Part shown: positions 1 through 64,000 of the stretch, one piece after another | How positions within the stretch are numbered: position 1 is the first letter of the stretch | Layout: every line of letters starts with the position of its first letter | DNA from: Candidatus Omnitrophota bacterium | Lineage (GTDB): Bacteria > Omnitrophota > Gorgyraeia > Gygaellales > Profunditerraquicolaceae | Direction: 5' to 3' | Assembly (NCBI GenBank): GCA_041309005.1 | Contig: JBFZAN010000053.1 | Coordinates: 34,252-98,251, forward strand | Length of the DNA: 64,000 nucleotides | Translations under genes and position numbers: made by a program | The notes under the pieces: generated by a model | What the model saw: the letters and a program-made list of their open reading frames with translations, nothing else | What the model was told of the DNA's origin: nothing | Databases searched by the model: none

Positions 1-2
1 TT

Positions 3-179
3 ATCTGCAATACGGGCCTTGCGCCGGCAGCGAAGGAGCGTATTAAAGACAGGGTGCCCGAATACGTGTTCCAGACGCAGGAGGATTTTGTCACGTGCCC
101 GAAATGCCGGCGTGTATATTGGCAGGGCACGCACTGGGGAAACGTGCGCGATACGCTGAATGAAATAGATAAGAACTAA
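3..179 (+). CDS. Mut7-C RNAse domain protein, C-terminal fragment (gene starts upstream of window)
   Basis: Frame-3 translation ...CNTGLAPAAKERIKDRVPEYVFQTQEDFVTCPKCRRVYWQGTHWGNVRDTLNEIDKN* shows the CxxC...CPxCxRxYWxGxHW zinc-ribbon tail typical of Mut7-C/PIN-like RNAse domain proteins. Stop TAA at 177-179. Confidence 0.5.
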   Translation: MCNTGLAPAAKERIKDRVPEYVFQTQEDFVTCPKCRRVYWQGTHWGNVRDTLNEIDKN

Positions 180-183
180 CCAC

Positions 184-1422
184 ATGGAATTCATCGCAGA
201 CTTTCACCTCCACTCTAAATATTCCCGCGCGACCAGCCGCGATATGGATATCAAGCATATTGTCGAATGGGCGAAGTTAAAAGGCATTACCCTGATGGGC
301 ACGGGTGATTTTACCCACCATTTATGGCTGGAAGAGCTAAAAAACTCTTTAGAGGACCTGGGAAACGGGCTGTTTAAATACCAGGGGATATATTTTATCC
401 TTACTTCCGAAATAAGCAGCATCTATTCAAAGAGGGGAAGGACCTACCGCATTCACAACGTGGTCTTCAGTCCCTCCTTTAAGACCACGGATAAAATAAA
501 CGAAACGCTTTCGCGCTACGGCAACCTTGCAAGCGACGGCCGTCCTATCCTGGGCATGGATGCGGAAGTCCTGTCCCGCATTATTTTCGATATTGACGAA
601 AACTGCATCATTGTGCCTGGCCACATCTGGACGCCGTGGTTTTCCCTTTTCGGCTCGATGTCCGGCTTTGACAGGATCGAAGATTGTTTTGAAAAACAGG
701 CCTCAAAGATCTTTGCATTGGAAACCGGCTTATCGAGCGACCCCGCGATGAACTGGAGGCTTTCGGCGCTTGACCATTTCAGCCTGATCAGTAATTCCGA
801 CAGCCACAGTCCGGCAAAGATAGGCCGCGAAGCAAACGTCTTTAACTGCGAATTAAATTACCAGACCTTAAGAGAAGTACTCAAGACGAAAGACAAAACA
901 CGCTTTTTATACACCATAGAATTCTTTCCCGAAGAAGGAAAGTATCATTTTGACGGCCATCGAAACTGCGGGGTAAGGTTTTCCCCGCAGGAAACAAAAC
1001 AGCACGCAGGGAAGTGTCCTAAGTGCGCGAAGCGGGTGACCGTAGGTGTGATGAGCCGCGTAGAGCAACTTGCCGACCGGCCCGAAGGCTACGTGCCTGA
1101 AAACGCCATTCCTTTTAAAAACCTCGTTCCCCTTGATGAAATTATCGCAGGGGCAAAAGGAGTTTCGAAAACCTCTATTATGGTAGAGAAAGAATACCGC
1201 GGCGAAATCGCAAAATTCGGCACTGAATTCGAAATACTGCTTAAGGCCTCTAGAGAGGAGTTATTGAGCGGATTGCCGAAGCGGGTCGCGGAAGGCGTAT
1301 TAAGGGTGCGTGAAGGCAAGGTCGATATCAAGGCCGGGTTTGACGGGGAATACGGCCAGATTTCCATATTCGATGAGGCGGACGCAAAGCGGCAGGATGA
1401 GCAGCAATTAAAACTCTTCTAA
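184..1422 (+). CDS. PHP-domain endonuclease Q-like protein (PHP phosphoesterase domain + C-terminal zinc ribbon)
   Basis: N-terminal DFHLHSKYSRATS motif (PHP-domain His cluster) and HIWTPWFS; C-terminal CPKCAKRVTVGVMSRVEQL zinc-ribbon. The overall architecture resembles archaeal/bacterial EndoQ. Confidence 0.55.
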   Translation: MEFIADFHLHSKYSRATSRDMDIKHIVEWAKLKGITLMGTGDFTHHLWLEELKNSLEDLGNGLFKYQGIYFILTSEISSIYSKRGRTYRIHNVVFSPSFKTTDKINETLSRYGNLASDGRPILGMDAEVLSRIIFDIDENCIIVPGHIWTPWFSLFGSMSGFDRIEDCFEKQASKIFALETGLSSDPAMNWRLSALDHFSLISNSDSHSPAKIGREANVFNCELNYQTLREVLKTKDKTRFLYTIEFFPEEGKYHFDGHRNCGVRFSPQETKQHAGKCPKCAKRVTVGVMSRVEQLADRPEGYVPENAIPFKNLVPLDEIIAGAKGVSKTSIMVEKEYRGEIAKFGTEFEILLKASREELLSGLPKRVAEGVLRVREGKVDIKAGFDGEYGQISIFDEADAKRQDEQQLKLF

Positions 1423-1435
1423 CCAGGAGGAGGAA

Positions 1436-1927
1436 ATGAAAAGTATAATCATATACTATTCCTATACCGGCAATACCAGGTGCGTGGCGCAGGCGCTCGC
1501 AAGTTATTTGAAGTCGAAAAATGAAGTTGAAGTCGTGGAGCTGAAAAGCCTGGATGAGAATTCGAATTTCTTCCGGCAGGCCAAAAGGGCATTTATCCGC
1601 GCAAAGGCAAAGCTGGACCTAACGCATACCGACCTGTCTTCTTATGAGATGGTCTGTCTTGGTACGCCTGTTTGGGCCTTCAGGCCTACGCCGGCAATGA
1701 ACGCGTATTTAAATGAATGTAAAGGGCTTGAAGGCAAGGCAGTGGCTCTTTTTACTACTTCAGGGGGCATGGGTGATGAAGGCTGCATAAATTATATGCA
1801 GGAAATGCTAATAAAAAAAGGAGCAAAAACTTTTCGGAAATTTTCTATCCCTCAGGGAAAAGTAAGAGATAGCGAGTTTATTCTTTCAAAGATAAAGGAT
1901 GCAATGCCCCTGTCGCCCAATGGATAG
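1436..1927 (+). CDS. flavodoxin-like protein
   Basis: MKSIIIYYSYTGNTR N-terminus (flavodoxin FMN-binding loop T/SxTGNT); 163 aa; RBS AGGAGGAGG upstream. The 3' end overlaps tRNA-Arg by ~22 nt. Confidence 0.55.
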   Translation: MKSIIIYYSYTGNTRCVAQALASYLKSKNEVEVVELKSLDENSNFFRQAKRAFIRAKAKLDLTHTDLSSYEMVCLGTPVWAFRPTPAMNAYLNECKGLEGKAVALFTTSGGMGDEGCINYMQEMLIKKGAKTFRKFSIPQGKVRDSEFILSKIKDAMPLSPNG

Positions 1928-1977
1928 GGCACTGGCCTCCGGAGCCAGTTGTACAGGTTCGACTCCTGTCAGGGGCA
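1906..1977 (+). tRNA. tRNA-Arg (anticodon CCG)
   Basis: Hand-folded cloverleaf: acceptor GCCCCTG/CAGGGGC + A73, D-stem GCCC/GGGC, anticodon stem CTGGC/GCCAG with loop CTCCGGA (anticodon CCG), T-arm ACAGG-TTCGACT-CCTGT. Confidence 0.8.
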
Positions 1978-2006
1978 TATTATAAATTTTTCAAAATTAA
2001 CAAGAT

Positions 2007-2462
2007 ATGAGTAATAAATCCGTAAGCGTTATAGGTGGGAGAGAATGTAATAAAGAAGTGGAGCAGTTATCCATAGAATTAGGCAAAAAACTAGCTAAAG
2101 TGGTAAATTTTTTATTTTCTGGCGGTTTAGGTGGTACAATGGAGGCTGTTTGTAAAGGATTTAAATCTGCAGGCGGGACTACCATCGGCATTTTGCCCGG
2201 TTATAACAAAAATGATTCTAACCAATTTATTGATATTGTTATCCCGACCGGCTTGGGGCTGGCAAGGAATGTATTAGTGGTCAAGGCCGGGGACGTGGTT
2301 GTGGCCTTGCCGGGTGGAGCGGGGACGCTTTCAGAGATAGCTTATTGCCTGCAATTTAAGGTTCCGGTCATAAGCTTAAACTCCTGGGACATAAAGGGAG
2401 TGACTAAGGTCAAGACAGTAGAAGAGGCAGTAAGGGCGGTAAAGAAGGTGCTGGAACAATGA
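2007..2462 (+). CDS. LOG/TIGR00725-family Rossmann-fold protein (lysine decarboxylase-like)
   Basis: [11 protein letters not shown] and [12 protein letters not shown] motifs characteristic of the LOG / TIGR00725 family; 151 aa. Confidence 0.6.
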
Positions 2463-4063
2463 AGAGGACGGCGCGGACTATGAAGAAAAAAGTTATTATT
2501 TTAGGGGGCGGGCCAAATCGGATCGGGCAGGGGATCGAGTTTGATTATTGCTGCTGCCACGCCGCATACGCGTTACGGGAAGAGGGGGTTGACAGCATTA
2601 TGGTCAATTGCAACCCGGAAACCGTCTCTACTGATTACGACACCTCAGACAGGTTGTATTTTGAGCCCCTGACATTCGAAGACATAATGAATATCATTGG
2701 GCTGGAAAAACCCCTGGGGGTCATCGTGCAATTCGGTGGCCAGACTCCGCTTAATTTAGCAGTCCCGCTAAGAGAAGCTGGAGTGCCGATACTGGGGACA
2801 AGCGCGGACAATATCGATATCGCCGAAGACAGAAAACGCTTTAAGCTGATGCTGGATAAATTGAAACTTCTGCAGCCGAAAAACGGTACCGCTTTTACTT
2901 TTGAGGAAGCCAAGCGGGTCGCGGCAAAAATCGGCTATCCTGTGCTGGTGAGGCCTTCGTATGTCCTTGGGGGCAGGGCCATGGAGATCGTCTATGATGA
3001 GAGCACGCTGGAGAAATTCATTATCGAAGCGGCGAGCGTCTCCGGAGAGCACCCGATATTGATCGATAAATTCCTGGAAGACGCGATAGAAGCCGACGTG
3101 GACCTGATAGGTGACGGCCGGACTTTCGTGATCGGCGGCATCATGGAGCATATTGAGGAAGCCGGGATACATTCCGGAGATTCGGCCATGGCATTGCCTT
3201 CTTTTACCTTGTCCCCGGAAGTGCTCCATACGATCAGGGAGGCTACCTATAAAATGGCCCGCGAGTTGAATGTGGTGGGGCTTATGAACGTGCAGTATGC
3301 GGTGAAAGACAGCCTGGTGTATGTGCTGGAAGTCAACCCCCGCGCTTCGAGGACCGTGCCGTTTGTCTCAAAGGCGATCGGAGTGCCCCTGGCAAAATTA
3401 GCTACCAAAGTCATGCTGGGCGAGAAGCTGAAAGGCCTGGGGTTTACCAAGGAAATTATCCCTGTCCATATCTGCGTGAAGGAATCGGTATTCCCGTTCA
3501 ACCGTTTCCCGGGCGTGGATGTGATACTCGGTCCGGAGATGAGGTCTACCGGAGAAGTGATGGGAATTGACGCTGATTTTGGAAGGGCGTATATCAAAAG
3601 CCAGCTTGCGGCGGGGCAGCACTTGCCGGAAAAAGGCAATGTCTTTATCTCGGTAAGAGATAAAGACAAGCGCGCGGTGGTGTTTATTGCCAAGAAGCTG
3701 GCCGATCTGGGATTTCAGATCCATGCCACTGCCGGTACTGCTTTGGCGCTGAAAAAAAACGGCATTTCTGTCAAGGTGCTGCCTAAGATCGCCGAAGGCA
3801 GGCCCAATATCCTTGACCTGATGAAAGATGGAAAGATACAGTTAGTGATCAATACCCCCTCCGGCAGGATCCCCCGCCAGGATGAAGTCAAGATCCGCTC
3901 GCACGTCATCTTGTATAATATCGCTTATACGACTACCATTTCCGGGGCGCAGGCAACGGTAAACGGCATCGAGGCCAAGCTAAAGAAAGACCTGGAGGTA
4001 ACGCCCCTGCAGGAATACCATAACGCTATAAGGAAATCAAGGAACAAGCGATGGAAAAAATAA
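2459..4063 (+). CDS. carB: carbamoyl-phosphate synthase large subunit, C-terminal half only (second ATP-grasp + MGS-like domain)
   Basis: [30 protein letters not shown]... aligns to the second half of CarB (second carboxyphosphate ATP-grasp and allosteric domain). 534 aa, about half of a full CarB; no N-terminal half adjacent. Confidence 0.85.
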
Positions 4064-4473
4064 ACCTCCATACTACAAAAAGGGCTGAGCTTATAGACAT
4101 CACGGGAAAAATCCAGGAAGCGGCCGGGAAAAACAAACTGGCGGAAGGTGTCTGCGTGGTATTCTGCCCCCACACGACCGCCGGGCTGACCGTCAATGAA
4201 AACGCGGATCCTTCCGTAAAAAAAGACATCATTGCCGCGTTAGGGCGCCTTGTTCCGGAAAATGCCGGCTACGCGCACGGCGAAGGTAACGCGGACAGCC
4301 ACGTTAAATCGTCGCTGTTCGGTTCGTCGGTCACGGTGTTTGTCGAAAAAGGGCAGCTGATGCTGGGTACCTGGCAGGCAATATATTTTTGCGAAAGCGA
4401 CGGCCCGCGCAGCCGGCAGGTGTGGGTTACGCTGTTGGCAAGCAGCCGGATTGAAGGAGAAGGCGATGCCTGA
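4051..4473 (+). CDS. yjbQ: YjbQ/UPF0047 family protein (secondary thiamine-phosphate synthase-like)
   Basis: [20 protein letters not shown]...[10 protein letters not shown] motif set typical of the YjbQ family; 140 aa. Confidence 0.75.
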
Positions 4474-5266
4474 GCTGCCGGAAGTGGAAACATTGAGACG
4501 GGAATTAGCGCGCGCAGTGGCGGGCAAGAAAATCACGGGCGTGACCGTATATAATTCCAGGGTCATCAAGGAGCCGGCAAAAGAGGCTTTTGTAAACGGC
4601 CTTAAAAACACGATGATAAAGAACGTGTTGAGAAAAGGAAAGCTTTTAATCATTGAATTATCTTCGGGCAAATCATTGGCAGTGCATCTTAAAATGACCG
4701 GCCAGCTGATCTATCCGGGTGACGCAAGCCACAGCCGCGTGAGTTTTCGCCTTTCGGATGGGAAGAGCCTCGATTTTAATGACAGGCGCCTGTTCGGCGA
4801 ATTAAAGCTGGTCGATGACTGGAGATCGTTAAAATTCGTTAAAGGGCTGGGGCCTGAACCATTTGAATTGGACCTTGATACGTTCAAAGAGCTGCTTGGC
4901 CGCAGAAAAACAAAAATAAAGCCTTTGCTTATGGACCAGGCTTTTATTTCCGGCGTGGGGAATCTCTACGTAGCCGAGGCGCTTTTTAAAGCCGGGATAC
5001 ATCCCGCAAGGCCAGCCGCAAGCCTTAGCGCAAAGGAAAAAGAAACGCTCTTTAAGGCAATAAAGGAAACGCTGCGTGAAGCGATACGGTATAAGGGGTC
5101 TTCGGTTGACCAGTATGTGCAACTTTCGGGCGAAGAAGGCGGTTATGTTCGTTATCACAAAGTCTACGGCCGGCAAGGTGAACCCTGTCTTGTGTGTGGA
5201 AGGTTGATCAAGCGGGTCGCGCTGGGAGGCAGGGGAACGTATTTCTGTCCTTACTGCCAGAAATGA
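4466..5266 (+). CDS. mutM: formamidopyrimidine-DNA glycosylase (Fpg/MutM)
   Basis: [14 protein letters not shown] catalytic N-terminus (Pro2, Glu3), internal H2TH region, C-terminal zinc finger CxxC...CPYCQK. Start placed at ATG 4466 (after GAAGGAGAAGG RBS) rather than the upstream in-frame ATG 4451. Confidence 0.85.
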   Translation: MPELPEVETLRRELARAVAGKKITGVTVYNSRVIKEPAKEAFVNGLKNTMIKNVLRKGKLLIIELSSGKSLAVHLKMTGQLIYPGDASHSRVSFRLSDGKSLDFNDRRLFGELKLVDDWRSLKFVKGLGPEPFELDLDTFKELLGRRKTKIKPLLMDQAFISGVGNLYVAEALFKAGIHPARPAASLSAKEKETLFKAIKETLREAIRYKGSSVDQYVQLSGEEGGYVRYHKVYGRQGEPCLVCGRLIKRVALGGRGTYFCPYCQK

Positions 5267-5275
5267 GCGAAAAAC

Positions 5276-5992
5276 ATGAAACAAAGGCTTAAGATAAACG
5301 GCGTCATCATTTCACTTACGGTTTTGTTGCTGGTGATTTTTCCAAGGCTGTTTTTCCGTGATGCGATCTTAACCGCCGCCGATGAGTTTGCAAAAATACT
5401 CGGTTTTGCCTGCATCCTTTTGGGCCAGCTCTTCAGGGTGTCGGCGCGCGGGTTTAAGGCAGCGCATTCCCGGCAGGGAAATGCGCTCATCCAGGAAGGG
5501 CCTTACGGGCTGGTGAGAAACCCCATGTATTTAGGCATACTCCTGATCGGCCTGGGCGTAGTGATGATGTTCTTCAGATGGCAGGCGGCAGTGATTTTCG
5601 TATCGGTCTTTATCTGGCGCTACCTGCCCCTTACGATTACAGAAGAAAAAAAGCTTTCCAGCGTATTCGGCAATGCCTACGGGCAGTACTGCGCAAAAGT
5701 TCCTCGCCTGTTTCCGCACCCCGCCAGCTTGATAAAAAAAGATATGAAAGAATATTTGCCGCTTGAGCCCCGGTGGATACACAAAGAGATAGGGTCAATG
5801 AGCGCGGTAATTGCGAGCGTATTCCTGGCCGGATGCTGGCGGACTCTCGGCAATAAGGGGTTAAAAACATGCGCCGCGGAAGTCATAGGCCTGATAGTAG
5901 TAATTGCGCTCTACGCGTGCTTCGTGCTTCATTTAACGGGAAAGGCAGAAAATCTTAAAAATGATATTTCAAACAAAAGCAAAAGTATTTAA
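5276..5992 (+). CDS. membrane methyltransferase, isoprenylcysteine carboxyl methyltransferase (ICMT/PEMT) family
   Basis: Multi-TM protein with GPYGLVRNPMYLG motif diagnostic of ICMT-family methyltransferases. Confidence 0.55.
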   Translation: MKQRLKINGVIISLTVLLLVIFPRLFFRDAILTAADEFAKILGFACILLGQLFRVSARGFKAAHSRQGNALIQEGPYGLVRNPMYLGILLIGLGVVMMFFRWQAAVIFVSVFIWRYLPLTITEEKKLSSVFGNAYGQYCAKVPRLFPHPASLIKKDMKEYLPLEPRWIHKEIGSMSAVIASVFLAGCWRTLGNKGLKTCAAEVIGLIVVIALYACFVLHLTGKAENLKNDISNKSKSI

Positions 5993-6761
5993 AAATATTG
6001 AAGTTGCAAAAAATTATTATAAGATAGTACTAGACGCCGGCCGGGTTGCCGCAAGGGCAAAGCCGGGGCAATTTATTGAGGTGAAAGTTTCGGACGGCGA
6101 GCCTTTGTTAAGAAGGCCCTTCGGCATCCATCGGGCGCAGGAAGGCCGCGTAGAGATCCTTTTCGAGGTAGTCGGTAAGGGCTCAATGCTTTTATCCGGG
6201 ATGCGCCGCGGAGACTGGCTTGATATCATCGGGCCCCTGGGTAACGGATTCGATTATTCCCGGCTCGTTCGCGGAAAACCAGCGGTGTTGGTTGCAGGCG
6301 GCATGGGCGTTGCGCCGTTAGTATTCCTCGCGCAGCGATTAGCGAAGCGTACCTCTCAAAACGCGAAGAATAAAACACTAGTGCTCCTGGGGGCAAGAAC
6401 AAAGGACCACATTCTGTGCGAGCGGGAATTCAAAGATTTTGGCTGTAAGGTGCTGGTCTCAACAGACGACGGCAGCAGGGGCTTTAAAGGTTACGTTTCC
6501 GGTTTATTAGAGGGGCAGGTATCGAAAGAGGACTACGGGTTCTCGACACTGTTCGCCTGCGGGCCGAAGCCCATGCTTAAAGCGGTCAGCCGCATCTGTG
6601 AAACATTTTCGCTGGCCGCCCAGCTCTCTCTGGAAGCACATATGGCCTGCGGCATAGGCGCCTGCCTTGGCTGCGTGGTTGATACGAAAGACGGGTATAA
6701 ACGGGTGTGTAAAGAAGGGCCGGTATTCGAGGCAAACCAGATTCTCTGGGGAAAGGAGTGA
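5961..6761 (+). CDS. pyrK: dihydroorotate dehydrogenase electron-transfer subunit (PyrK)
   Basis: FAD/NAD-binding ferredoxin-reductase fold (RPFGI, GGMGVAP) with C-terminal [2Fe-2S] cysteines CGIGACLGC; precedes a class-1B pyrD. Confidence 0.75.
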   Translation: MIFQTKAKVFKNIEVAKNYYKIVLDAGRVAARAKPGQFIEVKVSDGEPLLRRPFGIHRAQEGRVEILFEVVGKGSMLLSGMRRGDWLDIIGPLGNGFDYSRLVRGKPAVLVAGGMGVAPLVFLAQRLAKRTSQNAKNKTLVLLGARTKDHILCEREFKDFGCKVLVSTDDGSRGFKGYVSGLLEGQVSKEDYGFSTLFACGPKPMLKAVSRICETFSLAAQLSLEAHMACGIGACLGCVVDTKDGYKRVCKEGPVFEANQILWGKE

Positions 6762-6763
6762 CC

Positions 6764-7912
6764 ATGGGCAAAAGCCCTTTTATCTCCATCATCATTCCGG
6801 TAAAGAATTTCGAACGTACCATTGAAAAGACATTTGAATTTCTTCTGAACGTGGAGTACCCGAGGGACGCCTGGGAGTGGGTCATCGTTGACGGCGGTTC
6901 GACCGACAAGACCATAGAGATCATCAGGAACTGGCAGAAAAAATACCCGTTCATCAAATTGGTGGAAGTCCCCAACTGCCCTTCTCCCGGCTACGCGCGC
7001 AACAAGGCGCTGGAGGCGGTCAGGGGCGACTTTCTTTTCTTTACCGATGGTGACTGCGCTCCGGATAAGGATTGGATCAATGAGATGCTCAAGCATTTTG
7101 AGCGCGACCCCAGGATCGCGGCGGTCGGCGGAGAGGTGTATACCTTAAAAGTAGACCCCGATAATTTAGTCGAAGCATGGTGCCAGCATTTCAGGTTTAA
7201 CATGGTCGCTCCCCGCTACGGCTTTATTAAAGAAGGGTACTACCCGGATTTTCCCAACGAGCCTGAGCCTGTCGATATCGGAGGGCACAAGGCCTATTTT
7301 TTCGGCACCTGCAACGTCGCCTACCGAAGGAGCGCGATGCGCGAGATCGGCGCAAAGTTCTGGGAGAGGCCTACGGGTGAAGATATGGACTTAAGTTACC
7401 AGCACCGCTCTAAGGGGTGGAAATTTTACTTCGCGCCCAAAGCAAAAGTCGACCATATGCACCGGGCCGATATAAAGGCACTGCGCAAGGTTTGGGTGAC
7501 CTATGGCCAGGCGCACCTGCCTTTGATCGATAAATATGTCAAAAAGAACGGCCTCGAGATCATTTTCCAGACTTTAAAAGGGGCGCCTTCCGTGACGCTG
7601 CCGCTTCCAATAAGAGGGTTCGTTTATTTGGGGAATTTCCACCTGATGCATTTGTTCGGCGCGCTGTTTGTCGCGGGGCTGATCCTGAGCCCTTTCATCG
7701 GGGGGGCAGGGTTTTCCCTCTTGTCCCTTCTGTGTTTTTTATTAACGCTTTATTACGGATACCAGTACGTAAAATGGAATTTTGCCATGGAGCCGAAAAA
7801 TAGATTCTGGTTCTGGTGCAAGATGAAATACCTTACTAACCTGAGCTTCATACAGGGAGGGCTAAAAGACTTCAAGAAATATAATGTCCTGTGCATTGAA
7901 CCCAGCTTCTGA
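6764..7912 (+). CDS. family 2 glycosyltransferase with C-terminal transmembrane segments
   Basis: FISIIIPVKN...VIVDGGSTDKT...FFTDGDCAPD (GT2 DxD region) followed by hydrophobic C-terminus. ATG 6764 preferred over GTG 6758. Confidence 0.7.
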   Translation: MGKSPFISIIIPVKNFERTIEKTFEFLLNVEYPRDAWEWVIVDGGSTDKTIEIIRNWQKKYPFIKLVEVPNCPSPGYARNKALEAVRGDFLFFTDGDCAPDKDWINEMLKHFERDPRIAAVGGEVYTLKVDPDNLVEAWCQHFRFNMVAPRYGFIKEGYYPDFPNEPEPVDIGGHKAYFFGTCNVAYRRSAMREIGAKFWERPTGEDMDLSYQHRSKGWKFYFAPKAKVDHMHRADIKALRKVWVTYGQAHLPLIDKYVKKNGLEIIFQTLKGAPSVTLPLPIRGFVYLGNFHLMHLFGALFVAGLILSPFIGGAGFSLLSLLCFLLTLYYGYQYVKWNFAMEPKNRFWFWCKMKYLTNLSFIQGGLKDFKKYNVLCIEPSF

Positions 7913-7918
7913 TAATCT

Positions 7919-8209
7919 ATGGCGTGCGGAAACTTTACCTACAGCCAGATTGTATTCAAGAAATACGCCTCTACCAGCCTGACCTACGCGCGGGGAGAGA
8001 TAACCAATAATTCCAGCAGGGATTATAATACCGCGGTGTTCAGGCTTAGCGTCTTTGACGATAAAACGCTTGTGTGGACCGGCATGGTGAAGATACGGGG
8101 GCTTAGAAGAAGGCAGTCAAAGACGTTCCAGATGACGCTCGACAAAGCCGATTTCAACACCGGTTCAAAGGTGATAAAATGCGAGATATGTTTTGAGACG
8201 GCATATTAA
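7919..8209 (+). CDS. hypothetical protein
   Basis: 96-aa ORF filling the gap between co-directional genes; no recognisable motif. Confidence 0.3.
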   Translation: MACGNFTYSQIVFKKYASTSLTYARGEITNNSSRDYNTAVFRLSVFDDKTLVWTGMVKIRGLRRRQSKTFQMTLDKADFNTGSKVIKCEICFETAY

Positions 8210-8238
8210 TTGACGCGGGCATAACAGGGAGGCTTTAG

Positions 8239-8598
8239 ATGATGCAGGTAGGGTATATCGTGTTGGGGCTGGGCGCGGGGATACTGGGAGGCATGTTCGG
8301 TATTGGCGGCGGTTCTATTTTGATCCCGGCCATGGTGTATCTGTTAGGCTTTACGCAACACCAGGCGCAGGGGACGACGTTGGCGATCATGGTGCCTCCC
8401 ATAGGCCTGCTGGCGGCGCTGCGTTACTATTACAGCGGTAACGTAAAGTTATCTATCGCGGCATTCGTCTGCGTAGGATTTTTCGTGGGAGGGTTTATCG
8501 GCGCGCAATTGGTCCAGGCAGTACCCGACCCTTTGCTTAAAAAATTTTTCGGGGTGTTCCTGCTCCTGATTTCCCTGCAAATGATTTTTGGAAAATAA
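8239..8598 (+). CDS. TSUP (TauE/SafE, DUF81) family half-size membrane transporter
   Basis: Gly-rich TM helices GLGAGILGGMFGIGGGSILIPAMVYLLG typical of the TSUP family; 119 aa (single 4-TM repeat). Confidence 0.55.
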   Translation: MMQVGYIVLGLGAGILGGMFGIGGGSILIPAMVYLLGFTQHQAQGTTLAIMVPPIGLLAALRYYYSGNVKLSIAAFVCVGFFVGGFIGAQLVQAVPDPLLKKFFGVFLLLISLQMIFGK

Positions 8599-8607
8599 AA
8601 GGGTACT

Positions 8608-9522
8608 ATGCGACCCAATCTTTCTGTCAGAATAGGCTCACTAAGACTCAAGAATGCCGTCATGGTCTCTTCCGGGACCTTTGGGTATGGAGAAGAGTTC
8701 GGCGATTTTCTAGACCTGAAGGAGCTGGGAGCGCTGGTCACCAAAACCATTACCTTAAAGCCGCGTAAGGGTAACCCCGCGCCCCGGACCTGCGAAACCC
8801 CTGCGGGGATGTTGAATTCGATCGGCCTTGAGAATCCGGGCTTGGAAATTTTTTTAAGCGACAAGTTGCCTTTGTTGAAGAAGGCAGGCGTCCCCCTCAT
8901 AATAAGCATTGCCTCTGAAGCTGGTCCGGAAGAATTCACGCTGCTGGCCAGGAGATTAGGGGGCATGCGGGAAGTGGCCGCCCTCGAGTTGAATATTTCA
9001 TGCCCCAATATTAAAAGCGCGAAACTGATATCGCAGGATGCGCAGGCGACCTACGACGTGGTTAAAAAAGTACGAAAAGTAACGGGCAAGCCTCTTATTA
9101 CGAAACTCTCGCCCAATGTCACTTCTGTCAGTGATATCGCGGCCGCCGCGGAGCGCGCGGGCAGCGACGCCGTTTCCCTGATCAACACGCTTACCGGTAT
9201 GAGCATTGACGCGAATACGAGAAAATCAAAGATCGCCACGGTTGCCGCGGGCTTAAGCGGTCCGGCGATCAGGCCGGTTGCCTTAAAAATGGTGTGGGAA
9301 ACCTACCAGAAAGTAAAAATCCCCATCGTCGGCATGGGGGGCATTATGGATACCGCGAGCGCTTTGGAATTTATTATTGCGGGCGCGACCGCGGTAAGCG
9401 TGGGAACCGCGAATTTTATTAATCCCAAGGCAAGTATGGAAATAAAATCGGGAATAGAGCGCTATCTGAACATGCACAGGATCAAAGATATTAAACGACT
9501 GACAGGGAGCCTGATCGTATGA
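8608..9522 (+). CDS. pyrD: dihydroorotate dehydrogenase catalytic subunit (class 1B PyrD)
   Basis: LKNAVMVSSGTFGYG, NSIGLENPG, SIDANT, GMGGI motifs of PyrD; adjacent pyrK/pyrF. Confidence 0.85.
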   Translation: MRPNLSVRIGSLRLKNAVMVSSGTFGYGEEFGDFLDLKELGALVTKTITLKPRKGNPAPRTCETPAGMLNSIGLENPGLEIFLSDKLPLLKKAGVPLIISIASEAGPEEFTLLARRLGGMREVAALELNISCPNIKSAKLISQDAQATYDVVKKVRKVTGKPLITKLSPNVTSVSDIAAAAERAGSDAVSLINTLTGMSIDANTRKSKIATVAAGLSGPAIRPVALKMVWETYQKVKIPIVGMGGIMDTASALEFIIAGATAVSVGTANFINPKASMEIKSGIERYLNMHRIKDIKRLTGSLIV

Positions 9523-10217
9523 AACAGCGAGCGCAAATGATCCTCGCGTTGGACGTAGATGATATTCAGCAGGCGAAATATTTCGTGAACCGTCTTTATC
9601 CAAAGATCAGGACTTTTAAAGTGGGGCCGGTGCTGTTTACCGCGTACGGCCCGCGTATAATCGATTGTATAAGAAAAAAAGGCGCCCAGGTTTTCTTGGA
9701 CCTGAAATTCCACGATATCCCCAATACTGTCGCGGGCGCAGTGCGCCAGGCAGTGCGCCTTAAGGTAAAGATGCTGACGTTGCATATTGCAGGCGGCAGC
9801 TCAATGCTTGAGGCGGCGGTCAAAGCGGCGGAAGAAGAGTCAAAGCGTCTGAATATAACAGCGCCTTTGTTGATAGGGGTTACGGTCTTGACCAGCCAGG
9901 GCGCAACCCCCGCCCAGGTGCTTGGACTGGCAAAAGAAGCGAAAGCCGCCGGGCTTGACGGAGTAGTGTGTTCGGTGAGGGAAGCAAAGGCCTTAAGAAA
10001 AATGGCAGGCGCAGGTTTTGTGATTGTGACCCCGGGCATAAGGCCGCACGCTCACGGATTCGATGACCAGCGAAGAGTGGCGACCGTTTCAGATGCGGTC
10101 AAGGCGGGGAGTGATTTCTTGGTCGTGGGCAGGCCTATCTTAGAAGCCAAAGACCCTTTGGCCGCTATGCAGGCGATGTTACAAGAGCTGCGCGCCCCTT
10201 CTTCTTCCCGAAAATAG
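9519..10217 (+). CDS. pyrF: orotidine 5'-phosphate decarboxylase
   Basis: ILALDV...FKVG...FLDLKFHDIPNTV...VVGRPI motifs of OMP decarboxylase; ATGA overlap with pyrD stop. Confidence 0.8.
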   Translation: MKQRAQMILALDVDDIQQAKYFVNRLYPKIRTFKVGPVLFTAYGPRIIDCIRKKGAQVFLDLKFHDIPNTVAGAVRQAVRLKVKMLTLHIAGGSSMLEAAVKAAEEESKRLNITAPLLIGVTVLTSQGATPAQVLGLAKEAKAAGLDGVVCSVREAKALRKMAGAGFVIVTPGIRPHAHGFDDQRRVATVSDAVKAGSDFLVVGRPILEAKDPLAAMQAMLQELRAPSSSRK

Positions 10218-10218
10218 G

Positions 10219-10247
10219 TTGAATGCGCACGATAAATAACATATAAT
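10219..10247 (+). promoter_or_regulatory. sigma70-like promoter of V-ATPase operon (-35 TTGAAT, 17-nt spacer, -10 TATAAT)
   Basis: TTGAAT at 10219-10224, 17-nt spacer, TATAAT at 10242-10247, ~37 nt upstream of atpE ATG. Confidence 0.5.
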
Positions 10248-10283
10248 TGTACTACGCTCATTTTACAGGCAAGGGAGATACGT

Positions 10284-10895
10284 ATGGTAGAAGAGATCAG
10301 AGATCTCATAGATAAGATAAACCAGGAAGGTATCCAGGCAGCTGAGCAGAAGGCAAAGCACATAGAGGAAGAAGCCCGCCAAAGGGTGGCCGAGATACTG
10401 CAAAAAGCCAAGGCCGAAGCGGAAAAACTCATTGAAGACGCCAAGAAAGAGATATCCGGTTATCAGGAGAGCGCAAGGGCCTCGCTGAAGCAGGCGGGAA
10501 GAGACCTGCTTCTGGATTTAAAGAAAGAGCTCAATGAGATCCTGGGCAGGCTCGTTACGTTCCAGATAAAAGAAGCGCTTAAGCCGCAGGAGATGGCCCA
10601 GATCATCTATTCGCTCATCAAGGAATATAAGGGCAAAGAAAAAGGGGACATCGTTGTCTCGCTTAATAAGGCGGACCTGGAAAAGCTGGAAAAAGCAATG
10701 TTCAGCGCGCTTCAGGGAGAGATCAAAAGCAAGATAGTACTTAAGCCTTCCGAAGAAATAAGCGCGGGTTTTCTGATCAGTTACGATTCGGGGAAATCGT
10801 ATTTTGATTTTACCGATACCGCGCTGGTAGAATATATAAGCATGTATCTGAAGCCGAAGCTGACAGAGATATTACAAGACCCGTCCGCAAAATAA
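10284..10895 (+). CDS. atpE: V/A-type ATP synthase subunit E
   Basis: 203-aa charged coiled-coil N-terminus (AEQKAKHIEEEARQRVAEILQKAKAEAEKLIE) and globular C-terminus; first gene of an A/B/D/I/K operon. Confidence 0.65.
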   Translation: MVEEIRDLIDKINQEGIQAAEQKAKHIEEEARQRVAEILQKAKAEAEKLIEDAKKEISGYQESARASLKQAGRDLLLDLKKELNEILGRLVTFQIKEALKPQEMAQIIYSLIKEYKGKEKGDIVVSLNKADLEKLEKAMFSALQGEIKSKIVLKPSEEISAGFLISYDSGKSYFDFTDTALVEYISMYLKPKLTEILQDPSAK

Positions 10896-10922
10896 CCGCG
10901 CGTAGCATATTCTAATGTACCG

Positions 10923-11453
10923 ATGGCCGCGTATTATACCTATCTCATAGCGAGTTTGCCGATGCTTCATTTTGGCGTAAAGCCCCCCCTTTCTTTCGGG
11001 AAATTTTTACAGCACTGCGAGGGGCTGATACCCGAAGAGGATATCGCATTCCTGGAGGCGGGCCGCCGCATCAGCGAGTACGTTGACAGTGCCGAGCCCT
11101 CTGCGTTAAGAAAATGGCGTGAATTTGATCTTGCCCTGCGCAATGAATTGGTCAAAGTGAGGGCCGCGCATAAAAAAATAGACCCTTTGCCTTATTTACG
11201 GGGGGACGGCTACGTCGAACCTTCCATTACCCACATCGCCCTGCACGCCTACCGGAGCACGTCTTTGCTTGAAGCCGAGAAAATACTTGATGAGGAGAGA
11301 TGGCGCTTCCTGGATGAATTGGCGGTGGGGCATTTCTTTGACCTCGATTTTCTGATAGTATATGCTTTAAAGCTGTTAATATTGGAGCATTGGGAAAAAA
11401 TACGCGTTGCGGATACGCGCCGCGCGCTGCAGGAAGCGTTGAAAAACGATTAA
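10923..11453 (+). CDS. V-ATPase-operon-associated hypothetical protein (DUF2764-like)
   Basis: 176-aa ORF between subunit E and subunit A, the same position as the conserved hypothetical gene in chlamydial/PVC V-ATPase operons. The assignment rests on synteny, not motifs. Confidence 0.4.
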   Translation: MAAYYTYLIASLPMLHFGVKPPLSFGKFLQHCEGLIPEEDIAFLEAGRRISEYVDSAEPSALRKWREFDLALRNELVKVRAAHKKIDPLPYLRGDGYVEPSITHIALHAYRSTSLLEAEKILDEERWRFLDELAVGHFFDLDFLIVYALKLLILEHWEKIRVADTRRALQEALKND

Positions 11454-11483
11454 TCCGCGTACTTTTATTACAGAGTGTAACGC

Positions 11484-13223
11484 ATGCCGGAAAAAAGAAC
11501 AGGTCGGATCACCAAGATAAACGGCAATATGGTAACGGTAGAAACGGGTACCTTTGTCGTACAGAACGAAGTTGCGTTCATCGCGCACGGCGAAGAACGC
11601 CTTAAAGCAGAAGTTATCCGCGTAAAGGGGAATAAAGCAGAGACGCAAGTGTTCGAGAACACCGCGGGCCTTCAGATAGGAGAAGAGGTAGAGTTTAGCG
11701 AAGCACTCCTTTCGGTTGAGCTTGGGCCGGGACTGCTCGGCCAGATATTCGACGGGTTACAGAATCCTCTCCCCCAGCTTGCTGAAAAATGCGGCTTCTT
11801 TTTAAAAAGGGGGGTGTATATACAGGCTTTGCCTGATGATGTGCCCTGGGAATTTACCCCTCTCTGTAAGAAAGGCGAAAAATTAAAGGCCGGACAAAAA
11901 CTGGGGTTTGTCCAGGAGAAAATATTCAAACATTATACGCTTGCGCCTTTCCATCTTAAGGGCATCCTTGAAGTCGACAGTATTGCCGGCGCGGGAAAAT
12001 ATAATCTGAAGCAGCCGGTTGCCCGGCTAAAGGACCAGGAGGGCAGGCTTCACGACGCATTTCTTTCGCAAAGCTGGCCTGTTAAGATCCCCATCCGCGC
12101 ATACGCGGAAAAATTAAAGCCCAAGACGCCGCTGGTGACGAAGATGCGGCTTATCGACTCTTTGTTTCCCGTGGCCAGGGGAGGGACCTATTGTATCCCG
12201 GGTCCCTTCGGCGCGGGCAAAACCGTTCTCCAGCAGCTCACCAGCAGGCACGCGGAAATCGATATCGTGATCATCGCGGCTTGCGGCGAGCGGGCGGGAG
12301 AAGTGGTCGAAACCCTTAAGACATTCCCCAAGATAACCGACCTGCGGACCGGCAAGCCGTTAAGCGACCGCACGGTGATCATCTGTAATACAAGTTCCAT
12401 GCCTGTGGCCGCAAGAGAATCCAGCGTGTATACCGCAGTCACTATCGCGGAATATTACCGGCAGATGGGGCTGCATGTTCTGCTTCTTGCCGATTCCACG
12501 TCCCGGTGGGCCCAGGCCATGAGAGAGATGTCCGGCAGGCTCGAAGAGATCCCGGGCGAGGAAGCGTTCCCCGCGTACCTTGAATCGCGCATCGCTTCTT
12601 TTTATGAGAGGGCGGGGGAAGTGAAATTATTTGACGGGACTGTCGGCTCCGTCACTATCGGCGGCACGGTAAGCCCGGCGGGAGGGAATTTCGAGGAGCC
12701 TGTGACCCAGGCGACGCTAAAAGTCGTAGGCGCGTTTCACGGCCTTTCCCGGGAGCGTTCCGACGCCAGGCGCTATCCGGCAATAGACCCGCTGATAAGC
12801 TGGAGCAAATACGAGAGCTTTATCAAGAAAGAAAAGATGGACAGGGGCAGGGAAATCCTGCGTAAAAGCCACGATGTGGCGCAGATGATGAAGGTGATCG
12901 GGGAAGAAGGCACATCCCTGGATGATTATATCGATTACCTCAAGGGGGAATTCTTTGATTTCGTGTATCTTCAGCAGAACGCCTTTGACGAAGTGGACGA
13001 AGCAACAAGCCAGGAAAGACAGGTCTACGTATCCGACTTTATCCACGCCATCCTCGAAGCTGCATTTGAGCTGCAAGATAAAGAAAAAGCCCTGCAGTTT
13101 TTCCAGAAATTAAGGCAGCGTTTTAAAAGCTGGAACTCCTGCGGCTGGCAGTCGGAAGAATTCAGCAGGATTGAAAAAGAAATCGCCGAGTTCACGCAAG
13201 AAAAGAAGAAGGGGAGGCAGTAG
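11484..13223 (+). CDS. atpA: V/A-type ATP synthase catalytic subunit A
   Basis: Walker A GPFGAGKTV, the non-homologous insert region typical of A subunits, 579 aa. Confidence 0.9.
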   Translation: MPEKRTGRITKINGNMVTVETGTFVVQNEVAFIAHGEERLKAEVIRVKGNKAETQVFENTAGLQIGEEVEFSEALLSVELGPGLLGQIFDGLQNPLPQLAEKCGFFLKRGVYIQALPDDVPWEFTPLCKKGEKLKAGQKLGFVQEKIFKHYTLAPFHLKGILEVDSIAGAGKYNLKQPVARLKDQEGRLHDAFLSQSWPVKIPIRAYAEKLKPKTPLVTKMRLIDSLFPVARGGTYCIPGPFGAGKTVLQQLTSRHAEIDIVIIAACGERAGEVVETLKTFPKITDLRTGKPLSDRTVIICNTSSMPVAARESSVYTAVTIAEYYRQMGLHVLLLADSTSRWAQAMREMSGRLEEIPGEEAFPAYLESRIASFYERAGEVKLFDGTVGSVTIGGTVSPAGGNFEEPVTQATLKVVGAFHGLSRERSDARRYPAIDPLISWSKYESFIKKEKMDRGREILRKSHDVAQMMKVIGEEGTSLDDYIDYLKGEFFDFVYLQQNAFDEVDEATSQERQVYVSDFIHAILEAAFELQDKEKALQFFQKLRQRFKSWNSCGWQSEEFSRIEKEIAEFTQEKKKGRQ

Positions 13224-13226
13224 CAC

Positions 13227-14525
13227 GTGCACAGGGTGTATACCAACATACTGCAGATCGCAGGGGACGTTATCACCGTTGAGGCCGACGGAATAGGATA
13301 TATGGATATCGCCGAGGTTGCCACAAGCCGCGGGACATCGCTTGCGCAGGTGATCCGTCTCGACGGAAAGATGGTATCGCTGCAGGTATTTGCCGGAAGC
13401 AAAGGCATTTCTACGCAAGACAAGGTGCGCTTCCTGGGCCATCCCATGCGCATCGCAAGCGGCGCAAACCTTCTCGGCCGTATTTTTAACGGAAGCGGCA
13501 CCCCGCGGGATAAAGGGCCGGGCCTCCAGGAGAACCTTATCGATATAGGCGGCCCGCCGGTCAATCCGGTCAAGAGAATAATCCCCGACAAGATGATACG
13601 CACGGGAATACCCATGATAGACGTGTTTAATTCTTTGGTAGAATCGCAGAAATTGCCGATATTTTCCATACCGGGGGAGCCGTATAACGAATTGCTGGCG
13701 CGCATCGCCATACAGGCCGAGATAGATGTGATCATCCTGGGCGGGATGGGGCTTAAGTACGACGATTATCTTTTTTTCCGTGATACCATTGAAGAGCACG
13801 GCGCGCTTTCCAGGGCGGTATTCTTCATACATACCGCCGCGGACCCGACGGTAGAATGCCTGCTTGTGCCCGACATAAGCCTTGCGGTAGCCGAGCATTT
13901 TGCCCTTGAGGGTAAGCGGGTGCTTGTCCTTTTGACAGATATGACCAATTTCTGCGATTCTCTGAAAGAAATCGCCATTACTATGGAGCAGGTGCCCTCA
14001 AACCGCGGTTATCCCGGAGACTTGTACAGCCAGCTTGCCGCGCGCTATGAAAAGGCGGTTGACTTCGACACCGCCGGCTCCATAACCATCCTGGCCGCCA
14101 CTACCATGCCCGGCGACGATGTAACGCATCCTGTGCCCGACAATACGGGGTATATCACCGAAGGTCAGTTTTATCTTAAAAACGGGGTCATTGAGCCGTT
14201 CGGCTCCTTGAGCAGGCTTAAACAGCAGGTAAACGGCAATACCCGCCCCGACCACAGGACGATCATGGACACCATGATCCAACTGTTCGCCAGTTACCGC
14301 GAAACAAAAGAAAAACTGGCGATGGGTTTCCAGATGAGCTCATGGGACAAGAAGCTCCTCTCTTACGGGAAACTTTTTGAGAATGATATCATGTCCCTCA
14401 AGGTAAACGTCCCCCTGGAAAAAGCGCTCTCACGGGGCTGGGAAATTTTACATGAGTGCTTTACTCCCGAAGAGACGGGTATACAGCAATCTATGATCGA
14501 TCGCTTCTGGCCCCGCGGCAGATAA
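13227..14525 (+). CDS. atpB: V/A-type ATP synthase subunit B
   Basis: Strong similarity to the regulatory B subunit ([21 protein letters not shown]..., degenerate P-loop); GTG start 4 nt after the atpA stop. Confidence 0.9.
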
Positions 14526-14528
14526 CCG

Positions 14529-15146
14529 ATGGCAAAGATCAAGCTCACCAAAGGCGAGTTAAAAAAACAAAGGGACTCCCTCAGGCAATACGAAAGATAC
14601 CTGCCTACCCTGCAGCTTAAGAAGCAGCAGCTTCAAATTGAAATAGTGCGCCAGGCAATGTTACGGGAAGAAAAAACGCGTCTTGAAAACGCGCAAAGGA
14701 AAGCTGCTGAAGGCTGGTGCGGCCTTCTTGCGGAACCGGGTGTAGATATCAGGCCCTGGCTTAAGCCCGTAGAGGTCATCACCAGCACGAAGAATATCGC
14801 GGGTGTAGATGTGGCGCTCTTTGACCGCGCCGCATTTGAAGACGCCGTATATGACCTGTTTACCGTTCCTTTATGGGTAGACCGCGCGATCGAATCCTTG
14901 CGCAAGCTCATTGCCTTGCGGGAAGAGATACGTTTGATAGAAGCGGGCATAGGCGTCCTTAAGCAGGAGTTACGCGTTACCGCACAGAGGGTTAACCTGT
15001 TCGAGAAAGTAAAGATCCCCGAGGCTAAAGAAGCGATACGCCTGATCAAGATCTATATAGGCGATCAGCTCGCGAACGCGGTAGGAAGAAGCAAGGCCGC
15101 CAAGCGTAAGATCGAAGAAGCTATGTTAGAAGAGGCCGCGCTATGA
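14529..15146 (+). CDS. atpD: V/A-type ATP synthase subunit D
   Basis: MAKIKLTKGELKKQRDSLRQYERYLPTLQLKKQQL, the classic subunit D N-terminus; 205 aa. Confidence 0.8.
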   Translation: MAKIKLTKGELKKQRDSLRQYERYLPTLQLKKQQLQIEIVRQAMLREEKTRLENAQRKAAEGWCGLLAEPGVDIRPWLKPVEVITSTKNIAGVDVALFDRAAFEDAVYDLFTVPLWVDRAIESLRKLIALREEIRLIEAGIGVLKQELRVTAQRVNLFEKVKIPEAKEAIRLIKIYIGDQLANAVGRSKAAKRKIEEAMLEEAAL

Positions 15147-16924
15147 TAGTCCGGATGAAAAAAGCGTCGATACTGGTACAGGCAAAAGACGCAGAGAGCG
15201 CGGTAGAAGCGCTTCGCTCTTTAGGGGTTTTGCACGTAGAACATCAGCAGGCGCCCAAGGGCAAGGACCTGAACTCTTTAACGGAAGACCTGGCGCTCGT
15301 CAACGAAGCGATGACGGTTTTGTCGCTCGAAGAATTCAGCGTTCCCTGTTCGCCGGAAAAAGCCGCGATGCTTTCTAGCGACTGGAAAGCGGCCGCCAAG
15401 CATCTCATTGATCTTTGGAAGAGGCTCGATCAGTTGCAGGAGTTTTCCAGGGGGCTCGTCAATAAGATGAGCGAGCTGGAGGGCTGGGGCGATTTTGACC
15501 CTCAGGCAATACGGGCGTTACGCGAAAAAAACATTTTTATCAGCCTCTACCAGGTGCCCGAAAAAGAAATGGGGCGCTTTCCCTCCGAAACTACCGTAAA
15601 AGTGACTTCACGCCGCAAGGGCCTCGTTAACTGCGCAGTTGTTTCACTCGGAAAAGCCGAAATCCCGTTTAAAGAGATTGAATTGCCCGCGATGGGGCTT
15701 CGGCAGATAAAGAAAAGGCTGGAAGAAGATAAAGACGTGATGCGCTCCATCATAGATGAGATACATACGTTTTCCGCCTGCCGCGCGAAGCTGCGCGGGA
15801 TCAAAAAGTCACTTGAAAAAGCACTTACATTCCAGGAGGCGCTGCGGGGTATGGGTGGATCGGGTGCAATATCGTATCTGGGAGGTTATGTGCCGGTCGA
15901 TACGGTAGAGAAATTAAAAGAGGCCGCCCGTACGCAAAAGTGGGGCATACGCATCGTTGATCCTTCGGAAGCGGACAGGGTGCCGACGCTGGTCCGCAAC
16001 CCCCGCTGGATTTCCGTTATCAGCCCGGTTTTTAAGATGATTGAAGTGATCCCAGGATATCGCGAGCTTGACATAAGCCTGTGGTTCCTTGTGTTCTTCT
16101 CGGTTTTTTTCGGTATGCTCATCGGGGACGCCGGGTACGGGGCGGTCTATTTTTGCGCGACGCTCTGGGCGCAGAAAAAGTGGGGCAAGAGGCGTAACAG
16201 TAATTCGCTGTTCATCCTGTTTTATATTTTGAGCGCGTGCGCGATCCTCTGGGGTTTGTTGACCGCGACCATCTTTGGCCAGCTCTGGCTTCCTGCCGCG
16301 GTAAAGCCGCTTGTCCCCGCGCTCAGGAACGACAGGAACGTGCAGGAACTGTGTTTTTTCCTGGGAGCGCTTCATTTAAGCATAGCCCACTGCTGGAGGT
16401 TGATCCTGAAAGCCCCTTCGCTTACCGCGCTGGTAGATCTGGGCTGGATTTCGATCCTCTGGGGCGCTTTTTTTCTCGCCAGAACATTGATCCTGGGAGC
16501 CGTATTCCCGTTATGGTGCAAATGGCTTTTTCTCGCCGGGATGTGCCTGGTCGTGCTCTTTACCAACCCGAACAAAAACATATTGAAAGGAATAGGCGGC
16601 GGGTTAGGCAATTTGCTTCTTAACCTGGTCAATAATTTTACCGATATTGTCTCTTATATAAGGCTTTTTGCGGTAGGCCTTGCGACAGTGGCGGTCGCGG
16701 ATTCTTTTAATGCAATGGCCATGGGGATAGGGTATAATAGCATCCTGACCGGCCTGGCCACGTCATTGATCCTTTTGCTGGGGCACGCGCTCAATATAAT
16801 ACTGGGGCCGCTGGCGATCCTCGTGCACGGTGTCAGGTTAAATGTGCTTGAATTTTGCACCCACCTTGATATAAAATGGAGTGGATTCGCGTATACGCCG
16901 TTACGCGAAGATGTGGACAGCTAA
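15143..16924 (+). CDS. atpI: V/A-type ATP synthase subunit I (a-subunit)
   Basis: 593 aa with a hydrophilic N-terminal half and a multi-TM C-terminal half; operon position. Confidence 0.75.
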   Translation: MIVRMKKASILVQAKDAESAVEALRSLGVLHVEHQQAPKGKDLNSLTEDLALVNEAMTVLSLEEFSVPCSPEKAAMLSSDWKAAAKHLIDLWKRLDQLQEFSRGLVNKMSELEGWGDFDPQAIRALREKNIFISLYQVPEKEMGRFPSETTVKVTSRRKGLVNCAVVSLGKAEIPFKEIELPAMGLRQIKKRLEEDKDVMRSIIDEIHTFSACRAKLRGIKKSLEKALTFQEALRGMGGSGAISYLGGYVPVDTVEKLKEAARTQKWGIRIVDPSEADRVPTLVRNPRWISVISPVFKMIEVIPGYRELDISLWFLVFFSVFFGMLIGDAGYGAVYFCATLWAQKKWGKRRNSNSLFILFYILSACAILWGLLTATIFGQLWLPAAVKPLVPALRNDRNVQELCFFLGALHLSIAHCWRLILKAPSLTALVDLGWISILWGAFFLARTLILGAVFPLWCKWLFLAGMCLVVLFTNPNKNILKGIGGGLGNLLLNLVNNFTDIVSYIRLFAVGLATVAVADSFNAMAMGIGYNSILTGLATSLILLLGHALNIILGPLAILVHGVRLNVLEFCTHLDIKWSGFAYTPLREDVDS

Positions 16925-16940
16925 TTATAAGGAGAATGCC

Positions 16941-17399
16941 ATGGATACAGGCGCGCTGGTTCAATTTAAAGATCTCGGATTAGCTTCGGTACTGGCTTTT
17001 TCGGCTGTGGGTTCCGGTTTGGGAGCGGGAGCCGCGGGGATGGCCGCGATAGGGGCCTGGAAAAAGTCCTTTGCACAGAACAAGCCTGCTTCGTTTATGC
17101 TTGTGGCTTTTGTCGGGGCGCCTTTGACCCAGACGATTTACGGCATGATCGTGATGAACAAAATGGTCGAGTCGGCGCTGCGGGGCGGCTATTTGTGGTC
17201 TGTCGGCATATTCTGCGGCATCGCCATGGGCGTTTCCGCCTATATGCAGGGTAAGGCGGGCGCTGCGGCAGCGGACGCGATGGGAGAAACAGGGAAAGGG
17301 TTCGGCAATTACATCGTCGTGCTGGGTATCATCGAAACCGTCGCGCTCTTTGTGATGGCGTTTGTCATGGGGCTGATAGGAAAGCTGGCGGTTTCCTGA
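16941..17399 (+). CDS. atpK: V/A-type ATP synthase proteolipid subunit K (c-subunit)
   Basis: Gly/Ala-rich hairpin helices (GSGLGAGAAGMAAIGAW, GKAGAAAADAMGETG); start at ATG 16941 after AAGGAG rather than the upstream in-frame ATG. Confidence 0.8.
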   Translation: MDTGALVQFKDLGLASVLAFSAVGSGLGAGAAGMAAIGAWKKSFAQNKPASFMLVAFVGAPLTQTIYGMIVMNKMVESALRGGYLWSVGIFCGIAMGVSAYMQGKAGAAAADAMGETGKGFGNYIVVLGIIETVALFVMAFVMGLIGKLAVS

Positions 17400-17406
17400 A
17401 ATGGCC

Positions 17407-17480
17407 GGGCGGTTAGTTCAGCTGGTTAGAACGTCTCTCTTACACAGAGAAGGTCAGGGGTCCGAATCCTCTACCGCCCA
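17407..17480 (+). tRNA. tRNA-Val (anticodon TAC)
   Basis: Acceptor GGGCGGT/ACCGCCC + A, D-stem GTTC/GAAC, anticodon stem TCTCT/AGAGA with loop CTTACAC, T-arm AGGGG-TCCGAAT-CCTCT. Confidence 0.85.
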
Positions 17481-17530
17481 TGTATTTGTCATGGGGCCGA
17501 CAGGGCGCCCAAAAAAGGAGCGAAGCAGCA

Positions 17531-17755
17531 ATGGCTGACTGTACGTTATTGGCGACCTGTATTTTCTTTAATGATAAGATGGCAAGGATGCCTAAAACCA
17601 CGGAATTCATGAAGAATAAATTCTGCAAGGGCGACAATTCCATATGTGCGCGGCATACGGTCTTTCTGGCGTTGGGCAGGGAAAAAGTCCCCCTTGACCT
17701 GTTTCCCGGGGACATGGAGACCGCCGCGATTGTCATCTCCGCCGGCAAAAAATAA
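17531..17755 (+). CDS. small Cys-rich hypothetical protein (74 aa)
   Basis: ORF between two tRNAs with AGGAG RBS 8 nt upstream of ATG; four Cys (C-x5-C ... C-x6-C). Could be spurious. Confidence 0.3.
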   Translation: MADCTLLATCIFFNDKMARMPKTTEFMKNKFCKGDNSICARHTVFLALGREKVPLDLFPGDMETAAIVISAGKK

Positions 17756-17817
17756 GCGCCTTTAAAAAGTTATTGTAAGACAGCGGATTTTACGTTACAA
17801 TCTTTCTTCTGGATCAT

Positions 17818-17893
17818 GGGGTCGTAGTGTAGCCCGGTTCAACACGTCGCCCTGTCACGGCGAAGATCGCGGGTTCAAATCCCGTCGACCCCG
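17818..17893 (+). tRNA. tRNA-Asp (anticodon GTC)
   Basis: Acceptor GGGGTCG/CGACCCC + G, D-stem GTGT/ACAC, anticodon stem TCGCC/GGCGA with loop CTGTCAC, T-arm GCGGG-TTCAAAT-CCCGT. Confidence 0.85.
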
Positions 17894-17989
17894 TAGATTT
17901 CTTTCTCCTAACAGAGTTGAGAATCACTGAGCCCTCCGGCAGCCAAATGCCTTTATACAGGAACCCCTTCGCATACACACAACAAACAT

Positions 17990-19372
17990 ATGCATAAAAA
18001 GCCCGCGCGCAGAAATAAAAGCTTCTGGCTGTTTGCGTTATTTTTGAGCATTATGGCCGGGGCGTGCAGGGCGCAGGGAAGCGGCAGCGAGATCCCCTCA
18101 TTTACCCGGGAAGACAGGGTCCTGGTATTAGCCCCTCATCCGGACGACGAAACCATCGGCGCTTGCGGCGTGATACAGAGGGCGCTTGCCGCAGGCTCAA
18201 AAGTCAAAGTAGTGTTATTTACCAACGGCGATAATAATGAATTCGCGTTCATTGTCTATGAGAAGCGCGTGGTGTTTAAAAAGGCGGAGTTTCTGCGCCT
18301 TGGAGAGGTAAGAAGAAAAGAATCTCTTCTGGCCATGGCGTCTTTGGGCCTCAGCCATGACAATGTGGTATTGCTTGGCTATCCCGATTTCGGCACTATG
18401 GAGATTTTGACTAAATATTGGAAGACCCCCAAGCCCTACAAAAGCCTTTTGACGAGAGTAAATAAGGTAGCGTATCCTGAAGCAATGTCTCCGGGCGCTC
18501 CCTACGTGGGGGAAAGCGTTTTAAAGGATCTAGAAAAGGTTCTTTCTGACTTTAGGCCGACAAAGATCTTTGTATCGCACCCCCTTGATACCAACCGGGA
18601 CCACCGCTCCCTGTATCTTTTTTTACAGGTCGCGCTCTGGAACCTGGAAGGAAAACTCACGCGGCTGGCGGTGCATCCTTACCTTGTGCATATCGCCGGT
18701 TGGCCCAAGCCCAGGGGGCATCATCCGGAATTAGCGCTCCAGCCGCCTGAAAAGCTGAAGAATTGCGGAGTTTTCTGGCAGAAGCTGGAGCTGACCGGAG
18801 AAGAGGCAAAGAAAAAATACGACACCGTGTCATTTTACAAGAGCCAGATCGAATATAACCCGCCGTACTTATTCAGTTTCGCGCGCAAAAATGAGCTTTT
18901 TGGCGATTTTCCCGTAATAAAGCTGCAGGATTCAAAAACGGATGCAATGGGCTGGTTTGAGGTGGGCGTCCCGGAAGAAAACCAGGAAGAAGAGGAACCA
19001 AAGGCTTCTCTTTCGACTTTGGCGTATGCGCTTAAGGAAGAAGCCCTTTTTATTAAGTTGACCCTTAAAAGAAGAATTGCCAAGGACCTGGGGATATCTA
19101 TCTTTCTCCTCGGTTATAGCAATTCAAAAGACTTCAGCGAAATGCCCAAGATCAACCTCCATATAGGAATAGGGGGCTTTCGCGTAAAAGACAAAAAACA
19201 GCCCCTTTTTATCAGGGGCGTGAAATTAAAGTATCAAAAGAACGCCATGATTATACGCGTGCCTCTTGCAGTATTGGGCGATCCCCGGTATATACTGGCA
19301 AGCGCGAAAGCAGTAAGCCCTGTGCTGCCTTTTGACGATACTGCCTGGCGGATTATCGAGGTCCAAAAATAG
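17990..19372 (+). CDS. PIG-L/LmbE-family deacetylase with signal peptide and long C-terminal extension
   Basis: LVLAPHPDDETIGACG motif (PIG-L zinc-site HPDDE); N-terminal hydrophobic signal; 460 aa. Confidence 0.65.
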   Translation: MHKKPARRNKSFWLFALFLSIMAGACRAQGSGSEIPSFTREDRVLVLAPHPDDETIGACGVIQRALAAGSKVKVVLFTNGDNNEFAFIVYEKRVVFKKAEFLRLGEVRRKESLLAMASLGLSHDNVVLLGYPDFGTMEILTKYWKTPKPYKSLLTRVNKVAYPEAMSPGAPYVGESVLKDLEKVLSDFRPTKIFVSHPLDTNRDHRSLYLFLQVALWNLEGKLTRLAVHPYLVHIAGWPKPRGHHPELALQPPEKLKNCGVFWQKLELTGEEAKKKYDTVSFYKSQIEYNPPYLFSFARKNELFGDFPVIKLQDSKTDAMGWFEVGVPEENQEEEEPKASLSTLAYALKEEALFIKLTLKRRIAKDLGISIFLLGYSNSKDFSEMPKINLHIGIGGFRVKDKKQPLFIRGVKLKYQKNAMIIRVPLAVLGDPRYILASAKAVSPVLPFDDTAWRIIEVQK

Positions 19373-19382
19373 ACAGCTGATT

Positions 19383-20078
19383 ATGTATAAGAAAATAGCC
19401 GTATTTCTTTCCTGTTTCCTTATCGTGTCGGGTTATTCCCTGGTGGCGCGGGAAGTTTTGGGCGCATATGATTTCACCGGGGAAAAGATCACCTATTCCA
19501 TAAGCCCCGCGGGTGTGGCAGAGTACAATGACCTGGGAGTCGTTGATCTCGGGGGCAGGAAGGCGAAGCTGGTGACTTTCAGGACCAGGGTGTTCGGTTT
19601 CGACGACACGGAAAGGATTTACAGTGATCCCGGAACGCTTTTGCCGATAAGGGTGGAGCGCGATATTGCCTGGTTCGGGAGAGAGAACATTGTCGAAGAG
19701 TACGGCCAGGAGGATTTCAGCGTCACTATAAAAAAATATAAAGGCAAAAAAAAGATAAGCGAGAAGACGCTTAAAAAGGGCGGGGCTATCCAAAACGCCA
19801 TACTGCTTCCTTTCTACGTGCGCGCCGTCCAGGACCTTTATGTCGGATGGCAGCTCGATGTCAGGGTTCCTGCCGCATTCAAGGTAACGCTTGCGTCGAT
19901 AGACGAAATAAAGATAATGGGCAAAAAATTTTCTGCTTATCACTTTACGAGCGTGCCCGCTAAATTTGAAATCTGGATAAGCAAGGACCCTCTTCGGATA
20001 CCACTTAAAATAAGGGGCAAAGACGGGTTTAACTATACGCTGCAGATGAAGAGCTATAGCTTGCCGGGGAAGAAATAG
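19383..20078 (+). CDS. hypothetical exported protein
   Basis: Signal-peptide-like N-terminus MYKKIAVFLSCFLIVSGYSLVA; beta-rich composition; no catalytic motif recognised. Confidence 0.4.
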   Translation: MYKKIAVFLSCFLIVSGYSLVAREVLGAYDFTGEKITYSISPAGVAEYNDLGVVDLGGRKAKLVTFRTRVFGFDDTERIYSDPGTLLPIRVERDIAWFGRENIVEEYGQEDFSVTIKKYKGKKKISEKTLKKGGAIQNAILLPFYVRAVQDLYVGWQLDVRVPAAFKVTLASIDEIKIMGKKFSAYHFTSVPAKFEIWISKDPLRIPLKIRGKDGFNYTLQMKSYSLPGKK

Positions 20079-20531
20079 GTGCGTGGCTATAAAAGAATCA
20101 AAGAATCGGTCGCCGCCCTGATCAAGCTCAATACTACGCCTCCCGAGATCGCATTAGGGGTCGCCATAGGCGTTTTTATCGCCGTGATGCCGCTGTACGG
20201 TTTCCATACGCTGCTGGTGATTGTGTGCGCCGTACTCATCCCGAAGGCCAATAAAATAGCCATGCTGTTGGGGACGAATATCTCTTTGCCGCCCACCGTG
20301 CCTTTTATCACCTGGGCGGGCTACGAAATAGGGAGATCCGTGTTACGCAGGGGTTACCCGCCTTTACGCTGGTCGTTTTTCAGCCATTTAAGCCTCCAGA
20401 CAATACGCGAGCTCTACTACCCCCTGTTTCTAGGGAGCGTTATTTTAGGAGCGGCGTGCGCGTTGTTGTGTTACGGGGTTACGTTGTTTTTTGCGATGCG
20501 TCTCGAAAAGAAAAAAACCAGTGGGAACTAG
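20079..20531 (+). CDS. DUF2062-family membrane protein
   Basis: IALGVAIGVFIAVMPLYGFHTLL...LGTNISLPPTVPFITWAGYEIG pattern typical of DUF2062; GTG start immediately after the previous stop. Confidence 0.55.
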   Translation: MRGYKRIKESVAALIKLNTTPPEIALGVAIGVFIAVMPLYGFHTLLVIVCAVLIPKANKIAMLLGTNISLPPTVPFITWAGYEIGRSVLRRGYPPLRWSFFSHLSLQTIRELYYPLFLGSVILGAACALLCYGVTLFFAMRLEKKKTSGN

Positions 20532-21174
20532 CAGCGCTACGGAGATCAGGAAATTCGACCGCAAAGACAGGGATGCGGTCAGAAGAATATGTTGCGATAC
20601 GGCGTTAATGGGGGAGCCCGGCCAGGCCTTCTTTGACGGGGATGATATTCTTGCCGATGCCTTGACGATGTATTTTACTGATTTTGAACCGGGATCCTGT
20701 TTTGTTGCCGAAACCGCGGGCACCGTTACGGGTTATTTGATAGGGGCAAAGGACAGCAGGGTGTTAGGCAGGATATTCCGGGAGAAGATCCTGTTGCGCC
20801 TGTTGTATAAGGCGTTGCGCGCGGGCGCGTTACTGAAAAAGAAGAACATGATTTTTATTATGCATGTGCTGGCCAGCGCCTTTAGGGGAGAATTCAATGA
20901 CCCGGATTTTTTCAAGGCATACCCGGCAACCTTGCATATCAACCTCGCGCAGGGCTGGCGAGGGAGAGGTATCGGCGTAAGGCTTATTACTGCGTATGTA
21001 CAATACCTTGTCGCTGCCGGGGTCCGGGGGGTGCGTTTGTGTACTATGTCCGACGGCGCCGCCCTCTTCTTTGAAAAGCAGGGCTTCAGGCTGCTTTACC
21101 GCTCCCGCAGGAGTTATTTCAGATACCTGCTGCGTAAAGATATTCCTGTGTATATTTACGGAAAAGTATTATAA
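20491..21174 (+). CDS. GNAT-family N-acetyltransferase
   Basis: Acetyl-CoA binding-like segment RGRGIGVRLITAYVQYLVAAGVRGV. Start uncertain: ATG 20491 overlaps the upstream gene, alternative GTG 20521. Confidence 0.55.
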   Translation: MRCVSKRKKPVGTSSATEIRKFDRKDRDAVRRICCDTALMGEPGQAFFDGDDILADALTMYFTDFEPGSCFVAETAGTVTGYLIGAKDSRVLGRIFREKILLRLLYKALRAGALLKKKNMIFIMHVLASAFRGEFNDPDFFKAYPATLHINLAQGWRGRGIGVRLITAYVQYLVAAGVRGVRLCTMSDGAALFFEKQGFRLLYRSRRSYFRYLLRKDIPVYIYGKVL

Positions 21175-21176
21175 TA

Positions 21177-21536
21177 ATGGCAATGATCAGGATAAAAAGG
21201 GTATACGAGAAAGCGTCGAAAGATGATGGTTGCAGGGTGCTTGTAGACAGGTTGTGGCCCAGGGGAATGACTAAAACCAGGGCGAAAGTCGACCTGTGGC
21301 TTAAGGAGATCGCCCCAAGCGAAGAATTGAGGAGGAGGTTTGCGCACGACCCTCACAAGGCCATCGATTTCATGAAGAAGTATTTTAAGGAGCTGGACGC
21401 TAAAGTTGACCTGCTTGGCCAACTTATGTTGATAGCGGAAAAAGAAGACGTGACGCTGCTGTATGGCGCCAAGGACAAGGAGATCAACAACGCAGTGGCA
21501 CTGACGGAATATATCAATTCCAAACTAAGGAGGTAG
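21177..21536 (+). CDS. DUF488-family protein
   Basis: IRIKRVYEKASKDDGCRVLVDRLWPRG...WLKEIAPS is the canonical DUF488 signature. Confidence 0.7.
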   Translation: MAMIRIKRVYEKASKDDGCRVLVDRLWPRGMTKTRAKVDLWLKEIAPSEELRRRFAHDPHKAIDFMKKYFKELDAKVDLLGQLMLIAEKEDVTLLYGAKDKEINNAVALTEYINSKLRR

Positions 21537-21539
21537 CAT

Positions 21540-22118
21540 ATGCAAGGAAGGCGTGACGGTGTTGCGGTGCTGGTAACGTTACTCTTAGCTTTTTGTTTTA
21601 TGCTTCCTTCTATAGCAGGCGCGTATCTGGATACCATGGAAGGGCCCATAGTCAAAGACGGGAAAACAGCCTTAGAGAAGGCGGATGTGACGCCGGTCCT
21701 TAAATGGGTGAAAAGAGAAAAAGAAATAGAGGTCTGCGAGGCGTTCAATAAAGCGATGGCCGCCAGGAGCAAAGGCCCGCAGGAAAATGCCGCGGCAGAC
21801 AGGGCTTTTTTTGAGACGCTGGTCCGTCTGCACCATGAAGGCCGGGGCAATCCTTTTACGGGAATAAAGCCTGCCGCAGCCATACCTAACGTAGCGCTTT
21901 TGGAAGCCGACCTTGCGCTGGAAATAGGTTCGTCCGAAACGCTTGAGAAGCTGGTGTCCTTAAGCATAGCCGACGGTATCAGGCAGCGCCTCGCGAACGC
22001 CCTCGAGAAAAAGAAGGAACTTTCAAAAGGCCTGGAGGCCGAGAGAGAATACGCGGACGCCTATATCGCGTTTGTGGAGTACGTGGAGCGGGTATATAAT
22101 GATGCGCAGGCGAAGTAG
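21540..22118 (+). CDS. hypothetical secreted protein
   Basis: Signal-peptide-like N-terminus VAVLVTLLLAFCFMLPSIAGA; alpha-helical, no motif. Confidence 0.4.
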   Translation: MQGRRDGVAVLVTLLLAFCFMLPSIAGAYLDTMEGPIVKDGKTALEKADVTPVLKWVKREKEIEVCEAFNKAMAARSKGPQENAAADRAFFETLVRLHHEGRGNPFTGIKPAAAIPNVALLEADLALEIGSSETLEKLVSLSIADGIRQRLANALEKKKELSKGLEAEREYADAYIAFVEYVERVYNDAQAK

Positions 22119-22136
22119 CTAAGGAGCAAAGGAGTA

Positions 22137-22436
22137 ATGTTTGCGGTATCGAATTTTTTAATAGCGTGTGCCCGGGTGCTTGATATAGCCCTGACTATCC
22201 TGTACTGGCTCATACTTATTCGGGCGCTCATCAGCTGGGTGAATCCCGACCCTTTTAACCCGATCGTGCAGTTTTTAAATAAGACAACCGAACCCATACT
22301 GTATCCCATAAGAAAACTATTGCCTTTTAGCCTCAAATTCGGCATCGATATTTCGCCGATACTGGCGTTTCTGGCGATCATGTTTCTAAGGGTATTTTTA
22401 GTCAAAACGCTGCTCGATGTAGCGGCGAGGCTTTAA
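22137..22436 (+). CDS. YggT-family membrane protein
   Basis: LILIRALISWVNPDPFNPIVQFLNKTTEPILYPIRKLLP is the YggT/Ycf19 signature; 99 aa. Confidence 0.7.
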   Translation: MFAVSNFLIACARVLDIALTILYWLILIRALISWVNPDPFNPIVQFLNKTTEPILYPIRKLLPFSLKFGIDISPILAFLAIMFLRVFLVKTLLDVAARL

Positions 22437-22479
22437 CGCCTGAAATAAAGGACACATCCTTTAAAAAGACTCATCGCCC

Positions 22480-23103
22480 ATGCTAAAACGCGTTGACCGC
22501 TATTTTATCGCCGGACTTTTAATTATCGTACCGCTTTTTTTAAGCGTGTATATCTTCTATGTACTTTTCCGGTTCGTCGACGGGATACTGGGAAACTTCA
22601 TCGATTCCTATTTTCAAAGGACATTCGGGTTTTATGTCCCCGGTATAGGGCTCATCCTGTTTTTGGTCGGGATTATTTTTGTAGGGTTCATCAGCAGCCA
22701 CGTGCTGGGTAAAAGGTTCCATAACTTTCTCGGCCGCACGGTCACGCGGTTCCCTCTGTTGCGCTATATCTACCCCTTAATAAAACAGGCGTTCGAGTTC
22801 CTTTTTTCCGGAGACCGGCTGGCATTCAAGAAAGCGGTACTCGTAGAATACCCCTGCAAAGGGACATGGTCAATCGGGTTCATCACCAATGAAAGCTTTC
22901 ATGAGGCCCGGGAGAAAACAAGGCAGGAATTGCTGAACGTCTTTATCCCCCTGGCCCCGAACCCGGTTTCCGGGTTTATCGCGCTCGTTCCCCATAAAGA
23001 GGTGATCCAGCTCGACATAAGCATACAAGAGGCCATGAAGTTGATTATTTCCGCAGGCTTGATTAACCCTCATATGCCCGCCAGACCCGCAACAAAAGAA
23101 TAA
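22480..23103 (+). CDS. DUF502-family membrane protein
   Basis: Two N-terminal TM helices then VEYPCKGTWSIGFITNE...IPLAPNPVSGFIALVPHKEV pattern typical of DUF502. Confidence 0.6.
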   Translation: MLKRVDRYFIAGLLIIVPLFLSVYIFYVLFRFVDGILGNFIDSYFQRTFGFYVPGIGLILFLVGIIFVGFISSHVLGKRFHNFLGRTVTRFPLLRYIYPLIKQAFEFLFSGDRLAFKKAVLVEYPCKGTWSIGFITNESFHEAREKTRQELLNVFIPLAPNPVSGFIALVPHKEVIQLDISIQEAMKLIISAGLINPHMPARPATKE

Positions 23104-23131
23104 ATTTATCAATCATTTTTTAGGAGGCACC

Positions 23132-23452
23132 ATGGTTACGTTAGATGAGTTCAGGAAACTTGAATTAAGGGTAGCCCGTATCAAAGAGGTAAGCGACCAT
23201 CCAAACGCCGATAAGCTTTACGTGATACAGATCGAGCTGGGCGATGTGACCAAGCAGATCGTCGCGGGCATCAAGCATTTCTACAGTAAAGAGGACCTGC
23301 TTGGCCGTCAGGTCGTCGTGGTGGATAATCTGGAACCGGCGCTGCTTCGGGGCGTTGAAAGCCAGGGGATGCTGTTGGCCGCGCAGGATGAAGAAGGGGT
23401 CGCGATAATTACTACCTCAAGGGAAATGAAGGCAGGCAGCGTCGTGAAATAA
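23132..23452 (+). CDS. tRNA-binding protein (CsaA / EMAP-II-like OB-fold domain)
   Basis: FRKLELRVARIKEVSDHPNADKLYVIQIELGD...RQVVVVDNLEPA matches the tRNA-binding OB-fold of CsaA and the MetRS C-terminal domain. Confidence 0.75.
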   Translation: MVTLDEFRKLELRVARIKEVSDHPNADKLYVIQIELGDVTKQIVAGIKHFYSKEDLLGRQVVVVDNLEPALLRGVESQGMLLAAQDEEGVAIITTSREMKAGSVVK

Positions 23453-23453
23453 T

Positions 23454-23924
23454 ATGCAGGAATTAAGACAGTTTATCGCGAAGGAGTATTGTTTTAAATG
23501 CCAGGGTTGTTGCAGGTTCGCCGAACAGGCCGGCGCCTGGGCGCCGAGGCTTCTTGAAGAAGAGAAGTCCAGGGTCGCGCCTTTACGCAGGAGCCTGCTG
23601 CTTCTGGCAAACCCGCAAGGCGACGGCTTCCTCTGCCAGTTCTTCGACACGCGCGGCAATAAATGCAAGATTTATGCTATCCGGCCTTTTGAATGCGGCC
23701 TTTATCCCTTTCTCCTGAATCGCCGGCAAGGCAGGGTGTATCTGTCCGTTGACGTAAAGTGCCCTTTTATAAAAGAAAAGGGGCGCATCGGCGAGTACAA
23801 CGGTTACGTCCAGTACTTAAACGGGTATTTCAAAGACCCTGATATCCTGTATACCTTAAAACGCAACCCGCAGGTAATCCAATCATACGAAGACGCGCTG
23901 GATATCTTTGAGTTAAGGCTTTAA
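23454..23924 (+). CDS. YkgJ-family cysteine-cluster protein
   Basis: CFKCQGCCRFAE...CQFFDTRGNKCKIYAIRPFECGLYPF Cys pattern of the YkgJ/UPF0153 family. Confidence 0.6.
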   Translation: MQELRQFIAKEYCFKCQGCCRFAEQAGAWAPRLLEEEKSRVAPLRRSLLLLANPQGDGFLCQFFDTRGNKCKIYAIRPFECGLYPFLLNRRQGRVYLSVDVKCPFIKEKGRIGEYNGYVQYLNGYFKDPDILYTLKRNPQVIQSYEDALDIFELRL

Positions 23925-23926
23925 CG

Positions 23927-24829
23927 ATGCGCTTAAGACCTCTGACCGTAAGAGACATAAAAACCTTTCGAGCATTCTTAAGCTTAAAGCCGCATGAGCT
24001 TTCGGTCTACGCCTTTGAGAGCATTTATCCCTGGAAAGCGCTCTATGAAATAAACTGGACAGTAATGGGGGAGAGCCTCTGCGTGTTTTTCCGGGATCGG
24101 CTGGGGTGTTTTCTTAATCTCGCGCCGCTGGCAAAAACAATTGACCCGGCCTGCGTCAGTAAAGCGTTCGCGGTCATGGATCAAATCAACAAACACAAAG
24201 ACATTTCTCGTATTGAAAATGTCGAGGAGCAGGACCGCCAGTTTTATACGCAGGCAGGTTACCGCTGCGTAGAGAAATTTCCCGATTATCTCTGCGAAAG
24301 GCAGGAGCTGGCTTGCCTTAAAGGCAACAAGTTCAAGTCCAAGCGCGCCGCCTCCAATCATTTTATGAAACATTACGCGTTTGAATATCTGCCGTTTTCT
24401 TTGCGCTACAGGGACGCGTGTCTAGATCTGTATGCTGCATGGATGCGGGGGCGCTTTGAGGCGAACCCTGACTCCCTATACCGCGGCATGCTTAAGGACG
24501 GGCTGGTTTGCCTGAAGCGGGTGTTCGATAATTATAAGGACTTCTGTTACCGCGGGGCCCTGGTAAAAACAGAGGGCCGGGTATGCGGCTTCAGCCTCGG
24601 CTTCCCCCTTAATAAAGACACCTTTTGCATTTCGTACGAAATAACCGATCTTAAGGCGCAGGGTTTGAGCCAGTTTATCTTCCGGCGGTTCTGCGAAGAG
24701 CTGTCCGAGTATAGGTATATCAATATTATGGACGATTCCGGGCTGACAAACCTGAAGAAGGTAAAGCAGTCTTATCACCCCTCTAGATTAATACCGAGCT
24801 ATATCGTAACGCGGGGGCCTGCGGATTAA
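23927..24829 (+). CDS. DUF2156-domain protein (MprF C-terminal-like, GNAT-fold aminoacyl-transferase-type domain)
   Basis: 300 aa; the pattern of conserved aromatic/charged blocks resembles the stand-alone DUF2156 domain. The call is tentative. Confidence 0.45.
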   Translation: MRLRPLTVRDIKTFRAFLSLKPHELSVYAFESIYPWKALYEINWTVMGESLCVFFRDRLGCFLNLAPLAKTIDPACVSKAFAVMDQINKHKDISRIENVEEQDRQFYTQAGYRCVEKFPDYLCERQELACLKGNKFKSKRAASNHFMKHYAFEYLPFSLRYRDACLDLYAAWMRGRFEANPDSLYRGMLKDGLVCLKRVFDNYKDFCYRGALVKTEGRVCGFSLGFPLNKDTFCISYEITDLKAQGLSQFIFRRFCEELSEYRYINIMDDSGLTNLKKVKQSYHPSRLIPSYIVTRGPAD

Positions 24830-24835
24830 AAGAAA

Positions 24836-25669
24836 ATGCGCGATGAGATGAATAAAGCATTGGACGAGGTAGAATTTACCATTTTTGATACGGAAACGAC
24901 CGGCCTGGAGCCGGGATCAGGCGACAGGATAGTGGAAATCGCGGCAATACGGTTTAGGGGCAAGGAAACAGTCTCCACCTTCCAGACCCTCGTGAATCCG
25001 AACCGGCAGGTCTCTGAGGGCGCATTCCGGGTGAACCACATAACCCGGGAAATGCTCGAAAGCGCCCCCGCCATAGAAGCAGTGCTGCCCGATTTTCTGA
25101 ATTTCATCAAAGGCAGCTGCCTTTGTTCTTACAACGCTCCCTTCGACATGGAATTCCTGGAGAACGAATTAAAGCTTGCCAATGTCAGTCCGCCGGCCGG
25201 CCTGGTGGTGGTGGATATCCTCAGCATGGCAAGAAAACTTTTGCCCGGTCTCCCGCGTTACGCGCTCTGGTCCGTCGCGCAGAAACTCGGGGCCGCCTGT
25301 GAGCAGCGCCACCGCGCATTTGCCGACGTAGAAATGAGCCTGGACGTGTTCAGGAAATTAGGGGACATAATGAGACTGAAGCGCATAATCGATTATAAAG
25401 GGCTGGTCGTTTTATTCGGCCTGGACTCTCCATTTTTACAGGATATTACCAGCCAGAAGATCGCCCAGATACAGGAGGCCATCGACCTGGGGGTAAAGAT
25501 CAGGATCCAGTATTTTTCCAGTTCCGGCGCTCAGGTTTCCGAACGCGAAGTGGCGCCCAAAGTAATAAAACTCGACAATAACAAAGCGTACCTGGTCGGT
25601 TATTGCTGCTTGAAGCACGAGGAGCGTACATTCAGGATAGATGGCATATTACACCTTGAAATCATATAA
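24836..25669 (+). CDS. DnaQ-like 3'-5' exonuclease (DEDDh) fused to a C-terminal WYL domain
   Basis: Exo I FTIFDTETTGLEP, Exo II SYNAPFDMEFL, Exo III HRAFADVEMS. The C-terminal IRIQYFSSSGAQVSEREVAPKVIKLDNNKAYLVGYCCLKHEERTFRIDGI fits the WYL consensus. Confidence 0.7.
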   Translation: MRDEMNKALDEVEFTIFDTETTGLEPGSGDRIVEIAAIRFRGKETVSTFQTLVNPNRQVSEGAFRVNHITREMLESAPAIEAVLPDFLNFIKGSCLCSYNAPFDMEFLENELKLANVSPPAGLVVVDILSMARKLLPGLPRYALWSVAQKLGAACEQRHRAFADVEMSLDVFRKLGDIMRLKRIIDYKGLVVLFGLDSPFLQDITSQKIAQIQEAIDLGVKIRIQYFSSSGAQVSEREVAPKVIKLDNNKAYLVGYCCLKHEERTFRIDGILHLEII

Positions 25670-27011
25670 GTTGACCCTGGATCCGTTCGAGATCTTCCAA
25701 AGGCTGCAGGGAGGCAGGGGGTGCTTCTTCCTTGATTCCAGCCTTGCCTCCGGGGAATCGGGAAGGTTTTCTTTCCTGGGCATAGACCCGGTCCTTACGA
25801 TCAGTGCCGGCGCAAAGACAGCCTTCGACGGCTTAAGAAACACGCTGGACTCCTACCGCGTCTGTATCCCTAAGTGCCGCATTCCTTTTCTGGGGGGCGC
25901 GGTGGGGTATCTTTCGTATGACCTTGGGGAATCAATGGAGAAAAAGATAACCAGAAGGCAAAAAGAAGCGATAGAGATACCCGAGTGCCGGTTCGCTTTT
26001 TATAATACGGCCATAATCATAGACCATCTCAAGCACAACCTTCACGTCTGCGCAGTGGGCTTTCCAGAAAAAAGCTCCCACTGGGCAACGCTCCTTTGCA
26101 GATCAAACCTCAAAAAGATCCACGCGTTGCTTTCGCGTAACAGCCGCGCGGCAGCAGGGAAGAATGAAGGCGCTGCCGGCCCGCGGCCGGTCGAGATAGA
26201 GTCGAATTTCAACAAAACAGGATACCTTTCGGCCGTAAAAAAAGCCAAGGCGTATATAAAAAAGGGCGATATATACCAGGTAAACCTTTCGCAGAGATTT
26301 TCCTGCGCAAGCGCGCTGGACCCAAAAGAGATTTATGGCCGGTTGCGCCGCATCAGCCCCTCTTATTTCAGTTGTTATCTTGATGGCGGAGATTTTCAGA
26401 TAGCAAGTTCCTCTCCCGAGAGGTTCCTGAAAGTCGACGGCAGGCGGGTAGTTACCAGGCCGATGAAAGGCACAAGGCCCCGCTCAAGCCATGCGCGTAG
26501 CGACCGGCGATTTAAAAAAGCGCTTCTTGGCAGCGCCAAAGACAAAGCAGAGTTGCTGATGATCGTAGATCTGGAGAGAAACGATCTGGGGAGGGTCTGC
26601 GATTACGGATCGATAAAGGTCACCGCCTTAAGAGAGCTCGAGTCCTATAGTACGGTATACCAGACCACCGCCACGGTGGAGGGGATCTTGCACAGGGATA
26701 AAGACAGGTTTGACCTGCTGCGGGCGTGTTTCCCTGGAGGCTCGATCACCGGCTGCCCTAAGATCAGGGCAATGGAAATTATCGAGGAGCTTGAGCCTTG
26801 CAGGCGCGCTATCTATACGGGAAGCCTTGGATATCTGAGCTTCACCGGCGATATGGATTTCAATATCCTGATCCGCACCTTCCTCAAGAAGCAAAACAGC
26901 CTTTATTTTGGCGTCGGCGCAGGCATCGTCGCCGATTCAGAACCGGAAGCAGAATACCGGGAGACCCTGGTTAAGGCAAAAGCGATACTACAGGCGATCA
27001 ACGTGAAATGA
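25641..27011 (+). CDS. pabB: aminodeoxychorismate synthase component I (chorismate-binding enzyme; PabB/TrpE family)
   Basis: Chorismate-binding motifs SSPERFLKVDGRRVVTRPMKGT, LLGSAKDKAELLMIVDLERNDL, FPGGSITGCPKIRAMEIIEELE; followed by a class-IV aminotransferase (PabC-like) rather than trpD, so PabB is favoured. Confidence 0.7.
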   Translation: MAYYTLKSYKLTLDPFEIFQRLQGGRGCFFLDSSLASGESGRFSFLGIDPVLTISAGAKTAFDGLRNTLDSYRVCIPKCRIPFLGGAVGYLSYDLGESMEKKITRRQKEAIEIPECRFAFYNTAIIIDHLKHNLHVCAVGFPEKSSHWATLLCRSNLKKIHALLSRNSRAAAGKNEGAAGPRPVEIESNFNKTGYLSAVKKAKAYIKKGDIYQVNLSQRFSCASALDPKEIYGRLRRISPSYFSCYLDGGDFQIASSSPERFLKVDGRRVVTRPMKGTRPRSSHARSDRRFKKALLGSAKDKAELLMIVDLERNDLGRVCDYGSIKVTALRELESYSTVYQTTATVEGILHRDKDRFDLLRACFPGGSITGCPKIRAMEIIEELEPCRRAIYTGSLGYLSFTGDMDFNILIRTFLKKQNSLYFGVGAGIVADSEPEAEYRETLVKAKAILQAINVK

Positions 27012-27841
27012 AAGAAATTATCTTTTTGAACGGCCGGTGTATCCGGAAAAAAGAAGCCGTGATCTCTGCGTGCGGGCCTGGAGCCTTCTACGGCTGCGGC
27101 GTATTTGAAACCATGCGCAGTTACCGCCAGAGGGTAGTGTACCTGAAGAATCACCTTCTAAGGATCGGGAGCGCCTGCCGGCGTATGGGCATAGCGCAGC
27201 CGTTTCGCCCGCAGGAGCTAACCCGGATGATCGCACAGGCCGTCAAATTAAGCGGTTTTCGCGATGCGTACGTGAGGCTGAGTATTTACGAGGCCGAACG
27301 CGGGGTGGATACCGTCGTGCTTGTCAAAAAATACACGCCTTATACCGTTTCAGCATACCGAAGGGGTTTTCGCGCCTGCATAGCCGGGGTGAGACAGAAC
27401 GAGTCTTCAGTCCTCCCGGGAATTAAATCCATAAACCGTCTTTTGTACAGGATTGCATATGGCCAGGCGCAAAGGGATGGTTTCGACGAAGCGATTATGC
27501 TTAACAGCCGGGGCTTGGTAGCCGAAGGTTCCCGTACCAATATATTCCTGGTCAAGAGCAAAAAAATACTGACCCCGGCTTTAGAGAGCGGTTGCCTTAA
27601 CGGGATCACCCGCCAGGCGGTATGCGATCTTGCCGGGAAGTGCGGCTTCTTAGTCAAGCAGGGCGCCATCGCGCCCCGGGATGTAAGAAAGGCCGATGAG
27701 GCATTCCTTACTAATTCTTTGGTGGGGATCATGCCTCTGGTGTCCCTGGCAAAATCGCCGATTAACCGGGGCAAAGCCGGAAGCGTCACCATGGCCTTGA
27801 TGCAACAATACAAGCTTCTTTTAAAAGGCGGCGGGCAATAA
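27008..27841 (+). CDS. pabC: aminodeoxychorismate lyase / class IV aminotransferase
   Basis: Class IV PLP-fold enzyme (GVFETMRSY, ...EGSRTNIFLV..., LNGITRQ); translationally coupled to pabB (ATGA overlap). Confidence 0.65.
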   Translation: MKEIIFLNGRCIRKKEAVISACGPGAFYGCGVFETMRSYRQRVVYLKNHLLRIGSACRRMGIAQPFRPQELTRMIAQAVKLSGFRDAYVRLSIYEAERGVDTVVLVKKYTPYTVSAYRRGFRACIAGVRQNESSVLPGIKSINRLLYRIAYGQAQRDGFDEAIMLNSRGLVAEGSRTNIFLVKSKKILTPALESGCLNGITRQAVCDLAGKCGFLVKQGAIAPRDVRKADEAFLTNSLVGIMPLVSLAKSPINRGKAGSVTMALMQQYKLLLKGGGQ

Positions 27842-27906
27842 AAGCGCTATGTTTTTTAAGAATAAGATATAAAATATTTATACGTAAGATCTTTAAGGAG
27901 TGGCTG

Positions 27907-30276
27907 ATGAAAAAATATCTATTGATGGCAGGGCTCTGTTGCGTGCTGTCTGCGATGGCAGGCGGCTGCGTCCAGGAAAACAAACTCACGCAGGCAAAAA
28001 ATTATTCCCACCTGTCAGATTCCTATTATCAGCGTGCCGCGGAGATTTATAAAGGCCTGATCGAAAAGGACCCTGATGATAAGGTATTGCGCTTCGGCCT
28101 GGGCAGGCTCTACTATGACCACGGCGCGTTCAGGGAAGCCGCCCTGGAGTTTAAAAAAGTCAATGACGCGCAAAGCAGGCAATTCCTCGCCCTCGCATAT
28201 TACAGGCTGGGCGATTTTACCGACGCGCTGGAAATCTTTAACCAGGAACAGCCGTCGCAGGACGAATACCGGTATTATTACGGTCTCACCTGCGAGAAAT
28301 TGAACCTTTTTGACAAGGCCCTGGAGCTCTATAAAGAGGTGAAGACCGTTCCCTTTGAGGGCTTTGCCCGGGGGCGGATCAACGCCATCGAAAAGCAGGT
28401 GCGAGGCATTCTTATAAAGGACTTAAGCCCCGAGGTAGATACACTCCTTGCTAACGCGCCGCCGCAGAAGGAGTACCCGCAGGCCGGGGCCTTGATCTTG
28501 CGCTGTGACGAAAGGATCGAGATCAGCCCTGACAACACGCTGGTTTCGTATCTGCATTACGTGGTCAAGATCCTCAATGAGCGCGGCAAGGAAGATTTTT
28601 CGGAGTCCCACATAGAGTATGATTCTACCTATGAAAAAGTGGAGCTGGAATTCGCCCGCACCATAAAACCAGACGGTACGGTAGCTCAGGTAGGCAGTCG
28701 CCACATAAGGGACGTTTCCAAGTACCTGAATTTCCCGTTATACAGTAACGCGCGGATGTTCATTATCTCATTCCCCGAGATCACAGAAGGCGCCAGTATT
28801 GAGTACAGCCTTAAGGTTTCCCGCAGCCAGCTTATTAATAAGAAAGACTTTATTATGAGCTATCCTGTCCAGGCAGATGAGCCGGTCATAGACGCGAACT
28901 TTGTCATCCGGGCGCCTAAGAATAAAATCATGCATCTGAGGGCCATAAACCAGCGGTATAACAGTTTCGGCGCGCCGCTCGCCGCGCAAATATCGCAAGA
29001 AGGCGAATACGTGCTCTACCGGTGGCACTTTAAGGATATTCCGCAGATAATCCCCGAATCCAATATGCCTCCCGGAGTCTTGATAAATCCAACCATATTG
29101 CTATCAACATTTAAAAACTGGCAGGATATTTATGAGTGGTGGTGGTCTCTTGCGAAAGATAAAATCAAGGCAGACGCTTCGATAAAAGAAAAGGTCCAAA
29201 GCCTCATCAAAAACAAGGTCACTCCGGAAGCAAAAGTCAGGGCGCTCTATAATTTCTGCGCCCAAAAGATCCGCTATGTGGCGGTTGAATACGGGCAGGC
29301 CGGCTACGAGCCCCATAAAGCCGAAGATATATTCAGGAATAAGTACGGGGACTGCAAGGACCAGGCGATCCTCCTGACCACCATGCTCAAGGAAGCGGGA
29401 TTTTCCGCCTGGCCCGTGCTCATCCCCACAAAAGACAGCTACAATCTTATTCAGGACTTTCCTTCGCTTTTCTTTGACCACTGCATCGCCGCGGTGTCCC
29501 TGGGCGAGGAGATTGTTTTTCTCGACCCTACCGCAGAGACGTGCGCCTTCGGGGACTTGCCCGAGGGGGACCAGGGAAGACAGGTGCTCATATGCAAAGA
29601 AGACGGGTATGTGATTTGGCCGACCCCGTTGTTCGGTGCTTCACATAACCGCGTTACCCAGGACCTTAAGGTCACGCTGCGTAACGACGAAAGCATGCTC
29701 GCCGAAAAGACCATTTTAATCCAGGGCGCTTATGACCAGGCGCAAAGGCGCTGGTTATTATATACTCCTCCGGAGCTTATCAGACAGTATTTGGAAGAAA
29801 AGATACAGGGCGTATCCATAGGCGCGCGCCTTGAGCGCTATACAGTCAAGAATCTCGAAGACCCGAATACGCCGGTAACCTTGTCCTACGCGTTCAGCGG
29901 CGACGAATACCTTGAGCCAGCGGGCAAACTCCGGATCGCTTCTCAGCTGGCAGGATTAGACGCTTCTTGTGTGGCAAAAAATACCCGCACCTACCCGATA
30001 GATTTCGGCATCCTGGATACCAGAGAGTCGCTATACGAGATAGAGCTTCCTTCCTCGCTTATCGTCAAATACCTGCCCGAAGAGACCAGCGAAGATAACC
30101 CCTGGATGAAATTTCATGTTACCTACGAATATAAGGGCAGAAAGGTCCGCTTTAGGCAAAGGCTGGAACTAAAGAAGAGCGTGATTTCCCAGGAAGAATA
30201 CCCTCAGTTCAAGAAAGACTATGAAAGCCTTGCCAGGAAGATCAAGCAGAGGCTGGTATTGGAAAAAGTAAAATGA
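27907..30276 (+). CDS. lipoprotein with TPR repeats, DUF3857-like and transglutaminase-like domains
   Basis: Lipobox LSAMAGGC; N-terminal TPR-like repeats; NKYGDCKDQAILLTTML is the transglutaminase-like catalytic Cys block; 789 aa. Confidence 0.6.
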   Translation: MKKYLLMAGLCCVLSAMAGGCVQENKLTQAKNYSHLSDSYYQRAAEIYKGLIEKDPDDKVLRFGLGRLYYDHGAFREAALEFKKVNDAQSRQFLALAYYRLGDFTDALEIFNQEQPSQDEYRYYYGLTCEKLNLFDKALELYKEVKTVPFEGFARGRINAIEKQVRGILIKDLSPEVDTLLANAPPQKEYPQAGALILRCDERIEISPDNTLVSYLHYVVKILNERGKEDFSESHIEYDSTYEKVELEFARTIKPDGTVAQVGSRHIRDVSKYLNFPLYSNARMFIISFPEITEGASIEYSLKVSRSQLINKKDFIMSYPVQADEPVIDANFVIRAPKNKIMHLRAINQRYNSFGAPLAAQISQEGEYVLYRWHFKDIPQIIPESNMPPGVLINPTILLSTFKNWQDIYEWWWSLAKDKIKADASIKEKVQSLIKNKVTPEAKVRALYNFCAQKIRYVAVEYGQAGYEPHKAEDIFRNKYGDCKDQAILLTTMLKEAGFSAWPVLIPTKDSYNLIQDFPSLFFDHCIAAVSLGEEIVFLDPTAETCAFGDLPEGDQGRQVLICKEDGYVIWPTPLFGASHNRVTQDLKVTLRNDESMLAEKTILIQGAYDQAQRRWLLYTPPELIRQYLEEKIQGVSIGARLERYTVKNLEDPNTPVTLSYAFSGDEYLEPAGKLRIASQLAGLDASCVAKNTRTYPIDFGILDTRESLYEIELPSSLIVKYLPEETSEDNPWMKFHVTYEYKGRKVRFRQRLELKKSVISQEEYPQFKKDYESLARKIKQRLVLEKVK

Positions 30277-32222
30277 GCACAAGCAAAGCGATCCCCCCTG
30301 AAGAAAAAAGGCGTTATCTGCGCCTTAATTCCGTGTTTCCTGTGCAGTTTAGGCTTTTGAGCCTGGACGGGAGCCGGTTTTTCTCCGACTGGATACAGGG
30401 CTTTACTAATAATATAGGTAAGGGTGGGATATGTTTGAGGGTGAATAACCTGCCTGAGGATTTGGCGGCCAGAGTAAAGGCCTTGCAGGCAAAATGTTTC
30501 CTTGAGGTAGAGGTCCCGCTGGGCAACGCCGCGGTAAGCGCGCAGGCAGCGGTCGTCTGGGTCAGGGAGATCGCAGGCCAGCAGGATAAGCTTCTTATCG
30601 GCCTTGCGTATGAAAAGATCCTCGCCGACAGTAACAGCCGGCTTATGCGTTATGTGTGGCTGAAGAAATTGTTTGTGCCGGTAATGGGGGCAACCATGAT
30701 CCTTTTGGGGCTGGGCCTCGCAGCCAACAGCTACCTGAACATAAAGCTGACCGAAGGGAATAAGGCCCTCGTCGGTCAACTCGTTACAATCCTGCAGGAC
30801 TCCCGCCTCGCCCAGAAAAAGATACGCCAGATAAGCCGCGATAAAGACGACCTGCAGCTTAAGATCCAGGCTTTGCAGGTGCGTATCCAGGCTCTCGACG
30901 AAGAAAAGAAGAAGCTGGAGGAAGGCGCATGGCTTCAGGAGCTAAAGAATGCCAGGAAGATCGGCGAGATGAAGGCTCAGATGGAAAAGCTTGGCCGGGA
31001 AAAAGCCCCTCTGCAGGAGCAATTAATCGCGTTACAGCATAAAGAGGGCGCCGTGACCGAAGAGCTGCTGCAGTTGCATCAGAAAAGAGCGGTCATAGAA
31101 AAAGCGAATTTTGACAAAATGTACCAGTGGCTTACCGTGCACCAGAACCCCCGCAGCGGCCTGGTAATGAGCTTTGAAGGGGATTCGGATGTCTCCAACT
31201 GGGGATTTATTTACGATGAGTCTCTTGCGGCGCAGGCATTTACGAAATTCCTGGATTTTGAGCGCGCGAGGAAGATCCTCGATTTCTTCGCAAAAAAAGC
31301 CAAAAGAAGAGAGGGCTTGTTTTTAAACGCCTATTATGTAGATGACGGCAGCCCCGCCGAATACATAGCACATGCGGGTCCGAATATCTGGCTGGGTATA
31401 GCCATGCTCCATTATACTGATAAAAGCAGCGATGGCCGGTATCTGCCTTTAGCCGAGGAGATCGCCCAGGCGATCATAGGGCTGCAGGATGAAGAGGGGG
31501 GTATCAGGGGAGGCCCTAATGTCGCCTGGTATTCCACCGAGCATAACCTGGATGGCTACGCTTTTTTTGACATGCTCTACAGCCTTACGGGACAGAAGAA
31601 GTACCTTGAAGCGAAAGAAAAGGTGTTACGCTGGTTAGTTAAGCATACCTATGACAGGCCCGGCATACCTATTATGCGCGGCAAAGGAGACTCCACTATC
31701 GCTACCGATACCTACGCTTGGTCTATCTCCGCGTTAGGCCCGGGCAAGCTGGAAGAGCTGGGTATGAGCCCGGACAAGGTCGTTGAATTTGCGGAAGAGA
31801 ATTGCGCGGTAGAGGTTACATTCCTCAGACCGGAAGGAACTCCGGTCAAGGTCAAAGGGTTCGATTTCGCCGCGCAACGCCACCTGGCCAGGGGCGGGGT
31901 AGTATCCAGCGAATGGACCGCCCAGATGATTCTCGCATTTAAAATAATGGCTGATTTCTATCACCGCAAGGACATGGACGCAAAAGCCTCCTCGTATGAG
32001 TCCAAGGCCGATGACTATTTAGCTCAGTTGTGCAACATGATCATTTCCAGCCCTTCGCCATCCGGACAAGGCGAAGGCTGCCTTCCCTACGCTTCCGCTG
32101 ATTCCGTGGACACCGGACATGGGTGGGTGACCCCCAAGGGCAAGGCAACGGGTTGCGTGTCCGGCACGGTATACACGATATTCGCATATTACGATTATAA
32201 CCCCTTGAGCTTAAAAGAATAA
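30273..32222 (+). CDS. PilZ-domain membrane protein with coiled-coil and C-terminal domain tentatively alpha/alpha-toroid (glycoside-hydrolase-like)
   Basis: N-terminal PilZ motifs RRYLRLNSVFPV (RxxxR) and NNIGKGGICL (DxSxGG-like); TM helix VPVMGATMILLGLGLAANSY; long coiled coil (QLKIQALQVRIQALDEEKKKLEEGA...); ~360-aa C-terminal domain with a repeated aromatic/Gly pattern. The toroid/GH-like fold is a guess from composition only. Confidence 0.55.
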   Translation: MSTSKAIPPEEKRRYLRLNSVFPVQFRLLSLDGSRFFSDWIQGFTNNIGKGGICLRVNNLPEDLAARVKALQAKCFLEVEVPLGNAAVSAQAAVVWVREIAGQQDKLLIGLAYEKILADSNSRLMRYVWLKKLFVPVMGATMILLGLGLAANSYLNIKLTEGNKALVGQLVTILQDSRLAQKKIRQISRDKDDLQLKIQALQVRIQALDEEKKKLEEGAWLQELKNARKIGEMKAQMEKLGREKAPLQEQLIALQHKEGAVTEELLQLHQKRAVIEKANFDKMYQWLTVHQNPRSGLVMSFEGDSDVSNWGFIYDESLAAQAFTKFLDFERARKILDFFAKKAKRREGLFLNAYYVDDGSPAEYIAHAGPNIWLGIAMLHYTDKSSDGRYLPLAEEIAQAIIGLQDEEGGIRGGPNVAWYSTEHNLDGYAFFDMLYSLTGQKKYLEAKEKVLRWLVKHTYDRPGIPIMRGKGDSTIATDTYAWSISALGPGKLEELGMSPDKVVEFAEENCAVEVTFLRPEGTPVKVKGFDFAAQRHLARGGVVSSEWTAQMILAFKIMADFYHRKDMDAKASSYESKADDYLAQLCNMIISSPSPSGQGEGCLPYASADSVDTGHGWVTPKGKATGCVSGTVYTIFAYYDYNPLSLKE

Positions 32223-32233
32223 AGGCCGTAGAG

Positions 32234-32893
32234 ATGGCGCGGGCGCTTGATACCCTGTTTAAGAAACTTTACGGGCATTTCGGCCCGCAGCACTGGTGGC
32301 CTGCCCGGACGCCTTTTGAGGTAATGGTCGGGGCGATCCTCACGCAGAATACGAGCTGGCGTAATGTCGAAAAGGCGATTAATAACCTCAGAGAAAAGCG
32401 CCTTCTTCGCCCGCAAAGACTTCTTCGCATGCCGGAGAAGAAACTGGCCTCTCTTATTAAGCCGGCAGGATATTACAATATTAAAACCAGGCGTTTGAAA
32501 TGCTTCCTGGAATATCTTTTCAGCCGTTACCAGGGTAATCCCGCATTGATGCGCGGCCGGGATACCGCGCTTCTCAGGAAAGAATTGCTTTGCGTCAACG
32601 GCATCGGCAAGGAAACCGCAGATTCGATACTGCTCTACGGCCTAGGCAAGCCGGTGTTCGTAGTGGACGCCTATACAAAAAGGATACTGGTGAGGCGAGG
32701 TATCATCGATGCGGATGCCGATTATGAAAAAATACAAAATTTATTTATGAAAAACCTTAAACCCAATGTACAATTATTCAATGAATACCACGCGCTCCTG
32801 GTAAAGTTGGGAAAAGATTTTTGTTTGAAGACTAAACCGAAGTGCGCGGCATGCTTTTTAAGAAAGAAAAGGAGGATCGTATGCGTACTTTGA
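32234..32893 (+). CDS. endonuclease III-domain (HhH-GPD superfamily) DNA glycosylase-like protein
   Basis: FEVMVGAILTQNTSWRNVEKAINNL and HhH LLCVNGIGKETADSILLYG with the Asp of the GPD loop (VVDAYTKRIL). Confidence 0.7.
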   Translation: MARALDTLFKKLYGHFGPQHWWPARTPFEVMVGAILTQNTSWRNVEKAINNLREKRLLRPQRLLRMPEKKLASLIKPAGYYNIKTRRLKCFLEYLFSRYQGNPALMRGRDTALLRKELLCVNGIGKETADSILLYGLGKPVFVVDAYTKRILVRRGIIDADADYEKIQNLFMKNLKPNVQLFNEYHALLVKLGKDFCLKTKPKCAACFLRKKRRIVCVL

Positions 32894-33561
32894 CAATTGC
32901 CTGTTTTCTTTCGATGTGTTTATTTTTATATGCGCAGGCCGCGCCCTGCTATGGGACAAAGATGCCAGCGAAAAAAGGGTTCTTCGCCGGCGCCCAGGTC
33001 CACTCTGTCCTGGACAGGAAGCTCGAGCACGATTCAGGAAAGATCAGGAGCGCGCAGTATTTTGTCCTTCTTTCTTACGGTTTATTTGACTGGCTTTCCG
33101 TGGATCTAAAAGGAGGCGCGGGCAACATTAAACAACGCCCCTGCGCCGGGGATGATGTAAATTATAAGATCAACTTTGCCGGCGGCTACGGCTTCAGGCT
33201 GAAATTGGTCGACAAAGGAAAGATAAAGGCGGTGTTCGGCTTCCAGCATATAAGCGTGCATCCCTCGGGTTCGGAAGTGGCGGGCATCAAACACAAGGCA
33301 ATTCTTGACGATTGGCAAACCTCGCTTTTGGTATCTTGCGATATGGGCAAAGTGACGCCATACGCGGGCACGCGCTGGTCAAGGGTTGATTATATACACA
33401 GGCAGGACTCGGACAGAAAAAGGACGATGTCTGACTTCGGTAAGAGCGTGGGGTTGATCGCCGGTTTAGACGTCCCCCTCTCGGAAAAGATATGGCTTAA
33501 CCTGGAAGGCCAGGCGTTCGACAGTGAAGCTTTTTCCTGCAGCGTTAATTACAAATTTTGA
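32881..33561 (+). CDS. outer-membrane beta-barrel protein
   Basis: Signal peptide MRTLTIACFLSMCLFLYAQA, alternating amphipathic beta-strands, C-terminal ...NYKF aromatic terminus; GGAGG RBS before ATG 32881. Confidence 0.55.
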   Translation: MRTLTIACFLSMCLFLYAQAAPCYGTKMPAKKGFFAGAQVHSVLDRKLEHDSGKIRSAQYFVLLSYGLFDWLSVDLKGGAGNIKQRPCAGDDVNYKINFAGGYGFRLKLVDKGKIKAVFGFQHISVHPSGSEVAGIKHKAILDDWQTSLLVSCDMGKVTPYAGTRWSRVDYIHRQDSDRKRTMSDFGKSVGLIAGLDVPLSEKIWLNLEGQAFDSEAFSCSVNYKF

Positions 33562-33579
33562 TCTTACGGCAGAAAACGT

Positions 33580-34728
33580 ATGGCAAATAAGAAACGCTTA
33601 CTTGCGCTTACGCGGGAACTGATCAGGATAGATTCCCAGAATCCGCCCGGGAACGAATCGCGGATAGCGGCCTTTGTCGGTTCTTATTTGAAAAAACTTG
33701 GGCTAAGGGTAAGGCTGTACGAGTTCGCGAAGAACCGTCCTAATGTCGTGGCGTATCTGGCAGGAAGGAATAAGGGCAGGTCCCTGCTTATCACGCCTCA
33801 TTTAGATACAGTGCCCGCCGGAAAAAGCTGGACGCGCGCTCCTTTCGCCGCGCAGGTACGCGGGGAAAAATTGTACGGCCTAGGCGCCACCGATTGTAAA
33901 GGTAATCTCGCGAGCGCGCTGGAGGCCCTGCGCAGTATTATCGAAGATGGCTTACGGCTGGAGTATACCCTGGTTTTTGCGGCTACCGCTGACGAAGAGA
34001 CAGGCTCCGATCTCGGCTTGATCCCGCTTTTGGACAAAGGGATCCTGACGCCTGATGCGGCGCTGGTCCTGGATTCCGATGATTTTGAGATTATCGTCGC
34101 CCAGAAAGGCCTTCTTCATGTGAAGGTGAAGGTCCGCGGCAAGAGGGCGCACGGAGCGTACCCTTGGCTCGGCGTCAACGCGATCGACGAAATGCTGGCG
34201 ATACTGCAGGCGTTAAAACGTCATGCTTTTGAATATGCGGGAAATAAATATCTTAAGCCTCCCACGGTCAATATAGGGACCATCAGGGGAGGGGACAAGG
34301 TGAATATAGTAGCAGACTGGTGTGAATGCGAATTGGATTTCAGGTTTACTCCCGGAATGTCGGCGAAAGCGATCTTGCGGGTGCTGGAACGCATTGTTCG
34401 TTCACGCGCCGGAAAATTCGAGATCGAGATCGAAGGAAGCCAGAAGCCGTATGTAATAAAAGAGGGACATTCCCTGGTAAAAGATTTGGTAGCCGCAATG
34501 CGCGCGGTCAACGTGCAGGGACGGGTACAGGGTTCGGAAGGCGCAACCACGATAACGTTTTTTCAGGATAAGCATATCCCCGCGGTTGCCACCGGCTTTG
34601 GCTGCGCGGGTTGCGCGCATATCGCGGATGAATATGTCAAGATCGACAGCCTTTACAAAGGGGCCCTTGTCCTGGAAACATTTTTAAAAAACTATACATT
34701 CGGTTCTTATAAAGAAAGAGGTGGGTAA
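33580..34728 (+). CDS. M20-family metallopeptidase (ArgE/DapE-type deacylase)
   Basis: ITPHLDTVP, GATDCKGNLA, ADEETGS motifs of M20 zinc peptidases. Confidence 0.75.
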   Translation: MANKKRLLALTRELIRIDSQNPPGNESRIAAFVGSYLKKLGLRVRLYEFAKNRPNVVAYLAGRNKGRSLLITPHLDTVPAGKSWTRAPFAAQVRGEKLYGLGATDCKGNLASALEALRSIIEDGLRLEYTLVFAATADEETGSDLGLIPLLDKGILTPDAALVLDSDDFEIIVAQKGLLHVKVKVRGKRAHGAYPWLGVNAIDEMLAILQALKRHAFEYAGNKYLKPPTVNIGTIRGGDKVNIVADWCECELDFRFTPGMSAKAILRVLERIVRSRAGKFEIEIEGSQKPYVIKEGHSLVKDLVAAMRAVNVQGRVQGSEGATTITFFQDKHIPAVATGFGCAGCAHIADEYVKIDSLYKGALVLETFLKNYTFGSYKERGG

Positions 34729-35693
34729 TGGAAGGTGTTGCGATCCATAAAAAACCGAGATTAAAAAATCCGTATTTGATCGTCGCCTGGCCGGGTATGG
34801 GAGAGGTGGCGTTCAAGGCAGCGACCTATTTGATAGATACGTTAAAAGCGCAGGAGTTCGCCGAAATGGCCGCACAGGACTTTTTTTATCTGACAGGCAG
34901 TAAAATAGAGGCCGGGGTAGTCAGCCTGCCACAGATGCCCTACAGCAAATTCTATTATTACAAAAATAAAGCGGGCAATAACGATCTGATCATATTTTTA
35001 AGCGATTCGCAGCCGGACCTGGCGAAGGCAGACGAGTATTGCAAGAGGATCATCCACGTGGCCAGGACGTTTAAGGTAAAGATGGTGATCAGCTTTGCCG
35101 CGATGCCGCAGCCCATAGACCATACCCAGCATTCCAATGTATGGTGCGCGGCCACGTCGCCGCAGCTGAATAACTCGCTAAGCAAACACAATGTACAGTT
35201 GCTTGCAGAGGGACAGGTAAGCGGCCTGAACGGCCTTTTTCTCGGGATGGCAAAGAAAGAAGGCTTCCAGGGTTTCTGCCTTTTGGGTGAGATCCCCCTG
35301 TACACCATACAGATAGAAAACCCCAAGGCTTCCCACGCGGTGCTGGAGACGCTGGGCAGGATAATCGATCTCCCGATAGATTTTTCAGGCCTCGCTGAGC
35401 AGGAGCATGGTATGGATGAGCAGATCAATAAACTGCTGGATTTCCTTAAGGTGGGGCCCACGCAAAACCCTATCAGTGAAGACGAGATAGAAAAGATCAA
35501 GAAGTCTTTGAGCCAGCTTACGAAGTTGCCTCTTTCCGTAAAAGAGAAAATCGAAAAGCTTTTTTCGGAAACCAAGACGGACATTTCGAAGGCCCGCCAG
35601 TTAAAAGACGAACTGGATAAATGGAATGTGTATCGGGAATATGAAGACAGGTTCCTGGATTTGTTCAAGAAGCAGAAGGATAAGAATAACTAA
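34728..35693 (+). CDS. PAC2-family protein
   Basis: YLIVAWPGMGEVAFKAATYLID...LSDSQPD...GLNGLFLGMAKKEG pattern of bacterial PAC2 (proteasome-assembly-chaperone-like) family; C-terminal acidic coiled coil. Confidence 0.5.
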   Translation: MEGVAIHKKPRLKNPYLIVAWPGMGEVAFKAATYLIDTLKAQEFAEMAAQDFFYLTGSKIEAGVVSLPQMPYSKFYYYKNKAGNNDLIIFLSDSQPDLAKADEYCKRIIHVARTFKVKMVISFAAMPQPIDHTQHSNVWCAATSPQLNNSLSKHNVQLLAEGQVSGLNGLFLGMAKKEGFQGFCLLGEIPLYTIQIENPKASHAVLETLGRIIDLPIDFSGLAEQEHGMDEQINKLLDFLKVGPTQNPISEDEIEKIKKSLSQLTKLPLSVKEKIEKLFSETKTDISKARQLKDELDKWNVYREYEDRFLDLFKKQKDKNN

Positions 35694-35721
35694 AAGCCCA
35701 CCCTTTTTTAAGAAAATATAC

Positions 35722-36348
35722 ATGGACGCCGCGCCGGTAAAGGCAATCATTTTTGATTTAGGCAATGTGCTCGTCAGTTTCGACCATTCCATAGCGGCGC
35801 GTAAGATCGCCCCCTTTACCGATAAGACCCTTCCCGAGATATACTCCCTCTTCTTTAACTCTAACATCACCCAGCTCTTTGAGGAAGGAAAGATCGCGCC
35901 CCTGGATTTTTTCGCAGAGGTCAAACACATGCTTGGCGCAAGGCTTGACTACGATGCCTTCCTGCCGATATGGAATGAGATCTTTTTCCTGACCGATGAG
36001 AACCGCAGGGTGTATGCGCTGGCTAAGCGCCTGAATCACCGGTACGCTACGGCGCTCCTGTCGAATATAAATATCCTGCATCTGGAGTATCTTAAAAGTA
36101 ATTTTTCCGTATTCGATGCGTTCGGTAACGTTTTTACTTCTTGTGAACTGGGATCCATCAAGCCGGACCCCTCGACCTATAATGAGGTGCTGCGGTCCCT
36201 GGGGGTAATGGCGAGTGAGGCCTTCTATGTCGACGACAGGCAGGAGCTTATCGACGCGGCGGCCGGCTTAGGGATACGGTCATTTGTGTTTATGGGCGCG
36301 CAGCAGCTGGAAAAGGATCTGTCGGATTGCGGCGTAATCGTCGAATAA
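35722..36348 (+). CDS. HAD-family hydrolase (subfamily IA)
   Basis: Motif I IIFDLGNVL, motif II LLSN, motif III/IV ...YVDDRQELI; start at ATG 35722 rather than the track's upstream ATG. Confidence 0.7.
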   Translation: MDAAPVKAIIFDLGNVLVSFDHSIAARKIAPFTDKTLPEIYSLFFNSNITQLFEEGKIAPLDFFAEVKHMLGARLDYDAFLPIWNEIFFLTDENRRVYALAKRLNHRYATALLSNINILHLEYLKSNFSVFDAFGNVFTSCELGSIKPDPSTYNEVLRSLGVMASEAFYVDDRQELIDAAAGLGIRSFVFMGAQQLEKDLSDCGVIVE

Positions 36349-36349
36349 A

Positions 36350-37084
36350 ATGAAAAGCAGCGTTTACCAGAGACGGTTTTACAGGCGATGGCAGGGCGCG
36401 CGCGATCTTTACAAGGCGCGCGTGGTAATACAGGAGACCGATCTCTACATACTTACGGACAGGCCTGTTGATCGGGATTTCGTCGGGAAGAGGCTGATGC
36501 GTTACCGCGGTCAGATAGAGCGCTATATCCAGAAGGACCGCCGTTTCCTCGCCAGTCTGAAGCCGATAACGCTCGATTCGGATGGTCCCGCAATCATACG
36601 GCAGATGGGTGAGGCCGCCAAAAAGGCCGGGGTAGGCCCCATGGCGGCGGTCGCAGGCGCTATCGCTGGATTTCTGGGCAGGGACCTTTTACGCAAGGGG
36701 TATACAGAGGTAATTATCGAGAACGGCGGCGATATATTTTTAAAGTCTTCAAAGACCCGCCTGGTAGGGATCTATGCGGGAGCTTCTCCGCTATCGCGCC
36801 GGCTCTCTCTGAAGATACGCCCTGAAGACACGCCGTTAGGCGTATGCGCCTCTTCGGGTACAGTGGGCCATTCTTTAAGTTTTGGCCGCGCCGACAGCGC
36901 GGTGGTCATTTCAAAAAACGCCTCCCTCGCGGACGCGGCAGCTACCGCAACCTGCAATCGCGTCGAAGCGAAAGAAGATATGCAAAAGGCGCTTGATTTC
37001 GCGCGCTCCGTAAAAGGGATTACCGGGGCCGTGGTCGTCATGGGGGAAGCGCTTGCCGCCTGGGGCGCCGTTGAATTGGCATAA
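36350..37084 (+). CDS. conserved hypothetical protein (UPF0280/ApbE-like?)
   Basis: GPMAAVAGAIAGFLGRDL...IIENGGDIFL...GVCASSGTVGHSLSFGRADSAVV. The family assignment is tentative. Confidence 0.4.
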   Translation: MKSSVYQRRFYRRWQGARDLYKARVVIQETDLYILTDRPVDRDFVGKRLMRYRGQIERYIQKDRRFLASLKPITLDSDGPAIIRQMGEAAKKAGVGPMAAVAGAIAGFLGRDLLRKGYTEVIIENGGDIFLKSSKTRLVGIYAGASPLSRRLSLKIRPEDTPLGVCASSGTVGHSLSFGRADSAVVISKNASLADAAATATCNRVEAKEDMQKALDFARSVKGITGAVVVMGEALAAWGAVELA

Positions 37085-37164
37085 AAACATTAAGAATACG
37101 GCCCCAAAGGGGTCTGTATGAAAAAATTTTTTTTAAATCCCCGCGTTCCGTCGATAGAAAATAC

Positions 37165-37193
37165 TTGACAAAACATACAGATGTGATAAAAAA
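37165..37193 (+). promoter_or_regulatory. putative sigma70-like promoter (-35 TTGACA; extended -10 TGaTAAAAA)
   Basis: TTGACA at 37165-37170; TG at 37184-37185 and A/T-rich hexamer 37187-37192, 16-nt spacer; ~100 nt upstream of the ATP-grasp gene. Confidence 0.35.
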
Positions 37194-37269
37194 TAAATAC
37201 AATACGTAAAGACTTAAGAAACTTTTGAGGAGGTAGGTCAGCTAAATTGGAAAAACTAGGTACTATATA

Positions 37270-37298
37270 AAGGCTCTGGGTCAAAAGAGCCTTTTTTT
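37270..37298 (+). terminator. intrinsic-terminator-like hairpin (8-bp stem AAGGCTCT/AGAGCCTT, loop GGGTCAAA, then T7) abutting the start codon at 37299
   Basis: Perfect inverted repeat followed directly by TTTTTTT; located between the putative promoter and the first Ddl-like gene. Confidence 0.5.
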
Positions 37299-38294
37299 AT
37301 GCTTATGGCGAAAACAGTCGGATTAACATACGATTTAAAGACGGATTACGAGTTTAAGGATAGCGATCCTCCTGACGCGAACGCGGAGTTTGATCATCCG
37401 GATACCGTTTCTCTTATTGCTTCAGCCATCGCATCAAGGGGCTTTAAGGTAAAAAGGATCGGTAATGTCTCAAGCCTCCTGGAGAATATCGCGGACCTCA
37501 AGGTAGACATCGTATTCAATATATCCGAAGGCGTCTCCGGCAGGAACCGCGAATCCCAGGTGCCTTTATTGCTGGAAATGGCGGGTATCCCTTTTGTGGG
37601 AGCGGATTCCCTGAGTCTCGGGATCTCTCTGGATAAGCTTATGGCAAAAAAGATCTTTATCGCTGAAAAAATCCCCACCCCCAGATTTATCGAAGTCAAG
37701 GATTCCGCCGCGCTTGACTCAGACCACCTTAAATTCCCCCTGATCGTAAAGCCGCGTTTTGAAGGTTCCTCCAAAGGCTTAAGCGAATCCTCGCGCGTGG
37801 AGAATGCCGAAGAGCTCAAGAAGCAGGTCGAATATATCATCTCTACCTATAAGCAGCCCGCGCTGATAGAAGAATTTATACGGGGGGAAGAGTTCACCGT
37901 CGCGCTTATCGGCAACGAGCCTCCTGAAGTGCTGCCGATAGTCCAGATAAAGATAGACGGAAGACTTAAGCTTAACGATAAGTTCTACACCTTCGGCCAC
38001 ATCAAGGACGATAAATTGGAATATGTGTGTCCCGCGAGGGTCTCTCAGGAGTTAAAGCTTGAAATCGGCGAGCTTGCCCGGCGGACTTTCGAAGCGATCG
38101 AATGCCGCGATTTCGGCAGGGTCGATTTCAGGGTCGATGAAAAAGGCAAGCCCTACGTGCTTGAGATAAACCCCCTGCCTTCCTTGTCGTCGGCAGACGT
38201 ATTTATGGTAGTGGCACATCAGCTAGGGCTTTCGTATGAAGATATCATCGGCAGGATATTGCAGGCTGCCCTTACCAGGTATAATTTGAATTGA
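37299..38294 (+). CDS. D-alanine--D-alanine ligase-family ATP-grasp enzyme (paralogue 1)
   Basis: Ddl-like N-domain (KTVGLTYDL...), central GRNRESQVPLLLEMAGIPFVGADSLSLGISLDKLMAKKIF, ATP-grasp C-domain (EEFIRGEEFTVALI, VDFRVDEKGKPYVLEINPLP). Confidence 0.7.
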   Translation: MLMAKTVGLTYDLKTDYEFKDSDPPDANAEFDHPDTVSLIASAIASRGFKVKRIGNVSSLLENIADLKVDIVFNISEGVSGRNRESQVPLLLEMAGIPFVGADSLSLGISLDKLMAKKIFIAEKIPTPRFIEVKDSAALDSDHLKFPLIVKPRFEGSSKGLSESSRVENAEELKKQVEYIISTYKQPALIEEFIRGEEFTVALIGNEPPEVLPIVQIKIDGRLKLNDKFYTFGHIKDDKLEYVCPARVSQELKLEIGELARRTFEAIECRDFGRVDFRVDEKGKPYVLEINPLPSLSSADVFMVVAHQLGLSYEDIIGRILQAALTRYNLN

Positions 38295-38302
38295 GCGCGA
38301 AT

Positions 38303-39310
38303 ATGAAAATCGCTTTGACGTGCAATCTTAAAAAAGAGGATGATTCAAAACCCCCGGATTATTTTTCAGAATTTGATTCCCAGGAGACCGTAAACGCCAT
38401 CACCTCGGCGCTGGAGACCAAGGGCCACAACGTCGATTTTATCGACGTGGAACAGCCTAACCTCTTTACCTTTTTCAAAAAAAATCGAGTCGATATGGTA
38501 TTCAATATCGCGGAAGGCAAAACCGGCAGGTACCGTGAGTCGGAAGTGCCCGCCATACTCGATTATTTGAATATCCCCTACACCGGCTCCAATACCCTTT
38601 CCTTAGCCGTCGCGTTAAATAAAGCGCTTACCAAAAAAATACTGAAAGCAGAAGGTATTCCCACTCCGGCCTTTCAGATCTTCAGCAAGGGCAACGAAAA
38701 GCTCGATGCGGCCCTGCGTTTTCCTCTTATCGTAAAGCCAAACTATGAAGGCTCCGCAAAGGGCATCAATAAAACCAATGTAGTGCATAGTCCGCGAGAG
38801 CTTTTTGACAAGGTCAGGGAGACCATTGATTTTTACAAGCAGGGGGTACTGGTCGAAGAATTTATCGAAGGCAGGGAATTGACGGTAGGGATATTGGAGA
38901 ATGGCAAAGCACAGGTGCTTCCCATCCTGGAGATAGATTTCTCCACCTGCTCCGGGAGCGGCGAGTATTTTTATTCCTGGCGCATGAAAGAATACCAGGG
39001 CAACGCCGAAATGGGACTGACCCCGACGTTTCACTGCCCTGCCAAGCTGGATGCGGAAACAGAGCGCAAGGTCAAAGAGGCGGCGTTAAAGACGCATAGC
39101 GCGATAGGCTGTCTGGATATTTCCCGCACCGATATACGCTTAAGCAGGGACAATATCCCGTATGTCCTTGAGATAAACCCTTTGCCGGGGCTGGACCCCA
39201 AAGAATCCAATTTTCCGATCATGGCGTACGCGGCGGGCATGACCTACGAAGATCTTATTGAGGGCATATTGTTAAATGCCTATAAAAGGAGGAGTCTGGA
39301 AGATGAATAA
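38303..39310 (+). CDS. D-alanine--D-alanine ligase-family ATP-grasp enzyme (paralogue 2)
   Basis: Same architecture as the upstream gene (MKIALTCNL..., SEVPAILDYLNIPYTGSNTLSLAVALNKALTKKIL, EEFIEGRELTVGIL, ISRTDIRLSRDNIPYVLEINPLPGL); ATG 38303 preferred over the in-frame TTG 38291. Confidence 0.7.
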   Translation: MKIALTCNLKKEDDSKPPDYFSEFDSQETVNAITSALETKGHNVDFIDVEQPNLFTFFKKNRVDMVFNIAEGKTGRYRESEVPAILDYLNIPYTGSNTLSLAVALNKALTKKILKAEGIPTPAFQIFSKGNEKLDAALRFPLIVKPNYEGSAKGINKTNVVHSPRELFDKVRETIDFYKQGVLVEEFIEGRELTVGILENGKAQVLPILEIDFSTCSGSGEYFYSWRMKEYQGNAEMGLTPTFHCPAKLDAETERKVKEAALKTHSAIGCLDISRTDIRLSRDNIPYVLEINPLPGLDPKESNFPIMAYAAGMTYEDLIEGILLNAYKRRSLEDE

Positions 39311-40487
39311 TGCGACAGCAACGGATACCCAGAAGTTGCTCGTAGAAAATACAGCCCCTGCGCGCTCAGGCAGGCGGGCGCCGGATTATCAGCAGATAAG
39401 CCTGTACAAAGACGTCAACCCCCTTGAATGGGAGGATTGGCACTGGCAGATGAAAAACCGCATCACTAAACTCGAACAGATCAGCCAGGTAGTTACGCTC
39501 ACCCCCGAAGAAGAAGAGGGCATAAAGAACGCCAAGGGGAGGATGGCGATGGCGATTACCCCCTATTGGGCGACGATGATTGACCCCGAAGATACAAAAT
39601 GCCCCATACGGCGCCAGGCGATTCCCACCAAATACGAATTTGAAATCGGCCCGTATGAGATGACCGACCCTTGCGCCGAAGACAGGGATTCTCCCGCCGC
39701 GCATTTGGTCCATCGTTATCCCGACAGGGTATTGCTGCTTGCGACCGAGCAGTGCGCGATGTATTGCAGGCACTGCACCAGGAGAAGGCTGGTCGGCAAA
39801 GAAGAGACTACGGAAAAAATACTGAATAAGCTCGATGCGGGGATAGAATATGTCAGGAGCAACAAAAAGGTGCGCGACGTGCTTATTTCCGGAGGAGACC
39901 CCCTTCTTCTTGAAGAAGAAGCCCTGGAGGAGCTGCTTAAGAAGATCCGCGCCATCCCCCATGTGGAGCTCTTGAGGATAGGTACGAGGGCCCCGGTGAC
40001 GTTACCGCAACGGATCACCCCGTCCCTGATCGCGATGCTTAAAGAATACGCGCCGATCTGGATAAGTATACATTTCAATCATCCGAAAGAGATCACCAGG
40101 CGGTGTAAGAGCGCCTGCGAAATGCTCGCCGATGCGGGATTTCCTTTGGGGAGCCAGACAGTGCTCCTGCAGGGGATCAACGACCGGCCTTACGTCATGC
40201 GTAAACTTATGCATGAACTCTTAAAAATCAGGGTCCGCCCCTATTATATCTACCAGTGTGACCCCGTAAAAGGGACCAGCCACTTCCGCACCCAGGTTTC
40301 AGTGGGTATAAACATCATGGAAAGGCTCAGGGGCCACACTTCAGGGTATGCGGTCCCGACATATGTGATTGATGGCCCGGGCGGAGGAGGAAAGATCCCG
40401 GTTGGGCCGAACTATATACTTTCCCTGGCAAAGGGAAAATATGTGCTGCGCAATTATAAAGGCAAGATCTACACCTACCTGGAGTAG
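39303..40487 (+). CDS. KamA-family radical SAM protein (lysine 2,3-aminomutase-like)
   Basis: CAMYCRHCTRRR (CxxxCxxC radical-SAM cluster), VLISGGDPLLL, PLP-binding Lys region ...YYIYQCDPVKGTSHFR typical of KamA/EpmB; AAGGAGG RBS before ATG 39303. Confidence 0.8.
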   Translation: MNNATATDTQKLLVENTAPARSGRRAPDYQQISLYKDVNPLEWEDWHWQMKNRITKLEQISQVVTLTPEEEEGIKNAKGRMAMAITPYWATMIDPEDTKCPIRRQAIPTKYEFEIGPYEMTDPCAEDRDSPAAHLVHRYPDRVLLLATEQCAMYCRHCTRRRLVGKEETTEKILNKLDAGIEYVRSNKKVRDVLISGGDPLLLEEEALEELLKKIRAIPHVELLRIGTRAPVTLPQRITPSLIAMLKEYAPIWISIHFNHPKEITRRCKSACEMLADAGFPLGSQTVLLQGINDRPYVMRKLMHELLKIRVRPYYIYQCDPVKGTSHFRTQVSVGINIMERLRGHTSGYAVPTYVIDGPGGGGKIPVGPNYILSLAKGKYVLRNYKGKIYTYLE

Positions 40488-40493
40488 ACGCGC

Positions 40494-41798
40494 GTGCATA
40501 AAAAAGGCCGCATAACGTTTTTTCTGGCGCTCGTCCTGCTTCTGCCGTTTCCCGCCTTCGCGCAACTGAACCCGGAAATCAGACAATATATTGTCAGCCG
40601 CTCGCTGGACATGCTGGAGTCCCAGCATAACCCTCTTGCCCAGGGCGCTTACAATACGTACTATCCCCCGCAGGGTCCAGACGAAGAACCTTACCAGCCT
40701 TCCAGGCCGCCGCGTGACCGGGACGAAGTGGCCGAAGAATACATCATCGAGCAGGAAAATAAGTCTTCCGATACGCTTTATAATTTTATTTTCGGTAACG
40801 GACTGGGGAAACTGTCGCTGGGATTCGAATTAGGCAGCATCAAGGGGGATACCAAATACCGCATCAGCTTCGACAATCCTTACGATATTGGCGGTCACGG
40901 AGAAAGCGAGCTTAAGTGGCCTATCGACACCACGCTGATCGGCCTTTCCGCCGCGCTCCACTACAAGCCGCAGGAAGACAATATGCTTACGCATGACAGG
41001 TTCCGCCTCAGCTTCAAATGGCTTACGAAGGCAGGCAAGAGCAGGGGCAATATGAAAGATTCCGACTGGATCGAGAACGACGTCGGATACATAGATTATA
41101 ACGATGATGGCGTCTTGAACGGCTCCAGCGCCTGGGCGACGAACCATGACGGCCTCGATATATATTCGGAATCGCCGGTAAAGCTGGACGAAGCAAACAT
41201 CTTCGATATCAACTACGTCTATAACCTCTGGGTAAGGGATACGTGGGCGCTGGGGCCCGTACTCGGCTATCACCACCAGAGTTTTAAGTTTTCAGCCTAC
41301 AGCGTGAACCAGGTAGGCTACGGCCCTTACGGCCCCGCCGGGCTTTTTGACCAGAGCTTTCAGGACACCCGCGGCCTTAAATGGGGAGAATATCAGGCGA
41401 GTTATCACGTGCCGTATCTGGGGCTGAACAGCGAGTTCAGCCTGAACGAAAAGCTCTCCTTTCTTATTAACCTGGGGTATTCTCCCTGGGTGAGGATCAA
41501 GGACAGGGATTCGCATCTGTACCCGACTATGGACGAAGCCTTAGGTTATAATGTCGATATGCTTTCTCCCGGCCGGAGCCACGGCAAGGCATTCCTCTTC
41601 GGCAGCGAAGGCAGCTGGAAGCTGGCCCAAGGGTGGTTACTGAATGTGGGCGCTAATTATATCTCCATCAACGCGAAAGGCGACCTCGTCCAGCAGCACT
41701 ATGCTGCCGGCGTCCTGACCGGGGAAAGCGAACCCGTTGATGAAAAAGTAAAATCCAGGTATTGGCTTATCAACGCAGCGCTGCAATACACATTCTAG
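40494..41798 (+). CDS. secreted protein, probable outer-membrane beta-barrel protein
   Basis: Signal peptide FFLALVLLLPFPAFAQ, Gly/Tyr/aromatic-rich alternating strands, C-terminal ...ALQYTF; 7 nt after KamA. Confidence 0.45.
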   Translation: MHKKGRITFFLALVLLLPFPAFAQLNPEIRQYIVSRSLDMLESQHNPLAQGAYNTYYPPQGPDEEPYQPSRPPRDRDEVAEEYIIEQENKSSDTLYNFIFGNGLGKLSLGFELGSIKGDTKYRISFDNPYDIGGHGESELKWPIDTTLIGLSAALHYKPQEDNMLTHDRFRLSFKWLTKAGKSRGNMKDSDWIENDVGYIDYNDDGVLNGSSAWATNHDGLDIYSESPVKLDEANIFDINYVYNLWVRDTWALGPVLGYHHQSFKFSAYSVNQVGYGPYGPAGLFDQSFQDTRGLKWGEYQASYHVPYLGLNSEFSLNEKLSFLINLGYSPWVRIKDRDSHLYPTMDEALGYNVDMLSPGRSHGKAFLFGSEGSWKLAQGWLLNVGANYISINAKGDLVQQHYAAGVLTGESEPVDEKVKSRYWLINAALQYTF

Positions 41799-41828
41799 CG
41801 TCATTCCCCCGCTTTCCTTAACTATTCC

Positions 41829-41857
41829 TTGACCAGCCAAACTTTGCGGTATATAAT
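41829..41857 (+). promoter_or_regulatory. sigma70-like promoter (-35 TTGACC, 17-nt spacer, -10 TATAAT)
   Basis: TTGACC 41829-41834, TATAAT 41852-41857; 61 nt upstream of the EF-G-like gene with GGAG RBS. Confidence 0.55.
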
Positions 41858-41918
41858 TTTTTATTACATGCTCGCCTTTTCTTGCTACGCCGCCTATCCT
41901 CTATAAAGGAGTATAGCC

Positions 41919-43874
41919 ATGGATGCGAACAATAAAAGGAACATTATTTTATTAGGCCACGCCCAGTCGGGAAAGACTTCCCTTGCGGAAAGCATGTTGT
42001 TTGTCTGCAAGGCCGTCGCAAGAAAGGGCTCGGTTACCGACGGAACAACGGCGAGCGATTATAGCTGGGACGAAATAGAAAGAAAAAGCTCCATAAATTC
42101 CGGGCTCCTTAACTGCGAATACAAGGATACGAAGGTCCAGATCATCGACGCGCCGGGATACGCGGATTTCTTCGGCGAGGTTATTTCCGGCTTACGAGCG
42201 GTAGACGCAGCAGTAATCGTGGTGGACGTAAGCGCCGGGATTGAGGTCGGGACAGAACGCTCCTGGCAGATAACGGAAGATTCTAACCTGCCCTGCATTA
42301 TTTTTATCAATAAAACGGACAAGGATGGCGCGGACGTCAATAAAGTATTGGCGGATATCCAGAGCGTATTTTCCAAAAGGGCGGTGATGATCGGCTCCTT
42401 AGAAGACCCTTCGCTCATAGAAGCGATCGCCGAAAGCGACGACAAGCTCCTGGAAAAATACCTGGAAGGCACACAGCTGTCTGCTGATGAGCTGAAAAAT
42501 GGTTTACATCAGGCAGTGGACAGGCGAAAGGTATTCCCCGTGGTGTGCGGCTCTTCCCTTACCGATAAAGGTATACCGGAATTATTGGAAGAGATCGTAA
42601 CCTATATGCCTTCACCGCTGGAGCGGGAAAAAATCGAGGTGACAAATCCCCTCAAGCCGGATGAGCGCAAAGAGATAGCCTTTCGCCAGGACGGCCCGTT
42701 TGCGGCATTTGTGTTCAAGACGATTTCAGACCCGTATGTCGGCCAGCTTACGCTATTACGCGTGTTCTCCGGCGCGCTGGCGGCGAACACGGGGTTTTTT
42801 AACGTCACCAAAAAAACCAGAGAGAGGATAGGCTCTATTTTTATGCTGCAGGGTAAGGAGCAGCGCTCGGTGGACGCCGCAGCATGCGGGGACATCGTGG
42901 CGATCGCGAAATTAAAAGAAACTGCCACTTCGGATTCGCTCGCGGATGAAAAAGAGCAGGTCCTGTTTGAGCCCATCGTGTTCCCGGAGCCGGCCATATC
43001 CGCATCGGTAAAGCCTAAATCGCGAGCCGACGAAGAGAAGATCTCCAGCGTCCTGGCGAAACTCGCCGATGAAGACCCCACCTTTAAAGCGCACCATGAC
43101 CCTCAGACAAAAGAGCTGATTATTTCGGGGCTCGGAGACTTGCATCTTACGGTGATGGTCGGCAGGATGAAAAAAAGGTTTAATGTCGATGTGGAATTGG
43201 GGACGCCAAAAGTTTCTTACAAGGAGACCATAACCAAAAGCGCCAAGGTCCAGGGTAAATTCAAGCGTCAGTCAGGCGGCCGCGGCCAGTACGGGGACGT
43301 CTGGATCCAGATCGAGCCTATGGAAAAAGGCGCAGGGTTTGAATTTGTGGACAAGATTTTCGGCGGCGCTATCCCCAAGAACTATATCCCTTCGGTAGAA
43401 AAGGGCGTTATCCAGGCAATGGCAGAAGGCGCGGTCGCAGGATATCCTATTGTGGACGTGCGGGTGATCCTCACGGACGGTTCGTATCACGAAGTCGATT
43501 CTTCCGATATGGCGTTCCAGAGAGCAGGTTCCATCGCGCTGCGAAAAGCGGTCACGGAAGCCGGCCCTGCATTGCTTGAGCCGATCATGGATGTCGAGGT
43601 GGCGATCCCTGAAGAATTCCTTGGCGCGATTTCGGGCGATATCAATTCCAGGCGCGGCCGAATTATGGGCATGGATGTAAAAGGGAAGTCGCAGGTGGTA
43701 AAAGCAACTGTCCCGCTGGCCGAAATGTTTACCTATGCCAACGACTTGCGCTCCCTTACCGGCGGCAGGGGCTCCTACGCAATGAAGTTTTCCCGCTACG
43801 AAGAGGCGCCCCACAAAATATCGTCCGTAATCATAAACCACTACCAGGCAACTAAGAAACACGAAGAAGAATAG
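41919..43874 (+). CDS. elongation factor G-family translational GTPase (EF-G paralogue)
   Basis: G1 GHAQSGKTSL, G3 DAPGYADF, G4 NKTDK, then EF-G domains II–V (GDLHLTVMVGRMKKRFNVDVELGTPKVSYKETI...; C-terminal ...RGRIMGMD...). At 651 aa it is shorter than canonical EF-G, and the G-motifs are divergent (canonical AHIDAGKTT / NKMD). Confidence 0.7.
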   Translation: MDANNKRNIILLGHAQSGKTSLAESMLFVCKAVARKGSVTDGTTASDYSWDEIERKSSINSGLLNCEYKDTKVQIIDAPGYADFFGEVISGLRAVDAAVIVVDVSAGIEVGTERSWQITEDSNLPCIIFINKTDKDGADVNKVLADIQSVFSKRAVMIGSLEDPSLIEAIAESDDKLLEKYLEGTQLSADELKNGLHQAVDRRKVFPVVCGSSLTDKGIPELLEEIVTYMPSPLEREKIEVTNPLKPDERKEIAFRQDGPFAAFVFKTISDPYVGQLTLLRVFSGALAANTGFFNVTKKTRERIGSIFMLQGKEQRSVDAAACGDIVAIAKLKETATSDSLADEKEQVLFEPIVFPEPAISASVKPKSRADEEKISSVLAKLADEDPTFKAHHDPQTKELIISGLGDLHLTVMVGRMKKRFNVDVELGTPKVSYKETITKSAKVQGKFKRQSGGRGQYGDVWIQIEPMEKGAGFEFVDKIFGGAIPKNYIPSVEKGVIQAMAEGAVAGYPIVDVRVILTDGSYHEVDSSDMAFQRAGSIALRKAVTEAGPALLEPIMDVEVAIPEEFLGAISGDINSRRGRIMGMDVKGKSQVVKATVPLAEMFTYANDLRSLTGGRGSYAMKFSRYEEAPHKISSVIINHYQATKKHEEE

Positions 43875-43887
43875 AAAGAGGTTTTAG

Positions 43888-44589
43888 ATGAAGATAAGCG
43901 TTTTTGCGATACCCGAATTACCCCCCGGCAAATATAATGTAAAAGACAGCCGGCTCGATGAAGTTGACAAGATCACAAAAGCCAAAAAGAAGACATACGT
44001 GCAGGTCGAGCTTGCGGGAGAAGAGGCCATGCTCGAAGCGGATGCGGTACTGACTTTATCCGGCTCTCTCCCCGACCTGGTATTAAAAGACCTGGAATTC
44101 GTTGAAACGCGCTTAAGCCGCGCTGAGCAGGAGCAGGAAAAGGCGATACTCGGTAAATTGAAGACGATCCTGGAAAAAGAAGAGCTTATTTTTAAGGCCG
44201 GCTTAAGCCAGGAAGAATTCCGCATGCTGGCCGGGTATTCACTTATTACCGCGAAACCCGTGGTGGCGGTCCAGAAACAGGAGCTGGAGGATATGCCCGC
44301 GATCCTGGCGAAGGCGCTCAGGGAAAGCGGCTATCTCAGTTTTTTTACTACCGGCGAAAAAGAAACACGCGCCTGGTTGATCAGGAAGGGCGCCACTGCC
44401 TGGGAGGCGGCGGGAGCGATACACTCCGATATCCAGCGGGGCTTTATCCGCGCGGAGATCATCAGCTTGAGCGACTTTATCCAGGCGGGCGGCGAGAACC
44501 AGGCGAAACAGGCGGGAAAATTGCGCCTTGAGCAAAAAGACTACGTGATGCAGGACGCCGACCTCGCTAACTTCCGTTTCAATAAATAA
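43888..44589 (+). CDS. YchF/Ola1-like protein lacking a functional P-loop G-domain (DUF933/TGS-like C-terminal region conserved)
   Basis: The C-terminus ETRAWLIRKGATAWEAAGAIHSDIQRGFIRAEIISLSDFIQAGGENQAKQAGKLRLEQKDYVMQDADLANFRFNK aligns to the YchF C-terminal domain. The N-terminus MKISVFAIPELPPGKYN occupies the place of the Walker A (GLPNVGKST) but lacks it. Only 233 aa against ~363 for YchF. Confidence 0.55.
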   Translation: MKISVFAIPELPPGKYNVKDSRLDEVDKITKAKKKTYVQVELAGEEAMLEADAVLTLSGSLPDLVLKDLEFVETRLSRAEQEQEKAILGKLKTILEKEELIFKAGLSQEEFRMLAGYSLITAKPVVAVQKQELEDMPAILAKALRESGYLSFFTTGEKETRAWLIRKGATAWEAAGAIHSDIQRGFIRAEIISLSDFIQAGGENQAKQAGKLRLEQKDYVMQDADLANFRFNK

Positions 44590-44607
44590 TCTCGAAAACA
44601 TAGGCGT

Positions 44608-46161
44608 ATGATTGAAATCAGGCGTGCGTTGATAAGCGTATCCGATAAGACCGGCATTCTTGATTTAGCGAAAGCGCTGAATCAGTCCGGTGCCGAGATC
44701 ATTTCAACCGGCGGCACGGCAAAGCTGCTTCGCGAACACAATATCCCGGTAAAGGACGTTTCGGCATACACAGGTTTTCCTGAAATACTCGACGGAAGGG
44801 TCAAGACCCTGCATCCGAAAATACACGCGGGGCTCCTGGCGCTGCGCGGGAACCCCGCGCACATGCGCACGCTCAAGGAGCTGGGCATCGGGTTGATCGA
44901 CATGGCGGTGATAAACCTCTATCCTTTTGAGCGGACCGTCGCCAAAACAGGGGTAACCAGAGAAGAGGCGATTGAACATATCGATATCGGCGGGCCTTCA
45001 ATGCTGCGTTCAGCGGCGAAGAATCATCAGTCTGTAGCCGTAGTTTCAGATCCCCGCCAGTACGCACAGATAATCAGGGAATTGCAGGAGCACGCAGGCA
45101 AGATCAGCGAGGATACGGCGAAACGCCTTGCCGCGGAAGTATTCAGGGCGACTTCCGGTTATGACAGCTCGATCTACGAGTATTTTTCTAAAGAAAATGG
45201 GGCTGAGGGCGCTTTTCCCCGGGAATTACGCCTGGCGTTCACGAAATTAAAGGATTTGCGGTATGGGGAGAACCCTCATCAAAAAGCAGCTCTTTACAGG
45301 GCGCAGGGTGAGGCCTCGGGGGAAGGGATTGCCGATGCGCGGCAATTGCAGGGCAAGGAACTCTCTTTCAACAATTTTCTCGACCTGCACAGTGTCTGGG
45401 AATTGCTGAAAGAGTTTGACAATCCCGCTGCCGTGATCGTGAAGCATAATAATCCTTGCGGCGCTGCAGAAGCGAAGAATATCGGCAAGGCTTACCGGGA
45501 TGCGTTCAACTGCGATCCGCTTTCCGCGTTCGGAGGCATCGTGGGGCTTAATCGTCCCGTTGACGCGATAACGGCGAAGAGCATTACGAAAAGCGGCTTC
45601 CTGGAATGCGTCATCGCCCCTGCCTTTAGCAAAGAGGCCTTAAGCTTTTTTTCGCAGAAGAAGAATCTGCGCGTCCTGGAGCTGAAAGACCTCAGGCGCC
45701 GTAAGGAATACGATTTTAAAAAAATGAGCGGCGGCCTCCTGTTGCAGGATAGCGACTCAAGCTTGCTGAATAAGGGCAGCCTTATCGTCGCTACGCGAAA
45801 GAAGCCGACAAAAACGCAGCTGGCTTCTCTCTTGTTTGCCTGGAAGGTGGCAAAGCACGTCAAATCCAATGCCATTATCATCGCGAAAGCCACAAAGACC
45901 GTGGGGATCGGGGCCGGCCAGATGTCAAGGGTCGATTCCGTCCTCATCGCCGGGAAAAAGGCAGCCGGGCGCGGACGTAATACATGTCTTGCTTCTGACG
46001 GGTTCTTCCCAAAACCTGATGCTATCATAGCAGCGGCAAAAATGGGCGTTAAGGCCGTAATCCAGCCCGGCGGTTCTATCGCTGACCGGGAAGTTATCAA
46101 GGCGTGCGATACGCACCGCATTGCCATGGTGCTGACCGGAATAAGGCACTTCAAACACTAA
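44608..46161 (+). CDS. purH: bifunctional AICAR transformylase / IMP cyclohydrolase
   Basis: MGS-like N-domain ALISVSDKTGI...ISTGGTAK and the AICARFT C-domain; 517 aa. Confidence 0.9.
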   Translation: MIEIRRALISVSDKTGILDLAKALNQSGAEIISTGGTAKLLREHNIPVKDVSAYTGFPEILDGRVKTLHPKIHAGLLALRGNPAHMRTLKELGIGLIDMAVINLYPFERTVAKTGVTREEAIEHIDIGGPSMLRSAAKNHQSVAVVSDPRQYAQIIRELQEHAGKISEDTAKRLAAEVFRATSGYDSSIYEYFSKENGAEGAFPRELRLAFTKLKDLRYGENPHQKAALYRAQGEASGEGIADARQLQGKELSFNNFLDLHSVWELLKEFDNPAAVIVKHNNPCGAAEAKNIGKAYRDAFNCDPLSAFGGIVGLNRPVDAITAKSITKSGFLECVIAPAFSKEALSFFSQKKNLRVLELKDLRRRKEYDFKKMSGGLLLQDSDSSLLNKGSLIVATRKKPTKTQLASLLFAWKVAKHVKSNAIIIAKATKTVGIGAGQMSRVDSVLIAGKKAAGRGRNTCLASDGFFPKPDAIIAAAKMGVKAVIQPGGSIADREVIKACDTHRIAMVLTGIRHFKH

Positions 46162-46176
46162 GTATCCCGCCTGAAG

Positions 46177-47544
46177 ATGACCTATCTTGAAGCCATCCAG
46201 TACCTGGACTCTTTTATTAATTACGAAAAAACCCCCCTCGCTTCTTACAAGGAGTCTTGCAAGTTAGAAAGAATAAAGGGATTCCTTGCGGCCTTACGCA
46301 ATCCTCAAGAGCGCTTCCAGAGCCTTCACGTCGCAGGCACAAAAGGAAAAGGCTCCGTATGCGCATTCCTGTCGTATATCCTGAAAGAAGCCGGCTACAA
46401 GGTAGGGTTGTTCACGTCCCCGCATTTATCAAGCGTACGGGAAAGGATCAGGGTCATGCGCGGGCGGACGCAGCCCGGCGGTATAGTCGCCGATGTATTC
46501 GAAGGCATGATAACCGAAAGAGCCCTCGCCGACCTGGTAGAAAGATTAAAGCCGGGAATAGAACAATATAATCGGCGTTCGCGCCATGGGCCGCTGTCAT
46601 TCTTTGAAGTATACACTGCCTTGGCGTTTGAGTATTTCAAGGAGCAGAAAGTTGATTACGCGGTATTAGAAACCGGCCTGGGCGGCCGCCTGGACGCGAC
46701 TAACGTAGTGCAGGCTTTGGTGTGCGGGATCACCCCGGTAAGTTACGACCATACCCGGACGCTGGGCGTGACCCTGACCGAGATCGCCGGGGAAAAGGCG
46801 GGGATTATCAAGGGGCGCCGTCCGCTGGTGGTAAGCGCCGCGCAGGTAAAAGAAGTTGCGGCGGCTATCAGGGGCAGGTGCCGGCAGGTACACGCGCGGC
46901 TGTACGAACTAGGTAAAGAAGTGGTGTGCACGCCCAGACCTGCAGGACGCGACGGGCAGGCCTTTGATATTGACGGGGAGTTCGGCGGGATCAGCGACCT
47001 TAAGATCCGTTTATTGGGAAGCCACCAGCTGGTTAATGCCGCCGAGGCCGTAGCCATGGCACAGGTATTACGCGCGTTCTTTCGCAGCGCTATCAGTTCC
47101 GAAGACATGCGCCGCGGGCTCTATGCCACAGTGTGGCCGGGAAGATTCGAGATTGTGAATACACCTGCTGCAACGGTGGTATTGGACGGAGCGCATAACC
47201 CCGCTTCCGCTCACGCGCTCAAGGAGGCCCTCAGGAGCCGCTTTCCAGGCAATACGGTAGTACTCGTGCTAGGCGTATCCAGCGATAAGGATATCAGGGG
47301 TATTTGTAAAGAGCTCTCGCCCCTTACGGACACGGTGATCTTGACCAGGGCGAATAATCCACGCGCGGCCACGCCGCAGGGCATTCTATGCGAAATGAAG
47401 CGAATGGCGCCGCGCCATAACGTCAGTCTAACAGGGTGCGTCAAAGATGCTTTGGCGCAGGCAAGAGAAAAAGCTGGAGAAAAAGGCATAATCGTTATTT
47501 GCGGTTCGTTGTTTGTGGTAGGGGAGGCGAGGGAATTACTATAG
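46177..47544 (+). CDS. folC: folylpolyglutamate synthase / dihydrofolate synthase
   Basis: HVAGTKGKGS P-loop, ...LETGLGGRLDATN..., Mur-ligase C-domain; 455 aa. Confidence 0.85.
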   Translation: MTYLEAIQYLDSFINYEKTPLASYKESCKLERIKGFLAALRNPQERFQSLHVAGTKGKGSVCAFLSYILKEAGYKVGLFTSPHLSSVRERIRVMRGRTQPGGIVADVFEGMITERALADLVERLKPGIEQYNRRSRHGPLSFFEVYTALAFEYFKEQKVDYAVLETGLGGRLDATNVVQALVCGITPVSYDHTRTLGVTLTEIAGEKAGIIKGRRPLVVSAAQVKEVAAAIRGRCRQVHARLYELGKEVVCTPRPAGRDGQAFDIDGEFGGISDLKIRLLGSHQLVNAAEAVAMAQVLRAFFRSAISSEDMRRGLYATVWPGRFEIVNTPAATVVLDGAHNPASAHALKEALRSRFPGNTVVLVLGVSSDKDIRGICKELSPLTDTVILTRANNPRAATPQGILCEMKRMAPRHNVSLTGCVKDALAQAREKAGEKGIIVICGSLFVVGEARELL

Positions 47545-47573
47545 CCTCGGTTTCAAGTTCTGCACGATCCCAG

Positions 47574-47613
47574 GATAGGCCGGGTAAGGGCATGTTGCCC
47601 GGCCTATTTATTT
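47574..47613 (+). terminator. rho-independent terminator after folC (10-bp stem ATAGGCCGGG/CCCGGCCTAT then TTTATTTT)
   Basis: Perfect 10-bp inverted repeat 47574-47606 with 13-nt loop, followed by a T-rich tract. Confidence 0.6.
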
Positions 47614-47687
47614 TGAGCCTTCCTCTTTAACTCCTTAATCCAAAGAAGCTTAAAATTCTTTATACAGCAAAGATTTTGATAAAATAC

Positions 47688-47715
47688 TTGACTTTTTTTA
47701 AAAATATACTAAAAT
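47688..47715 (+). promoter_or_regulatory. sigma70-like promoter of pilus locus (-35 TTGACT, 16-nt spacer, -10 TAAAAT)
   Basis: TTGACT 47688-47693, TAAAAT 47710-47715, AGGAGA RBS 7 nt before ATG 47753. Same architecture as the promoter at 62209. Confidence 0.5.
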
Positions 47716-47752
47716 ATGACAAATAGTATTAAACTATATCAGGAGATTTTAG

Positions 47753-48406
47753 ATGGGCATTTTCCGGGCAGCGGAAGTGGCTGGCAAATTGAGGATTTCT
47801 AAGCAAACGCTTTTTCGTTACGAAAAAAAAGGCATTTTTCCTAAACCGAGAAGGAACAGGATCAACCGTTGGCGCGAATATAACGAGGAAGAAATACAAA
47901 AAATGAAACAGATCATGGGCAGGGGTTTTACACTGCTTGAATTGATCATAGTAGTGGTGATAATGGGGATCCTGGCTGCCTTGGCCATCCCGCGCTTTGA
48001 AAGTTTCTATACCGTAAAATTGAAGGGAGCGGTGAACAATGTGGTTTCCGACATCCGCTACGTGCAGCAACTGGCGGCCTCCAGCCATGATACCTACAAG
48101 ATGACTTTTTACGTAACTCCCGCCAACAGGTACGAAGTCCAGAAATCAGACAATAGCTACGCGAAGAACCCTTTTGGCCACGGGGATTTTATAATCAATT
48201 TCACAAATGATCCCCAGTATAAAGGGATCGGTATCGATAGCGCGAATATTAACGGAATGAATATCCTGAGCTTCGATTGGAACGGCACGCCCCGGGATGC
48301 AAACGGGAACACCTTGACAGCCGAGGGGCAGGTAAATCTTTCTTATCAAAATGATTCTTTTTCCGTGAGGGTTACGCCTAATACCGGCTGGGTGAGGGTG
48401 CAGTGA
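47753..48406 (+). CDS. type IV pilin/pseudopilin with in-frame N-terminal MerR-like HTH extension (HTH–prepilin fusion ORF)
   Basis: Residues ~8-50 AEVAGKLRISKQTLFRYEKKGIFPKPRRNRINRWREYNEEEI resemble the MerR/excisionase-type HTH. These are followed in the same frame, with no stop, by a textbook class-III signal MKQIMGRG|FTLLELIIVVVIMGILAALAIP (Gly-1, Phe+1, Glu+5) and a pilin-like beta-rich C-terminus. The reading frame was verified codon by codon. Confidence 0.65.
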   Translation: MGIFRAAEVAGKLRISKQTLFRYEKKGIFPKPRRNRINRWREYNEEEIQKMKQIMGRGFTLLELIIVVVIMGILAALAIPRFESFYTVKLKGAVNNVVSDIRYVQQLAASSHDTYKMTFYVTPANRYEVQKSDNSYAKNPFGHGDFIINFTNDPQYKGIGIDSANINGMNILSFDWNGTPRDANGNTLTAEGQVNLSYQNDSFSVRVTPNTGWVRVQ

Positions 48407-48924
48407 AGAATAAAGGCATCAGCCTGATCGAAATGATCATCACGATCGTCATTCTGGGATTGACGATACCCGTTCTTTTGAATATGTGGTCGGACGTAGC
48501 GTTACGATCAGCCCGTTCGGAAGCGCTGGCAGACGCTCTTTTTTACGGACAGCAATTGATGGAGGAGATACAATCAAAGAAATTCGACCAGCATACCGCC
48601 GCGCCCTGGAGCGATACGCTCGGGCCGGATAACGCGGAGACCAGACTAGGCACAGGGAATGCGGGTTTTAATGACGTTGATGATTACAACGGATATTCCG
48701 ACAGTCCCGCGCCAGGCTACAGCCGCTGCGTGACCGTCGATTATGTCGCGCTCAGCGGTACCGCGTGGAACGGAACATGTTCGCCGAATACTCCGTCAGG
48801 CTGCACCCCTGCGTCGTGCACGGCAGGCAATGTGACCGATTACAAACGTATTACAGTCAGGGTGGATCGTAATGACTCCCTGGTAAAAGATATAGTTCTG
48901 GCGCTGGTGGTAAATCCATTTTAG
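48403..48924 (+). CDS. prepilin-type N-terminal cleavage/methylation domain protein (minor pilin/pseudopilin)
   Basis: MKNKG|ISLIEMIITIVILGLTIPVLL with Glu+5; Cys-rich C-terminal region; GTG start overlapping the upstream stop. Confidence 0.6.
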   Translation: MKNKGISLIEMIITIVILGLTIPVLLNMWSDVALRSARSEALADALFYGQQLMEEIQSKKFDQHTAAPWSDTLGPDNAETRLGTGNAGFNDVDDYNGYSDSPAPGYSRCVTVDYVALSGTAWNGTCSPNTPSGCTPASCTAGNVTDYKRITVRVDRNDSLVKDIVLALVVNPF

Positions 48925-48940
48925 AAGGAGGGCTGCGTCA

Positions 48941-49468
48941 TTGCAGGGAAAGCGCGCTCGCTTTAAAAAAGAAGGGGTAACCCTGATAGAGCTGGTGATA
49001 GTGATCGTTATCGTCGGCGTATTAACGGGGGTATCGGCCTTGTATGCCCGGGAGATCGTGGACCTGTGGCGTTTTATTAATTTTCGCAGCGAGATTGTTT
49101 CACAGGGCAGGGCCGCCCTGATGAGGATGGAGAGAGAGATCAGGCAGATCGCGGGTAAGGGGTCGGTATATGCGGCGGGCATTTCGCAATTGCGCTTCCA
49201 TGACATATACGGAAACGATATCCAGTATCAGTGGTTAAGCGACCCCGATCCTTCGATAAAGGGCGCTATCATGCGCAATAACGATATCCTGGTCAAGGGC
49301 GTCGAGAGCCTCGTGTTTAACTATTACGATCAAGATAATAATCCGATCGTTTCTCCTCCTGTCAGTCCGTCGGATACCACCATCAAAAGAATAAGCGTGA
49401 CATTCATAATGCTTGCAGGCGACCAGGAAAAAACGTTGAGCGCGCAGACCTTCCCCCGGAACCTTTGA
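48941..49468 (+). CDS. prepilin-type N-terminal cleavage/methylation domain protein (minor pilin/pseudopilin)
   Basis: ...KKEG|VTLIELVIVIVIVGVLTGV with Glu+5; TTG start 10 nt after the AAGGAGG RBS. Confidence 0.55.
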   Translation: MQGKRARFKKEGVTLIELVIVIVIVGVLTGVSALYAREIVDLWRFINFRSEIVSQGRAALMRMEREIRQIAGKGSVYAAGISQLRFHDIYGNDIQYQWLSDPDPSIKGAIMRNNDILVKGVESLVFNYYDQDNNPIVSPPVSPSDTTIKRISVTFIMLAGDQEKTLSAQTFPRNL

Positions 49469-49504
49469 ACCGGGGCGTTACTTTGATAAAAAAAGGGGGC
49501 CACG

Positions 49505-49777
49505 ATGGCTAAAAAATTTATGTTTGCTTCACTCATCGCGGTATGCCTGTTGCTGGGGATGAGTATGACCCTGAGGGCGCAGAGGCCCCAGGAACAGCCG
49601 GCGGGTACGGATGTCGCAGCGCAGCTTGCCCAGATACGGGCGCAGCTTGAGCAGGTCTCAAATAATGCGGACGCCGCGAACAGGGAAATAGTAAAAAAGC
49701 TGAACGATGTCTTGAGCGATCACGACAAGATATTTAAAGAGCTTGACATTATCAAGGTGAGAGCCAGCCTGAGGTAA
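49505..49777 (+). CDS. small secreted coiled-coil protein
   Basis: Signal peptide FMFASLIAVCLLLGMSMTLRA then helical AAQLAQIRAQLEQV...; 90 aa, sits in the pilus operon. Confidence 0.4.
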   Translation: MAKKFMFASLIAVCLLLGMSMTLRAQRPQEQPAGTDVAAQLAQIRAQLEQVSNNADAANREIVKKLNDVLSDHDKIFKELDIIKVRASLR

Positions 49778-49778
49778 C

Positions 49779-51569
49779 ATGCGTGATGATAAAACGCCGG
49801 AGCGTAAGGCGGTAAGCCGCGGTTCCGGCCCGAATGCAAAAAGCGGCCTGTCACAGTTCCTTTCACTTCTGGGGAGGTTTTTTACCTCTTCGCAGGACGT
49901 GCTGGGGATAGATATCGGCTACAGCTACATGAAAATACTGCAATTGCAGAAGACGGCCAAGGGCTACGTGATCGCGCATTGCATTACGCGCGCCATACCC
50001 CAGAACGTAAAAGAGGACCCCGCAGGGCGCAGGAAATTCATCCAGGGCGCGGTGAAGCAGTTTATTTCCGATTCCAAGATAAAAACCAACCTCGCGCGCC
50101 TCGCTATCTCGGGGAAAGGGGTCTTTATTTTTTCGATAACCGCCCCCGCCGCTATCAGTAAAAAAGACTTAAGGGGGCTGGTGGGCATTGAGTTGAAAAA
50201 ACGCCTCCCCTTTCAATTAGAGATCAGCAATATGTCGTATGATTTTTTTACCACAGGCCAGCAACAGGACGAGAAGGGCGTAAGCCTTCAGGTGACCTGC
50301 GTCTCAGTGGACCGACTGACCATAGACGAACAAATCGGCCTTTTAAAGGACATGGATATAAGTCCGGTTGCCATCAACGCCGTTTCAGACGCGCTGGGCA
50401 ATCTCCTGCCTTATTGCCTGAACGCTCCCGGCGACAGGACCGTAACGCTTTTGGATATAGGCGCGAATACTTCCTTGCTGAATTTTTATAAAGGCAAAAA
50501 CCTGGTGTTTTCGCGCGAAATACCCGTTGGCGGAGAGCATATAACCCGCGCCATGGCCAAGCCCATCCCCGCTTCCTCAGGTACGGTCGAACTTGGCGTC
50601 GAGGATGCCGAGAAGATCAAGCGTAACGTCGGCATCCCCCTGGAAGACGAATCGCGGCAGGATTTCTTGACGGATTACGGCGTATTCCAGGGAGAACAGA
50701 TCTCGACCGCCTTAAGGCCGACGCTGGAGAGGTTGATCCTGGAGATCACCAGGACCGTAAGCTATTATACTAAAACGTTCAAGGCAGAAGATACGGAAGC
50801 ATTGTATATCACCGGCGGCAGCTCGCGCCTGCGGAATATCGATAAGTTCCTGTTATATAACCTCGAGAGGCTCACAAAAGTAGAACACCTTCCCGTATTG
50901 AGCGCGGTGAAGGGCTGGTCAGAGACCGGCGTCTTCAGGCAGGAGCTGGTCATGGAACAGGCTGCGCCTCATCTGGCGGTAGCCTTCGGCCTTTGCCTGG
51001 GAAGCGGAGGGAGAGTAAACCTTTTACCGGTGAAGGAAAAGGTAGAGCAAAAAACAGTTTTCCTGATGCTCCTTTTTAAGGTATTCTTCCCGGTGATCCT
51101 GGTGCTGGTGCTGTCGTGGTACGTCATAAGTATCGTGAACAACCATAAATATAGAAATTTAATCAGGAAGACGAACTCCGATATAAGCCGCCTGGAACCG
51201 ACTGCCTCAAAGGTGAAGGAGTATCTGAATATAAAGACAAAATTTGAAGAGAGAAAAGAGTCGCTGGAAAAAGCGGAAGGCAAACAGCCTCTCTGGTGGG
51301 GCATATTCAAGGAACTAAGCAATATAACACCCCCGGGCGTAGTGCTTACGCAGATAACCGCCGTAGCCGGGACCGAGCCGAAACAGCTGCGCCTGGCGGG
51401 CAGGATCGTCTCCCGGTATACGGTAGTGGATGTGGAGCTTTCGCAATACCTTATCGCGCTGGAAGAATCGCCTTATTTCAGGGATGTCGTATTGGTCTCC
51501 AGCGAAAAAGACCTGTATTCTCCGATGCCGGCTGCGAAATTCGAGATCACCTGCACGCTGGTGTATTGA
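49779..51569 (+). CDS. pilM: type IV pilus assembly protein PilM fused to PilN
   Basis: N-terminal actin-like ATPase fold (VLGIDIGYSYMKILQL..., ...TLLDIGANTS..., ...YITGGSSRL) = PilM; then a TM helix VFLMLLFKVFFPVILVLVLSWYVISIV and a periplasmic PilN-like domain, all in one 596-aa ORF. Confidence 0.75.
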   Translation: MRDDKTPERKAVSRGSGPNAKSGLSQFLSLLGRFFTSSQDVLGIDIGYSYMKILQLQKTAKGYVIAHCITRAIPQNVKEDPAGRRKFIQGAVKQFISDSKIKTNLARLAISGKGVFIFSITAPAAISKKDLRGLVGIELKKRLPFQLEISNMSYDFFTTGQQQDEKGVSLQVTCVSVDRLTIDEQIGLLKDMDISPVAINAVSDALGNLLPYCLNAPGDRTVTLLDIGANTSLLNFYKGKNLVFSREIPVGGEHITRAMAKPIPASSGTVELGVEDAEKIKRNVGIPLEDESRQDFLTDYGVFQGEQISTALRPTLERLILEITRTVSYYTKTFKAEDTEALYITGGSSRLRNIDKFLLYNLERLTKVEHLPVLSAVKGWSETGVFRQELVMEQAAPHLAVAFGLCLGSGGRVNLLPVKEKVEQKTVFLMLLFKVFFPVILVLVLSWYVISIVNNHKYRNLIRKTNSDISRLEPTASKVKEYLNIKTKFEERKESLEKAEGKQPLWWGIFKELSNITPPGVVLTQITAVAGTEPKQLRLAGRIVSRYTVVDVELSQYLIALEESPYFRDVVLVSSEKDLYSPMPAAKFEITCTLVY

Positions 51570-51577
51570 GGTGGGAA

Positions 51578-52198
51578 ATGATAACGCTTAAGAAAACAAG
51601 CAAATTTATGCAGGCCGGGCTCCTGTGCCTTGTCTTTTTTTTCGTTCTCGTCGCGCTGTATTTTGCCTGGGGGAGATCTCTTTTTAAGGCCGAGAAGAAG
51701 TTGAAAACGGAATTCAGCCTCAAGCAATCAGAGCTCAAAGAGCAGGAGGTGTTGATCAGGACCGTTCCTGACCCTAAGAAGGCCATCGAAGAGATCGAAA
51801 AAAAGGCGGATGAATTCAAAGATATCGAGGTCGGGAAACGGCAGGTCCCCCGGCTCATCCATCTGCTGGGCAGCGCGGCCGCGGAACACAACATAAATAT
51901 TGTTTCCATAAGGCCGCGGGAGGACATAAAAGTCGCGAATGAGAATCTTCCGTCGGGAGTGACCAAGGTGTATGTCGAGATGGTGCTTGGCTGTCCTTAC
52001 CAGGTGCTGGGCGGGTATTTAGCCGACCTGGGCAAGCTGCCGGTTACCTTTATCATTGAGTCGGTCTCCATAGCGCCCAGGGAAGAAACGGCAACGCCTG
52101 CTCCCGACGCGAAGAAGGCGGCAGTAAGCAAGGGAGAAAGGCCGCAAGAGCTCTTGATAACCCTGCTTTTAAGCACCTATATGATCTATGAAATATAA
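51578..52198 (+). CDS. pilO: type IV pilus assembly protein PilO-like
   Basis: Single N-terminal TM LLCLVFFFVLVALYFAW, coiled coil, periplasmic domain; operon position after PilMN. Start at ATG 51578 after the GAGGTGGG RBS. Confidence 0.55.
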   Translation: MITLKKTSKFMQAGLLCLVFFFVLVALYFAWGRSLFKAEKKLKTEFSLKQSELKEQEVLIRTVPDPKKAIEEIEKKADEFKDIEVGKRQVPRLIHLLGSAAAEHNINIVSIRPREDIKVANENLPSGVTKVYVEMVLGCPYQVLGGYLADLGKLPVTFIIESVSIAPREETATPAPDAKKAAVSKGERPQELLITLLLSTYMIYEI

Positions 52199-52215
52199 GG
52201 TACGGCCGTACGCAT

Positions 52216-52665
52216 ATGGATAAACAGCAAAAACAACTTATTATAATCGGGGTCCTGGTGGTAGTGTTGGCGCTGGCGCTCGTGAGTAATTTAAAAAAGA
52301 AGCCCAAGAAAAAAGCAGCCCCCTTGCCCAAGCCGGATGCGGCGTCTTTGGCCAAATCCGCGCCTGTGGTCAGCGCCGCGCCTGCCGCGGATGCGGGCGT
52401 GCTGGGCGAGCAGATCGAGCGCACGAAGCTTACATGGGGACGAGATCCCTTTTCCGTTAATACGGACAAAACGTTCCAGTTAAGCGAGCTTAAGCTCCAG
52501 GGCATCTCCTTCGGCACAGATAAAAAAGGTTTCGCATTTATTAATGGCGAGATTGTGCAAAAGGGTGATAAAATAGGAGATTACGAGGTCATAGATATCG
52601 AAAAAGAAAGAGTGCTTCTCAAGAGAGGCAGCCAGGATTTTTACCTGGTTTTCCCTGGAGAATAG
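52216..52665 (+). CDS. pilP: PilP-like pilus assembly protein
   Basis: N-terminal TM, Pro/Ala-rich linker, C-terminal beta domain LKLQGISFGTDKKGFAFINGEIVQKGDKIGDYEVIDIEKERVLLKRG typical of PilP/GspC HR domains; immediately precedes the secretin. Confidence 0.5.
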   Translation: MDKQQKQLIIIGVLVVVLALALVSNLKKKPKKKAAPLPKPDAASLAKSAPVVSAAPAADAGVLGEQIERTKLTWGRDPFSVNTDKTFQLSELKLQGISFGTDKKGFAFINGEIVQKGDKIGDYEVIDIEKERVLLKRGSQDFYLVFPGE

Positions 52666-52693
52666 CGGGACAAATAGGCAAAGAGGTCGAAAA

Positions 52694-54094
52694 ATGAAGA
52701 GAAAATTGGCGTGTGTCTGTATTATGGCTTTGATGTGTCTTAGCGCCTGCGTTCATCCGCCCCTGTGCGCGCAGGAGAAGGAAAACCTGGTGATCGAATC
52801 CCTGGAGTTCAGGGAGGTCGATATCAAAGATGTCTTGCGGCAGCTCGCCAAGCAATACAACCTCAACATCGTATTTTCTGAGGCGGTGAAAGGGTTGGTC
52901 ACCGTGCAGCTTAACAACGTGAGCATCGAGCAAGCGCTGGATTCGATCATCACCGTGAACGGCTTCGCGTATACCAAGAAAGAGAACGTCTATAAAGTGA
53001 CCACGCAGGAAGAGGCGCATAAGCAAGGCAAACAGACAAAGCTCTTTAAATTAAATAACGCCGATTCGGCTAAACTGAAGACCACCTTAGAAAAGTCTTT
53101 GACCCCGGAAGGCTCTATTGAGGCGGACAGCCGTTCCAATTCCATAATCATCACGGATTCTCCCGCGGTCATAAGCAAGATAGAGGCGATGATCCCCGAT
53201 CTGGATGAACTTACGCCCCAGGTATTGATCGAGGCGCGCCTGATTGAGGCGTCGCTCAACGACAATGACAAGCTGGGCTTTGATTGGTCTACGACGGTCG
53301 CGGCGTCCGGCTCTTCGCGCCCCATCACGTTTCCTTTTAGCGGCAAGGGCAATTATAACCCCGGGACGTTTACTCCCCTGAACACGACAGCCGGTTTCAC
53401 GGGGCCGTACGCCTTTCCTTCCGCGGCCGCGGAAAATTTCACCTTTGGCACGCTTGATTTTACTTCCCTGAAGGCTGTGCTCGACATGTTAAAGACGCGC
53501 AAAAAGACCAAGCTCGTCGCCAATCCCAGGATAGTCACCCTTAATAACCAGAACGCCTCCATTAATGTCGGTAAAGTCCTGGCGTTGCCTACCTACGAGA
53601 GGAACGAAACAACCGGAAAGCTGGAGATCACCGGATGGACTAATTATAATGTAGGCGTCAATTTAAGCGTCACTCCGCAGGTAAGCCCCGACGGCCATAT
53701 CAAGCTGAAATTAAAGCCCGAGGTAAGCAGCCTCATCGGGTACGCTTCTCAAAGGGACGGCGTCAATGAGGGCCCTATCACTTCGTCCCGGACGGCGCAA
53801 ACCGAAGTGCAGATGAGAGACGGCCAAACGGTCGTGATCGGAGGGCTGGTCAAGGAAGAATCATTCACCATCACAAAGAAGATACCCGTGCTGGGGGATA
53901 TCCCCATCCTCGGGGCTTTGTTTACGCGAAAGGAAGTCGGCTCGACGGAGAACCCTACCGAAAAAACCGACTTGCTAATCTTTGTGACAGCCCGTATAAT
54001 TAAAGAAAGCGACGCGCCACTGCTCGCAAACGACAGCGCTCTGGTGACTTCCGGGAGGAGGCCGTTTAAACTGGACATGAGAAAGATCAAATGA
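52694..54094 (+). CDS. pilQ: type IV pilus secretin PilQ
   Basis: Signal peptide; N0/N1-type domains (VIESLEFREVDIKDVLRQLAKQYNLNIVF...); secretin core QTVVIGGLVKEE...KIPVLGDIPILGALFT. Confidence 0.85.
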   Translation: MKRKLACVCIMALMCLSACVHPPLCAQEKENLVIESLEFREVDIKDVLRQLAKQYNLNIVFSEAVKGLVTVQLNNVSIEQALDSIITVNGFAYTKKENVYKVTTQEEAHKQGKQTKLFKLNNADSAKLKTTLEKSLTPEGSIEADSRSNSIIITDSPAVISKIEAMIPDLDELTPQVLIEARLIEASLNDNDKLGFDWSTTVAASGSSRPITFPFSGKGNYNPGTFTPLNTTAGFTGPYAFPSAAAENFTFGTLDFTSLKAVLDMLKTRKKTKLVANPRIVTLNNQNASINVGKVLALPTYERNETTGKLEITGWTNYNVGVNLSVTPQVSPDGHIKLKLKPEVSSLIGYASQRDGVNEGPITSSRTAQTEVQMRDGQTVVIGGLVKEESFTITKKIPVLGDIPILGALFTRKEVGSTENPTEKTDLLIFVTARIIKESDAPLLANDSALVTSGRRPFKLDMRKIK

Positions 54095-55449
54095 CGGATA
54101 AGAAATTCTTTGTTTTGCTGGTGGCGACGATAGGGATATTCCTTGCGCTTTTTTACTCCGCGAGGAGCGCCAGGCGTACCCAGACCGCCCAAACGCCGCC
54201 GGCGGGCAGCTCGCTGCCCCAGGCCACGATACCGATGCTGGAATCAAGGATGCAGCAGTTAAAGGACGCAGTCTCAACCTACGGCCAGCTAAACGTTTCG
54301 CTGCATAAGGCCTTCAACGAAGAAAAGGAAAAGTCGCTTGAGGTACGGGAAAAAGCGATGAGCCTGCAGGAAGAATTAAAAAATGTCACCGCGCAAAAAG
54401 ACGCCCTCTCAAAAGAATTGTCCGACACCAGGACGAAGCTGGAAATGACCCAACCTTTAAAGCAGAAGCTTATCCAGATGGAGACTGCGTTATCGGGATT
54501 GAACTTCAGCCAGGATATGCAGGGTGAGGTGGTGGCCCGGCTGGACACGCTGATCAAGGAGCTGGATTCCATCGACCAGCAGATGCCGTATCTGCTCAAT
54601 GAAAACATGGCCTTTAAAGTGCAGGTGCAGAACCTTTCCGATCTTCTTGGCCGCAAAGAGCAGGAACTGGCTGTACTGAAACAGCAGGCAGAAGACGCAA
54701 AAGTCAAAAATCAAACGCTCAGCAAGAACGTGGACGCGCTCTTAGAGCAGCTTATGGCGGCCAGCAAAGGGAGGCAGGCGCTGGAGCAGAAGGCCGCTGA
54801 TCTGGAAAAGGTCGCTTCGAATCTAAAAAAAGCCGGCTATTTCCTGAAGGAAAAATTAGAAAAGACGCGCAAAGAGCTCGGGGAAGTCAAGGAAAGAGAG
54901 GCAAGGGCCGCTCAGGAAAAACAGGAGGCTTTGGGCGGGCTGGGCGCAAGGCAGGAGCACCTGGCAGCGCTTGAAACCAGAAACCAGGCATTGGAACAGG
55001 AACTGGCGTCGCTCAAGGAAAAACTGGAGACGCTCAGTAGGGAATACGCGGGTTTCAAGGACGAACACGCAACCGCGCAGCTGGCGATCAGGCAGACTGA
55101 AGCGGAATTAAAGAAAAACAGGGATGAAATATCCTATTTTAAGGATAAGCTTGCCGACGCGGATACGAGGTTCATCGAACTTCAGTCAAAATATAACGAG
55201 GTGAAAAAAGAATCCGCTGTATTGCGGGAACAGTACGTGAATGTACAGCTGGAAAGGGAGAGGTTAAGGGATGAATTACAGCGGGCGCGGATGAATTTGA
55301 GCGAACTGCAGAATAAATTCCAGAAAATAGGCACTATGTTTATGTCGCAACCGCCGCCGCAGATGGCTTCGCCCGAAGAAGGGGCCTCTTCTCGCAGGAA
55401 GGTCGACGTGGAGCTTCTTCCCAAGACGAAAGAGGGATCTGAACAATGA
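54091..55449 (+). CDS. membrane-anchored long coiled-coil protein
   Basis: N-terminal TM FFVLLVATIGIFLALF followed by ~400 aa of heptad-rich sequence (many EL/QL/KEL repeats). Confidence 0.45.
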   Translation: MTDKKFFVLLVATIGIFLALFYSARSARRTQTAQTPPAGSSLPQATIPMLESRMQQLKDAVSTYGQLNVSLHKAFNEEKEKSLEVREKAMSLQEELKNVTAQKDALSKELSDTRTKLEMTQPLKQKLIQMETALSGLNFSQDMQGEVVARLDTLIKELDSIDQQMPYLLNENMAFKVQVQNLSDLLGRKEQELAVLKQQAEDAKVKNQTLSKNVDALLEQLMAASKGRQALEQKAADLEKVASNLKKAGYFLKEKLEKTRKELGEVKEREARAAQEKQEALGGLGARQEHLAALETRNQALEQELASLKEKLETLSREYAGFKDEHATAQLAIRQTEAELKKNRDEISYFKDKLADADTRFIELQSKYNEVKKESAVLREQYVNVQLERERLRDELQRARMNLSELQNKFQKIGTMFMSQPPPQMASPEEGASSRRKVDVELLPKTKEGSEQ

Positions 55450-56183
55450 GCCGCGATGCGCTTATATTGTGCGCTGCCGTGTGCGTGTCCGTTTCTGCCG
55501 CAATACGGGCCTATGGCGCGCCGGCCGAGGCTGGCCTGCCACCTGGCCGCATGATGCCGGCGCCCGCTGCCGACGCGGCGATAGCCGTTACGCAGGATGC
55601 CGGGTTGACCAGGCAGGAAAAGATAGAAAAGGCGCGCCAGCTTTATTCTCACGGGGAACAGCTTCTGGAGGACGGGAATTTTGTCGCCGCAGACGACGCG
55701 CTTAAAAGAGCGCAACGGTTACTCGAGGAATCCATACCCCGGCAAGCGCCGCTGCGTTTAAACGAAGCGCCTGCGTCCGATGATGACGGGGTGGCCGTGG
55801 AAGAACGGGTATGGCCCGCATCCAAGGCGTGGGAACTGTCTCAAGAAGGCGCTTCAGAAGAAGCGGTCGGCTATTACCTGAAGGCGATCGATCTTGAACC
55901 CGGGCGCGCCGACCTGTATTATAATCTGGGGGTAGAGTATTTAAAGACCGGTCAATATGCGTTTGCGGTAAAGGCCTTTAAAGAGTCGCTGCGCCTTGAC
56001 CCGAAGGACGCGTTCTCCTGTTATAATTTGGGGGTGCTCTACGAAGATTATCTTAAGGAGAAAAAACAGGCGCTGGAATATTACCGGAAGTTCCTGAAGC
56101 TTGCGCCCAACGCGGAGGAAGCGCCCGAAGTAAAGCGCTGGATACAGGAACTGATCAACTATTATAGCGAGGATGAACGATAA
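55446..56183 (+). CDS. TPR-repeat protein with signal peptide (PilF/Tgl-like pilotin candidate)
   Basis: Signal peptide LILCAAVCVSVSAA; TPR motifs (AVGYYLKAIDLEPGRADLYYNLGVEYLKTGQYAFAVKAFKESLRLDPKDAFSCYNLGVLYE...). Confidence 0.55.
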   Translation: MSRDALILCAAVCVSVSAAIRAYGAPAEAGLPPGRMMPAPAADAAIAVTQDAGLTRQEKIEKARQLYSHGEQLLEDGNFVAADDALKRAQRLLEESIPRQAPLRLNEAPASDDDGVAVEERVWPASKAWELSQEGASEEAVGYYLKAIDLEPGRADLYYNLGVEYLKTGQYAFAVKAFKESLRLDPKDAFSCYNLGVLYEDYLKEKKQALEYYRKFLKLAPNAEEAPEVKRWIQELINYYSEDER

Positions 56184-57876
56184 AGACCTGGAAGGTTTAT
56201 TATTATCTACGCATCTCTTAGACGAGACAGAGCTGCATAAGGCTCTGGACGAGATGAGGAAATTAAAGAGGCCGCTGGAAAAAATAGTGGTCGATATGCG
56301 CCTTGTTGACCGCGCGAGCCTCTACGAAGCGATAGCCAAGCACCAGGGGTTCAGTTACGTCGCGCTGGATTCCGTCCAGTATGACGAGACATTGACCAGG
56401 GTTATGCCCGAGGGTCTGGCGCGCCAGACGCAATCCGTTCCCTTCAGGACCGCTAACGATACTCTTCACGTCGCGATGGTTGAGCCCACCGATCTCTACG
56501 CAATCGATCAGATCCAGATGCATACCGGTACGCCCATCGAGGTATATCTTTCCAGCCCCCAGGAAATAGAAGAGGCGCAAAGCAGGCTGTATGCGGGCAA
56601 GAGCGCTCCCAGCGCGAAGAAGCTCATGGAGGGGATCACGAAAGTCTCTTCCGGCGTCGCCAAAGAGGCGGCCACCGAAGGGACTTCGATCATCAAGCTC
56701 GTAGATTTGGTTATATCCCAGGCAGTGCACGACAGGGCCTCGGACATCCATATTGAGCCGGAACAGGATATGCTGCGCATCAGGTTCAGGATCGACGGCA
56801 TCCTGCACGAGATACCCTCTCCTCCAAAAGAATGGGAGGCGGCGATTATTTCCCGGGTCAAGGTTTTATCGAATATGGACATCGCCGAGAGCAGGGTCCC
56901 TCAGGACGGCCACTTTCAGGCAAAGGTCGATGACAAGATAGTGGATTTCCGCGTCGCCACCATACCCACCATATACGGGGAGAACCTGGTCATGAGGCTC
57001 CTGGATACCGCCTCGGTAATGATCGGGCTGGAAAAGCTGGGGTTTGCAACGGAGTTTGAATTAAAGGCCTATGAGAAGCTGATCAATATGCCTTATGGGA
57101 TAATCCTTTCGACCGGCCCCACGGGAAGCGGCAAGACCACGACGCTTTATTCCGCGTTAATGAGGATAAATACCGTCGACAAACACATCATTACTATCGA
57201 GGACCCGGTGGAGTACCGCCTGGGGCTGATACGGCAGATCCAGGTGAACCCCAAGGCGGGGATTACCTTCGTCAACGGCCTGAGGGCGATTTTACGCCAG
57301 GATCCCGACGTGATCATGGTGGGGGAGATCAGGGATCTGGATACGGCGGTCATCGCGGTGCAGGCAGCGCTCACCGGCCATCTGGTGTTTTCCACGCTGC
57401 ACACAAACGACGCAGCGTCTGCGGTAACGCGCCTGGTAAACATGGGGGTTGAGCCGTTTTTGATCTCCGCCTGTCTGATCGGCGTGCTCGCGCAGCGCTT
57501 AGTAAGAAAGATATGCGAGCATTGCAAGGAGCCTTACGAACCGCCGGCGCTTATTATGCGAAGATGGGGTTTGGATAAAAAGAAAGGGCTCCTGCTCTAC
57601 CATGGCCGGGGCTGCGACCACTGTAAGGGTACCGGCTTCCGGGGGCGCGCCGGCATATTCGAGCTGTTGGTTGTCGACGATGAGATCCGGGAGATGATAA
57701 TTCAGGGAGCTTCCGCCATGGCGCTGCGCAAAAAAGCCCAAGTCAAAGGCATGAAGCTTTTAAGCGATGACGGATTAAGCAAAGTTTTGTCCGGCGTGAC
57801 TACCATCGAAGAGGTCTCCAGGGTCTGCGCCGAGCAGTCAGACGCTGTCCCGGATGATACGGAAGAGAAAGAATAA
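56173..57876 (+). CDS. pilB: type IV pilus assembly ATPase PilB (GspE family)
   Basis: N-terminal T2SSE_N domain, Walker A GPTGSGKTTT, Asp box, Walker B ...DPDVIMVGEIRD, His box, tetracysteine CEHC...CDHC. Confidence 0.9.
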   Translation: MNDKDLEGLLLSTHLLDETELHKALDEMRKLKRPLEKIVVDMRLVDRASLYEAIAKHQGFSYVALDSVQYDETLTRVMPEGLARQTQSVPFRTANDTLHVAMVEPTDLYAIDQIQMHTGTPIEVYLSSPQEIEEAQSRLYAGKSAPSAKKLMEGITKVSSGVAKEAATEGTSIIKLVDLVISQAVHDRASDIHIEPEQDMLRIRFRIDGILHEIPSPPKEWEAAIISRVKVLSNMDIAESRVPQDGHFQAKVDDKIVDFRVATIPTIYGENLVMRLLDTASVMIGLEKLGFATEFELKAYEKLINMPYGIILSTGPTGSGKTTTLYSALMRINTVDKHIITIEDPVEYRLGLIRQIQVNPKAGITFVNGLRAILRQDPDVIMVGEIRDLDTAVIAVQAALTGHLVFSTLHTNDAASAVTRLVNMGVEPFLISACLIGVLAQRLVRKICEHCKEPYEPPALIMRRWGLDKKKGLLLYHGRGCDHCKGTGFRGRAGIFELLVVDDEIREMIIQGASAMALRKKAQVKGMKLLSDDGLSKVLSGVTTIEEVSRVCAEQSDAVPDDTEEKE

Positions 57877-57879
57877 AAA

Positions 57880-59109
57880 ATGCCTACGTACGTATATAAA
57901 GCGGTAGACCAATTGGGTAAGCTTGTGAAGGGCGAGATGGACGCGGTAAGCGAAGTGGAGTTGACCACGCAGCTAGCCAAAATCGGGTATCTGCCCGTAA
58001 GCATAAGCTTCAAGACCAAAGGGGGAAAATCAAAAGAAGCCGCAGAAAGCTTTCTGAAGAGCGGGTATAAGGTTGATACCCAGGCGCTGGTGGTATTCAC
58101 CCGTCAGTTCGCGACGATCATAAAAGCCGCAGTCCCCATACTGGAAGGCCTTGGGGTATTGGCTGAGCAGGCGGAGGACCCGGCGCTCAAAGAGGTGCTG
58201 CGTAAAGTCATCCATGATGTTGAGGGCGGCGCGAGCCTCTCCCAGGCGATGGCAAAACACCCGGGCGTGTTTTCCAAGCTGTATATCAATACGGTGATCG
58301 CGGGGGAAAGCGCCGGAGTGTTGGACAAGGTGCTGCTAAGGCTCGCCAAGATGCTGGAAAATGATCAGGAGACGCGGTCCAATATCCAGTCTGCGTTACG
58401 CTACCCGATCATGGTGGTCATTGCGATGCTGGTGGCGGTTGTCGTATTGTCGGTATTTGTTATCCCCCAGTTTGCCAAGATCTATACGAGCGCCAAAGTG
58501 GCGTTGCCGCTGCCTACGCAGGTAATGATATTCATAAGCAATATTCTCATCCATCACTGGTTCATCCTCGTGCCTGTTGTGATAGGCGTAATTTTTGCCT
58601 TCCAGTGGTACATTAATACAACCGCGGGCAGGTGGCTCTGGGACGGCCTTAAATTCAAAGTGCCGATCGTCAGCAAGCTGTACACCAAAATGACGATGTT
58701 GCGCTTTGCCTCGATGCTCAGCGTCCTTTATCAGGCGGGGCTTCCCGTGCTCAGCACGCTGGATATCGTGGGGATGACTATCGGCAACGTGGTCCTTTCC
58801 AGGGAAGTGGACGTGATAAAACGCGATGTCGCCGACGGTAAAGGTATTTCAGGCGCGGTGTTGAACAGCCAGTTTTTCCCCAGGCTCGTCGGGTATATGA
58901 TCGCGATAGGAGAAAAAAGCGGCCAGCTTCCGATGATGCTGGATTCCCTGTGCGAATACTTCGATCTGGAAGTGAAGACCGTCACCAAGAACCTGACTAC
59001 CATGATCGAACCGGTGATGACCGCCGTATTAGGCACGGTCGTGGTCGGGATGGCGTTATCGATCTTTCTGCCGTTGTGGAACATGATACAGGTAATCAAG
59101 GGGGGATAA
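57880..59109 (+). CDS. pilC: type IV pilus platform protein PilC (GspF family)
   Basis: Two GspF repeats (..GESAGVLDKVLLRLAKMLE.. and ..GEKSGQLPMMLDSLCEYF..), three TM helices. Confidence 0.9.
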   Translation: MPTYVYKAVDQLGKLVKGEMDAVSEVELTTQLAKIGYLPVSISFKTKGGKSKEAAESFLKSGYKVDTQALVVFTRQFATIIKAAVPILEGLGVLAEQAEDPALKEVLRKVIHDVEGGASLSQAMAKHPGVFSKLYINTVIAGESAGVLDKVLLRLAKMLENDQETRSNIQSALRYPIMVVIAMLVAVVVLSVFVIPQFAKIYTSAKVALPLPTQVMIFISNILIHHWFILVPVVIGVIFAFQWYINTTAGRWLWDGLKFKVPIVSKLYTKMTMLRFASMLSVLYQAGLPVLSTLDIVGMTIGNVVLSREVDVIKRDVADGKGISGAVLNSQFFPRLVGYMIAIGEKSGQLPMMLDSLCEYFDLEVKTVTKNLTTMIEPVMTAVLGTVVVGMALSIFLPLWNMIQVIKGG

Positions 59110-59122
59110 CCAAAAAAAGGAT

Positions 59123-59980
59123 ATGGCGGGAATGGTGATTTCTATTGCGATAGTACTGGTCGTTTCTGCTGCGTTCGCTTTTTACGCGGTGGCGGTCGAC
59201 CGCCGCTGGAAGAAGAAAATAGAGGAAAAAACAAACCTGGTCAAGGAAGCCGAGGCGCAGATAGTGCATATGGAAAAAATGGCTTCCCTGGGCACGCTTG
59301 CCGCCGGGATCGCGCATGAAATAAACAACCCTTTAGGATTTTTGATCAGCAATCTCCAGAATCTCAAGGAATATATCCAGAAGCTGGAAGGAAAAATTTC
59401 TCTCGAAGAAAAAGAAAATCAGGTACTGCTCGATGATTTTAAGGCGATAGCCCAGGAGTCGCTCGATGGCGCGAAGCGCATAAAAAAGATCGTCTCGGAC
59501 CTGCGAACTTTTTCCCGCAGGAGCGAAACGCAGCATATCACTATCGACGTCAACCAGATCCTGGAAACCGTATTATCGATCGTCTGGAACGAGATAAAAT
59601 ATAAGGTCACGGTGGTAAAGGATTACCAGGCGAGCTCTACTACTTTGGGGGATCCGACCCAGCTGTCCCAGGTATTCCTGAACCTTGTCATCAACGCCAG
59701 CCAAGCTATCGCGGAGAAGGGCTCGATCAGCATCTCGACTTCGGAAGACGCGAACAATATTTACATCAAGATCGCCGACACCGGAAGCGGTATTGCGCCT
59801 GAAGTGCTGCCTAAGATATTCGACCCGTTCTTTTCCACAAAAAAAAGCACCGGGCTTGGCCTTTCGGTAACGTATAATATCGTTAAGCATCACGCAGGAG
59901 ATATACAGGTAGAAAGCAAAGTGGGCGCCGGCACGACCTTTACCGTTTGGCTGCCGAAAATAGCCAAACAAAACGAATAG
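59123..59980 (+). CDS. sensor histidine kinase (single TM, HisKA + HATPase_c)
   Basis: TM ISIAIVLVVSAAFAFYAVAV; H-box LAAGIAHEINNPL; N box LNLVINASQA; G boxes DTGSGI...GLGLSV. Confidence 0.8.
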   Translation: MAGMVISIAIVLVVSAAFAFYAVAVDRRWKKKIEEKTNLVKEAEAQIVHMEKMASLGTLAAGIAHEINNPLGFLISNLQNLKEYIQKLEGKISLEEKENQVLLDDFKAIAQESLDGAKRIKKIVSDLRTFSRRSETQHITIDVNQILETVLSIVWNEIKYKVTVVKDYQASSTTLGDPTQLSQVFLNLVINASQAIAEKGSISISTSEDANNIYIKIADTGSGIAPEVLPKIFDPFFSTKKSTGLGLSVTYNIVKHHAGDIQVESKVGAGTTFTVWLPKIAKQNE

Positions 59981-60017
59981 CGCACACAAAAGGTATCGAC
60001 AAGAGGAGGTGATCGGC

Positions 60018-60227
60018 ATGAGAAAGGTATACAATCTCGGCGACGATCTGTTTTTAGCGGTTGCATTTGTCTCGTTTATAGTGGGGGCAGTGTTGCGGCT
60101 CATGGGGATCTATGAGATAGCCTGGGGGATCACCAACCGCGCGCTGATCGTGAACGCCATCATATGCCTTTTATTCAGCATCGCGCTGAGCTTATATGAC
60201 CTGGCGCGCACCCAGGGCAAAGCGTAG
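60018..60227 (+). CDS. small membrane protein (2 TM, 69 aa)
   Basis: AAGAGGAGG RBS 8 nt before ATG 60018; two hydrophobic helices. Confidence 0.35.
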   Translation: MRKVYNLGDDLFLAVAFVSFIVGAVLRLMGIYEIAWGITNRALIVNAIICLLFSIALSLYDLARTQGKA

Positions 60228-60317
60228 CTTTTCACGGTATCTACGCGTGTGGTGTTATTGCCGCGAAACCAAAAACGCTTTAAAAATCGCTTTGAGGCGT
60301 TTTGATAAGGAGAAGGT

Positions 60318-60689
60318 ATGGCTTCCTACGACGAAAAAAGACAGTACCAGAGAGCGTATTTCAAAATAAAGGTGGAATGCAGGGGTAAGAGTTTCTGGCA
60401 GTACGTCGAGACCAGGGACATCTCCGCCGGAGGGATGTTCGTGGTTACGGATAAAGTAGAGCCAGCCAAAACGAAGATCGAAGTGATGTTCGAGTTCGAT
60501 GAGGGAGAGAAGAAGTTCATTTATGCGGAAGGCGTCGTCGCATGGAGCAGGGGCAAGCCCTTTAAGAACGAGGCCGGCGAAACCATACCGGCCGGAATGG
60601 GCATTATGTTTACCAAAATAACCCCTTCGGGAGGAAAGGCGTATATCGACCAATTGGTGAAGCAGACAGAGGAGAAGAAGAATGGCTAA
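60318..60689 (+). CDS. PilZ-domain protein
   Basis: RQYQRAYFK (RxxxR) and TRDISAGGMFV (DxSxGG) c-di-GMP-binding motifs; 123 aa. Confidence 0.7.
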   Translation: MASYDEKRQYQRAYFKIKVECRGKSFWQYVETRDISAGGMFVVTDKVEPAKTKIEVMFEFDEGEKKFIYAEGVVAWSRGKPFKNEAGETIPAGMGIMFTKITPSGGKAYIDQLVKQTEEKKNG

Positions 60690-61254
60690 GCATACTATTT
60701 TAATCGTTGATGATGAGCAGAATATCTTAAGCAGCCTCTCGAGAGTGTTACGCACCGAGGACAGGCAAGTCCATACCGCCGGCTGCGTCCAGGAAGGCAT
60801 CGAGAAGTTAAAGGCCTTAGGCGGCATAGACCTGGTGATCTCGGATAACCGGATGCCTGACGGAACGGGGGTCGATTTCCTGGTCAAGGTAAAGCAGTTG
60901 TATCCGGATACTATCCGGATACTTTTTACAGGGTACCCGGATCTTGACGCGGCCATCCAGGCGATCAATAAGGGGCAGGTCTACCGGTTTATCACCAAGC
61001 CCTGGGAAAATGAGGAGCTCAAGCTTATCGTGAGGCAATCGCTCGATTATTTCGACGTGCTCAGGGACAACCGCGTCCTGTTAAAGATCGCCCGCCAACA
61101 GGCGGAAATGCTGGAGACCATGCAAAAGAAATACCCCCAGGTTTCCCAGGAAGATATTAACAGGGGGGGGCTCTACATTATCGATGAGCAGCGGGTCTCG
61201 GAAACGCTTTCCGATTTTTTAAAGAAATATTACCCTCAGCAGATCAAAGAGTGA
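60682..61254 (+). CDS. response regulator receiver protein (REC + short C-terminal extension)
   Basis: ILIVDDEQNIL, phospho-acceptor region LVISDNRMPDGTG, ...ILFTGYPD..., KPW motif. Confidence 0.8.
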   Translation: MAKHTILIVDDEQNILSSLSRVLRTEDRQVHTAGCVQEGIEKLKALGGIDLVISDNRMPDGTGVDFLVKVKQLYPDTIRILFTGYPDLDAAIQAINKGQVYRFITKPWENEELKLIVRQSLDYFDVLRDNRVLLKIARQQAEMLETMQKKYPQVSQEDINRGGLYIIDEQRVSETLSDFLKKYYPQQIKE

Positions 61255-61279
61255 CCGCCTGTTAAAAAGGAGCCCGCCA

Positions 61280-62116
61280 GTGCAGGATTTTGAAGAAAAG
61301 CTTATCCAGGGCAAATGGCTTACCAGCCAGAATTATTCTATCGCGAAGAAAGAAGCCGGGAGGCTTGGCAGGTCGATCTGGTCTACCATGGTCAGGCTCG
61401 GTTTTCTTTCAGAAGAGGATATCTCTACCTTTTTTGCCGAAGAGAGCGGCATCCCCCACGCAAGGCTTTCCGATTATGAAATGGAGGAAGGAGTCGTGCG
61501 TCTCGTCAGCGAGGAGTTTTGCCGAAAGCACAGCGTGATCCCTGTTTTTAGAATCCAGGATACGTTATTCGTCGCCTTCAGTAATCCGCTTGATGCCTCT
61601 TGCATAGATAGCCTGGTTAAGATGACCGGCCTTGCTGTCGAACCTTTGATAACTTCAAAGCGCGCTATCTCTACCGCCCTGGATACCCATTACGGTCCTG
61701 ACGATAACGACTTCCTGATAGAGCAGTTCTTATTCAGGAAGAATCCGTTGCAGGGGATCCCCTTCAAAAGGGAAGCCGAGAGGATCAATTTAGAGATCCC
61801 GGTATCCCTTAAGGTAGTGGATAGCTCTGTCAGATTACATTACTCTTCGCCGATAGAGGGCTTTACGCGCAATATTTCGGTAAACGGGACGGCCCTGAGC
61901 CTTCAGGTGTTTTTGTTTCTGCCCAGGGATATCGCGGTTTCTCTTGAATTTAAGCCTACGCAGACTCTCTTTTCTTCAGGAGAAAGCATAGGCGCCAAGG
62001 GCCAGATCGTATATTGCCAGATGGAAAAAGGCCAGCGGTATTTGCTGGGTGTTCGATTTACTGATATAGCGAGTGAAAGCTTAAACACGCTTATTCGCCT
62101 GGCAAGAAGAAAATAA
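61280..62116 (+). CDS. T2SSE_N (GspE/MshE N-terminal-like) + PilZ two-domain protein
   Basis: N-terminal GspE_N-like fold (LGRSIWSTMVRLGFLSEEDISTFF...KHSVIPVFRIQDTLFVAFSNPLD...); C-terminal PilZ-like beta-barrel (REAERINLEIPVSLKVVD...RNISVNGTAL...). Confidence 0.6.
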   Translation: MQDFEEKLIQGKWLTSQNYSIAKKEAGRLGRSIWSTMVRLGFLSEEDISTFFAEESGIPHARLSDYEMEEGVVRLVSEEFCRKHSVIPVFRIQDTLFVAFSNPLDASCIDSLVKMTGLAVEPLITSKRAISTALDTHYGPDDNDFLIEQFLFRKNPLQGIPFKREAERINLEIPVSLKVVDSSVRLHYSSPIEGFTRNISVNGTALSLQVFLFLPRDIAVSLEFKPTQTLFSSGESIGAKGQIVYCQMEKGQRYLLGVRFTDIASESLNTLIRLARRK

Positions 62117-62208
62117 ATCAAGATCGGAATTATCTTCGTCTTTCCATCTTACTAAGTAATTGTAAGTAAAAGGGTAATGGGCAGCAAAGATAATAACAAA
62201 GATAAATC

Positions 62209-62237
62209 TTGACAATTTATATTTGATGACTTAAAAT
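62209..62237 (+). promoter_or_regulatory. sigma70-like promoter (-35 TTGACA, 17-nt spacer, -10 TAAAAT)
   Basis: TTGACA 62209-62214, TAAAAT 62232-62237; upstream of the stand-alone HTH gene; mirrors the promoter at 47688. Confidence 0.45.
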
Positions 62238-62302
62238 TATACCAAAGTATATCAAATATGGTCAGACTTGATCTAGGGAGAATAAGGGTTTCGTATAATT
62301 AA

Positions 62303-62494
62303 ATGGAAAAAAACAGGTTATATACAATCCAGGAAGTCGCAGAAAAGTTGGGTATTTCCAAGCAAACTCTTTTCCGTTACGAAAAGAAAGGCATTTTCCC
62401 GAAACCTAAACGGAACACGATCAATCGCTGGCGTCAATATACGGAAGAAGATATTAATAAGCTTAAAGAAATAATAAGGGGAAGTATTGAATAA
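62303..62494 (+). CDS. small MerR-like HTH protein (63 aa), paralogue of the N-terminal extension of the pilin at 47753
   Basis: MEKNRLYTIQEVAEKLGISKQTLFRYEKKGIFPKPKRNTINRWRQYTEEDINKLKEIIRGSIE; the 41-aa core is ~80% identical to the fused copy (ISKQTLFRYEKKGIFPKP[RK]RN.INRWR.Y.EE.I.K.K.I). Confidence 0.6.
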   Translation: MEKNRLYTIQEVAEKLGISKQTLFRYEKKGIFPKPKRNTINRWRQYTEEDINKLKEIIRGSIE

Positions 62495-62942
62495 GGGAGG
62501 CGTATTTCTTTTACTCCTGTGTTTCGGTATGCTTGCCGGCTGCGAAAGAGAAGCGGCGGTAAGCGTTAAAAAGAAGTCCGCCAAGACAAAAGGGAATAAG
62601 GCGGAAATGGCAGCTCACAGCGACGCTGAAGCGGGAGCATCCGGCGCGAAGCCGGCTATCATCGAGTCTTCAATGAGGACTAACCCGTTTTTGACCAGGG
62701 AGGAAGAAGACCTCTATAAGAAACAGGATACGCGAAGGCCTGTTAATTTTGACCTTTCCGCTATATTCTATGCCCCTCCCAAAAGCAAGGCTGTGATCGC
62801 AGGCAGGATCTACAAAGAAGGCGATATCGTTGACAATAAGGAAATCGTGAAGATCAATACCGGCGACGTTATTTTAAAAGACGGGCAGGGCGAATATATC
62901 CTGCGCCTGAAAACAGTGTTAAGGAGCGGTCCGCAGGGATGA
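62487..62942 (+). CDS. lipoprotein with PilP-like C-terminal beta domain
   Basis: Lipobox LLLLCFGMLAGC; the C-terminus VNFDLSAIFYAPPKSKAVIAGRIYKEGDIVDNKEIVKINTGDVILKDGQGEYILRLK follows the same pattern as the PilP-like gene at 52216. Confidence 0.45.
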   Translation: MNKGGVFLLLLCFGMLAGCEREAAVSVKKKSAKTKGNKAEMAAHSDAEAGASGAKPAIIESSMRTNPFLTREEEDLYKKQDTRRPVNFDLSAIFYAPPKSKAVIAGRIYKEGDIVDNKEIVKINTGDVILKDGQGEYILRLKTVLRSGPQG

Positions 62943-64000
62943 AAAAAGAATTAATTGCCAAGAAAGGGGTCCACTTCGTGCTTCTTGCCTGCCTGCCCCT
63001 TGCGCTGGGATGGCAAAAAGTAAGCCTCGGGGATTATATCAAGACCCGCGCGGCAGCCGAAGAAAAGCAGGCATATGCAGAGCTGCCCCGGGATGCGTCG
63101 TTTAGCGCCTACCAGATCCTGGAGAAAGCGACCTCGGCATTTTATAAGACAAAGACCATGAAAATATCCATGGAGGCGTGGTTTGAAACGCCCCTGTATC
63201 ACATAAAGTCAGATTTTAAAAGCAGCATCGAGAATATCGATAATTATAAGACCGACGGCCAGACCAGCCTGTCGTTATTGATCCCGCATAGCGCTTCCAG
63301 CTCCCGCTGGGTCCAGTCCTACCAGATCGACGGTATCCCTTTTACCTGGGACCTCAACAAGAGGGAATGGCGCCAGGAAGAATTGAAAATTTCCGGCAAA
63401 GATGCCAAGAAGGTGCTCGAGTACAGCGTGCTCAGAAGCCTGTTTACCATCAACGAGGGGTCTGTTGATCCCGCGACGGTGCGGGTGCTGGGCGCGGAAA
63501 AGAGGAAAGGCAGGGATTGTTACGTACTTTCATATAAACTCAACCCCAAACTTTTCAAGCGATGGAATACCTTAGGCGACATTTCGGTTAAGACCTGGAT
63601 CGGTATGCAAGATTTTCTTCCCGTATCGCTGCGTTCGGAAGGGACGATCTCCGATATGTATATCCTGCAAATAGTCGATTATTCTGATTTCAACGCTCCC
63701 CTTGAGCTGGCCGTACCACCGGTGATTTCCGATGCTTGTCAGAAAGAGCGGGAAAAACTGGAAGGGAAAATAGGCGGCCTGGTGGACTTCGTATCCGGGG
63801 TACAGGGATGGGCCAAGCCCGATAAGCTCCCGATAGTGTTTAAGGACAGGGTATCATTGCGGGAATTTCTTGCCGCAAAGCTTACGAAAGAGCGCAGCGT
63901 TCAGAAGCTTGCCAACGATGCGTATATTTTTAAATGGCTTGGCCTTCTGGATAAAGACGCCGATTACAAGGAGAGCATTCTTAACTCCGAGGTTTCCTCG
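62939..64000 (+). CDS. secreted hypothetical protein, 5' partial in window (runs off the 3' end)
   Basis: Open frame from ATG 62939 (ATGA overlap with the upstream stop) to the window end without a stop (manually translated); N-terminal signal-like HFVLLACLPLALG. Confidence 0.4.
   Translation, partial: MKKELIAKKGVHFVLLACLPLALGWQKVSLGDYIKTRAAAEEKQAYAELPRDASFSAYQILEKATSAFYKTKTMKISMEAWFETPLYHIKSDFKSSIENIDNYKTDGQTSLSLLIPHSASSSRWVQSYQIDGIPFTWDLNKREWRQEELKISGKDAKKVLEYSVLRSLFTINEGSVDPATVRVLGAEKRKGRDCYVLSYKLNPKLFKRWNTLGDISVKTWIGMQDFLPVSLRSEGTISDMYILQIVDYSDFNAPLELAVPPVISDACQKEREKLEGKIGGLVDFVSGVQGWAKPDKLPIVFKDRVSLREFLAAKLTKERSVQKLANDAYIFKWLGLLDKDADYKESILNSEVSS

Follow-up and report, generated by a model that had tools for sequence, protein, structure and literature searches.

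Two adjacent genes in a 64,000-nucleotide stretch of a Candidatus Omnitrophota genome (hereafter, the window) probably encode two separate, functional and conserved translation factors: a member of the EFG II subfamily of EF-G paralogues and a nucleotide-independent orthologue of YchF (hereafter, mini-YchF). YchF/OLA1 is an Obg-family P-loop ATPase of debated core function, and there is likewise no consensus on what its ATPase activity is for. It ranks among the most highly conserved proteins of bacteria, being encoded by 99.4% of non-CPR genomes and 97% of CPR genomes, and belongs to the BAC120 marker set. The 233-residue YchF devoid of a nucleotide site is apparently an undescribed variant of this known family. 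We consider the EF-G part of the present analysis to be of lesser importance than the YchF part: what is new there is the extension of the EFG II subfamily to Omnitrophota and the unusually strong conservation of the protein.

The two closely spaced open reading frames on the + strand, at 41919-43874 (651 aa) and 43888-44589 (233 aa), are both real, with boundaries exactly as initially noted, and the domain and family matches of their products are beyond chance (E-values 1e-34 to 1e-257). Downstream lie purH (AICAR transformylase/IMP cyclohydrolase; 44608..46161, + strand), a conserved neighbour of ychF in Omnitrophota that is probably co-transcribed, and a folC-like gene of the Mur ligase family (46177..47544, + strand), probably the final gene of the operon within the window. 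Because the spacers across this four-gene run are short (13, 18 and 15 nt) and no terminator-like sites were found between the four + strand genes, the EF-G2-type gene, mini-YchF, purH and folC are probably transcribed together. The 13-nt spacer ahead of the mini-YchF start (43875..43887, + strand) contains the Shine-Dalgarno-like AAAGAGG; among 60 related loci, the median EF-G/YchF spacer is 15.5 nt, and in five loci the genes overlap by 1-4 nt. The strong promoter proposed in the sequence-only reading (an earlier annotation made from the DNA alone) corresponds to a sigma-70-like TTGACC-17 nt-TATAAT site upstream of the EF-G2-type gene (41829..41857, + strand), the top-scoring promoter-like site within 41500-47800, but it is a candidate by consensus match alone (11 of the 12 hexamer positions). 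The EF-G2-type gene is flanked by kamA-like and omptin-like genes on one side and by ychF-purH on the other, and no ribosomal protein or tuf gene of a str-operon context (rpsL-rpsG-fusA-tuf) was found in the loci with listed neighbours.

The C-terminal region of mini-YchF (43888..44589, + strand) is, as had been noted, almost intact, and the P-loop is absent. The TGS-like domain (PF06071; residues 148-233, 44329..44586, + strand) is the most conserved part of the protein and scores 118.5 bits against a cut-off of 27 (residues 151-232, profile positions 3-84 of 84); it matches 1jal with 97 bits and is 58-61% identical to its counterparts in canonical YchFs of other phyla. PF06071 is the sole Pfam domain found in mini-YchF, MMR_HSR1 not being detected, and the score against the YchF equivalog TIGR00092 is 134.3 bits, below the cut-off of 279.2 (106-146 bits for distant family members). 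Alignment to canonical YchFs reveals five deletion blocks covering G1 to G5, in which about 130 residues, including Walker A (G1), switch I, switch II, NxxE (G4) and G5, are gone. A match to the Walker A pattern, attributable to chance, was obtained for one of the 146 members of the mini-YchF family as opposed to 99 of the 102 canonical YchFs.

Of the 147 residues that precede the TGS-like domain, about 60 belong to the helical domain and about 85 are remnants of the G-domain, so that the G-domain is indeed reduced, although the initial figure of ~100 aa was a loose one. In the N-terminal remnant (residues 1-57, 43888..44058, + strand), strand beta1 (KISVFAIP) is fused directly to GK-x4-DxRL, the excision of the P-loop having taken helix 1 and switch I along; a residual ELAG stands in place of the canonical DIAG (G3), and K2, K15, D20, R22 and K34, of which K15 is located at the excision scar, are conserved across 33 diverse members. 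The C-terminal remnant (residues 119-147, 44242..44328, + strand) retains the strand KPVV that normally precedes the G4 motif NxxE; next comes the point at which ~62 residues, G4 and G5 among them, have been deleted. YchF/OLA1 likewise has the DxRL motif and the KPV strand. Between the two remnants, the helical (coiled-coil) domain (residues 58-118, 44059..44241, + strand) is about 9-12 residues shorter at its tip than in canonical YchF, and the Lys cluster with which E. coli YchF contacts 23S H62 is missing. The E. coli 50S contacts K149, K152 and K156 fall inside the deleted tip, and four others are changed (K159 to E82, E166 to G89, N174 to K97 and L181 to A104). Because the contact residues are either deleted or changed, it appears doubtful that mini-YchF binds the ribosome in the mode known for E. 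coli YchF.

The AF2 model of mini-YchF (pLDDT 95.1, pTM 0.84) has strands at residues 2-6, 14-18, 34-43 and 53-57 and a helix at residues 21-30 in the N-terminal remnant, and reproduces the three-part layout of YchF/OLA1 (TIGR00092; PDB 1JAL, 2DBY, 2OHF, 8KIE), namely, the core, the helical insertion and the TGS-like domain. A Foldseek search with this model matched YchF/OLA1 only (query-normalised TM 0.80-0.84 for 1jal, 5ee0, 2ohf and 1ni3), the next family, Rbg1, reaching a TM of 0.42, which argues against an alternative NTPase fold of the N-terminus.

By genomic position, mini-YchF is the Omnitrophota's own YchF orthologue. In another lineage of the phylum, a P-loop-bearing YchF of 335 aa (P0261/P0535; e.g. 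HAZ09640.1, MBU1328645.1) heads the gene array ychF-purH-folC-mnmE-folE, and the 233-aa gene in locus L004 occupies the same slot and is therefore the positional orthologue of ychF. Given this positional orthology, a canonical YchF is likely to be absent elsewhere in the genome. The 335-aa protein, which carries the same phylum label, similarly falls under the TIGR00092 cut-off (186 bits), with PF06071 as the sole domain found. However, Walker A (GPAQSGKTT), the NxxE-like NLEE and the G5 region are all kept and the helical domain is of full length, only switch I and DxxG/switch II being absent. This form has the appearance of an intermediate in the same process of decay. The 339-344-aa 'DUF933' YchF of Candidatus Hydrothermia-like bacteria (L015, P0407-P0424) is also below the equivalog cut-off, has lost switch I and resembles mini-YchF in the C-terminal domain (AWL, DIQRGF), but keeps Walker A (18/18), DxxG and most of the G domain. 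This degeneration is much milder and, because it occurred in a different phylum, independent. Pseudoenzymes, including pseudo-GTPases, retain a conserved fold under selection while the catalytic and nucleotide-binding motifs are lost, and the known pseudo-GTPases mostly preserve the full G-domain fold with mutated motifs. In contrast, the motifs of mini-YchF have been physically excised, and the protein is orthologous to a near-universal bacterial core gene.

The product of the upstream gene (41919..43874, + strand), to judge from its Pfam and NCBIfam matches and its diagnostic residues, is an ordinary member of the known EFG II/EF-G2 subfamily. It contains all five domains of EF-G (GTP_EFTU, EF-G_D2, EFG_III, EFG_IV and EFG_C), and its best NCBIfam model is NF009381 (PRK12740.1-5; 855.4 bits, cut-off 583), from the PRK12740 cluster that includes an 'EF-G2' model as well. 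The score against the EF-G equivalog TIGR00484 is above the cut-off (681.9 against 659.4 bits), and that against NF009377, the 'EF-G-like protein EF-G2' equivalog, is below it (595.4 against 890). [quoted passage not shown] 2011 give as diagnostic. The 651-aa protein has the EFG II state at all six type I positions (G16, L25, S61, T291, G333 and K/R352 in 1WDT numbering) and at six of the seven type II positions, the exception being R for K. At the positions of the EFG I signature (A19, T28, T64, I316, A360 and G379 in T. thermophilus numbering, plus RGITI and the catalytic His), it has G, L, S, T, G and K, with RKSSI and Tyr, and thus lacks this signature. Among its 120 orthologues (642-665 aa, 73-77% identity, one of them 100% identical), five of the six type I residues are conserved in 116-120, whereas position 291 is S, N or T. 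Furthermore, the G domain is nearest to T. thermophilus EF-G-2 (1wdt; 150.6 bits vs 127-135 for EF-G). The 64-kb window contains no second EF-G homologue.

The sequence-only reading described this protein as a degenerate EF-G with non-canonical G1 and G4, a description that does not stand. The P-loop GHAQSGKTS (G1; 41955..41981, + strand) fits GxxxxGK[ST], and NKTD (G4; 42309..42320, + strand) is a canonical NKxD; both agree with the published EFG II consensus, and the DxxG of G3 and G5 are intact as well. The protein is indeed shorter than EF-G, by about 40 aa, because of a ~44-residue deletion in the G' subdomain (junction at 42375..42416, + strand), where residues 157-165 stand for residues 163-215 of T. 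thermophilus EF-G in two-stretch matches. According to Margus et al. 2011, EFG II proteins are characterised by GhxxxGKT in G1, xxxSx/RxxSI in G2 and G' deletions ('indel region III').

The true deviations from EF-G, none of which had been pointed out, are the change of RGITI to RKSSI, the His to Tyr replacement in DAPGY and the G' deletion. In G2/switch I, ERKSSI replaces ERGITI (42078..42095, + strand), an exchange of Thr for Ser that yields the EFG II 'RxxSI' variant, and the pattern E.ER[KR][SN]SI is found in most of the 120 orthologues. In G3/switch II (DAPGYADF; 42147..42170, + strand), DxxG is retained, with Tyr in place of the catalytic His, and D.PGY.DF is present in 120/120. The same replacement occurs in T. 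thermophilus EF-G-2 (1WDT; DAPGYGDF) and in M. smegmatis EF-G2 (PDB 9K10), and GHxxSGKT in G1, the switch I Ser, a G' deletion and all six type I residues are further likenesses to the subfamily. There are also differences from EF-G2: in place of the canonical NKxD, G4 reads TKLD in the EF-G2 proteins of T. thermophilus and M. smegmatis, the NF009377 cut-off is not reached, the G' deletion is larger (about 40 residues are absent even relative to 1wdt), the 651-aa protein evolves slowly, and its domains II-V resemble EFG I to an unusual degree (48% identity to T. thermophilus EF-G, with a score above that against EF-G-2). Judging by family membership, the protein most likely is a GTP-binding factor that docks at the ribosomal factor site and whose GTPase is activated in an altered manner; it would serve as an accessory or specialised factor.

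Some of these features raise the prospect that the 651-aa protein, though of EFG II type, serves these bacteria as their sole EF-G and hence as the housekeeping translocase, which we consider rather unlikely. The score above the TIGR00484 cut-off and the affinity of domains II-V to EF-G are in line with such a role, as are the domain IV tip loops implicated in decoding (RQSGGRGQYGD and GSYHEVDSS; 43266..43505, + strand), which are intact and identical in 117/120 and 111/120 orthologues, respectively. Across deep lineages, the protein is conserved to a greater extent than PurH (66% vs 58-60% identity), the strong promoter-like site lies upstream of its gene, and NCBI and JGI both label the orthologues 'elongation factor G'. 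On the other hand, the EFG II state at all six type I positions and the location outside a str-operon context speak against the housekeeping role, and some close relatives (L014 and four metagenome loci) lack the gene at the usual position. A further lead, though not a test because the genomes included no Omnitrophota, comes from a survey of 305 complete genomes in which every EF-G present in single copy was an EFG I, a subfamily considered indispensable there.

The two proteins could also work together as a functional pair, with mini-YchF acting, for example, as a nucleotide-free adaptor or anti-association module in a ribosome cycle of splitting or rescue that is driven in trans by the upstream GTPase; we regard this as distinctly unlikely. 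The genes are frequently adjacent: the EF-G2-type gene is immediately upstream of mini-YchF in 61 of the 67 informative metagenome loci and in most genome loci with a visible upstream gene. L171 and L173, two deep lineages whose flanking genes differ, both keep the EF-G2-YchF-purH trio, one of them with a 4-nt ATGA overlap, in addition to the five 1-4-nt overlaps mentioned above. No EF-G homologue was found within 6 kb of canonical ychF in 70 loci of other phyla. Moreover, ribosome splitting has been proposed for YchF and is promoted, as is the drop-off of peptidyl-tRNA, by EF-G; according to one suggestion, the TGS domain of YchF sits at 16S h5, and h5/h15 is contacted by EF-G domain II. However, the adjacency, although it generally holds in the clade of the window, is absent in four deep Omnitrophota lineages (L086, L087, L170 and L172) and in at least five loci of that clade, in which kamA lies directly next to mini-YchF, and the P-loop-bearing 335-aa orthologue has no EF-G neighbour. 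Given that purH and folC are linked equally or more tightly, the arrangement suggests an inherited operon structure rather than a specific partnership. The ychF-purH-folC linkage is older and more general than that of EF-G2 and mini-YchF, and a special two-gene unit, as initially envisaged, is not established.

Returning to the preferred reading of two separate factors, the five deletions have cut every nucleotide-binding element from the Omnitrophota YchF, leaving a minimal beta-core that holds together the shortened helical domain and the unchanged TGS-like domain. Because all these elements have been excised, mini-YchF is predicted, from sequence and modelled structure, to be incapable of the YchF ATP cycle and most likely is a constitutive, nucleotide-independent ribosome- or RNA-binding factor, the activity of which would be seated in the TGS-like domain and the helical/TGS cleft. 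Of the earlier proposal that both proteins are ribosome-associated factors with altered or lost nucleotide dependence, the part on mini-YchF is supported, inasmuch as it is a YchF derivative devoid of nucleotide-binding sequence elements and both families are ribosome factors, but the GTP site of the EF-G paralogue is complete. A nucleotide-independent YchF gains plausibility from Yu et al. 2025, who concluded that the ATPase activity of YchF is probably not needed for ribosome splitting and serves only release from the 50S subunit.

A site rebuilt from K15, D20, R22 and K34 next to the scar could in principle bind a nucleotide or some other phosphate ligand and keep mini-YchF a regulated switch, but we regard this as very unlikely. 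These residues are nearly invariant in the family, A-x4-G-K-S has been recreated at the scar in one close relative, and the structures of OsYchF1 and AtYchF1, by their titles, show that YchF proteins bind varied nucleotides including ppGpp. However, D20 and R22 belong to the ancestral DxRL, which is conserved in canonical YchFs too, and G14 retains the canonical G-x5-D spacing; therefore, the motif is inherited rather than rebuilt. Furthermore, mini-YchF has no glycine-rich loop, Mg2+-binding Ser/Thr, helix-1 dipole or G4/G5 base-recognition elements.

The remnant is under purifying selection. More than 140 cluster representatives of 225-235 aa are spread across Omnitrophota, and 116 of the 120 top relatives are exactly 233 aa long. 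When the N-terminal 150 residues served as the query of an exhaustive HMMER search, the only full-length members retrieved were proteins of 225-235 aa, down to 27% identity and with distant members likewise labelled Omnitrophota; YchFs of canonical length appeared only at E>=1e-4. The dN/dS ratio is 0.10 overall, 0.12 for residues 1-145, 0.06 for the first 60 codons and 0.05 for the TGS-like domain. That mini-YchF is a pseudogene in decay, as the sequence-only reading had allowed, or an annotation artefact is refuted, the failed equivalog cut-off and the absence of all G motifs notwithstanding, by the intact ORF with the same start and length in 116/120 nearest relatives and all loci examined, the dN/dS values, the five conserved residues, the AF2 model and the divergence to about 30% identity with the frame kept.

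A phylum that keeps YchF under purifying selection without the nucleotide-binding elements provides a natural separation-of-function variant. Mini-YchF argues for a selected activity somewhere in the helical/TGS part and offers a direct test of the proposal of Yu et al. 2025 that ATP hydrolysis is required only for the release of YchF from the 50S subunit. As a tentative extrapolation, which we think unlikely to hold in full, most Omnitrophota would lack any nucleotide-binding YchF, the protein having been reduced stepwise from 363 to 335 to 233 aa to an ATP-independent helical plus TGS module that keeps the conserved function of YchF; in much of the phylum, this module would be coupled in translation to an EFG II-type GTPase that evolves slowly and that either supplies the energy-dependent splitting or rescue step or is itself the sole EF-G. 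There are also practical consequences for annotation. NCBI names mini-YchF 'DUF933 domain-containing protein', whereas at JGI it is 'ribosome-binding ATPase YchF', and therefore KO-based surveys would count it as YchF. Conversely, the TIGR00092 threshold would miss mini-YchF, which could depress marker-based completeness estimates for Omnitrophota.

The two genes in question are adjacent forward-strand ORFs, as the sequence-only reading had proposed: an EF-G2-type protein of 651 aa is encoded at 41919-43874 and is followed, after a spacer of 13 nt that contains AAAGAGG, by the 233-aa ORF of a YchF-like protein (43888-44589), which we call mini-YchF. Further along the same strand lie purH (44608-46161), 18 nt after the mini-YchF gene, and a folC-like gene (46177-47544), 15 nt after purH. 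Because the spacing is tight, a promoter-like site (TTGACC-17-TATAAT, 41829-41857) stands upstream of the EF-G2-type gene and no terminator-like site was found between any of the four genes, the arrangement suggests a single operon. An Rfam scan of the window detected no leader, riboswitch or other Rfam element near the EF-G2-type and mini-YchF genes, and no paralogue of either protein was found elsewhere in the 64-kb window. Identical copies are present in three NCBI MAGs (GCA_041308925.1, 041309165.1 and 041309085.1), and relatives carry the label Candidatus Omnitrophota. Some records that clearly belong to the Omnitrophota gene family (loci L006, L007, L009 and L012; proteins P0296 and P0325) are titled Margulisiibacteriota, Planctomycetales, Deltaproteobacteria or Patescibacteria; these titles are probably taxonomic mislabels or binning errors.

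The C-terminal YchF domain (PF06071, 118.5 bits) is the only domain detected in mini-YchF, which scores 134 bits against the YchF equivalog TIGR00092 (cut-off 279). PDB searches matched YchF at residues 150-232 and, weakly, at residues 80-129 in the helical domain. An alignment to YchF had been proposed to delineate the deletion; run with MAFFT against canonical YchFs of seven phyla, it shows that mini-YchF aligns collinearly with YchF over its entire length and that ~130 residues are absent in five blocks. The first block takes away the P-loop, helix 1 and switch I, in agreement with the initial claim of a YchF-like gene that lacks a Walker A and keeps the C-terminal region; the second removes switch II and the helix after it, the third a loop of ~16 residues, the fourth ~9-12 residues at the coiled-coil tip, and the fifth ~62 residues including G4 (NxxE) and G5. 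Of 146 members of the mini-YchF family, a single one shows a Walker A pattern (by chance), compared to 99 of 102 canonical YchFs. Strand beta1 (KISVFAIP) runs straight into G-K-x4-DxRL. The 'PPGK' of mini-YchF was considered as a vestigial Walker GK and rejected: G14 retains the canonical G-x5-D spacing to DxRL and is therefore equated with the Gly that follows switch I.

The sequence-only reading had also entertained a remnant in decay, which is contradicted by the constant length, the selection regime, the conservation of N-terminal residues and the predicted fold of the protein. Among the 120 nearest relatives (68-100% identity), 116 are exactly 233 aa long, and all contain PF06071 only. 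An exhaustive HMMER search with residues 1-150 against 1.84 billion representatives returned 146 matches, in which the full-length members are all 225-235 aa long, with identity down to 27%; canonical-length proteins appeared at E>=1e-4 only, with the helical domain alone matched. The named distant members are likewise Omnitrophota, one of them in a complete genome (CP070684.1). Because dS is saturated in comparisons with relatives at 62-73% identity, a single relative, L089 (85%), could be used for the proposed dN/dS check, which indicated purifying selection, with values of 0.10 over the whole gene, 0.12 in residues 1-145, 0.06 in codons 1-60 and 0.05 in the C-terminal domain. In an alignment of 33 diverse members, the N-terminal half shows little or no variation at K2, K15, D20, R22, K34, L64, D68, L95 and P124. 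The AlphaFold2 model built from this 33-member alignment has a pLDDT of 95.1 and a pTM of 0.84. A Foldseek search of the PDB with the model retrieved YchF/OLA1 structures only, at query-normalised TM of 0.80-0.84, followed by Rbg1 at 0.42, and thus no alternative NTPase fold that would speak against the YchF assignment.

The canonical-length proteins closest to the mini-YchF helical domain include a 335-aa Omnitrophota cluster (P0535; also P0261, P0534 and P0536), the members of which NCBI names 'redox-regulated ATPase YchF' or 'DUF933 domain-containing protein', Candidatus Omnitrophota. These proteins keep Walker A (GPAQSGKTT) and an NxxE-like NLEE, have lost switch I and DxxG, and score 186 bits against TIGR00092. 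Their genes (L174, 8001-9008; L175, 4487-5494) lie in the order pseudopilins, ychF, purH, folC, mnmE, folE; on a 1.19-Mb contig (L004), the order is EF-G2-type gene, mini-YchF gene, purH, folC, mnmE, folE. Given the same order downstream of ychF, the 233-aa gene is the positional orthologue of the ychF of the phylum, and because it holds this position, these genomes seem unlikely to carry another, canonical ychF. In the 335-aa form, the same loss of the G domain seems to be at an earlier or intermediate stage. Another candidate for a transitional Omnitrophota form, a 339-aa YchF with Walker A and 33% identity (L015, 5833-6852), was discarded when a homologue search assigned it to a Hydrothermia-like group (P0407-P0424, 339-344 aa), one member of which is named 'DUF933 ... 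[Candidatus Hydrothermia bacterium]'. In this group, Walker A is present in 18/18 proteins, switch I is missing, no Pfam G domain is detected and the TIGR00092 score is 186 bits; it represents an independent, milder degeneration in another phylum.

The EF-G2-type protein contains all five EF-G domains (Pfam). Its best NCBIfam model is NF009381 (PRK12740.1-5; 855 bits, cut-off 583); it scores just over the cut-off of the EF-G equivalog TIGR00484 (682 vs 659 bits) and under that of the 'EF-G2' equivalog NF009377 (595 vs 890 bits). Among solved structures, T. thermophilus EF-G is matched in two segments: query residues 2-157 align with residues 8-163 of the chain, and 165-639 with 215-688. The G' subdomain therefore lacks ~44 residues, and this explains the short length that had been noted. 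For the G domain alone, the nearest structure is that of T. thermophilus EF-G-2 (1wdt; 150.6 bits), and the two share GHAxSGKT and DAPGYxDF. The G1 and G4 motifs had been described as non-canonical, but GHAQSGKT fits GxxxxGK[ST] and NKTD fits NKxD; the true deviations are the change of ERGITI to ERKSSI in switch I, the replacement of the catalytic His by Tyr81 and the shortened G'. The EFG II traits listed by Margus et al. 2011 are a G1 of the form GhxxxGKT, a less strict G2 (xxxSx, with variants of the form RxxSI) and deletions in G', which are frequent; in the same work, six residues tell EFG I from EFG II, and seven more are conserved in EFG II only. When these residues were placed via the alignment of the window protein to the T. 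thermophilus EF-G structure, the EFG II state was found at all six positions that tell the subfamilies apart and at six of the seven others, and on these sequence grounds we assign the protein to this already known subfamily. The change of His to Tyr has also been reported in M. smegmatis EF-G2, which is without ribosome-dependent GTPase activity; T. thermophilus EF-G2 retains such activity. Five of the six residues that separate EFG II from EFG I are kept in 116-120 of 120 orthologues (642-665 aa), as are the Tyr and the loops of domain IV; the sixth residue, at position 291, is S, N or T.

EFG II is usually regarded as fast-evolving. The conservation of the EF-G2-type protein across deep Omnitrophota lineages (66%, vs 58-60% for PurH), together with the 48% identity of its domains II-V to EFG I, would fit a role as the only EF-G of these bacteria, a reading that we hold to be doubtful. 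EFG I was present in every single-EF-G genome of the 2011 survey, which had no Omnitrophota among its genomes.

That the EF-G2-type protein and mini-YchF are a true functional pair seems to us improbable, although their genes are frequently and closely linked. In the clade of the window, among JGI metagenome loci found with a 7-sequence mini-YchF N-terminal alignment, the EF-G2-type gene lies directly upstream of mini-YchF in 61 of the 67 informative loci; in 4 others, mini-YchF directly adjoins a kamA-like gene, and the remaining 2 have a different context. The GTDB genome loci show the EF-G2-type gene in this place in 7 cases and a kamA-like gene in one (L014). The median spacer is 15.5 nt, with overlaps of 1-4 nt in five loci, and two deep lineages (mini-YchF 42-43% identical) retain the order EF-G2-type gene, mini-YchF, purH with different flanks, one of them with an ATGA overlap. 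However, the adjacency is absent in four other deep lineages, in which the upstream gene is gltX-like, a peptidase U32 gene, unannotated or a divergent aminotransferase gene, and the 335-aa YchF locus likewise is without an EF-G2-type neighbour. Of the two links, ychF-purH is thus the older and the more general one; that to the EF-G2-type gene, though common and close, does not hold everywhere. Neither an EF-G homologue nor purH was found within 6 kb in any of 70 canonical ychF loci of other phyla.

Several details of these neighbourhoods deserve mention. In the close relatives L014 (4714-6702), L117, L155, L157 and L160, the EF-G2-type gene is missing from its usual place and mini-YchF lies right next to the kamA-like gene. 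In L004, the kamA-like gene (5756-6942) matches in three successive frames, which reflects either frameshifts (a pseudogene) or long-read assembly errors. In one deep lineage, a gene for a small GIY-YIG nuclease (85 aa; L171, 4029-4286) separates mini-YchF from purH. In lineages without the EF-G link, the neighbours of mini-YchF are repeatedly RNA- or translation-related: an RluA-type pseudouridine synthase (S4 + PseudoU_synth_2) is encoded 8 nt downstream in L170 (6713-7453) and another less than 4.5 kb away on the opposite strand in L087 (12485-13183), where a peptidase U32 gene lies ~270 nt upstream; L086 has a gltX-like gene immediately upstream.

E. coli YchF binds the 50S subunit at uL14/bL19/H62, chiefly via the helical domain and its Lys-rich tip. 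According to Yu et al. 2025, the ATPase is probably dispensable for subunit dissociation and needed only to free YchF from the 50S; the authors also suggest that, on stalled ribosomes, the TGS domain has a site at 16S h5. Mini-YchF lacks the tip lysines and differs at the mapped E. coli 50S contacts (K159 to E82, E166 to G89, N174 to K97, L181 to A104), whereas its TGS-like domain is 58-61% identical to those of canonical YchFs of other phyla. The most economical reading would locate the selected activity in the TGS-like domain and in the cleft between it and the helical domain. On this reading, the nucleotide switch would have become dispensable, as perhaps would the high-affinity 50S anchor that the switch served to release.

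Full-text literature searches (YchF + Omnitrophota; DUF933) yielded no published account of a P-loop-less YchF or of an Omnitrophota YchF, and there are no Omnitrophota data in Atkinson 2015. In a 2025 ribosome-biogenesis survey, 99.4% of the non-CPR and 97% of the CPR genomes had YchF, which is a BAC120 marker; the supplement of that survey gives ychF frequencies overall only, and few ribosome-biogenesis factors were reported in Omnitrophota, with a sampling caveat. What is new here is mini-YchF, an apparently undescribed form of a known family, and the EF-G part adds another member of EFG II. The original observation stands in part, and so does its interpretation: the ORFs and the P-loop-less YchF were borne out, the non-canonical G1/G4 and the decaying remnant were not.

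Upstream of these genes, the forward-strand cluster at 33580-40487, syntenic in relatives, encodes an M20/M28 peptidase, PAC2, a HAD hydrolase, an AbpE-like protein, two D-Ala-D-Ala-ligase-like ATP-grasp enzymes and a KamA-like homologue of the radical SAM lysine-2,3-aminomutase; its content resembles a biosynthetic set for beta-lysine or small peptides. Between the kamA-like and EF-G2-type genes, in this lineage only, lies a gene for a 434-aa Omptin-family (PF01278) outer-membrane-protease-like protein (40494-41798); L004 has an unrelated 284-aa gene at this position and other relatives have nothing there. A type IV pilus/T2SS-like cluster occupies 47753-59980: its first gene (47753-48406) codes for a fusion of a MerR-type HTH with a prepilin N-methylation motif, followed by two more pseudopilins, a PilM-PilN fusion, a secretin, coiled-coil and TPR proteins, T2SSE, T2SSF and a histidine kinase. 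Two small MerR-HTH genes also come after mini-YchF in L086. Besides tRNA-Arg(ccg) at 1905, tRNA-Val(tac) at 17407 and tRNA-Asp(gtc) at 17817, the window contains no RNA genes. Of its 32 2-kb bins (1-64000), 30 have a positive GC skew, and nearly all long ORFs are on the forward strand; the window as a whole seems to belong to a single leading-strand replichore arm.

Follow-up and report, generated by a model that had tools for sequence, protein, structure and literature searches.

Prepilin leader peptides are usually regarded as short disposable tags and, to our knowledge, no function has been assigned to a leader once it has been cleaved off. The leaders that have been described are hydrophilic and 6–26 (to about 30) residues long; they remain in the cytoplasm, the cut being made at the cytoplasmic face (PMC4471445). 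In the known 'modular pilins' (PMC8179133) the extra modules are C-terminal and extracellular and are not in the leader. BldC, RacA and RdfS are stand-alone MerR-like domains of 55–70 amino acids that bind DNA, BldC being a regulator of 68 residues (PMC5859096).

In regulated intramembrane proteolysis (the anti-sigma factors RsiV/RseA, pro-sigma-K, SREBP and Notch) a DNA-directed activity is held at the membrane and freed by a membrane-embedded protease. Tethering by a single transmembrane segment followed by proteolytic release into the cytoplasm is a general principle (PMC4183432). In P. aeruginosa, minor pilins lower the expression of the operon that encodes them (PMC5979040). In the literature searched (most subscription journals lay outside its scope) no link between a prepilin peptidase and the release of a regulator was found, and neither was a prepilin leader with an HTH or any other transcription factor, in agreement with the remark in a first-pass annotation of the present DNA that no pilin with an HTH leader was known. 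Within the same literature, no description was found of the coupling proposed below.

The window (the whole 64-kb stretch of DNA analysed) contains an ORF, 47753..48406 on the forward strand, in which a domain of the BldC type is joined to a prepilin. The ORF encodes 217 amino acids from an ATG start, and an in-frame TAG lies directly 5′ of this codon (47750-47752). Three parts follow one another in the protein. A MerR-type winged-helix domain of 58 aa comes first, then a canonical site for prepilin cleavage and methylation (…GRG/FTLLE), and then a minor pilin body of the FimU/GspH type. The single uninterrupted frame with HTH, prepilin signal and pilin body that had been noted from the DNA was confirmed by translation and by Pfam and NCBIfam searches, and the whole-ORF assignment is further supported by homologs and an AF2 model. 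Pfam MerR_1 (PF13411) matched residues 5–54 (E = 2.7e-8; profile positions 2–49 of 69), and its 34.3 bits against a curated cut-off of 21.6 bear out the MerR-like HTH first proposed by eye. N_methyl (PF07963) matched residues 57–78 (E = 3.9e-6; 26.6 bits, cut-off 21.2). The NCBIfam model TIGR02532 scored 29.7 bits (cut-off 16.3) and the IV_pilin_GFxxxE domain was above its cut-off on the C-terminal part, where ComGD, GspG and GspH gave partial matches below their equivalog cut-offs. The AF2 model (mean pLDDT 91.6) pairs a winged helix resembling that of MerR proteins with a pilin domain resembling FimU/EpsH, helix 3 of the HTH running on, unbroken, into the transmembrane helix.

The same in-frame fusion of MerR with N_methyl/GspH was found in about 40 relatives (210–228 aa, 44–63% identity), all from Candidatus Omnitrophota. 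In 13 independently assembled DNA loci the HTH and the pilin are in one frame and the length of the leader is fixed at 58 aa (61 aa in one subgroup). The stop or frameshift between HTH and pilin that had been envisaged for the orthologues was present in none of these proteins and loci. MAG sequences bearing the fusion include JBAZKL010000003.1 and JBAZTA010000004.1.

The leader (residues 1–58; 47753..47926, forward strand) is a complete mini-MerR winged-helix domain, as indicated by the MerR_1 match, Foldseek and its identity with a paralog described below. It comprises a strand (residues 3–5), a helix (6–12), the recognition helix (17–25), a wing and a helix from residue 45, and its C-terminal end is Gly-Arg-Gly. 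The net charge, counted from the translation, is about +10. The domain stops after helix 3, without a long coiled-coil dimerisation helix or a C-terminal effector region. Foldseek superimposed it on NmlR (5d90/5d8c) with an rmsd of 1.3–1.8 Å over 51–59 residues and on BldC with a TM score, normalised to BldC, of 0.64–0.73 (0.72 for 6amk) and an rmsd of about 1.9 Å; RacA and RdfS were also among the structural matches. With the classical MerR regulators (MerR, CueR, NmlR, CadR) the leader shares the N-terminal DNA-binding domain but not helix 4, the long dimerisation helix or the effector site, and all NCBIfam equivalog scores were far under their cut-offs (e.g. 20.3 against 150.85 for MerR). 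It has the size of the BldC-like minimal MerR proteins (∼55–70 aa, winged helix alone) and, like BldC, the DNA-binding domain of RacA and the RdfS/Xis-type excisionases, has a MerR-type HTH and wing without a coiled coil or effector domain. Sequence similarity to BldC is just 27–29%, however, and whereas BldC-type proteins are made free and soluble, here one copy is made as the N-terminus of a membrane protein.

The predicted prepilin-peptidase site lies between Gly58 and Phe59 (47924..47929, forward strand), as judged by family conservation and by the N_methyl and TIGR02532 matches. The region reads GRG/FTLLELIIVVVIMGILAALAIP and has the class III features, namely Gly at −1, about 21 hydrophobic residues and Glu at +5. 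Across 38 family members Gly(−1) is kept in 37 (Ala in the other), Thr(+2) in 37 and Glu(+5) in all. The class III prepilin signal was thus rightly called canonical. It is the leader that departs from type IV pilins: in place of a short peptide there are 58 residues up to Gly(−1), not ∼63 as first counted, modelled as a winged-helix fold. The peptidase might be impeded by a folded domain lying just two residues away from the bond to be cut.

The mature minor pilin (residues 59–217; 47927..48403, forward strand) has a hydrophobic α1-N helix followed by a FimU/GspH-type β domain. The top Foldseek matches of the pilin domain were FimU (4ipu; E = 1.3e-4, TM to target 0.64) and EpsH (2qv8; TM 0.72), and PF12019 (GspH) is recorded on several homologs of the fusion protein. 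The protein is a minor pilin of the FimU/GspH type and not a major pilin. It resembles the members of this class (FimU, EpsH, XcpU) in its Gly(−1)/Glu(+5) signal, long N-terminal helix and β-sheet globular domain, but differs from them in having as its leader a predicted folded, 58-aa DNA-binding domain. Its topology is that of a cytoplasmic HTH followed by a single transmembrane segment, as indicated by the domain order, the charge of the leader, the AF2 model and the topology of prepilins in general (PMC4471445).

The fusion gene opens a minor-pilin/PilMNO/secretin/PilB/PilC cluster and encodes the sole FimU/GspH-type subunit of its operon. Next come two more minor prepilins (48403..49468), whose leaders are short and of the ordinary kind, identified by N_methyl matches and a motif scan: MKNKG/ISLIEM at 48403-48924 and …KKEG/VTLIEL at 48941-49468. 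The rest of the cluster (49779..59109), assigned by Pfam, encodes a PilM-PilN fusion (49779-51569), a secretin (52694-54094), a PilB-type ATPase (56173-57876) and PilC (57880-59109) as well as coiled-coil and TPR proteins. All these genes are on the forward strand, and the gene order is the same in loci L001 and L002. No GxGDxK motif of a prepilin peptidase was found in any membrane ORF of the window, and an ORF at 59123 considered for this role is a histidine kinase instead. As two neighbouring prepilins have ordinary leaders, a prepilin peptidase is expected in the genome of the organism.

A free-standing paralog of the leader, a mini-MerR protein of 63 aa, is encoded at 62303..62494 (forward strand). 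Its gene stands first in a second secretin-type operon and shares its last 8 nt with the ORF that follows (62487-62942). The paralog is 70% identical to the leader, has the identical recognition helix (ISKQTLFRYEKKGIFPKP) and ends …IIRG plus three residues where the fusion has …IMGRG/F. It belongs to a family of at least 193 Omnitrophota proteins, mini-MerR proteins heading other type-IV-filament operons; among the matches listed, 88 of 120 are exactly 63 aa long. Paralog and fusion occur together on the same contigs.

The region 5′ of the fusion gene was then compared with that of the paralog. A hairpin at 47575..47614 (forward strand), ATAGGCCGGG-13 nt-CCCGGCCTAT followed by TTATTTT, begins 30 nt past a folC-like ORF (stop at 47544) and, read from the sequence, is a probable terminator parting the pilin operon from the upstream genes; a simple terminator scan missed it because its loop exceeds 8 nt. 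The best promoter-like site of the region is of the sigma-70 type (47688..47715, forward strand; 10/12 matches), with −35 TTGACT (47688-47693), a 16-nt spacer and −10 TAAAAT (47710-47715), and a Shine-Dalgarno sequence (SD), AGGAG (47741..47745), lies 7 nt 5′ of the ATG and is kept in all fused loci. The good ribosome-binding site and promoter described for the start at 47753 are both there. The −35 (CTTGAC/CTTGC) and −10 (TAAAAT) boxes are kept in all fused loci and in the stand-alone HTH genes.

The stretch from the −10 box to the SD contains a conserved AT-rich element, CAAATAGTATTAAACTATATC (47720..47740, forward strand; with ATAGT-ATTAA-ACTAT), a candidate operator for the mini-MerR domain. 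Its ∼20 nt have the invariant columns CAAATA..ATTAA...ATA.CAGGAG in nine loci whose coding third positions are just 41% identical. All 13 of the 13 fused loci have one copy, always at the same distance, the unfused loci have none, and a pattern search found no second copy like it in the window. Alignment and an nhmmer profile placed the same element after the −10 box of stand-alone HTH genes. For the paralog the module (62208..62265, forward strand) consists of TTGACA (62209-62214), 17 nt, TAAAAT (62232-62237) and CAAAGTATATCAAATATGG (62243-62261); the profile match here had an E value of 6.9e-7 and aligned with the other stand-alone and fused promoters. In ∼370 kb covered by the window pattern search, a mismatch scan of all loci and nhmmer, the promoter and element module was found only 5′ of HTH-encoding genes, and for this reason no wider regulon can be defined from these data. 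Descent of promoter and HTH as one cassette from a common ancestor accounts in part for the co-occurrence of element and HTH, and the conservation of the element could also reflect another regulator, an initial-transcribed-sequence signal or a translation signal.

The dyad symmetry of the element is partial and no direct-repeat pattern could be established in it. A compensatory version of the ATAGT/ACTAT inverted repeat occurs in L021 (ATATC/GATAT), but the repeat is broken in several other loci, so a hairpin or strict palindrome is unsupported. RNA structure is likewise a weak reading and was set aside: RNAalifold of the conserved leader DNA gave −2.1 kcal/mol, just one pair changed on both sides, and the AT-rich element stayed unpaired. 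The classical MerR regulators act by promoter distortion, their operators sitting in an over-long spacer of 19–20 nt between −35 and −10. Here the spacer measures 16 nt (window) or ∼17 nt (elsewhere) and the candidate site is downstream of the −10 box, which makes this mechanism unlikely; with the dimerisation helix also missing, it was rejected in its classical form.

These findings suggest the following mechanism. The precursor would be translated from the ATG at 47753, its class III 'leader peptide' being the whole 58-aa MerR-type domain, and would insert into the inner membrane like any prepilin, its basic N-terminal domain remaining on the cytoplasmic side. We infer that prepilin peptidase then cuts after Gly58, which would give, from one cut, a mature minor pilin of the normal kind, for the priming of pilus assembly, and a free mini-MerR protein close in size and sequence to the 63-aa stand-alone regulators of the same genomes. 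The freed domain and the paralog most likely bind the candidate AT-rich element of the operon of the former and that of the latter; since the element sits over the transcription start, predicted at about 47720, the freed domain is probably a repressor. The output of the minor-pilin operon would in this way be fed back as its first product is inserted into the membrane and processed. Taken as a whole, cleavage after Gly58 to free a BldC-like mini-regulator acting on the element is probably the correct explanation, and we hold it with moderate confidence. The broader proposal is advanced more tentatively, as a serious possibility: that prepilin peptidase, which we take to be a GxGD-type aspartyl protease, serves as a signalling protease, each maturation of the first minor pilin freeing a regulator that together with the paralog binds a shared operator at the start of two or more type-IV-filament operons, namely the minor-pilin/assembly operon and a second secretin operon. 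The 'stoichiometric coupling' of pilin production to transcription would concern a low-abundance minor pilin and not bulk pilin.

The proposed release has the logic of regulated intramembrane proteolysis but differs from it in that the protease would be prepilin peptidase and the other product a structural subunit of a surface filament; also, release would accompany routine maturation, without a signal-triggered site-1 cut. Similarly, in PilA-PilS/PilR and minor pilins-FimS/AlgR of P. aeruginosa the supply of pilin feeds back on pilin transcription, as proposed here, but the signal is relayed by a sensor kinase and a response regulator distinct from the pilin, whereas in the present case the pilin precursor would itself contain the regulator. 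If this is correct, a cleaved prepilin leader would for the first time have a functional role, and Notch/SREBP-type release would have a bacterial counterpart, the work of a GxGD-type aspartyl protease. The substrates of prepilin peptidase would extend to a folded 58-aa leader, with a possible signalling role for the enzyme, and the capacity of the cell for membrane insertion and processing would directly determine how strongly the pilus machinery is transcribed. The DNA-binding leader, the free paralogs and the shared promoter element together suggest a new and very direct coupling of surface-machine assembly to gene expression. The system is small, its two parts being a 58-aa domain and a ∼60-bp promoter, and might serve as a compact synthetic-biology module in which a transcription factor is released on membrane insertion and processing. 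It also offers a way into regulation in the Omnitrophota, for which we know of no axenic culture.

An alternative is that the protein stays uncleaved as a membrane-tethered regulator of the ToxR/CadC kind, the HTH binding DNA at the membrane and the periplasmic pilin-like domain acting as an unassembled sensor or partner. A cytoplasmic HTH, one transmembrane helix and a periplasmic domain is indeed the topology of one-component membrane regulators, the helix of the AF2 model is continuous from the HTH into the membrane segment, and a folded 58-aa leader is without precedent as a peptidase substrate. However, the near-invariant Gly(−1) and Glu(+5) both matter for cleavage, methylation and filament assembly, and unfused orthologs with ordinary leaders occupy the same first position in the same operon. 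The fusion protein is probably needed as a pilin, moreover, because the operon has no other FimU/GspH-type subunit. The tethered form is therefore unlikely, though conceivable.

The internal ATG at 47903..47905 (Met51, position −8; forward strand), from which MKQIMGRG is read and which had first been placed at 47909, is a possible secondary start that would give an 8-aa leader. The first-pass annotation had offered a prepilin made from this ATG, with the HTH read through by accident, as an alternative to the fusion. Accidental read-through is rejected because the HTH is better conserved than the globular domain of the pilin (amino acid identity 67% vs 47%; pN 0.20 vs 0.36, with pS about 0.8 in both and synonymous sites saturated), because Met(−8) is replaced in 9/38 members (Met 29, Leu 7, Phe 2; the codon is CTC in L021), because the SD is kept at the upstream start and not before Met51, and because a free 63-aa paralog nearly matches the predicted cleavage product in size. 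Purifying selection acts more strongly on the HTH half than on the globular domain of the pilin. Since Met(−8) is nevertheless kept in 29/38, a second, short product could be made. Two products might then arise, with most pilin coming from Met51 as an ordinary prepilin and the full-length form being minor, or with the upstream frame mainly delivering the HTH; the ATG at −8 and a GAGGA 13 nt 5′ of it in the window are in keeping with this. Among the fused loci, however, no conserved SD precedes the internal Met, in contrast to the AGGAG before the upstream start in every locus, and the purine-rich stretch is dictated by conserved E-E-D codons. A hydrophobic residue is expected at this position of helix 3 in MerR domains in any case, and in the absence of a stop every ribosome that starts at 47753 makes the fusion anyway. 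The internal ATG is thus disfavoured as the main start, and a two-product arrangement seems rather improbable.

A further alternative is that the cytoplasmic domain is a docking or tethering module and not a transcription factor. It might keep the locus or the nucleoid close to the pilus machine, in the way that RacA anchors DNA, or hold back assembly until the cut is made. The structural matches include RacA, which is a chromosome anchor of the MerR-like kind. On the other hand, the recognition helix and the wing hardly vary and are the same as in the free soluble 63-aa paralogs, which are unable to tether anything, and a conserved DNA element is found at the promoters of exactly these HTH genes. 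A docking role is consequently very doubtful.

That a small HTH gene has been joined to a pilin gene through an error of sequencing or assembly, or through recent read-through of a pseudogene-like kind, is refuted by the conserved fusion in ∼40 proteins and 13 DNA loci and can be given practically no weight: adjacent separate HTH and pilin genes do exist (locus L040), but the identical in-frame junction recurs at 44–63% identity in dozens of independent assemblies (JGI, ENA, NCBI, Logan), with a fixed leader length and with the fused HTHs forming a single clade. An exhaustive profile search of 1.84 billion representative proteins found the HTH-pilin architecture in this Omnitrophota clade alone, together with one member whose HTH has decayed (P0189). 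Other long-leader pilins (P0306, P0314, P0277, P0305) contained no HTH, and no separate HTH gene was found beside the unfused orthologs (L002, L008–L015 and others). In L040 an HTH gene of the 63-aa type is followed, 81 nt downstream, by a separate pilin gene, an arrangement that is a plausible pre-fusion state.

Translation of 47753–48406 (+) gave an uninterrupted ORF of 217 codons whose ATG is preceded by AGGAG at a distance of 7 nt; an in-frame TAG abuts this ATG, so the frame cannot be extended upstream. Pfam placed a MerR_1 domain on residues 5–54 (E 2.7e-8, 34.3 bits, curated cut-off 21.6) and a prepilin N-methylation motif on residues 57–78 (E 3.9e-6, 26.6 bits, cut-off 21.2). The C-terminal part matched the NCBIfam IV_pilin_GFxxxE domain above its cut-off, and ComGD, GspG and GspH partially and below theirs. 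The single ORF, the good ribosome-binding site and the MerR-like HTH ahead of a prepilin signal had all been proposed in a first-pass annotation and were borne out. Two of its figures needed correction: the leader to Gly(−1) has 58 residues, not about 63, and the internal ATG for MKQIMGRG lies at 47903, not 47909.

An AlphaFold2 model of the fusion, built from the family alignment, had a mean pLDDT of 91.6, the lowest 10-residue block (80) being located at the junction. The N-terminal domain was modelled as a strand (3–5), two helices (6–12 and 17–25), a beta wing and a helix from residue 45 that is continuous with the pilin alpha1 helix to residue 111, after which there is a beta-sheet domain. 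In Foldseek searches of the PDB the C-terminal part resembled P. aeruginosa FimU (4ipu) and V. cholerae EpsH (2qv8). The N-terminal part resembled MerR-family DNA-binding domains (NmlR, rmsd 1.3–1.8 Å over 51–59 residues) and three minimal stand-alone members: RacA, the excisionase RdfS and BldC (TM ≤0.73 normalised to BldC). In a profile search, PDB sequences matched as pilins (positions 54–86) or as MerR proteins (3–56), none as both, and every NCBIfam equivalog score was far under its cut-off. BldC is a 68-residue MerR-like regulator without the dimerisation helix and effector region (PMC5859096); the leader domain likewise lacks both and is thus a BldC-type mini-MerR.

Among 5.8 billion protein clusters searched, about 40 full-length relatives were found (210–228 aa, 44–63% identity, 99–100% coverage), each with MerR and N_methyl/GspH domains. 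In their alignment the HTH segment (…KLGISKQTLxRYEKKGIxPxxxRNxINxWREY…) is conserved at least as well as the pilin. The first-pass annotation had called for orthologous loci to be checked for a stop or frameshift between the two halves; a single frame is kept in 13 of 13 independently assembled DNA loci, whose annotated source is Candidatus Omnitrophota. The fused leader is constantly 58 aa long, except in one subgroup with 61 aa, and every locus has AGGAG ahead of its start codon, ATG or GTG. A sequencing or assembly artefact is excluded.

Mean pairwise values for nine diverse fused loci were 67% amino acid identity, pN 0.20 and pS 0.83 in the HTH region, 66% identity in the signal/alpha1-N region, and 47% identity, pN 0.36 and pS 0.77 in the pilin globular domain. 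The lower pN of the HTH indicates that this domain is translated and that purifying selection acts on it more strongly than on the pilin body. Residues of the cleavage signature are nearly invariant: G(−1) in 37 of 38 sequences (one Ala), T(+2) in 37 and E(+5) in all 38. The first-pass annotation had offered the alternative of a start at the internal ATG, with the HTH read through by accident. Against this stand the greater constraint on the HTH, the replacement of the internal Met (−8) by Leu or Phe in 9 of 38 sequences (the codon is CTC in fused locus L021) and the lack of a conserved SD before it across the fused loci. From these patterns the main, selected product is taken to be the full-length fusion, and that the fusion is real, translated and selected is very nearly certain.

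The fused gene opens a type IV pilus cluster. It is followed by two prepilin genes with ordinary short leaders (starting at 48403 and 48941) and a PilM–PilN fusion encoded as a single 596-aa protein (49779–51569, +), which is also found in the related loci L001 and L002. The cluster further encodes a secretin, coiled-coil and TPR proteins, a PilB ATPase with an MshEN domain (56173–57876, +), PilC, a histidine kinase (59123–59980), and an MshEN–PilZ two-domain protein (61280–62116, +). The last of these and the MshEN-bearing PilB are two predicted c-di-GMP-binding modules next to the histidine kinase. Gene order is common to the window, L001 (fused) and L002, an Omnitrophota locus whose unfused ortholog carries a leader of 16 aa (MLIPNNELQKARFQNS/FTLIE) and is not preceded by an HTH. 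Further unfused orthologs occur in L008–L015, L024–L026, L028, L030, L033 and L035, and their number makes the fusion a derived state inside one pilin orthogroup; the FimU/GspH slot of the operon is still filled by the fused protein. In two unfused orthologs, L002 5698–6216 (…RFQNS/FTLIE) and P0035 (MVMKKS/FTVIE), Ser replaces Gly at the predicted −1 position, where it is unusual among bacterial prepilins.

A tblastn search with the leader against the window and related loci found a second copy in the window, a free-standing mini-MerR paralog of 63 aa (MEKNRLYTIQEVAEKLGISKQTLFRYEKKGIFPKPKRNTINRWRQYTEEDINKLKEIIRGSIE; 62303–62494, +; promoter 62208–62265). It shares 70% identity with the leader across 53 residues, with no differences in the recognition helix or at the start of the wing. 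The stand-alone family comprises at least 193 proteins, and among the 120 listed 88 have exactly 63 aa; source names indicate Omnitrophota, and genes of the family share contigs of 434,960, 250,406 and 79,656 bp with the fused pilin. Another filament or secretin operon begins with the stand-alone gene as its first cistron: the paralog and ORF 62487–62942 (151 aa, lipoprotein-like N-terminus) overlap by 8 nt, and STN/Secretin_N and Secretin genes come next. In a further locus (L040, 3001–3668) a stand-alone 63-aa HTH gene is followed after 81 nt by a separate 131-aa prepilin gene, with response regulator, CheC and CheA-like genes downstream. This layout suggests that mini-MerR genes head several pilin/filament operons in Omnitrophota, and is a plausible pre-fusion arrangement. 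Neighbour-joining of 38 leaders from fusions together with 120 stand-alone proteins placed the fused leaders in one clade with no stand-alone members, which points to one fusion event, retained since. The consensus ends match (…EIiRG plus three residues in the stand-alone proteins, …IlgRG/F in the fused ones), so cleavage would restore almost exactly the native free protein.

The two kinds of gene also share a promoter module. The −35 (CTTGAC/CTTGC) and −10 (TAAAAT) boxes are conserved upstream of all fused genes, the site at 47688–47715 (TTGACT-16-TAAAAT) being the best promoter-like site in the window. A stretch of ~27 nt from after the −10 box through the SD is conserved too (aCAAATAnTATTAAnnTATAyCAGGAG, 47719–47745); identity at third codon positions in these loci is just 41%. 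Its 19-nt core occurs once, at a fixed distance, in each of the 13 fused loci, once in the 64-kb window and never in the unfused loci. Upstream of stand-alone genes the arrangement is the same: CTTGACA is separated by 17 nt from TAAAAT/TAGAAT, and 5 nt further on comes CAAATA..ATTAAGTATATTCAG or a shorter variant of it (e.g. CAAATATCATTAAGTATATTCAG at stand-alone L041, compared with CAAATATCATTAAGATATATCAG at fused L021). An nhmmer profile of the module matched the window (47687–47742 and 62208–62265) and related loci only upstream of HTH-encoding genes. RNA structure is a weak explanation of the conservation (−2.1 kcal/mol, essentially no covariation, element unpaired). On the simplest reading the element would be a DNA site that overlaps the transcription start and is bound by a protein, for which the mini-MerR encoded directly downstream is the obvious candidate; shared ancestry of the promoter-plus-HTH cassette contributes to the co-occurrence. 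The promoter region of the unfused L002 ortholog (5585–5650) has a perfect 7-nt inverted repeat (ATTACCT-15 nt-AGGTAAT) downstream of a TTGACC/TAGAAT promoter, a candidate operator unlike that of the fused loci.

Prepilins insert via SRP/Sec, the hydrophilic leader lying in the cytoplasm and alpha1-N serving as transmembrane segment, and prepilin peptidase cleaves after Gly(−1) at the cytoplasmic face; described leaders have 6–26 (to about 30) residues (PMC4471445). Here, by contrast, the leader is a folded basic domain of 58 residues, and its net charge of about +10 agrees with positive-inside topology. That G(−1)/E(+5), the pilin fold and the operon slot have all been kept argues for continued processing of the protein and for its use as a minor pilin. 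No prepilin peptidase gene lies within the 64-kb window, but the two neighbouring prepilins imply that the organism must possess one. Since the mini-MerR freed by cleavage would differ little from a paralog that functions as a free protein, a regulator-release model is favoured. Prepilin peptidase would cut the precursor after Gly58, releasing a small mini-MerR regulator that would bind both copies of the shared element, at its own and at the paralog's promoter; the effect on transcription would probably be repression because the element overlaps the transcription start. Cleavage after Gly58 is judged likely, and binding of the element with autoregulation is given about an even chance. P. aeruginosa minor pilins feed back on their own operon through FimS–AlgR (PMC5979040); the control proposed here is similar, except that the regulator would be part of the pilin precursor.

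It is possible instead that the fusion stays uncleaved as a ToxR-like regulator tethered at the membrane, a reading favoured by the modelled helix continuous into alpha1 and by the unprecedented leader size; such tethering leaves the near-invariant cleavage and assembly residues unexplained. A start at Met51 may give a second, short product, which cannot be the main purpose of the gene. If the HTH served for tethering or docking and not for transcriptional control, neither the soluble paralog family nor the promoter element would be easy to explain.

The components assembled in the regulator-release model are of known kinds (minor pilin, mini-MerR, membrane-tethered factor); what appears to be new is their combination and the mechanism it implies. 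The full-text literature searched contained no account of a DNA-binding prepilin leader, or of a regulator released by prepilin peptidase; its incomplete coverage makes this absence of evidence. Among 1.84 billion representative proteins, those that matched an HTH plus prepilin signal profile over both parts all belonged to the fused clade (P0007, P0168, P0169 and P0189). In P0189, a divergent member (211 aa), the N-terminal extension is still in frame and the HTH signature has decayed (EVTRKLDISKGVLLYYKKWVISYF..., no INxWREY), which looks like a secondary loss of DNA-binding function in one lineage.

Some neighbouring genes vary. A ~350-aa DUF7305 (PilX/GspK-like) gene follows the third minor pilin in L001 (9701–10756) and L002; it is not in the window at 49469–49778, where the sole ORF has 90 aa (49505–49777). 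In several related loci a divergently oriented ComFB–CheR_N–CheR fusion gene precedes the minor-pilin operon (L001 6781–7872, −; L002 4336–5418, −), a position taken in the window by purH- and folC-like genes. ComFB has recently been reported to be a c-di-NMP receptor family (PMC12448109). Large proteins with 7–10 tandem mini-MerR profile matches, an unusual architecture, were also seen (P0170, 623 aa; P0193, 1015 aa; P0203, 1224 aa); in P0170 eight such matches are followed by a hydrophobic C-terminal region.

Follow-up and report, generated by a model that had tools for sequence, protein, structure and literature searches.

Type IVa pilus clusters are already known for Omnitrophota, whose clusters were classed as such by Seymour et al. 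(2023; PMC10066038), and such pili are cited there as expressed in V. archaeovorus. Among DNA-binding proteins relevant here, BldC forms head-to-tail multimers on direct repeats (PMC5859096). The operon that we describe, which is of the type IV pilus/type II secretion-like kind, is genuine and conserved; it comes from an uncultured bacterium of this phylum (Candidatus Omnitrophota bacterium, GTDB lineage Bacteria; Omnitrophota; Gorgyraeia; Gygaellales; Profunditerraquicolaceae). The window, that is, the whole stretch of DNA analysed, comprises 64,000 nt (assembly GCA_041309005.1, contig JBFZAN010000053.1, 34,252-98,251 of the forward strand), and all positions are numbered from its first letter. 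Between 47753 and 62116 it holds 17 co-directional genes, all on the + strand, with six overlapping gene pairs and intergenic distances of -11 to +36 nt, the exception being 90 nt before the PilZ gene at 60318. The same gene order is found in other, independent Omnitrophota genomes, therefore the arrangement is not due to chance: the structural part is kept in the related loci L004-L006, L009, L010, L014 and L045, and the full tail from pilB and pilC through the histidine kinase, small membrane protein, PilZ protein and response regulator to the MshEN-PilZ protein is kept in the related locus L043. Gene identities and conserved order are established. The original prediction of a single-strand, tightly packed pilus or secretion locus with a kinase/regulator pair and PilZ proteins is supported by the gaps and the Pfam matches, and every gene that it named was recovered in its place on the + strand, with weak matches for PilO and PilP. 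Our best explanation, in which a single operon carries two PilZ receptors and is autoregulated through a helix-turn-helix (HTH) leader, has in our judgement a somewhat better than even chance of being correct as a whole.

The structural genes start with pilin 1, discussed below, which is adjoined in relatives too by prepilin 2 (48403-48924, 173 aa; leader VKNKG/ISLIEM, the slash marking the cleavage site; weakly GspI/ComGE-like). Prepilin 3 (48941-49468, 175 aa; leader ..KKEG/VTLIEL) is conserved in relatives, and both prepilins match N_methyl of Pfam. The product of 49505-49777 (90 aa) has a signal peptide, a short helical stretch and no family match, and homologues occupy the equivalent position in L004-6, L010 and L014. 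The PilM-PilN fusion (49779-51569, 596 aa; Pfam PilM_2 5.8e-31 at residues 43-407, PilN 4e-08 at residues 509-594) consists of an actin-like cytoplasmic domain, a membrane span and a periplasmic PilN domain, in this order, and is 55-62% identical to its relatives. It is followed by a PilO/GspM-like bitopic protein (51578-52198, 206 aa, start per gene call; Pfam PilO E 0.0049, below the cut-off, NCBIfam GspM 4.4e-05) and a PilP/GspC-like small periplasmic protein (52216-52665, 149 aa; T2SSB and CdsD_C below cut-offs, GspC 1.7e-04, the GspC_delta match also below its cut-off), whose place ahead of the secretin is conserved. The short secretin itself (52694-54094, 466 aa; Pfam Secretin 2.2e-44, N0/STN, one Secretin_N) is 62-72% identical to its relatives. 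Two genes of conserved position come next: that of a membrane-anchored long coiled-coil protein (54091-55449, 452 aa; coiled-coil-type matches only), whose reading frame overlaps both neighbours, and that of a TPR protein with an N-terminal hydrophobic signal (55446-56183, 245 aa; Pfam TPR), a possible pilotin or assembly factor. The extension ATPase of the PilB/GspE type (56173-57876, 567 aa; Pfam T2SSE 3e-137, MshEN 2.1e-19) and the PilC/GspF platform protein (57880-59109, 409 aa; Pfam T2SSF) complete the set. The predicted absence of PilD and PilT from the window is borne out: no PilB paralogue resembling PilT and no occurrence of the prepilin-peptidase signature GxGD[VI]K turned up there, and the 10-kb flanks of related loci likewise yielded no gene for a prepilin peptidase. 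No major pilin is evident in the locus, and pilin 1, the sole one classifiable by fold, is minor-pilin-like (FimU/EpsH).

Such genes would build a machine for type IV filaments that stands between the type IVa pilus and the type II secretion system, and the filament type is uncertain, since the major pilin and PilT were not identified. One could argue that the operon encodes a type II secretion system, whose short periplasmic pseudopilus drives proteins out via the secretin, rather than a surface pilus. The fold of pilin 1 is that of GspH/EpsH-FimU, pilin 2 is weakly XpsI-like, the PilM-PilN fusion has the arrangement of GspL and its neighbours are closer to GspM and GspC than to PilO and PilP. 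Furthermore, PilB scores as high with the GspE model (599 bits) as with the PilB model (592 bits), both below cut-off, the secretin is short and without AMIN domains, and the locus is missing PilT and an obvious major pilin. However, the fusion matches Pfam PilM_2 and PilN and not the GspL families, a GspG-like major pseudopilin was not found either, FimU-like minor pilins are also standard in type IVa pili, and it is to these pili that the Omnitrophota clusters of PMC10066038 were assigned. We regard a secretion system as a rather doubtful identity for this locus and retain the intermediate filament machine as the preferred reading.

The whole region 47688-62116, from the promoter to the MshEN-PilZ gene, would be one operon. 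The promoter P1 (47688-47715, + strand; TTGACT, 16 nt, TAAAAT; 10/12 matches) lies within the 208-nt gap after folC; in agreement with the prediction of a promoter at 47688, it is the best sigma-70-like site upstream of the operon and ranks near the top across the scanned region. The structural genes and the tail from the PilZ gene onwards could instead be separate, merely adjacent units, as the 90-nt gap before the PilZ gene harbors an A-tract/stem/U-tract hairpin (106-nt fold, -31.9 kcal/mol, z = -2.0) and promoter-like sites occur inside pilQ at 53622 and 53972. Such a split is improbable, given that in L043 the tail follows pilC in identical order with a corresponding gap of 28 nt, that terminator-like matches are not enriched (32 vs 23.1 +/- 5.7 in shuffles), and that the remaining gaps are at most 36 nt, with genes overlapping repeatedly.

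The tail of this putative single operon is a signalling module. It opens with a membrane-anchored histidine kinase without an extracytoplasmic sensor domain (59123-59980, 285 aa; Pfam HisKA and HATPase_c), which follows pilC also in L043 and L046, and a small two-span membrane protein (60009-60227, 72 aa), which has no family match and has equivalents of 68-69 aa in the same two loci. The stand-alone PilZ protein (60318-60689, 123 aa; Pfam PilZ; motifs RQYQR and DISAGG) precedes a response regulator (60682-61254, 190 aa; Pfam Response_reg) made of a REC domain and some 70 further residues without assignment. The regulator matches positions 1-144 of 422 of NF053512 (E 8.6e-52) and so resembles the REC and linker of REC-HD-GYP phosphodiesterases, but the HD-GYP domain is missing here. 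The last gene encodes the MshEN-PilZ fusion (61280-62116, 278 aa; Pfam MshEN 1e-19, PilZ 2.9e-11; motifs REAER and NISVNG), whose L043 counterpart is 52% identical.

Three c-di-GMP receptor modules had been proposed for this operon, and the proposal is supported for the PilZ domains and not supported for the MshEN domains. Both PilZ domains carry canonical RxxxR and [D/N]xSxxG motifs, which are present in 16/16 members of the MshEN-PilZ family as well as in the free PilZ, therefore two predicted receptors remain. We scored the MshEN domains with the relaxed motif that Wang et al. published in 2016 ([RKPN]hGxxhhxx[GAS]hhxxxxhxxxhxx[QNKRYWST], two copies, 22 positions). V. cholerae MshE served as the positive control and T. 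thermophilus GSPII-A, which is documented not to bind, as the negative one. MshE reached 22/22 and GSPII-A 19/22, whereas PilB reached 15/22 and the 61280 protein 14/22. The binding residues are missing in both: the Arg/Gly/Gly/Gln positions are all lost except for a tolerated Pro and one Gly, being D/E/H/M and P/E/R/H in PilB and D/E/K/A and S/W/-/E in the 61280 protein, and these substitutions are conserved family-wide (e.g., the Trp at position 3 of motif II is invariant). Direct binding by both MshEN domains besides the PilZ domains, as in V. cholerae MshE, would nevertheless fit their scores well over the Pfam MshEN cut-off, the hydrophobic framework preserved in both 24-residue motifs and the match of PilB to the NCBIfam c-di-GMP_motif model at 27 bits, under the cut-off of 38; the 61280 protein has no match to this model. 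An off-motif MshEN can sometimes bind, as does T. thermophilus GSPII-C with two deviations from the consensus (hand count). However, the Pfam match covers residues 60-143, the C-terminal sub-domain, which lies outside the 53-residue binding region, both motif scores fall below that of the non-binder, and the replacements are conserved across the family, which makes such binding very unlikely. Thus c-di-GMP sensing probably rests on the two PilZ domains, which would relay the signal to the machine via protein contacts, and the kinase with its regulator would provide an additional phosphorylation input. An adaptor or competitor role of the MshEN-PilZ protein is purely conjectural, since its AF2 model shows no confident contact between the two domains (pTM 0.49).

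The first gene of the operon encodes the HTH-pilin fusion (47753-48406, 217 aa; Pfam MerR_1 2.7e-08, N_methyl 3.9e-06). Residues 1-58 (47753-47926) are a MerR/BldC-like winged HTH, with the MerR_1 match at residues 5-54, and are followed by the cleavage motif GRG/FTLLE and a FimU/GspH-like minor pilin, so that the HTH joins the prepilin in-frame exactly at the G/F cleavage site. Judged from sequence, the cleavable leader peptide of pilin 1 appears to be a complete DNA-binding domain, which was unexpected; no precedent for a folded prepilin leader of 58 residues was found. The AF2 model (pLDDT 91) matches FimU/EpsH and BldC/RacA/CarH-N in fold. The fusion is kept in about 40 protein clusters at 44-63% identity, its junction always lies at the cleavage motif, and the mean pairwise identity is 65% for the leader vs 46% for the pilin globular domain. 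The HTH on this pilin had been missed in the original prediction.

We propose that the prepilin peptidase would cut between G58 and F59 at the cytoplasmic membrane face and free the HTH. A folded domain so near to the site of cutting might impede the enzyme. The fusion could also be non-releasable, either persisting uncleaved as a membrane-tethered or sequestered inactive regulator, in the manner of the established membrane-tethered transcription factors ToxR and CadC, or being bypassed by a pilin made from the Met at -8 with an 8-residue leader. This Met (M51) is present in most homologues, including those of the window, L004-L008 and L045, the database entry of P0041 is called from it, and P0093 keeps a long leader with a decayed HTH. 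A short-leader prepilin may indeed start at M51, so that the fused form would not be the sole product. However, 5/19 fused homologues have Leu or Phe at -8, and in P0036, P0038 and P0039 the stretch from HTH to cleavage site contains no Met, therefore their pilin can be made only as the fusion. G-1 and E+5 are always kept, in these three as in the other fused homologues, thus the peptidase should still be able to act on the site. Free-standing HTH relatives end in ..ILGR, precisely at the pilin junction of the fusion, and the free-standing paralogue terminates exactly at the cleavage-site position. We consider a non-releasable leader rather unlikely and keep to HTH release.

A candidate operator for the freed HTH lies at 47715-47745 (+ strand), directly after the -10 box of P1. 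It comprises three phased TAT..CA repeats (TATGACA at 47715, TAGTATTA at 47724 and TATATCA at 47735), and its 26-nt core, CAAATAGTATTAAACTATATCAGGAG (47720-47745), occurs only once in the window, against 0 expected. The core is exact in 9/9 HTH-pilin loci, and three loci that played no part in its derivation carry it with 0, 1 and 1 mismatches, whereas in six homologous loci with an HTH-less pilin the best match has 9-12 mismatches, which is the background level. Hence the element accompanies 12/12 loci with the fusion and 0/6 without it. The element and the ribosome-binding site overlap, and an effect at the level of the RNA is also conceivable. The sequence evidence leads us to infer that the HTH, once released by the prepilin peptidase, would bind these repeats and autoregulate the operon. 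If so, transcription would be coupled to pilin processing.

The freed HTH would also bind similar repeats at a second promoter, P2, where promoter and repeats together span 62209-62264 on the + strand (TTGACA, 17 nt, TAAAAT; 11/12 matches). Right after P2 stand TATACCA (62238), TATATCA (62248) and TATGGTCA (62257), and L043 has a similar promoter-repeat arrangement. The strongest promoter-like sites are those ahead of the two HTH genes. The gene behind P2 encodes the free-standing HTH paralogue (62303-62494, + strand, 63 aa; Pfam MerR_1 3.3e-14; ending ..EIIRGSIE), which is 70% identical to the pilin leader over 53 aa. A second secretin/ATPase system starts with this gene; its PilP/GspC-like protein (62487-62942, + strand, 151 aa) belongs to this next unit, outside the pilus operon, and the downstream system is also present in L043 and L046.

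The gene that opens the pilus-like locus (pilin 1, 47753-48406, 217 aa) encodes an additional N-terminal domain which the original prediction had missed. Pfam places a MerR_1 winged helix-turn-helix (HTH) at residues 5-54, followed in frame by GRG|FTLLE and then by the pilin. The HTH leader comprises 58 residues (47753-47926), and the junction falls exactly at the G|F cleavage site, with G58|F59 and E63 conserved among homologues. In all three pilins of the locus the prepilin signature is present (-1 Gly, +1 hydrophobic, +5 Glu, and next a hydrophobic helix some 20 residues long). The leaders of pilins 2 and 3 are short and ordinary, and that of pilin 1 is a 58-residue winged HTH. The usual prepilin leader is short, unstructured and positively charged, about 5-30 residues in length. 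The AF2 model of pilin 1 (pLDDT 91) matches the minor pilins FimU and EpsH, which have the FimU/GspH fold.

A search of 5.8 billion proteins yielded about 40 clusters with the same full-length HTH-pilin architecture at 44-63% identity, plus a few pilin-only relatives, and all of these clusters are apparently from Omnitrophota. The junction in the alignment always reads [K/R/G]-x-G|[F/I/M]-[T/S]-h-h-E (h, hydrophobic); G-1 and E+5 are retained throughout, and the mean pairwise identity is 65% in the leader versus 46% in the globular part of the pilin. We rejected the idea that the fusion stems from an assembly or frameshift artefact, since the frame and junction are the same in about 40 independent clusters drawn from several sources of data. 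A wider spread to Scalindua and Thermodesulfobacteriota was rejected as well: the tblastn alignments began inside the HTH region, and the pilins there have long leaders but no HTH. Among 1.84 billion cluster representatives only 4 matches extended across the HTH-pilin junction. Free-standing relatives of the HTH (61-82 aa) are many and typically end in ..ILGR, exactly at the point where the pilin joins; their contigs (P0080) are short and without informative genomic context. The search of representatives also returned a 211-aa protein (P0093) with a leader of ~56 residues before the prepilin motif in which the HTH has decayed (..ISKGVLLYYKKWVISYF..). Evidently, the long leader can persist after the DNA-binding signature is lost.

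Foldseek matched the HTH to BldC, RacA, the CarH N-terminus and excisionases (TM 0.65-0.74 on the target), and MerR_1 scored above the Pfam cut-off for both the leader and a free paralogue encoded at 62303. The coiled-coil dimerisation helix and the effector-binding domain of MerR are absent, as the free form has 63 aa and the fused HTH runs straight into the pilin helix. Therefore, we group this HTH with the BldC-like single-domain MerR subgroup: a MerR-type winged HTH of ~55-65 residues without coiled coil or effector domain is shared by BldC, RacA, the CarH N-terminus and RdfS. BldC of Streptomyces binds direct repeats as head-to-tail multimers (PMC5859096), and phased direct repeats are present here too, as a candidate binding site. 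In contrast to the BldC-like proteins, the HTH of the window makes up the leader at the N-terminus of a type IV prepilin. Our literature searches found no description of a prepilin leader that bears an HTH or a MerR domain.

FimT is a DNA-binding minor pilin, and by analogy we considered whether the HTH is displayed on the filament for DNA uptake. The topology is against this notion: the HTH lies ahead of both the membrane helix and the cleavage site and should therefore be cytoplasmic and removed from the mature pilin, and filament display was rejected. A short-leader prepilin could be translated from a Met at -8 in this window and in several relatives. However, Leu or Phe occupies this position in 5/19 homologues, and in three homologues the stretch from the HTH to the cleavage site contains no Met. 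An internal start was thus dismissed as the universal origin of pilin 1, since several homologues have Leu, Phe or Ile at -8 and -4, but we retain it as an alternative for this window.

The DNA in front of the fusion gene is also conserved. From the -10 box (TAAAAT, 47710-47715) to the start codon, a stretch of about 30 nt is almost unchanged among relatives whose proteins are just 44-63% identical. The 26-nt pattern CAAATAKTATTAARNYATAYCAGGAG (47720-47745) is unique in the window; it was found exactly in 9/9 HTH-pilin loci and in 0/38 other loci, and three further HTH-pilin loci not used to derive it carry it with 0, 1 and 1 mismatches, placed 7-8 nt ahead of the start codon. Where the first pilin has no HTH (six homologous loci), the best match had 9-12 mismatches, which is the background level. 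Altogether, the element accompanies the fusion in 12/12 loci and occurs in 0/6 loci that lack it. It is composed (47715-47745) of three TAT..CA units at 47715, 47724 and 47735, spaced by 9-11 nt. A similar trio (62238, 62248 and 62257, to 62264) directly follows P2 (62209-62237), the second-best promoter of the region, which precedes the free HTH paralogue (62303-62494; 63 aa, 70% identical over 53 aa, ending in ..RGSIE). The best promoter-like sites of the region stand before the two HTH genes. Judging by these sequences, we infer that the HTH would recognise the TAT..CA repeats both at P1 (47688) and at P2. Action at the RNA level is also possible for the 26-nt element, which overlaps the ribosome-binding site.

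The original prediction held that the locus contains three potential c-di-GMP receptor modules: the domain at the N-terminus of PilB (56173-57876), the stand-alone PilZ protein (60318) and the MshEN-PilZ fusion (61280-62116). According to Wang et al. (2016), the MshEN receptor consists of two 24-residue motifs with a 5-residue spacer, RLGxx(L/V/I)(L/V/I)xxG(L/V/I)(L/V/I)xxxxLxxxLxxQ in tandem, for which a relaxed search pattern was given. We scored the 22 defined positions of that relaxed pattern, [RKPN]hGxxhhxx[GAS]hhxxxxhxxxhxx[QNKRYWST], with V. cholerae MshE and T. thermophilus PilF reference sequences taken from PDB alignments. The binders, MshE and GSPII-B of PilF, scored 22/22 and 20/22, respectively, and the non-binder GSPII-A of PilF (PMC12002112) scored 19/22. 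Window PilB reached 15/22, the 61280 protein, with its register set by ungapped alignment to window PilB, 14/22, and the 16 members of the MshEN-PilZ family 12-17/22. Motif I of window PilB reads D-L-E...H...M and motif II P-L-E...R...H, while an invariant Trp stands in place of the motif II Gly in the MshEN-PilZ family. The c-di-GMP_motif model of NCBIfam gave 27 bits for window PilB against a cut-off of 38 and did not match the 61280 protein.

The MshEN fold itself is supported in both proteins by Pfam MshEN and by PDB sequence matches to the N-termini of PilF, PilB and MshE, and AF2 models residues 1-143 of the 61280 protein as four helices followed by an alpha/beta part (pLDDT mostly 86-95). 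The window proteins share with the MshEN domains of MshE and PilF (PMC5013675, PMC11731258, PMC12002112) the N-terminal fold of a PilB-type ATPase with two 24-residue units and a 5-residue linker, but the binding residues R-L-G ... G ... Q (twice) are replaced in both. Such degeneration resembles that of the non-binding GSPII-A, of Xanthomonas PilB and of Pseudomonas PilB. The PilZ domains were examined for RxxxR and [D/N]x[S/A]xxG, which flank the start of the beta-barrel. The 60318 protein has RQYQR and DISAGG, the 61280 protein has REAER and NISVNG, both are above the Pfam PilZ cut-off, and RxxxR and [D/N]xSxxG are found in 16/16 MshEN-PilZ homologues. With canonical PilZ motifs and degenerate MshEN motifs, the predicted c-di-GMP receptors are the two PilZ domains and not three modules; the PilZ part of the earlier claim stands, and its MshEN part is not supported. 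Loss of the c-di-GMP-binding residues, which the original prediction had itself named as evidence against it, is seen in both MshEN domains. No enzyme that makes or degrades c-di-GMP is encoded in the locus. Elsewhere in the window, a 649-aa protein (30273-32222) has an N-terminal PilZ-like region (RRYLR ... NIGKGG; Pfam PilZ 20.6 bits, cut-off 22.5). Behind this region come a membrane span, a coiled coil and a sizeable unassigned C-terminal domain, and the protein may be another c-di-GMP effector.

PilZ-mediated control of type IV pili by c-di-GMP is well known. In X. citri the signal reaches PilB in trans via PilZ (Llontop et al., 2021, PMC8389850): PilB's N-terminal domain (ND0/ND1) has the MshEN fold without the c-di-GMP motifs and is bound by the PilZ protein, and a second conserved surface of this domain was proposed to contact PilM. 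Xanthomonas PilZ itself does not bind c-di-GMP, and the receptor is FimX with its degenerate EAL domain (PMC8389850). The window shares with this PilB-PilZ-FimX system the motif-less MshEN-fold domain on PilB; however, it has canonical motifs in both PilZ domains and no FimX, and one of its PilZ domains is covalently fused to a second domain resembling the PilB N-terminus. We read the MshEN-PilZ protein as natural fusion evidence that would support a contact between the PilB N-terminus and PilZ. To our knowledge, there is a structural view of this contact in Xanthomonas only. The free PilZ protein would then dock on PilB, and the MshEN-PilZ fusion would compete or bridge at the PilB/PilM/PilC docking site in a c-di-GMP-dependent manner. 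The fusion points to an uncomplicated, two-part path by which c-di-GMP may act on the docking site of the ATPase. Intramolecular docking of PilZ on MshEN was rejected for the 61280 protein, as AF2 gave two well-folded domains with a pTM of 0.49 and a linker pLDDT <50. The RxxxR motif lies within this disordered linker, and the lack of confident domain packing speaks neither for nor against the proposed docking and competition or bridging. Literature searches for 'MshEN-PilZ' and for Omnitrophota secretin or pilus regulation gave nothing relevant. Descriptions of the MshEN-PilZ fusion, and likewise of a prepilin with an HTH leader and an accompanying promoter element, were not found, unlike those of the machine and of PilZ-based control, which are familiar.

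The kinase of the locus has the H-box AHEINNPL and the regulator the receiver signature DD...D...MP, both read from the sequence, while the HisKA, ATPase and receiver domains were assigned by Pfam. Their adjacency suggests that they form a pair. The receiver and linker of the regulator (60682-61254) match positions 1-144 of 422 (E 8.6e-52) in the model 'response regulator c-di-GMP phosphodiesterase, NosR family', which is of the REC-HD-GYP type, and the HD-GYP catalytic domain is missing from the protein. The same 190-aa form without HD-GYP is also found in the related loci L043 and L046.

Prepilin leaders face the cytoplasm, and from this we infer that the prepilin peptidase, when it cuts pilin 1, would free one BldC-like HTH into the cytoplasm per matured minor pilin. 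The freed HTH, either as a repressor or as an activator, would bind the phased repeats at the promoters of the locus and of the second secretin system downstream, and the transcription of filament genes would be set by the flux of pilin processing. It is also possible that the HTH-pilin persists in an uncleaved, membrane-tethered form. The proposed release loop has feedback on transcription in common with PilS-PilR of P. aeruginosa, where the level of unassembled membrane pilin feeds back on pilin gene transcription and the kinase contacts pilin within the membrane; here, in contrast, one transcription-factor domain would be freed per processed pilin. The complete scheme, in which the leader HTH is released by prepilin peptidase and regulates both promoters and the MshEN-PilZ protein serves as a c-di-GMP-switched decoy of the PilB docking domain, is tentative, and we consider it rather doubtful as a whole. 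If the release is true, it would amount to a novel type of proteolysis-gated transcription factor, give prepilin peptidase a new function and link gene expression in a new way to the building of a surface machine. The regulation of an attachment organelle is of interest in Omnitrophota, which are uncultured, ultra-small and probably host-dependent.

The gene content that the original prediction had described for 47753-62116, all on the (+) strand, was borne out for every gene by ORF listing, translation and Pfam and NCBIfam scans. Open reading frames and translation together with both profile libraries identified the three prepilin genes, all within the locus. The scans identified a PilO/GspM-like and a PilP/GspC-like protein (both weak matches), the secretin (466 aa), a TPR protein, the PilB/GspE ATPase with its MshEN domain, PilC/GspF, the membrane-anchored HisKA/HATPase kinase and the receiver-domain protein (190 aa, 60682-61254). 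The PilM_2+PilN fusion (596 aa), the PilZ protein (123 aa, 60318) and the MshEN+PilZ protein (278 aa, 61280) were assigned by Pfam, the membrane-anchored coiled-coil protein (452 aa) by ORF and profile scans, and the secreted protein between pilin 3 and PilMN (90 aa) and the two-span protein (72 aa) by ORF listing and translation. The observation was confirmed and its interpretation partly supported, the reading of MshEN as a receptor being the part without support.

Related loci L004-L006, L009, L010, L014 and L045 share the structural gene order (pilin 1, pilin 2, pilin 3, small secreted protein, PilMN, PilO, PilP, secretin, coiled-coil protein, TPR protein, PilB) at 40-72% protein identity. 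L043 (GCA_028719045.1) retains the full tail pilB-pilC-kinase-small membrane protein-PilZ-regulator-MshEN_PilZ, the last protein being 52% identical. An extra gene lies between pilin 3 and the small secreted protein in L004 (11769-13274), L005, L006, L009, L010, L014 and L045; in L004 it encodes a PilX/GspK-like protein of 501 aa, and in L045 a DUF7305 protein of 351 aa. This K-like/PilX-like gene is absent from the window, where the genes of pilin 3 and the secreted protein are 36 nt apart. ComFB is a recently described c-di-NMP receptor family, and a ComFB-CheR fusion gene is divergent from the HTH-pilin gene in three other lineages (L045, 8781-9872 (-); L048, 1-862 (-); the P0016 contig), at the position held by folC in the window. 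Identical proteins are present in the MAGs GCA_041309085.1, GCA_041309045.1 and GCA_041309165.1 (NCBI), and the closest species representatives are all named Candidatus Omnitrophota, plus a few Planctomycetales bins whose labels are probably wrong. Housekeeping functions are encoded in the 47 kb upstream of the locus. Type IVa pilus (T4aP) clusters with most components were reported in nearly all classes of Omnitrophota and linked to host-cell attachment (Seymour et al., 2023, PMC10066038). The window locus is the same kind of cluster in the same phylum and, as a whole, is an ordinary member of this class; the terms c-di-GMP and PilZ have zero occurrences in the main text of that study.

The machine is intermediate in kind, with traits of the type IVa pilus and of the type II secretion system (T2SS). 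The T4aP set of PilM, PilN (fused to PilM), PilO, PilP, PilQ secretin, PilB and PilC is all in the locus, with PilO and PilP as weak matches below the curated cut-offs in their expected and conserved positions. As the original prediction stated, PilT and PilD are absent from the window: tblastn of PilB revealed no second T2SSE-type ATPase there, and the prepilin-peptidase motif GxGD[VI]K was not found. None of the three prepilin genes of the window encodes an evident major pilin. On the T2SS side, there are clear counterparts of GspD, GspE and GspF and an L-like architecture, together with weak matches of the H-like (by fold), I-like, M-like and C-like kinds; a G-like major pseudopilin was not found in the window. 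NCBIfam scores window PilB at 599 bits for GspE (cut-off 630) versus 592 bits for PilB (cut-off 676). The PilM-PilN fusion has the arrangement of GspL, namely a cytoplasmic domain resembling PilM, a single membrane span and a periplasmic domain resembling PilN, with a GspM-like partner adjoining, yet it matches PilM_2 and PilN and not the GspL families. The small periplasmic partners are as weakly similar to GspM/GspC as to PilO/PilP. Therefore, given the mixed scores, the GspL layout, the short secretin of the locus, the FimU/EpsH match and the lack of an evident major pilin, we keep a T2SS-like pseudopilus instead of a pilus as a live alternative, albeit an unlikely one.

Intergenic spacing in the locus ranges from -11 to +36 nt, with the sole exception of 90 nt ahead of the PilZ gene, and terminator-like matches are not enriched (32 vs 23.1 +/- 5.7). 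A single transcript from 47688 is most likely on this sequence evidence. The 90-nt gap (60228-60317) contains an A-tract/stem/U-tract hairpin (106-nt fold, -31.9 kcal/mol, z = -2.0) that could attenuate read-through into the PilZ-RR-MshEN_PilZ genes. A conserved terminator was rejected, since the hairpin is not conserved in L043, where the corresponding gap is 28 nt. Nor did the leader regions yield a riboswitch or another known RNA: the Rfam gathering scan of the whole window gave three tRNAs only.

The second secretin system begins directly after the locus (62209-64000 in the window, 11037-20321 in L043 and 10838-16779 in L046). It opens with P2, the free 63-aa HTH, a GspC-like protein and DUF8575, which runs past the window end; in L043 and L046, where the system is complete, it also includes an STN protein, a secretin and a T2SSE ATPase, and there are relatives with a PilW-like pilin. 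Unlike window PilB, the second-system ATPase of L043 has an intact MshEN c-di-GMP motif (22/22). Unusual F-type ATPases were described beside the pilus clusters of Omnitrophota (Seymour et al., PMC10066038). The window has an ATPase operon too (10284-17399; E-like, A, B, D, I and K subunits, from the translations read), but it is of the V/A type and stands apart from the pilus locus, ~30 kb upstream.
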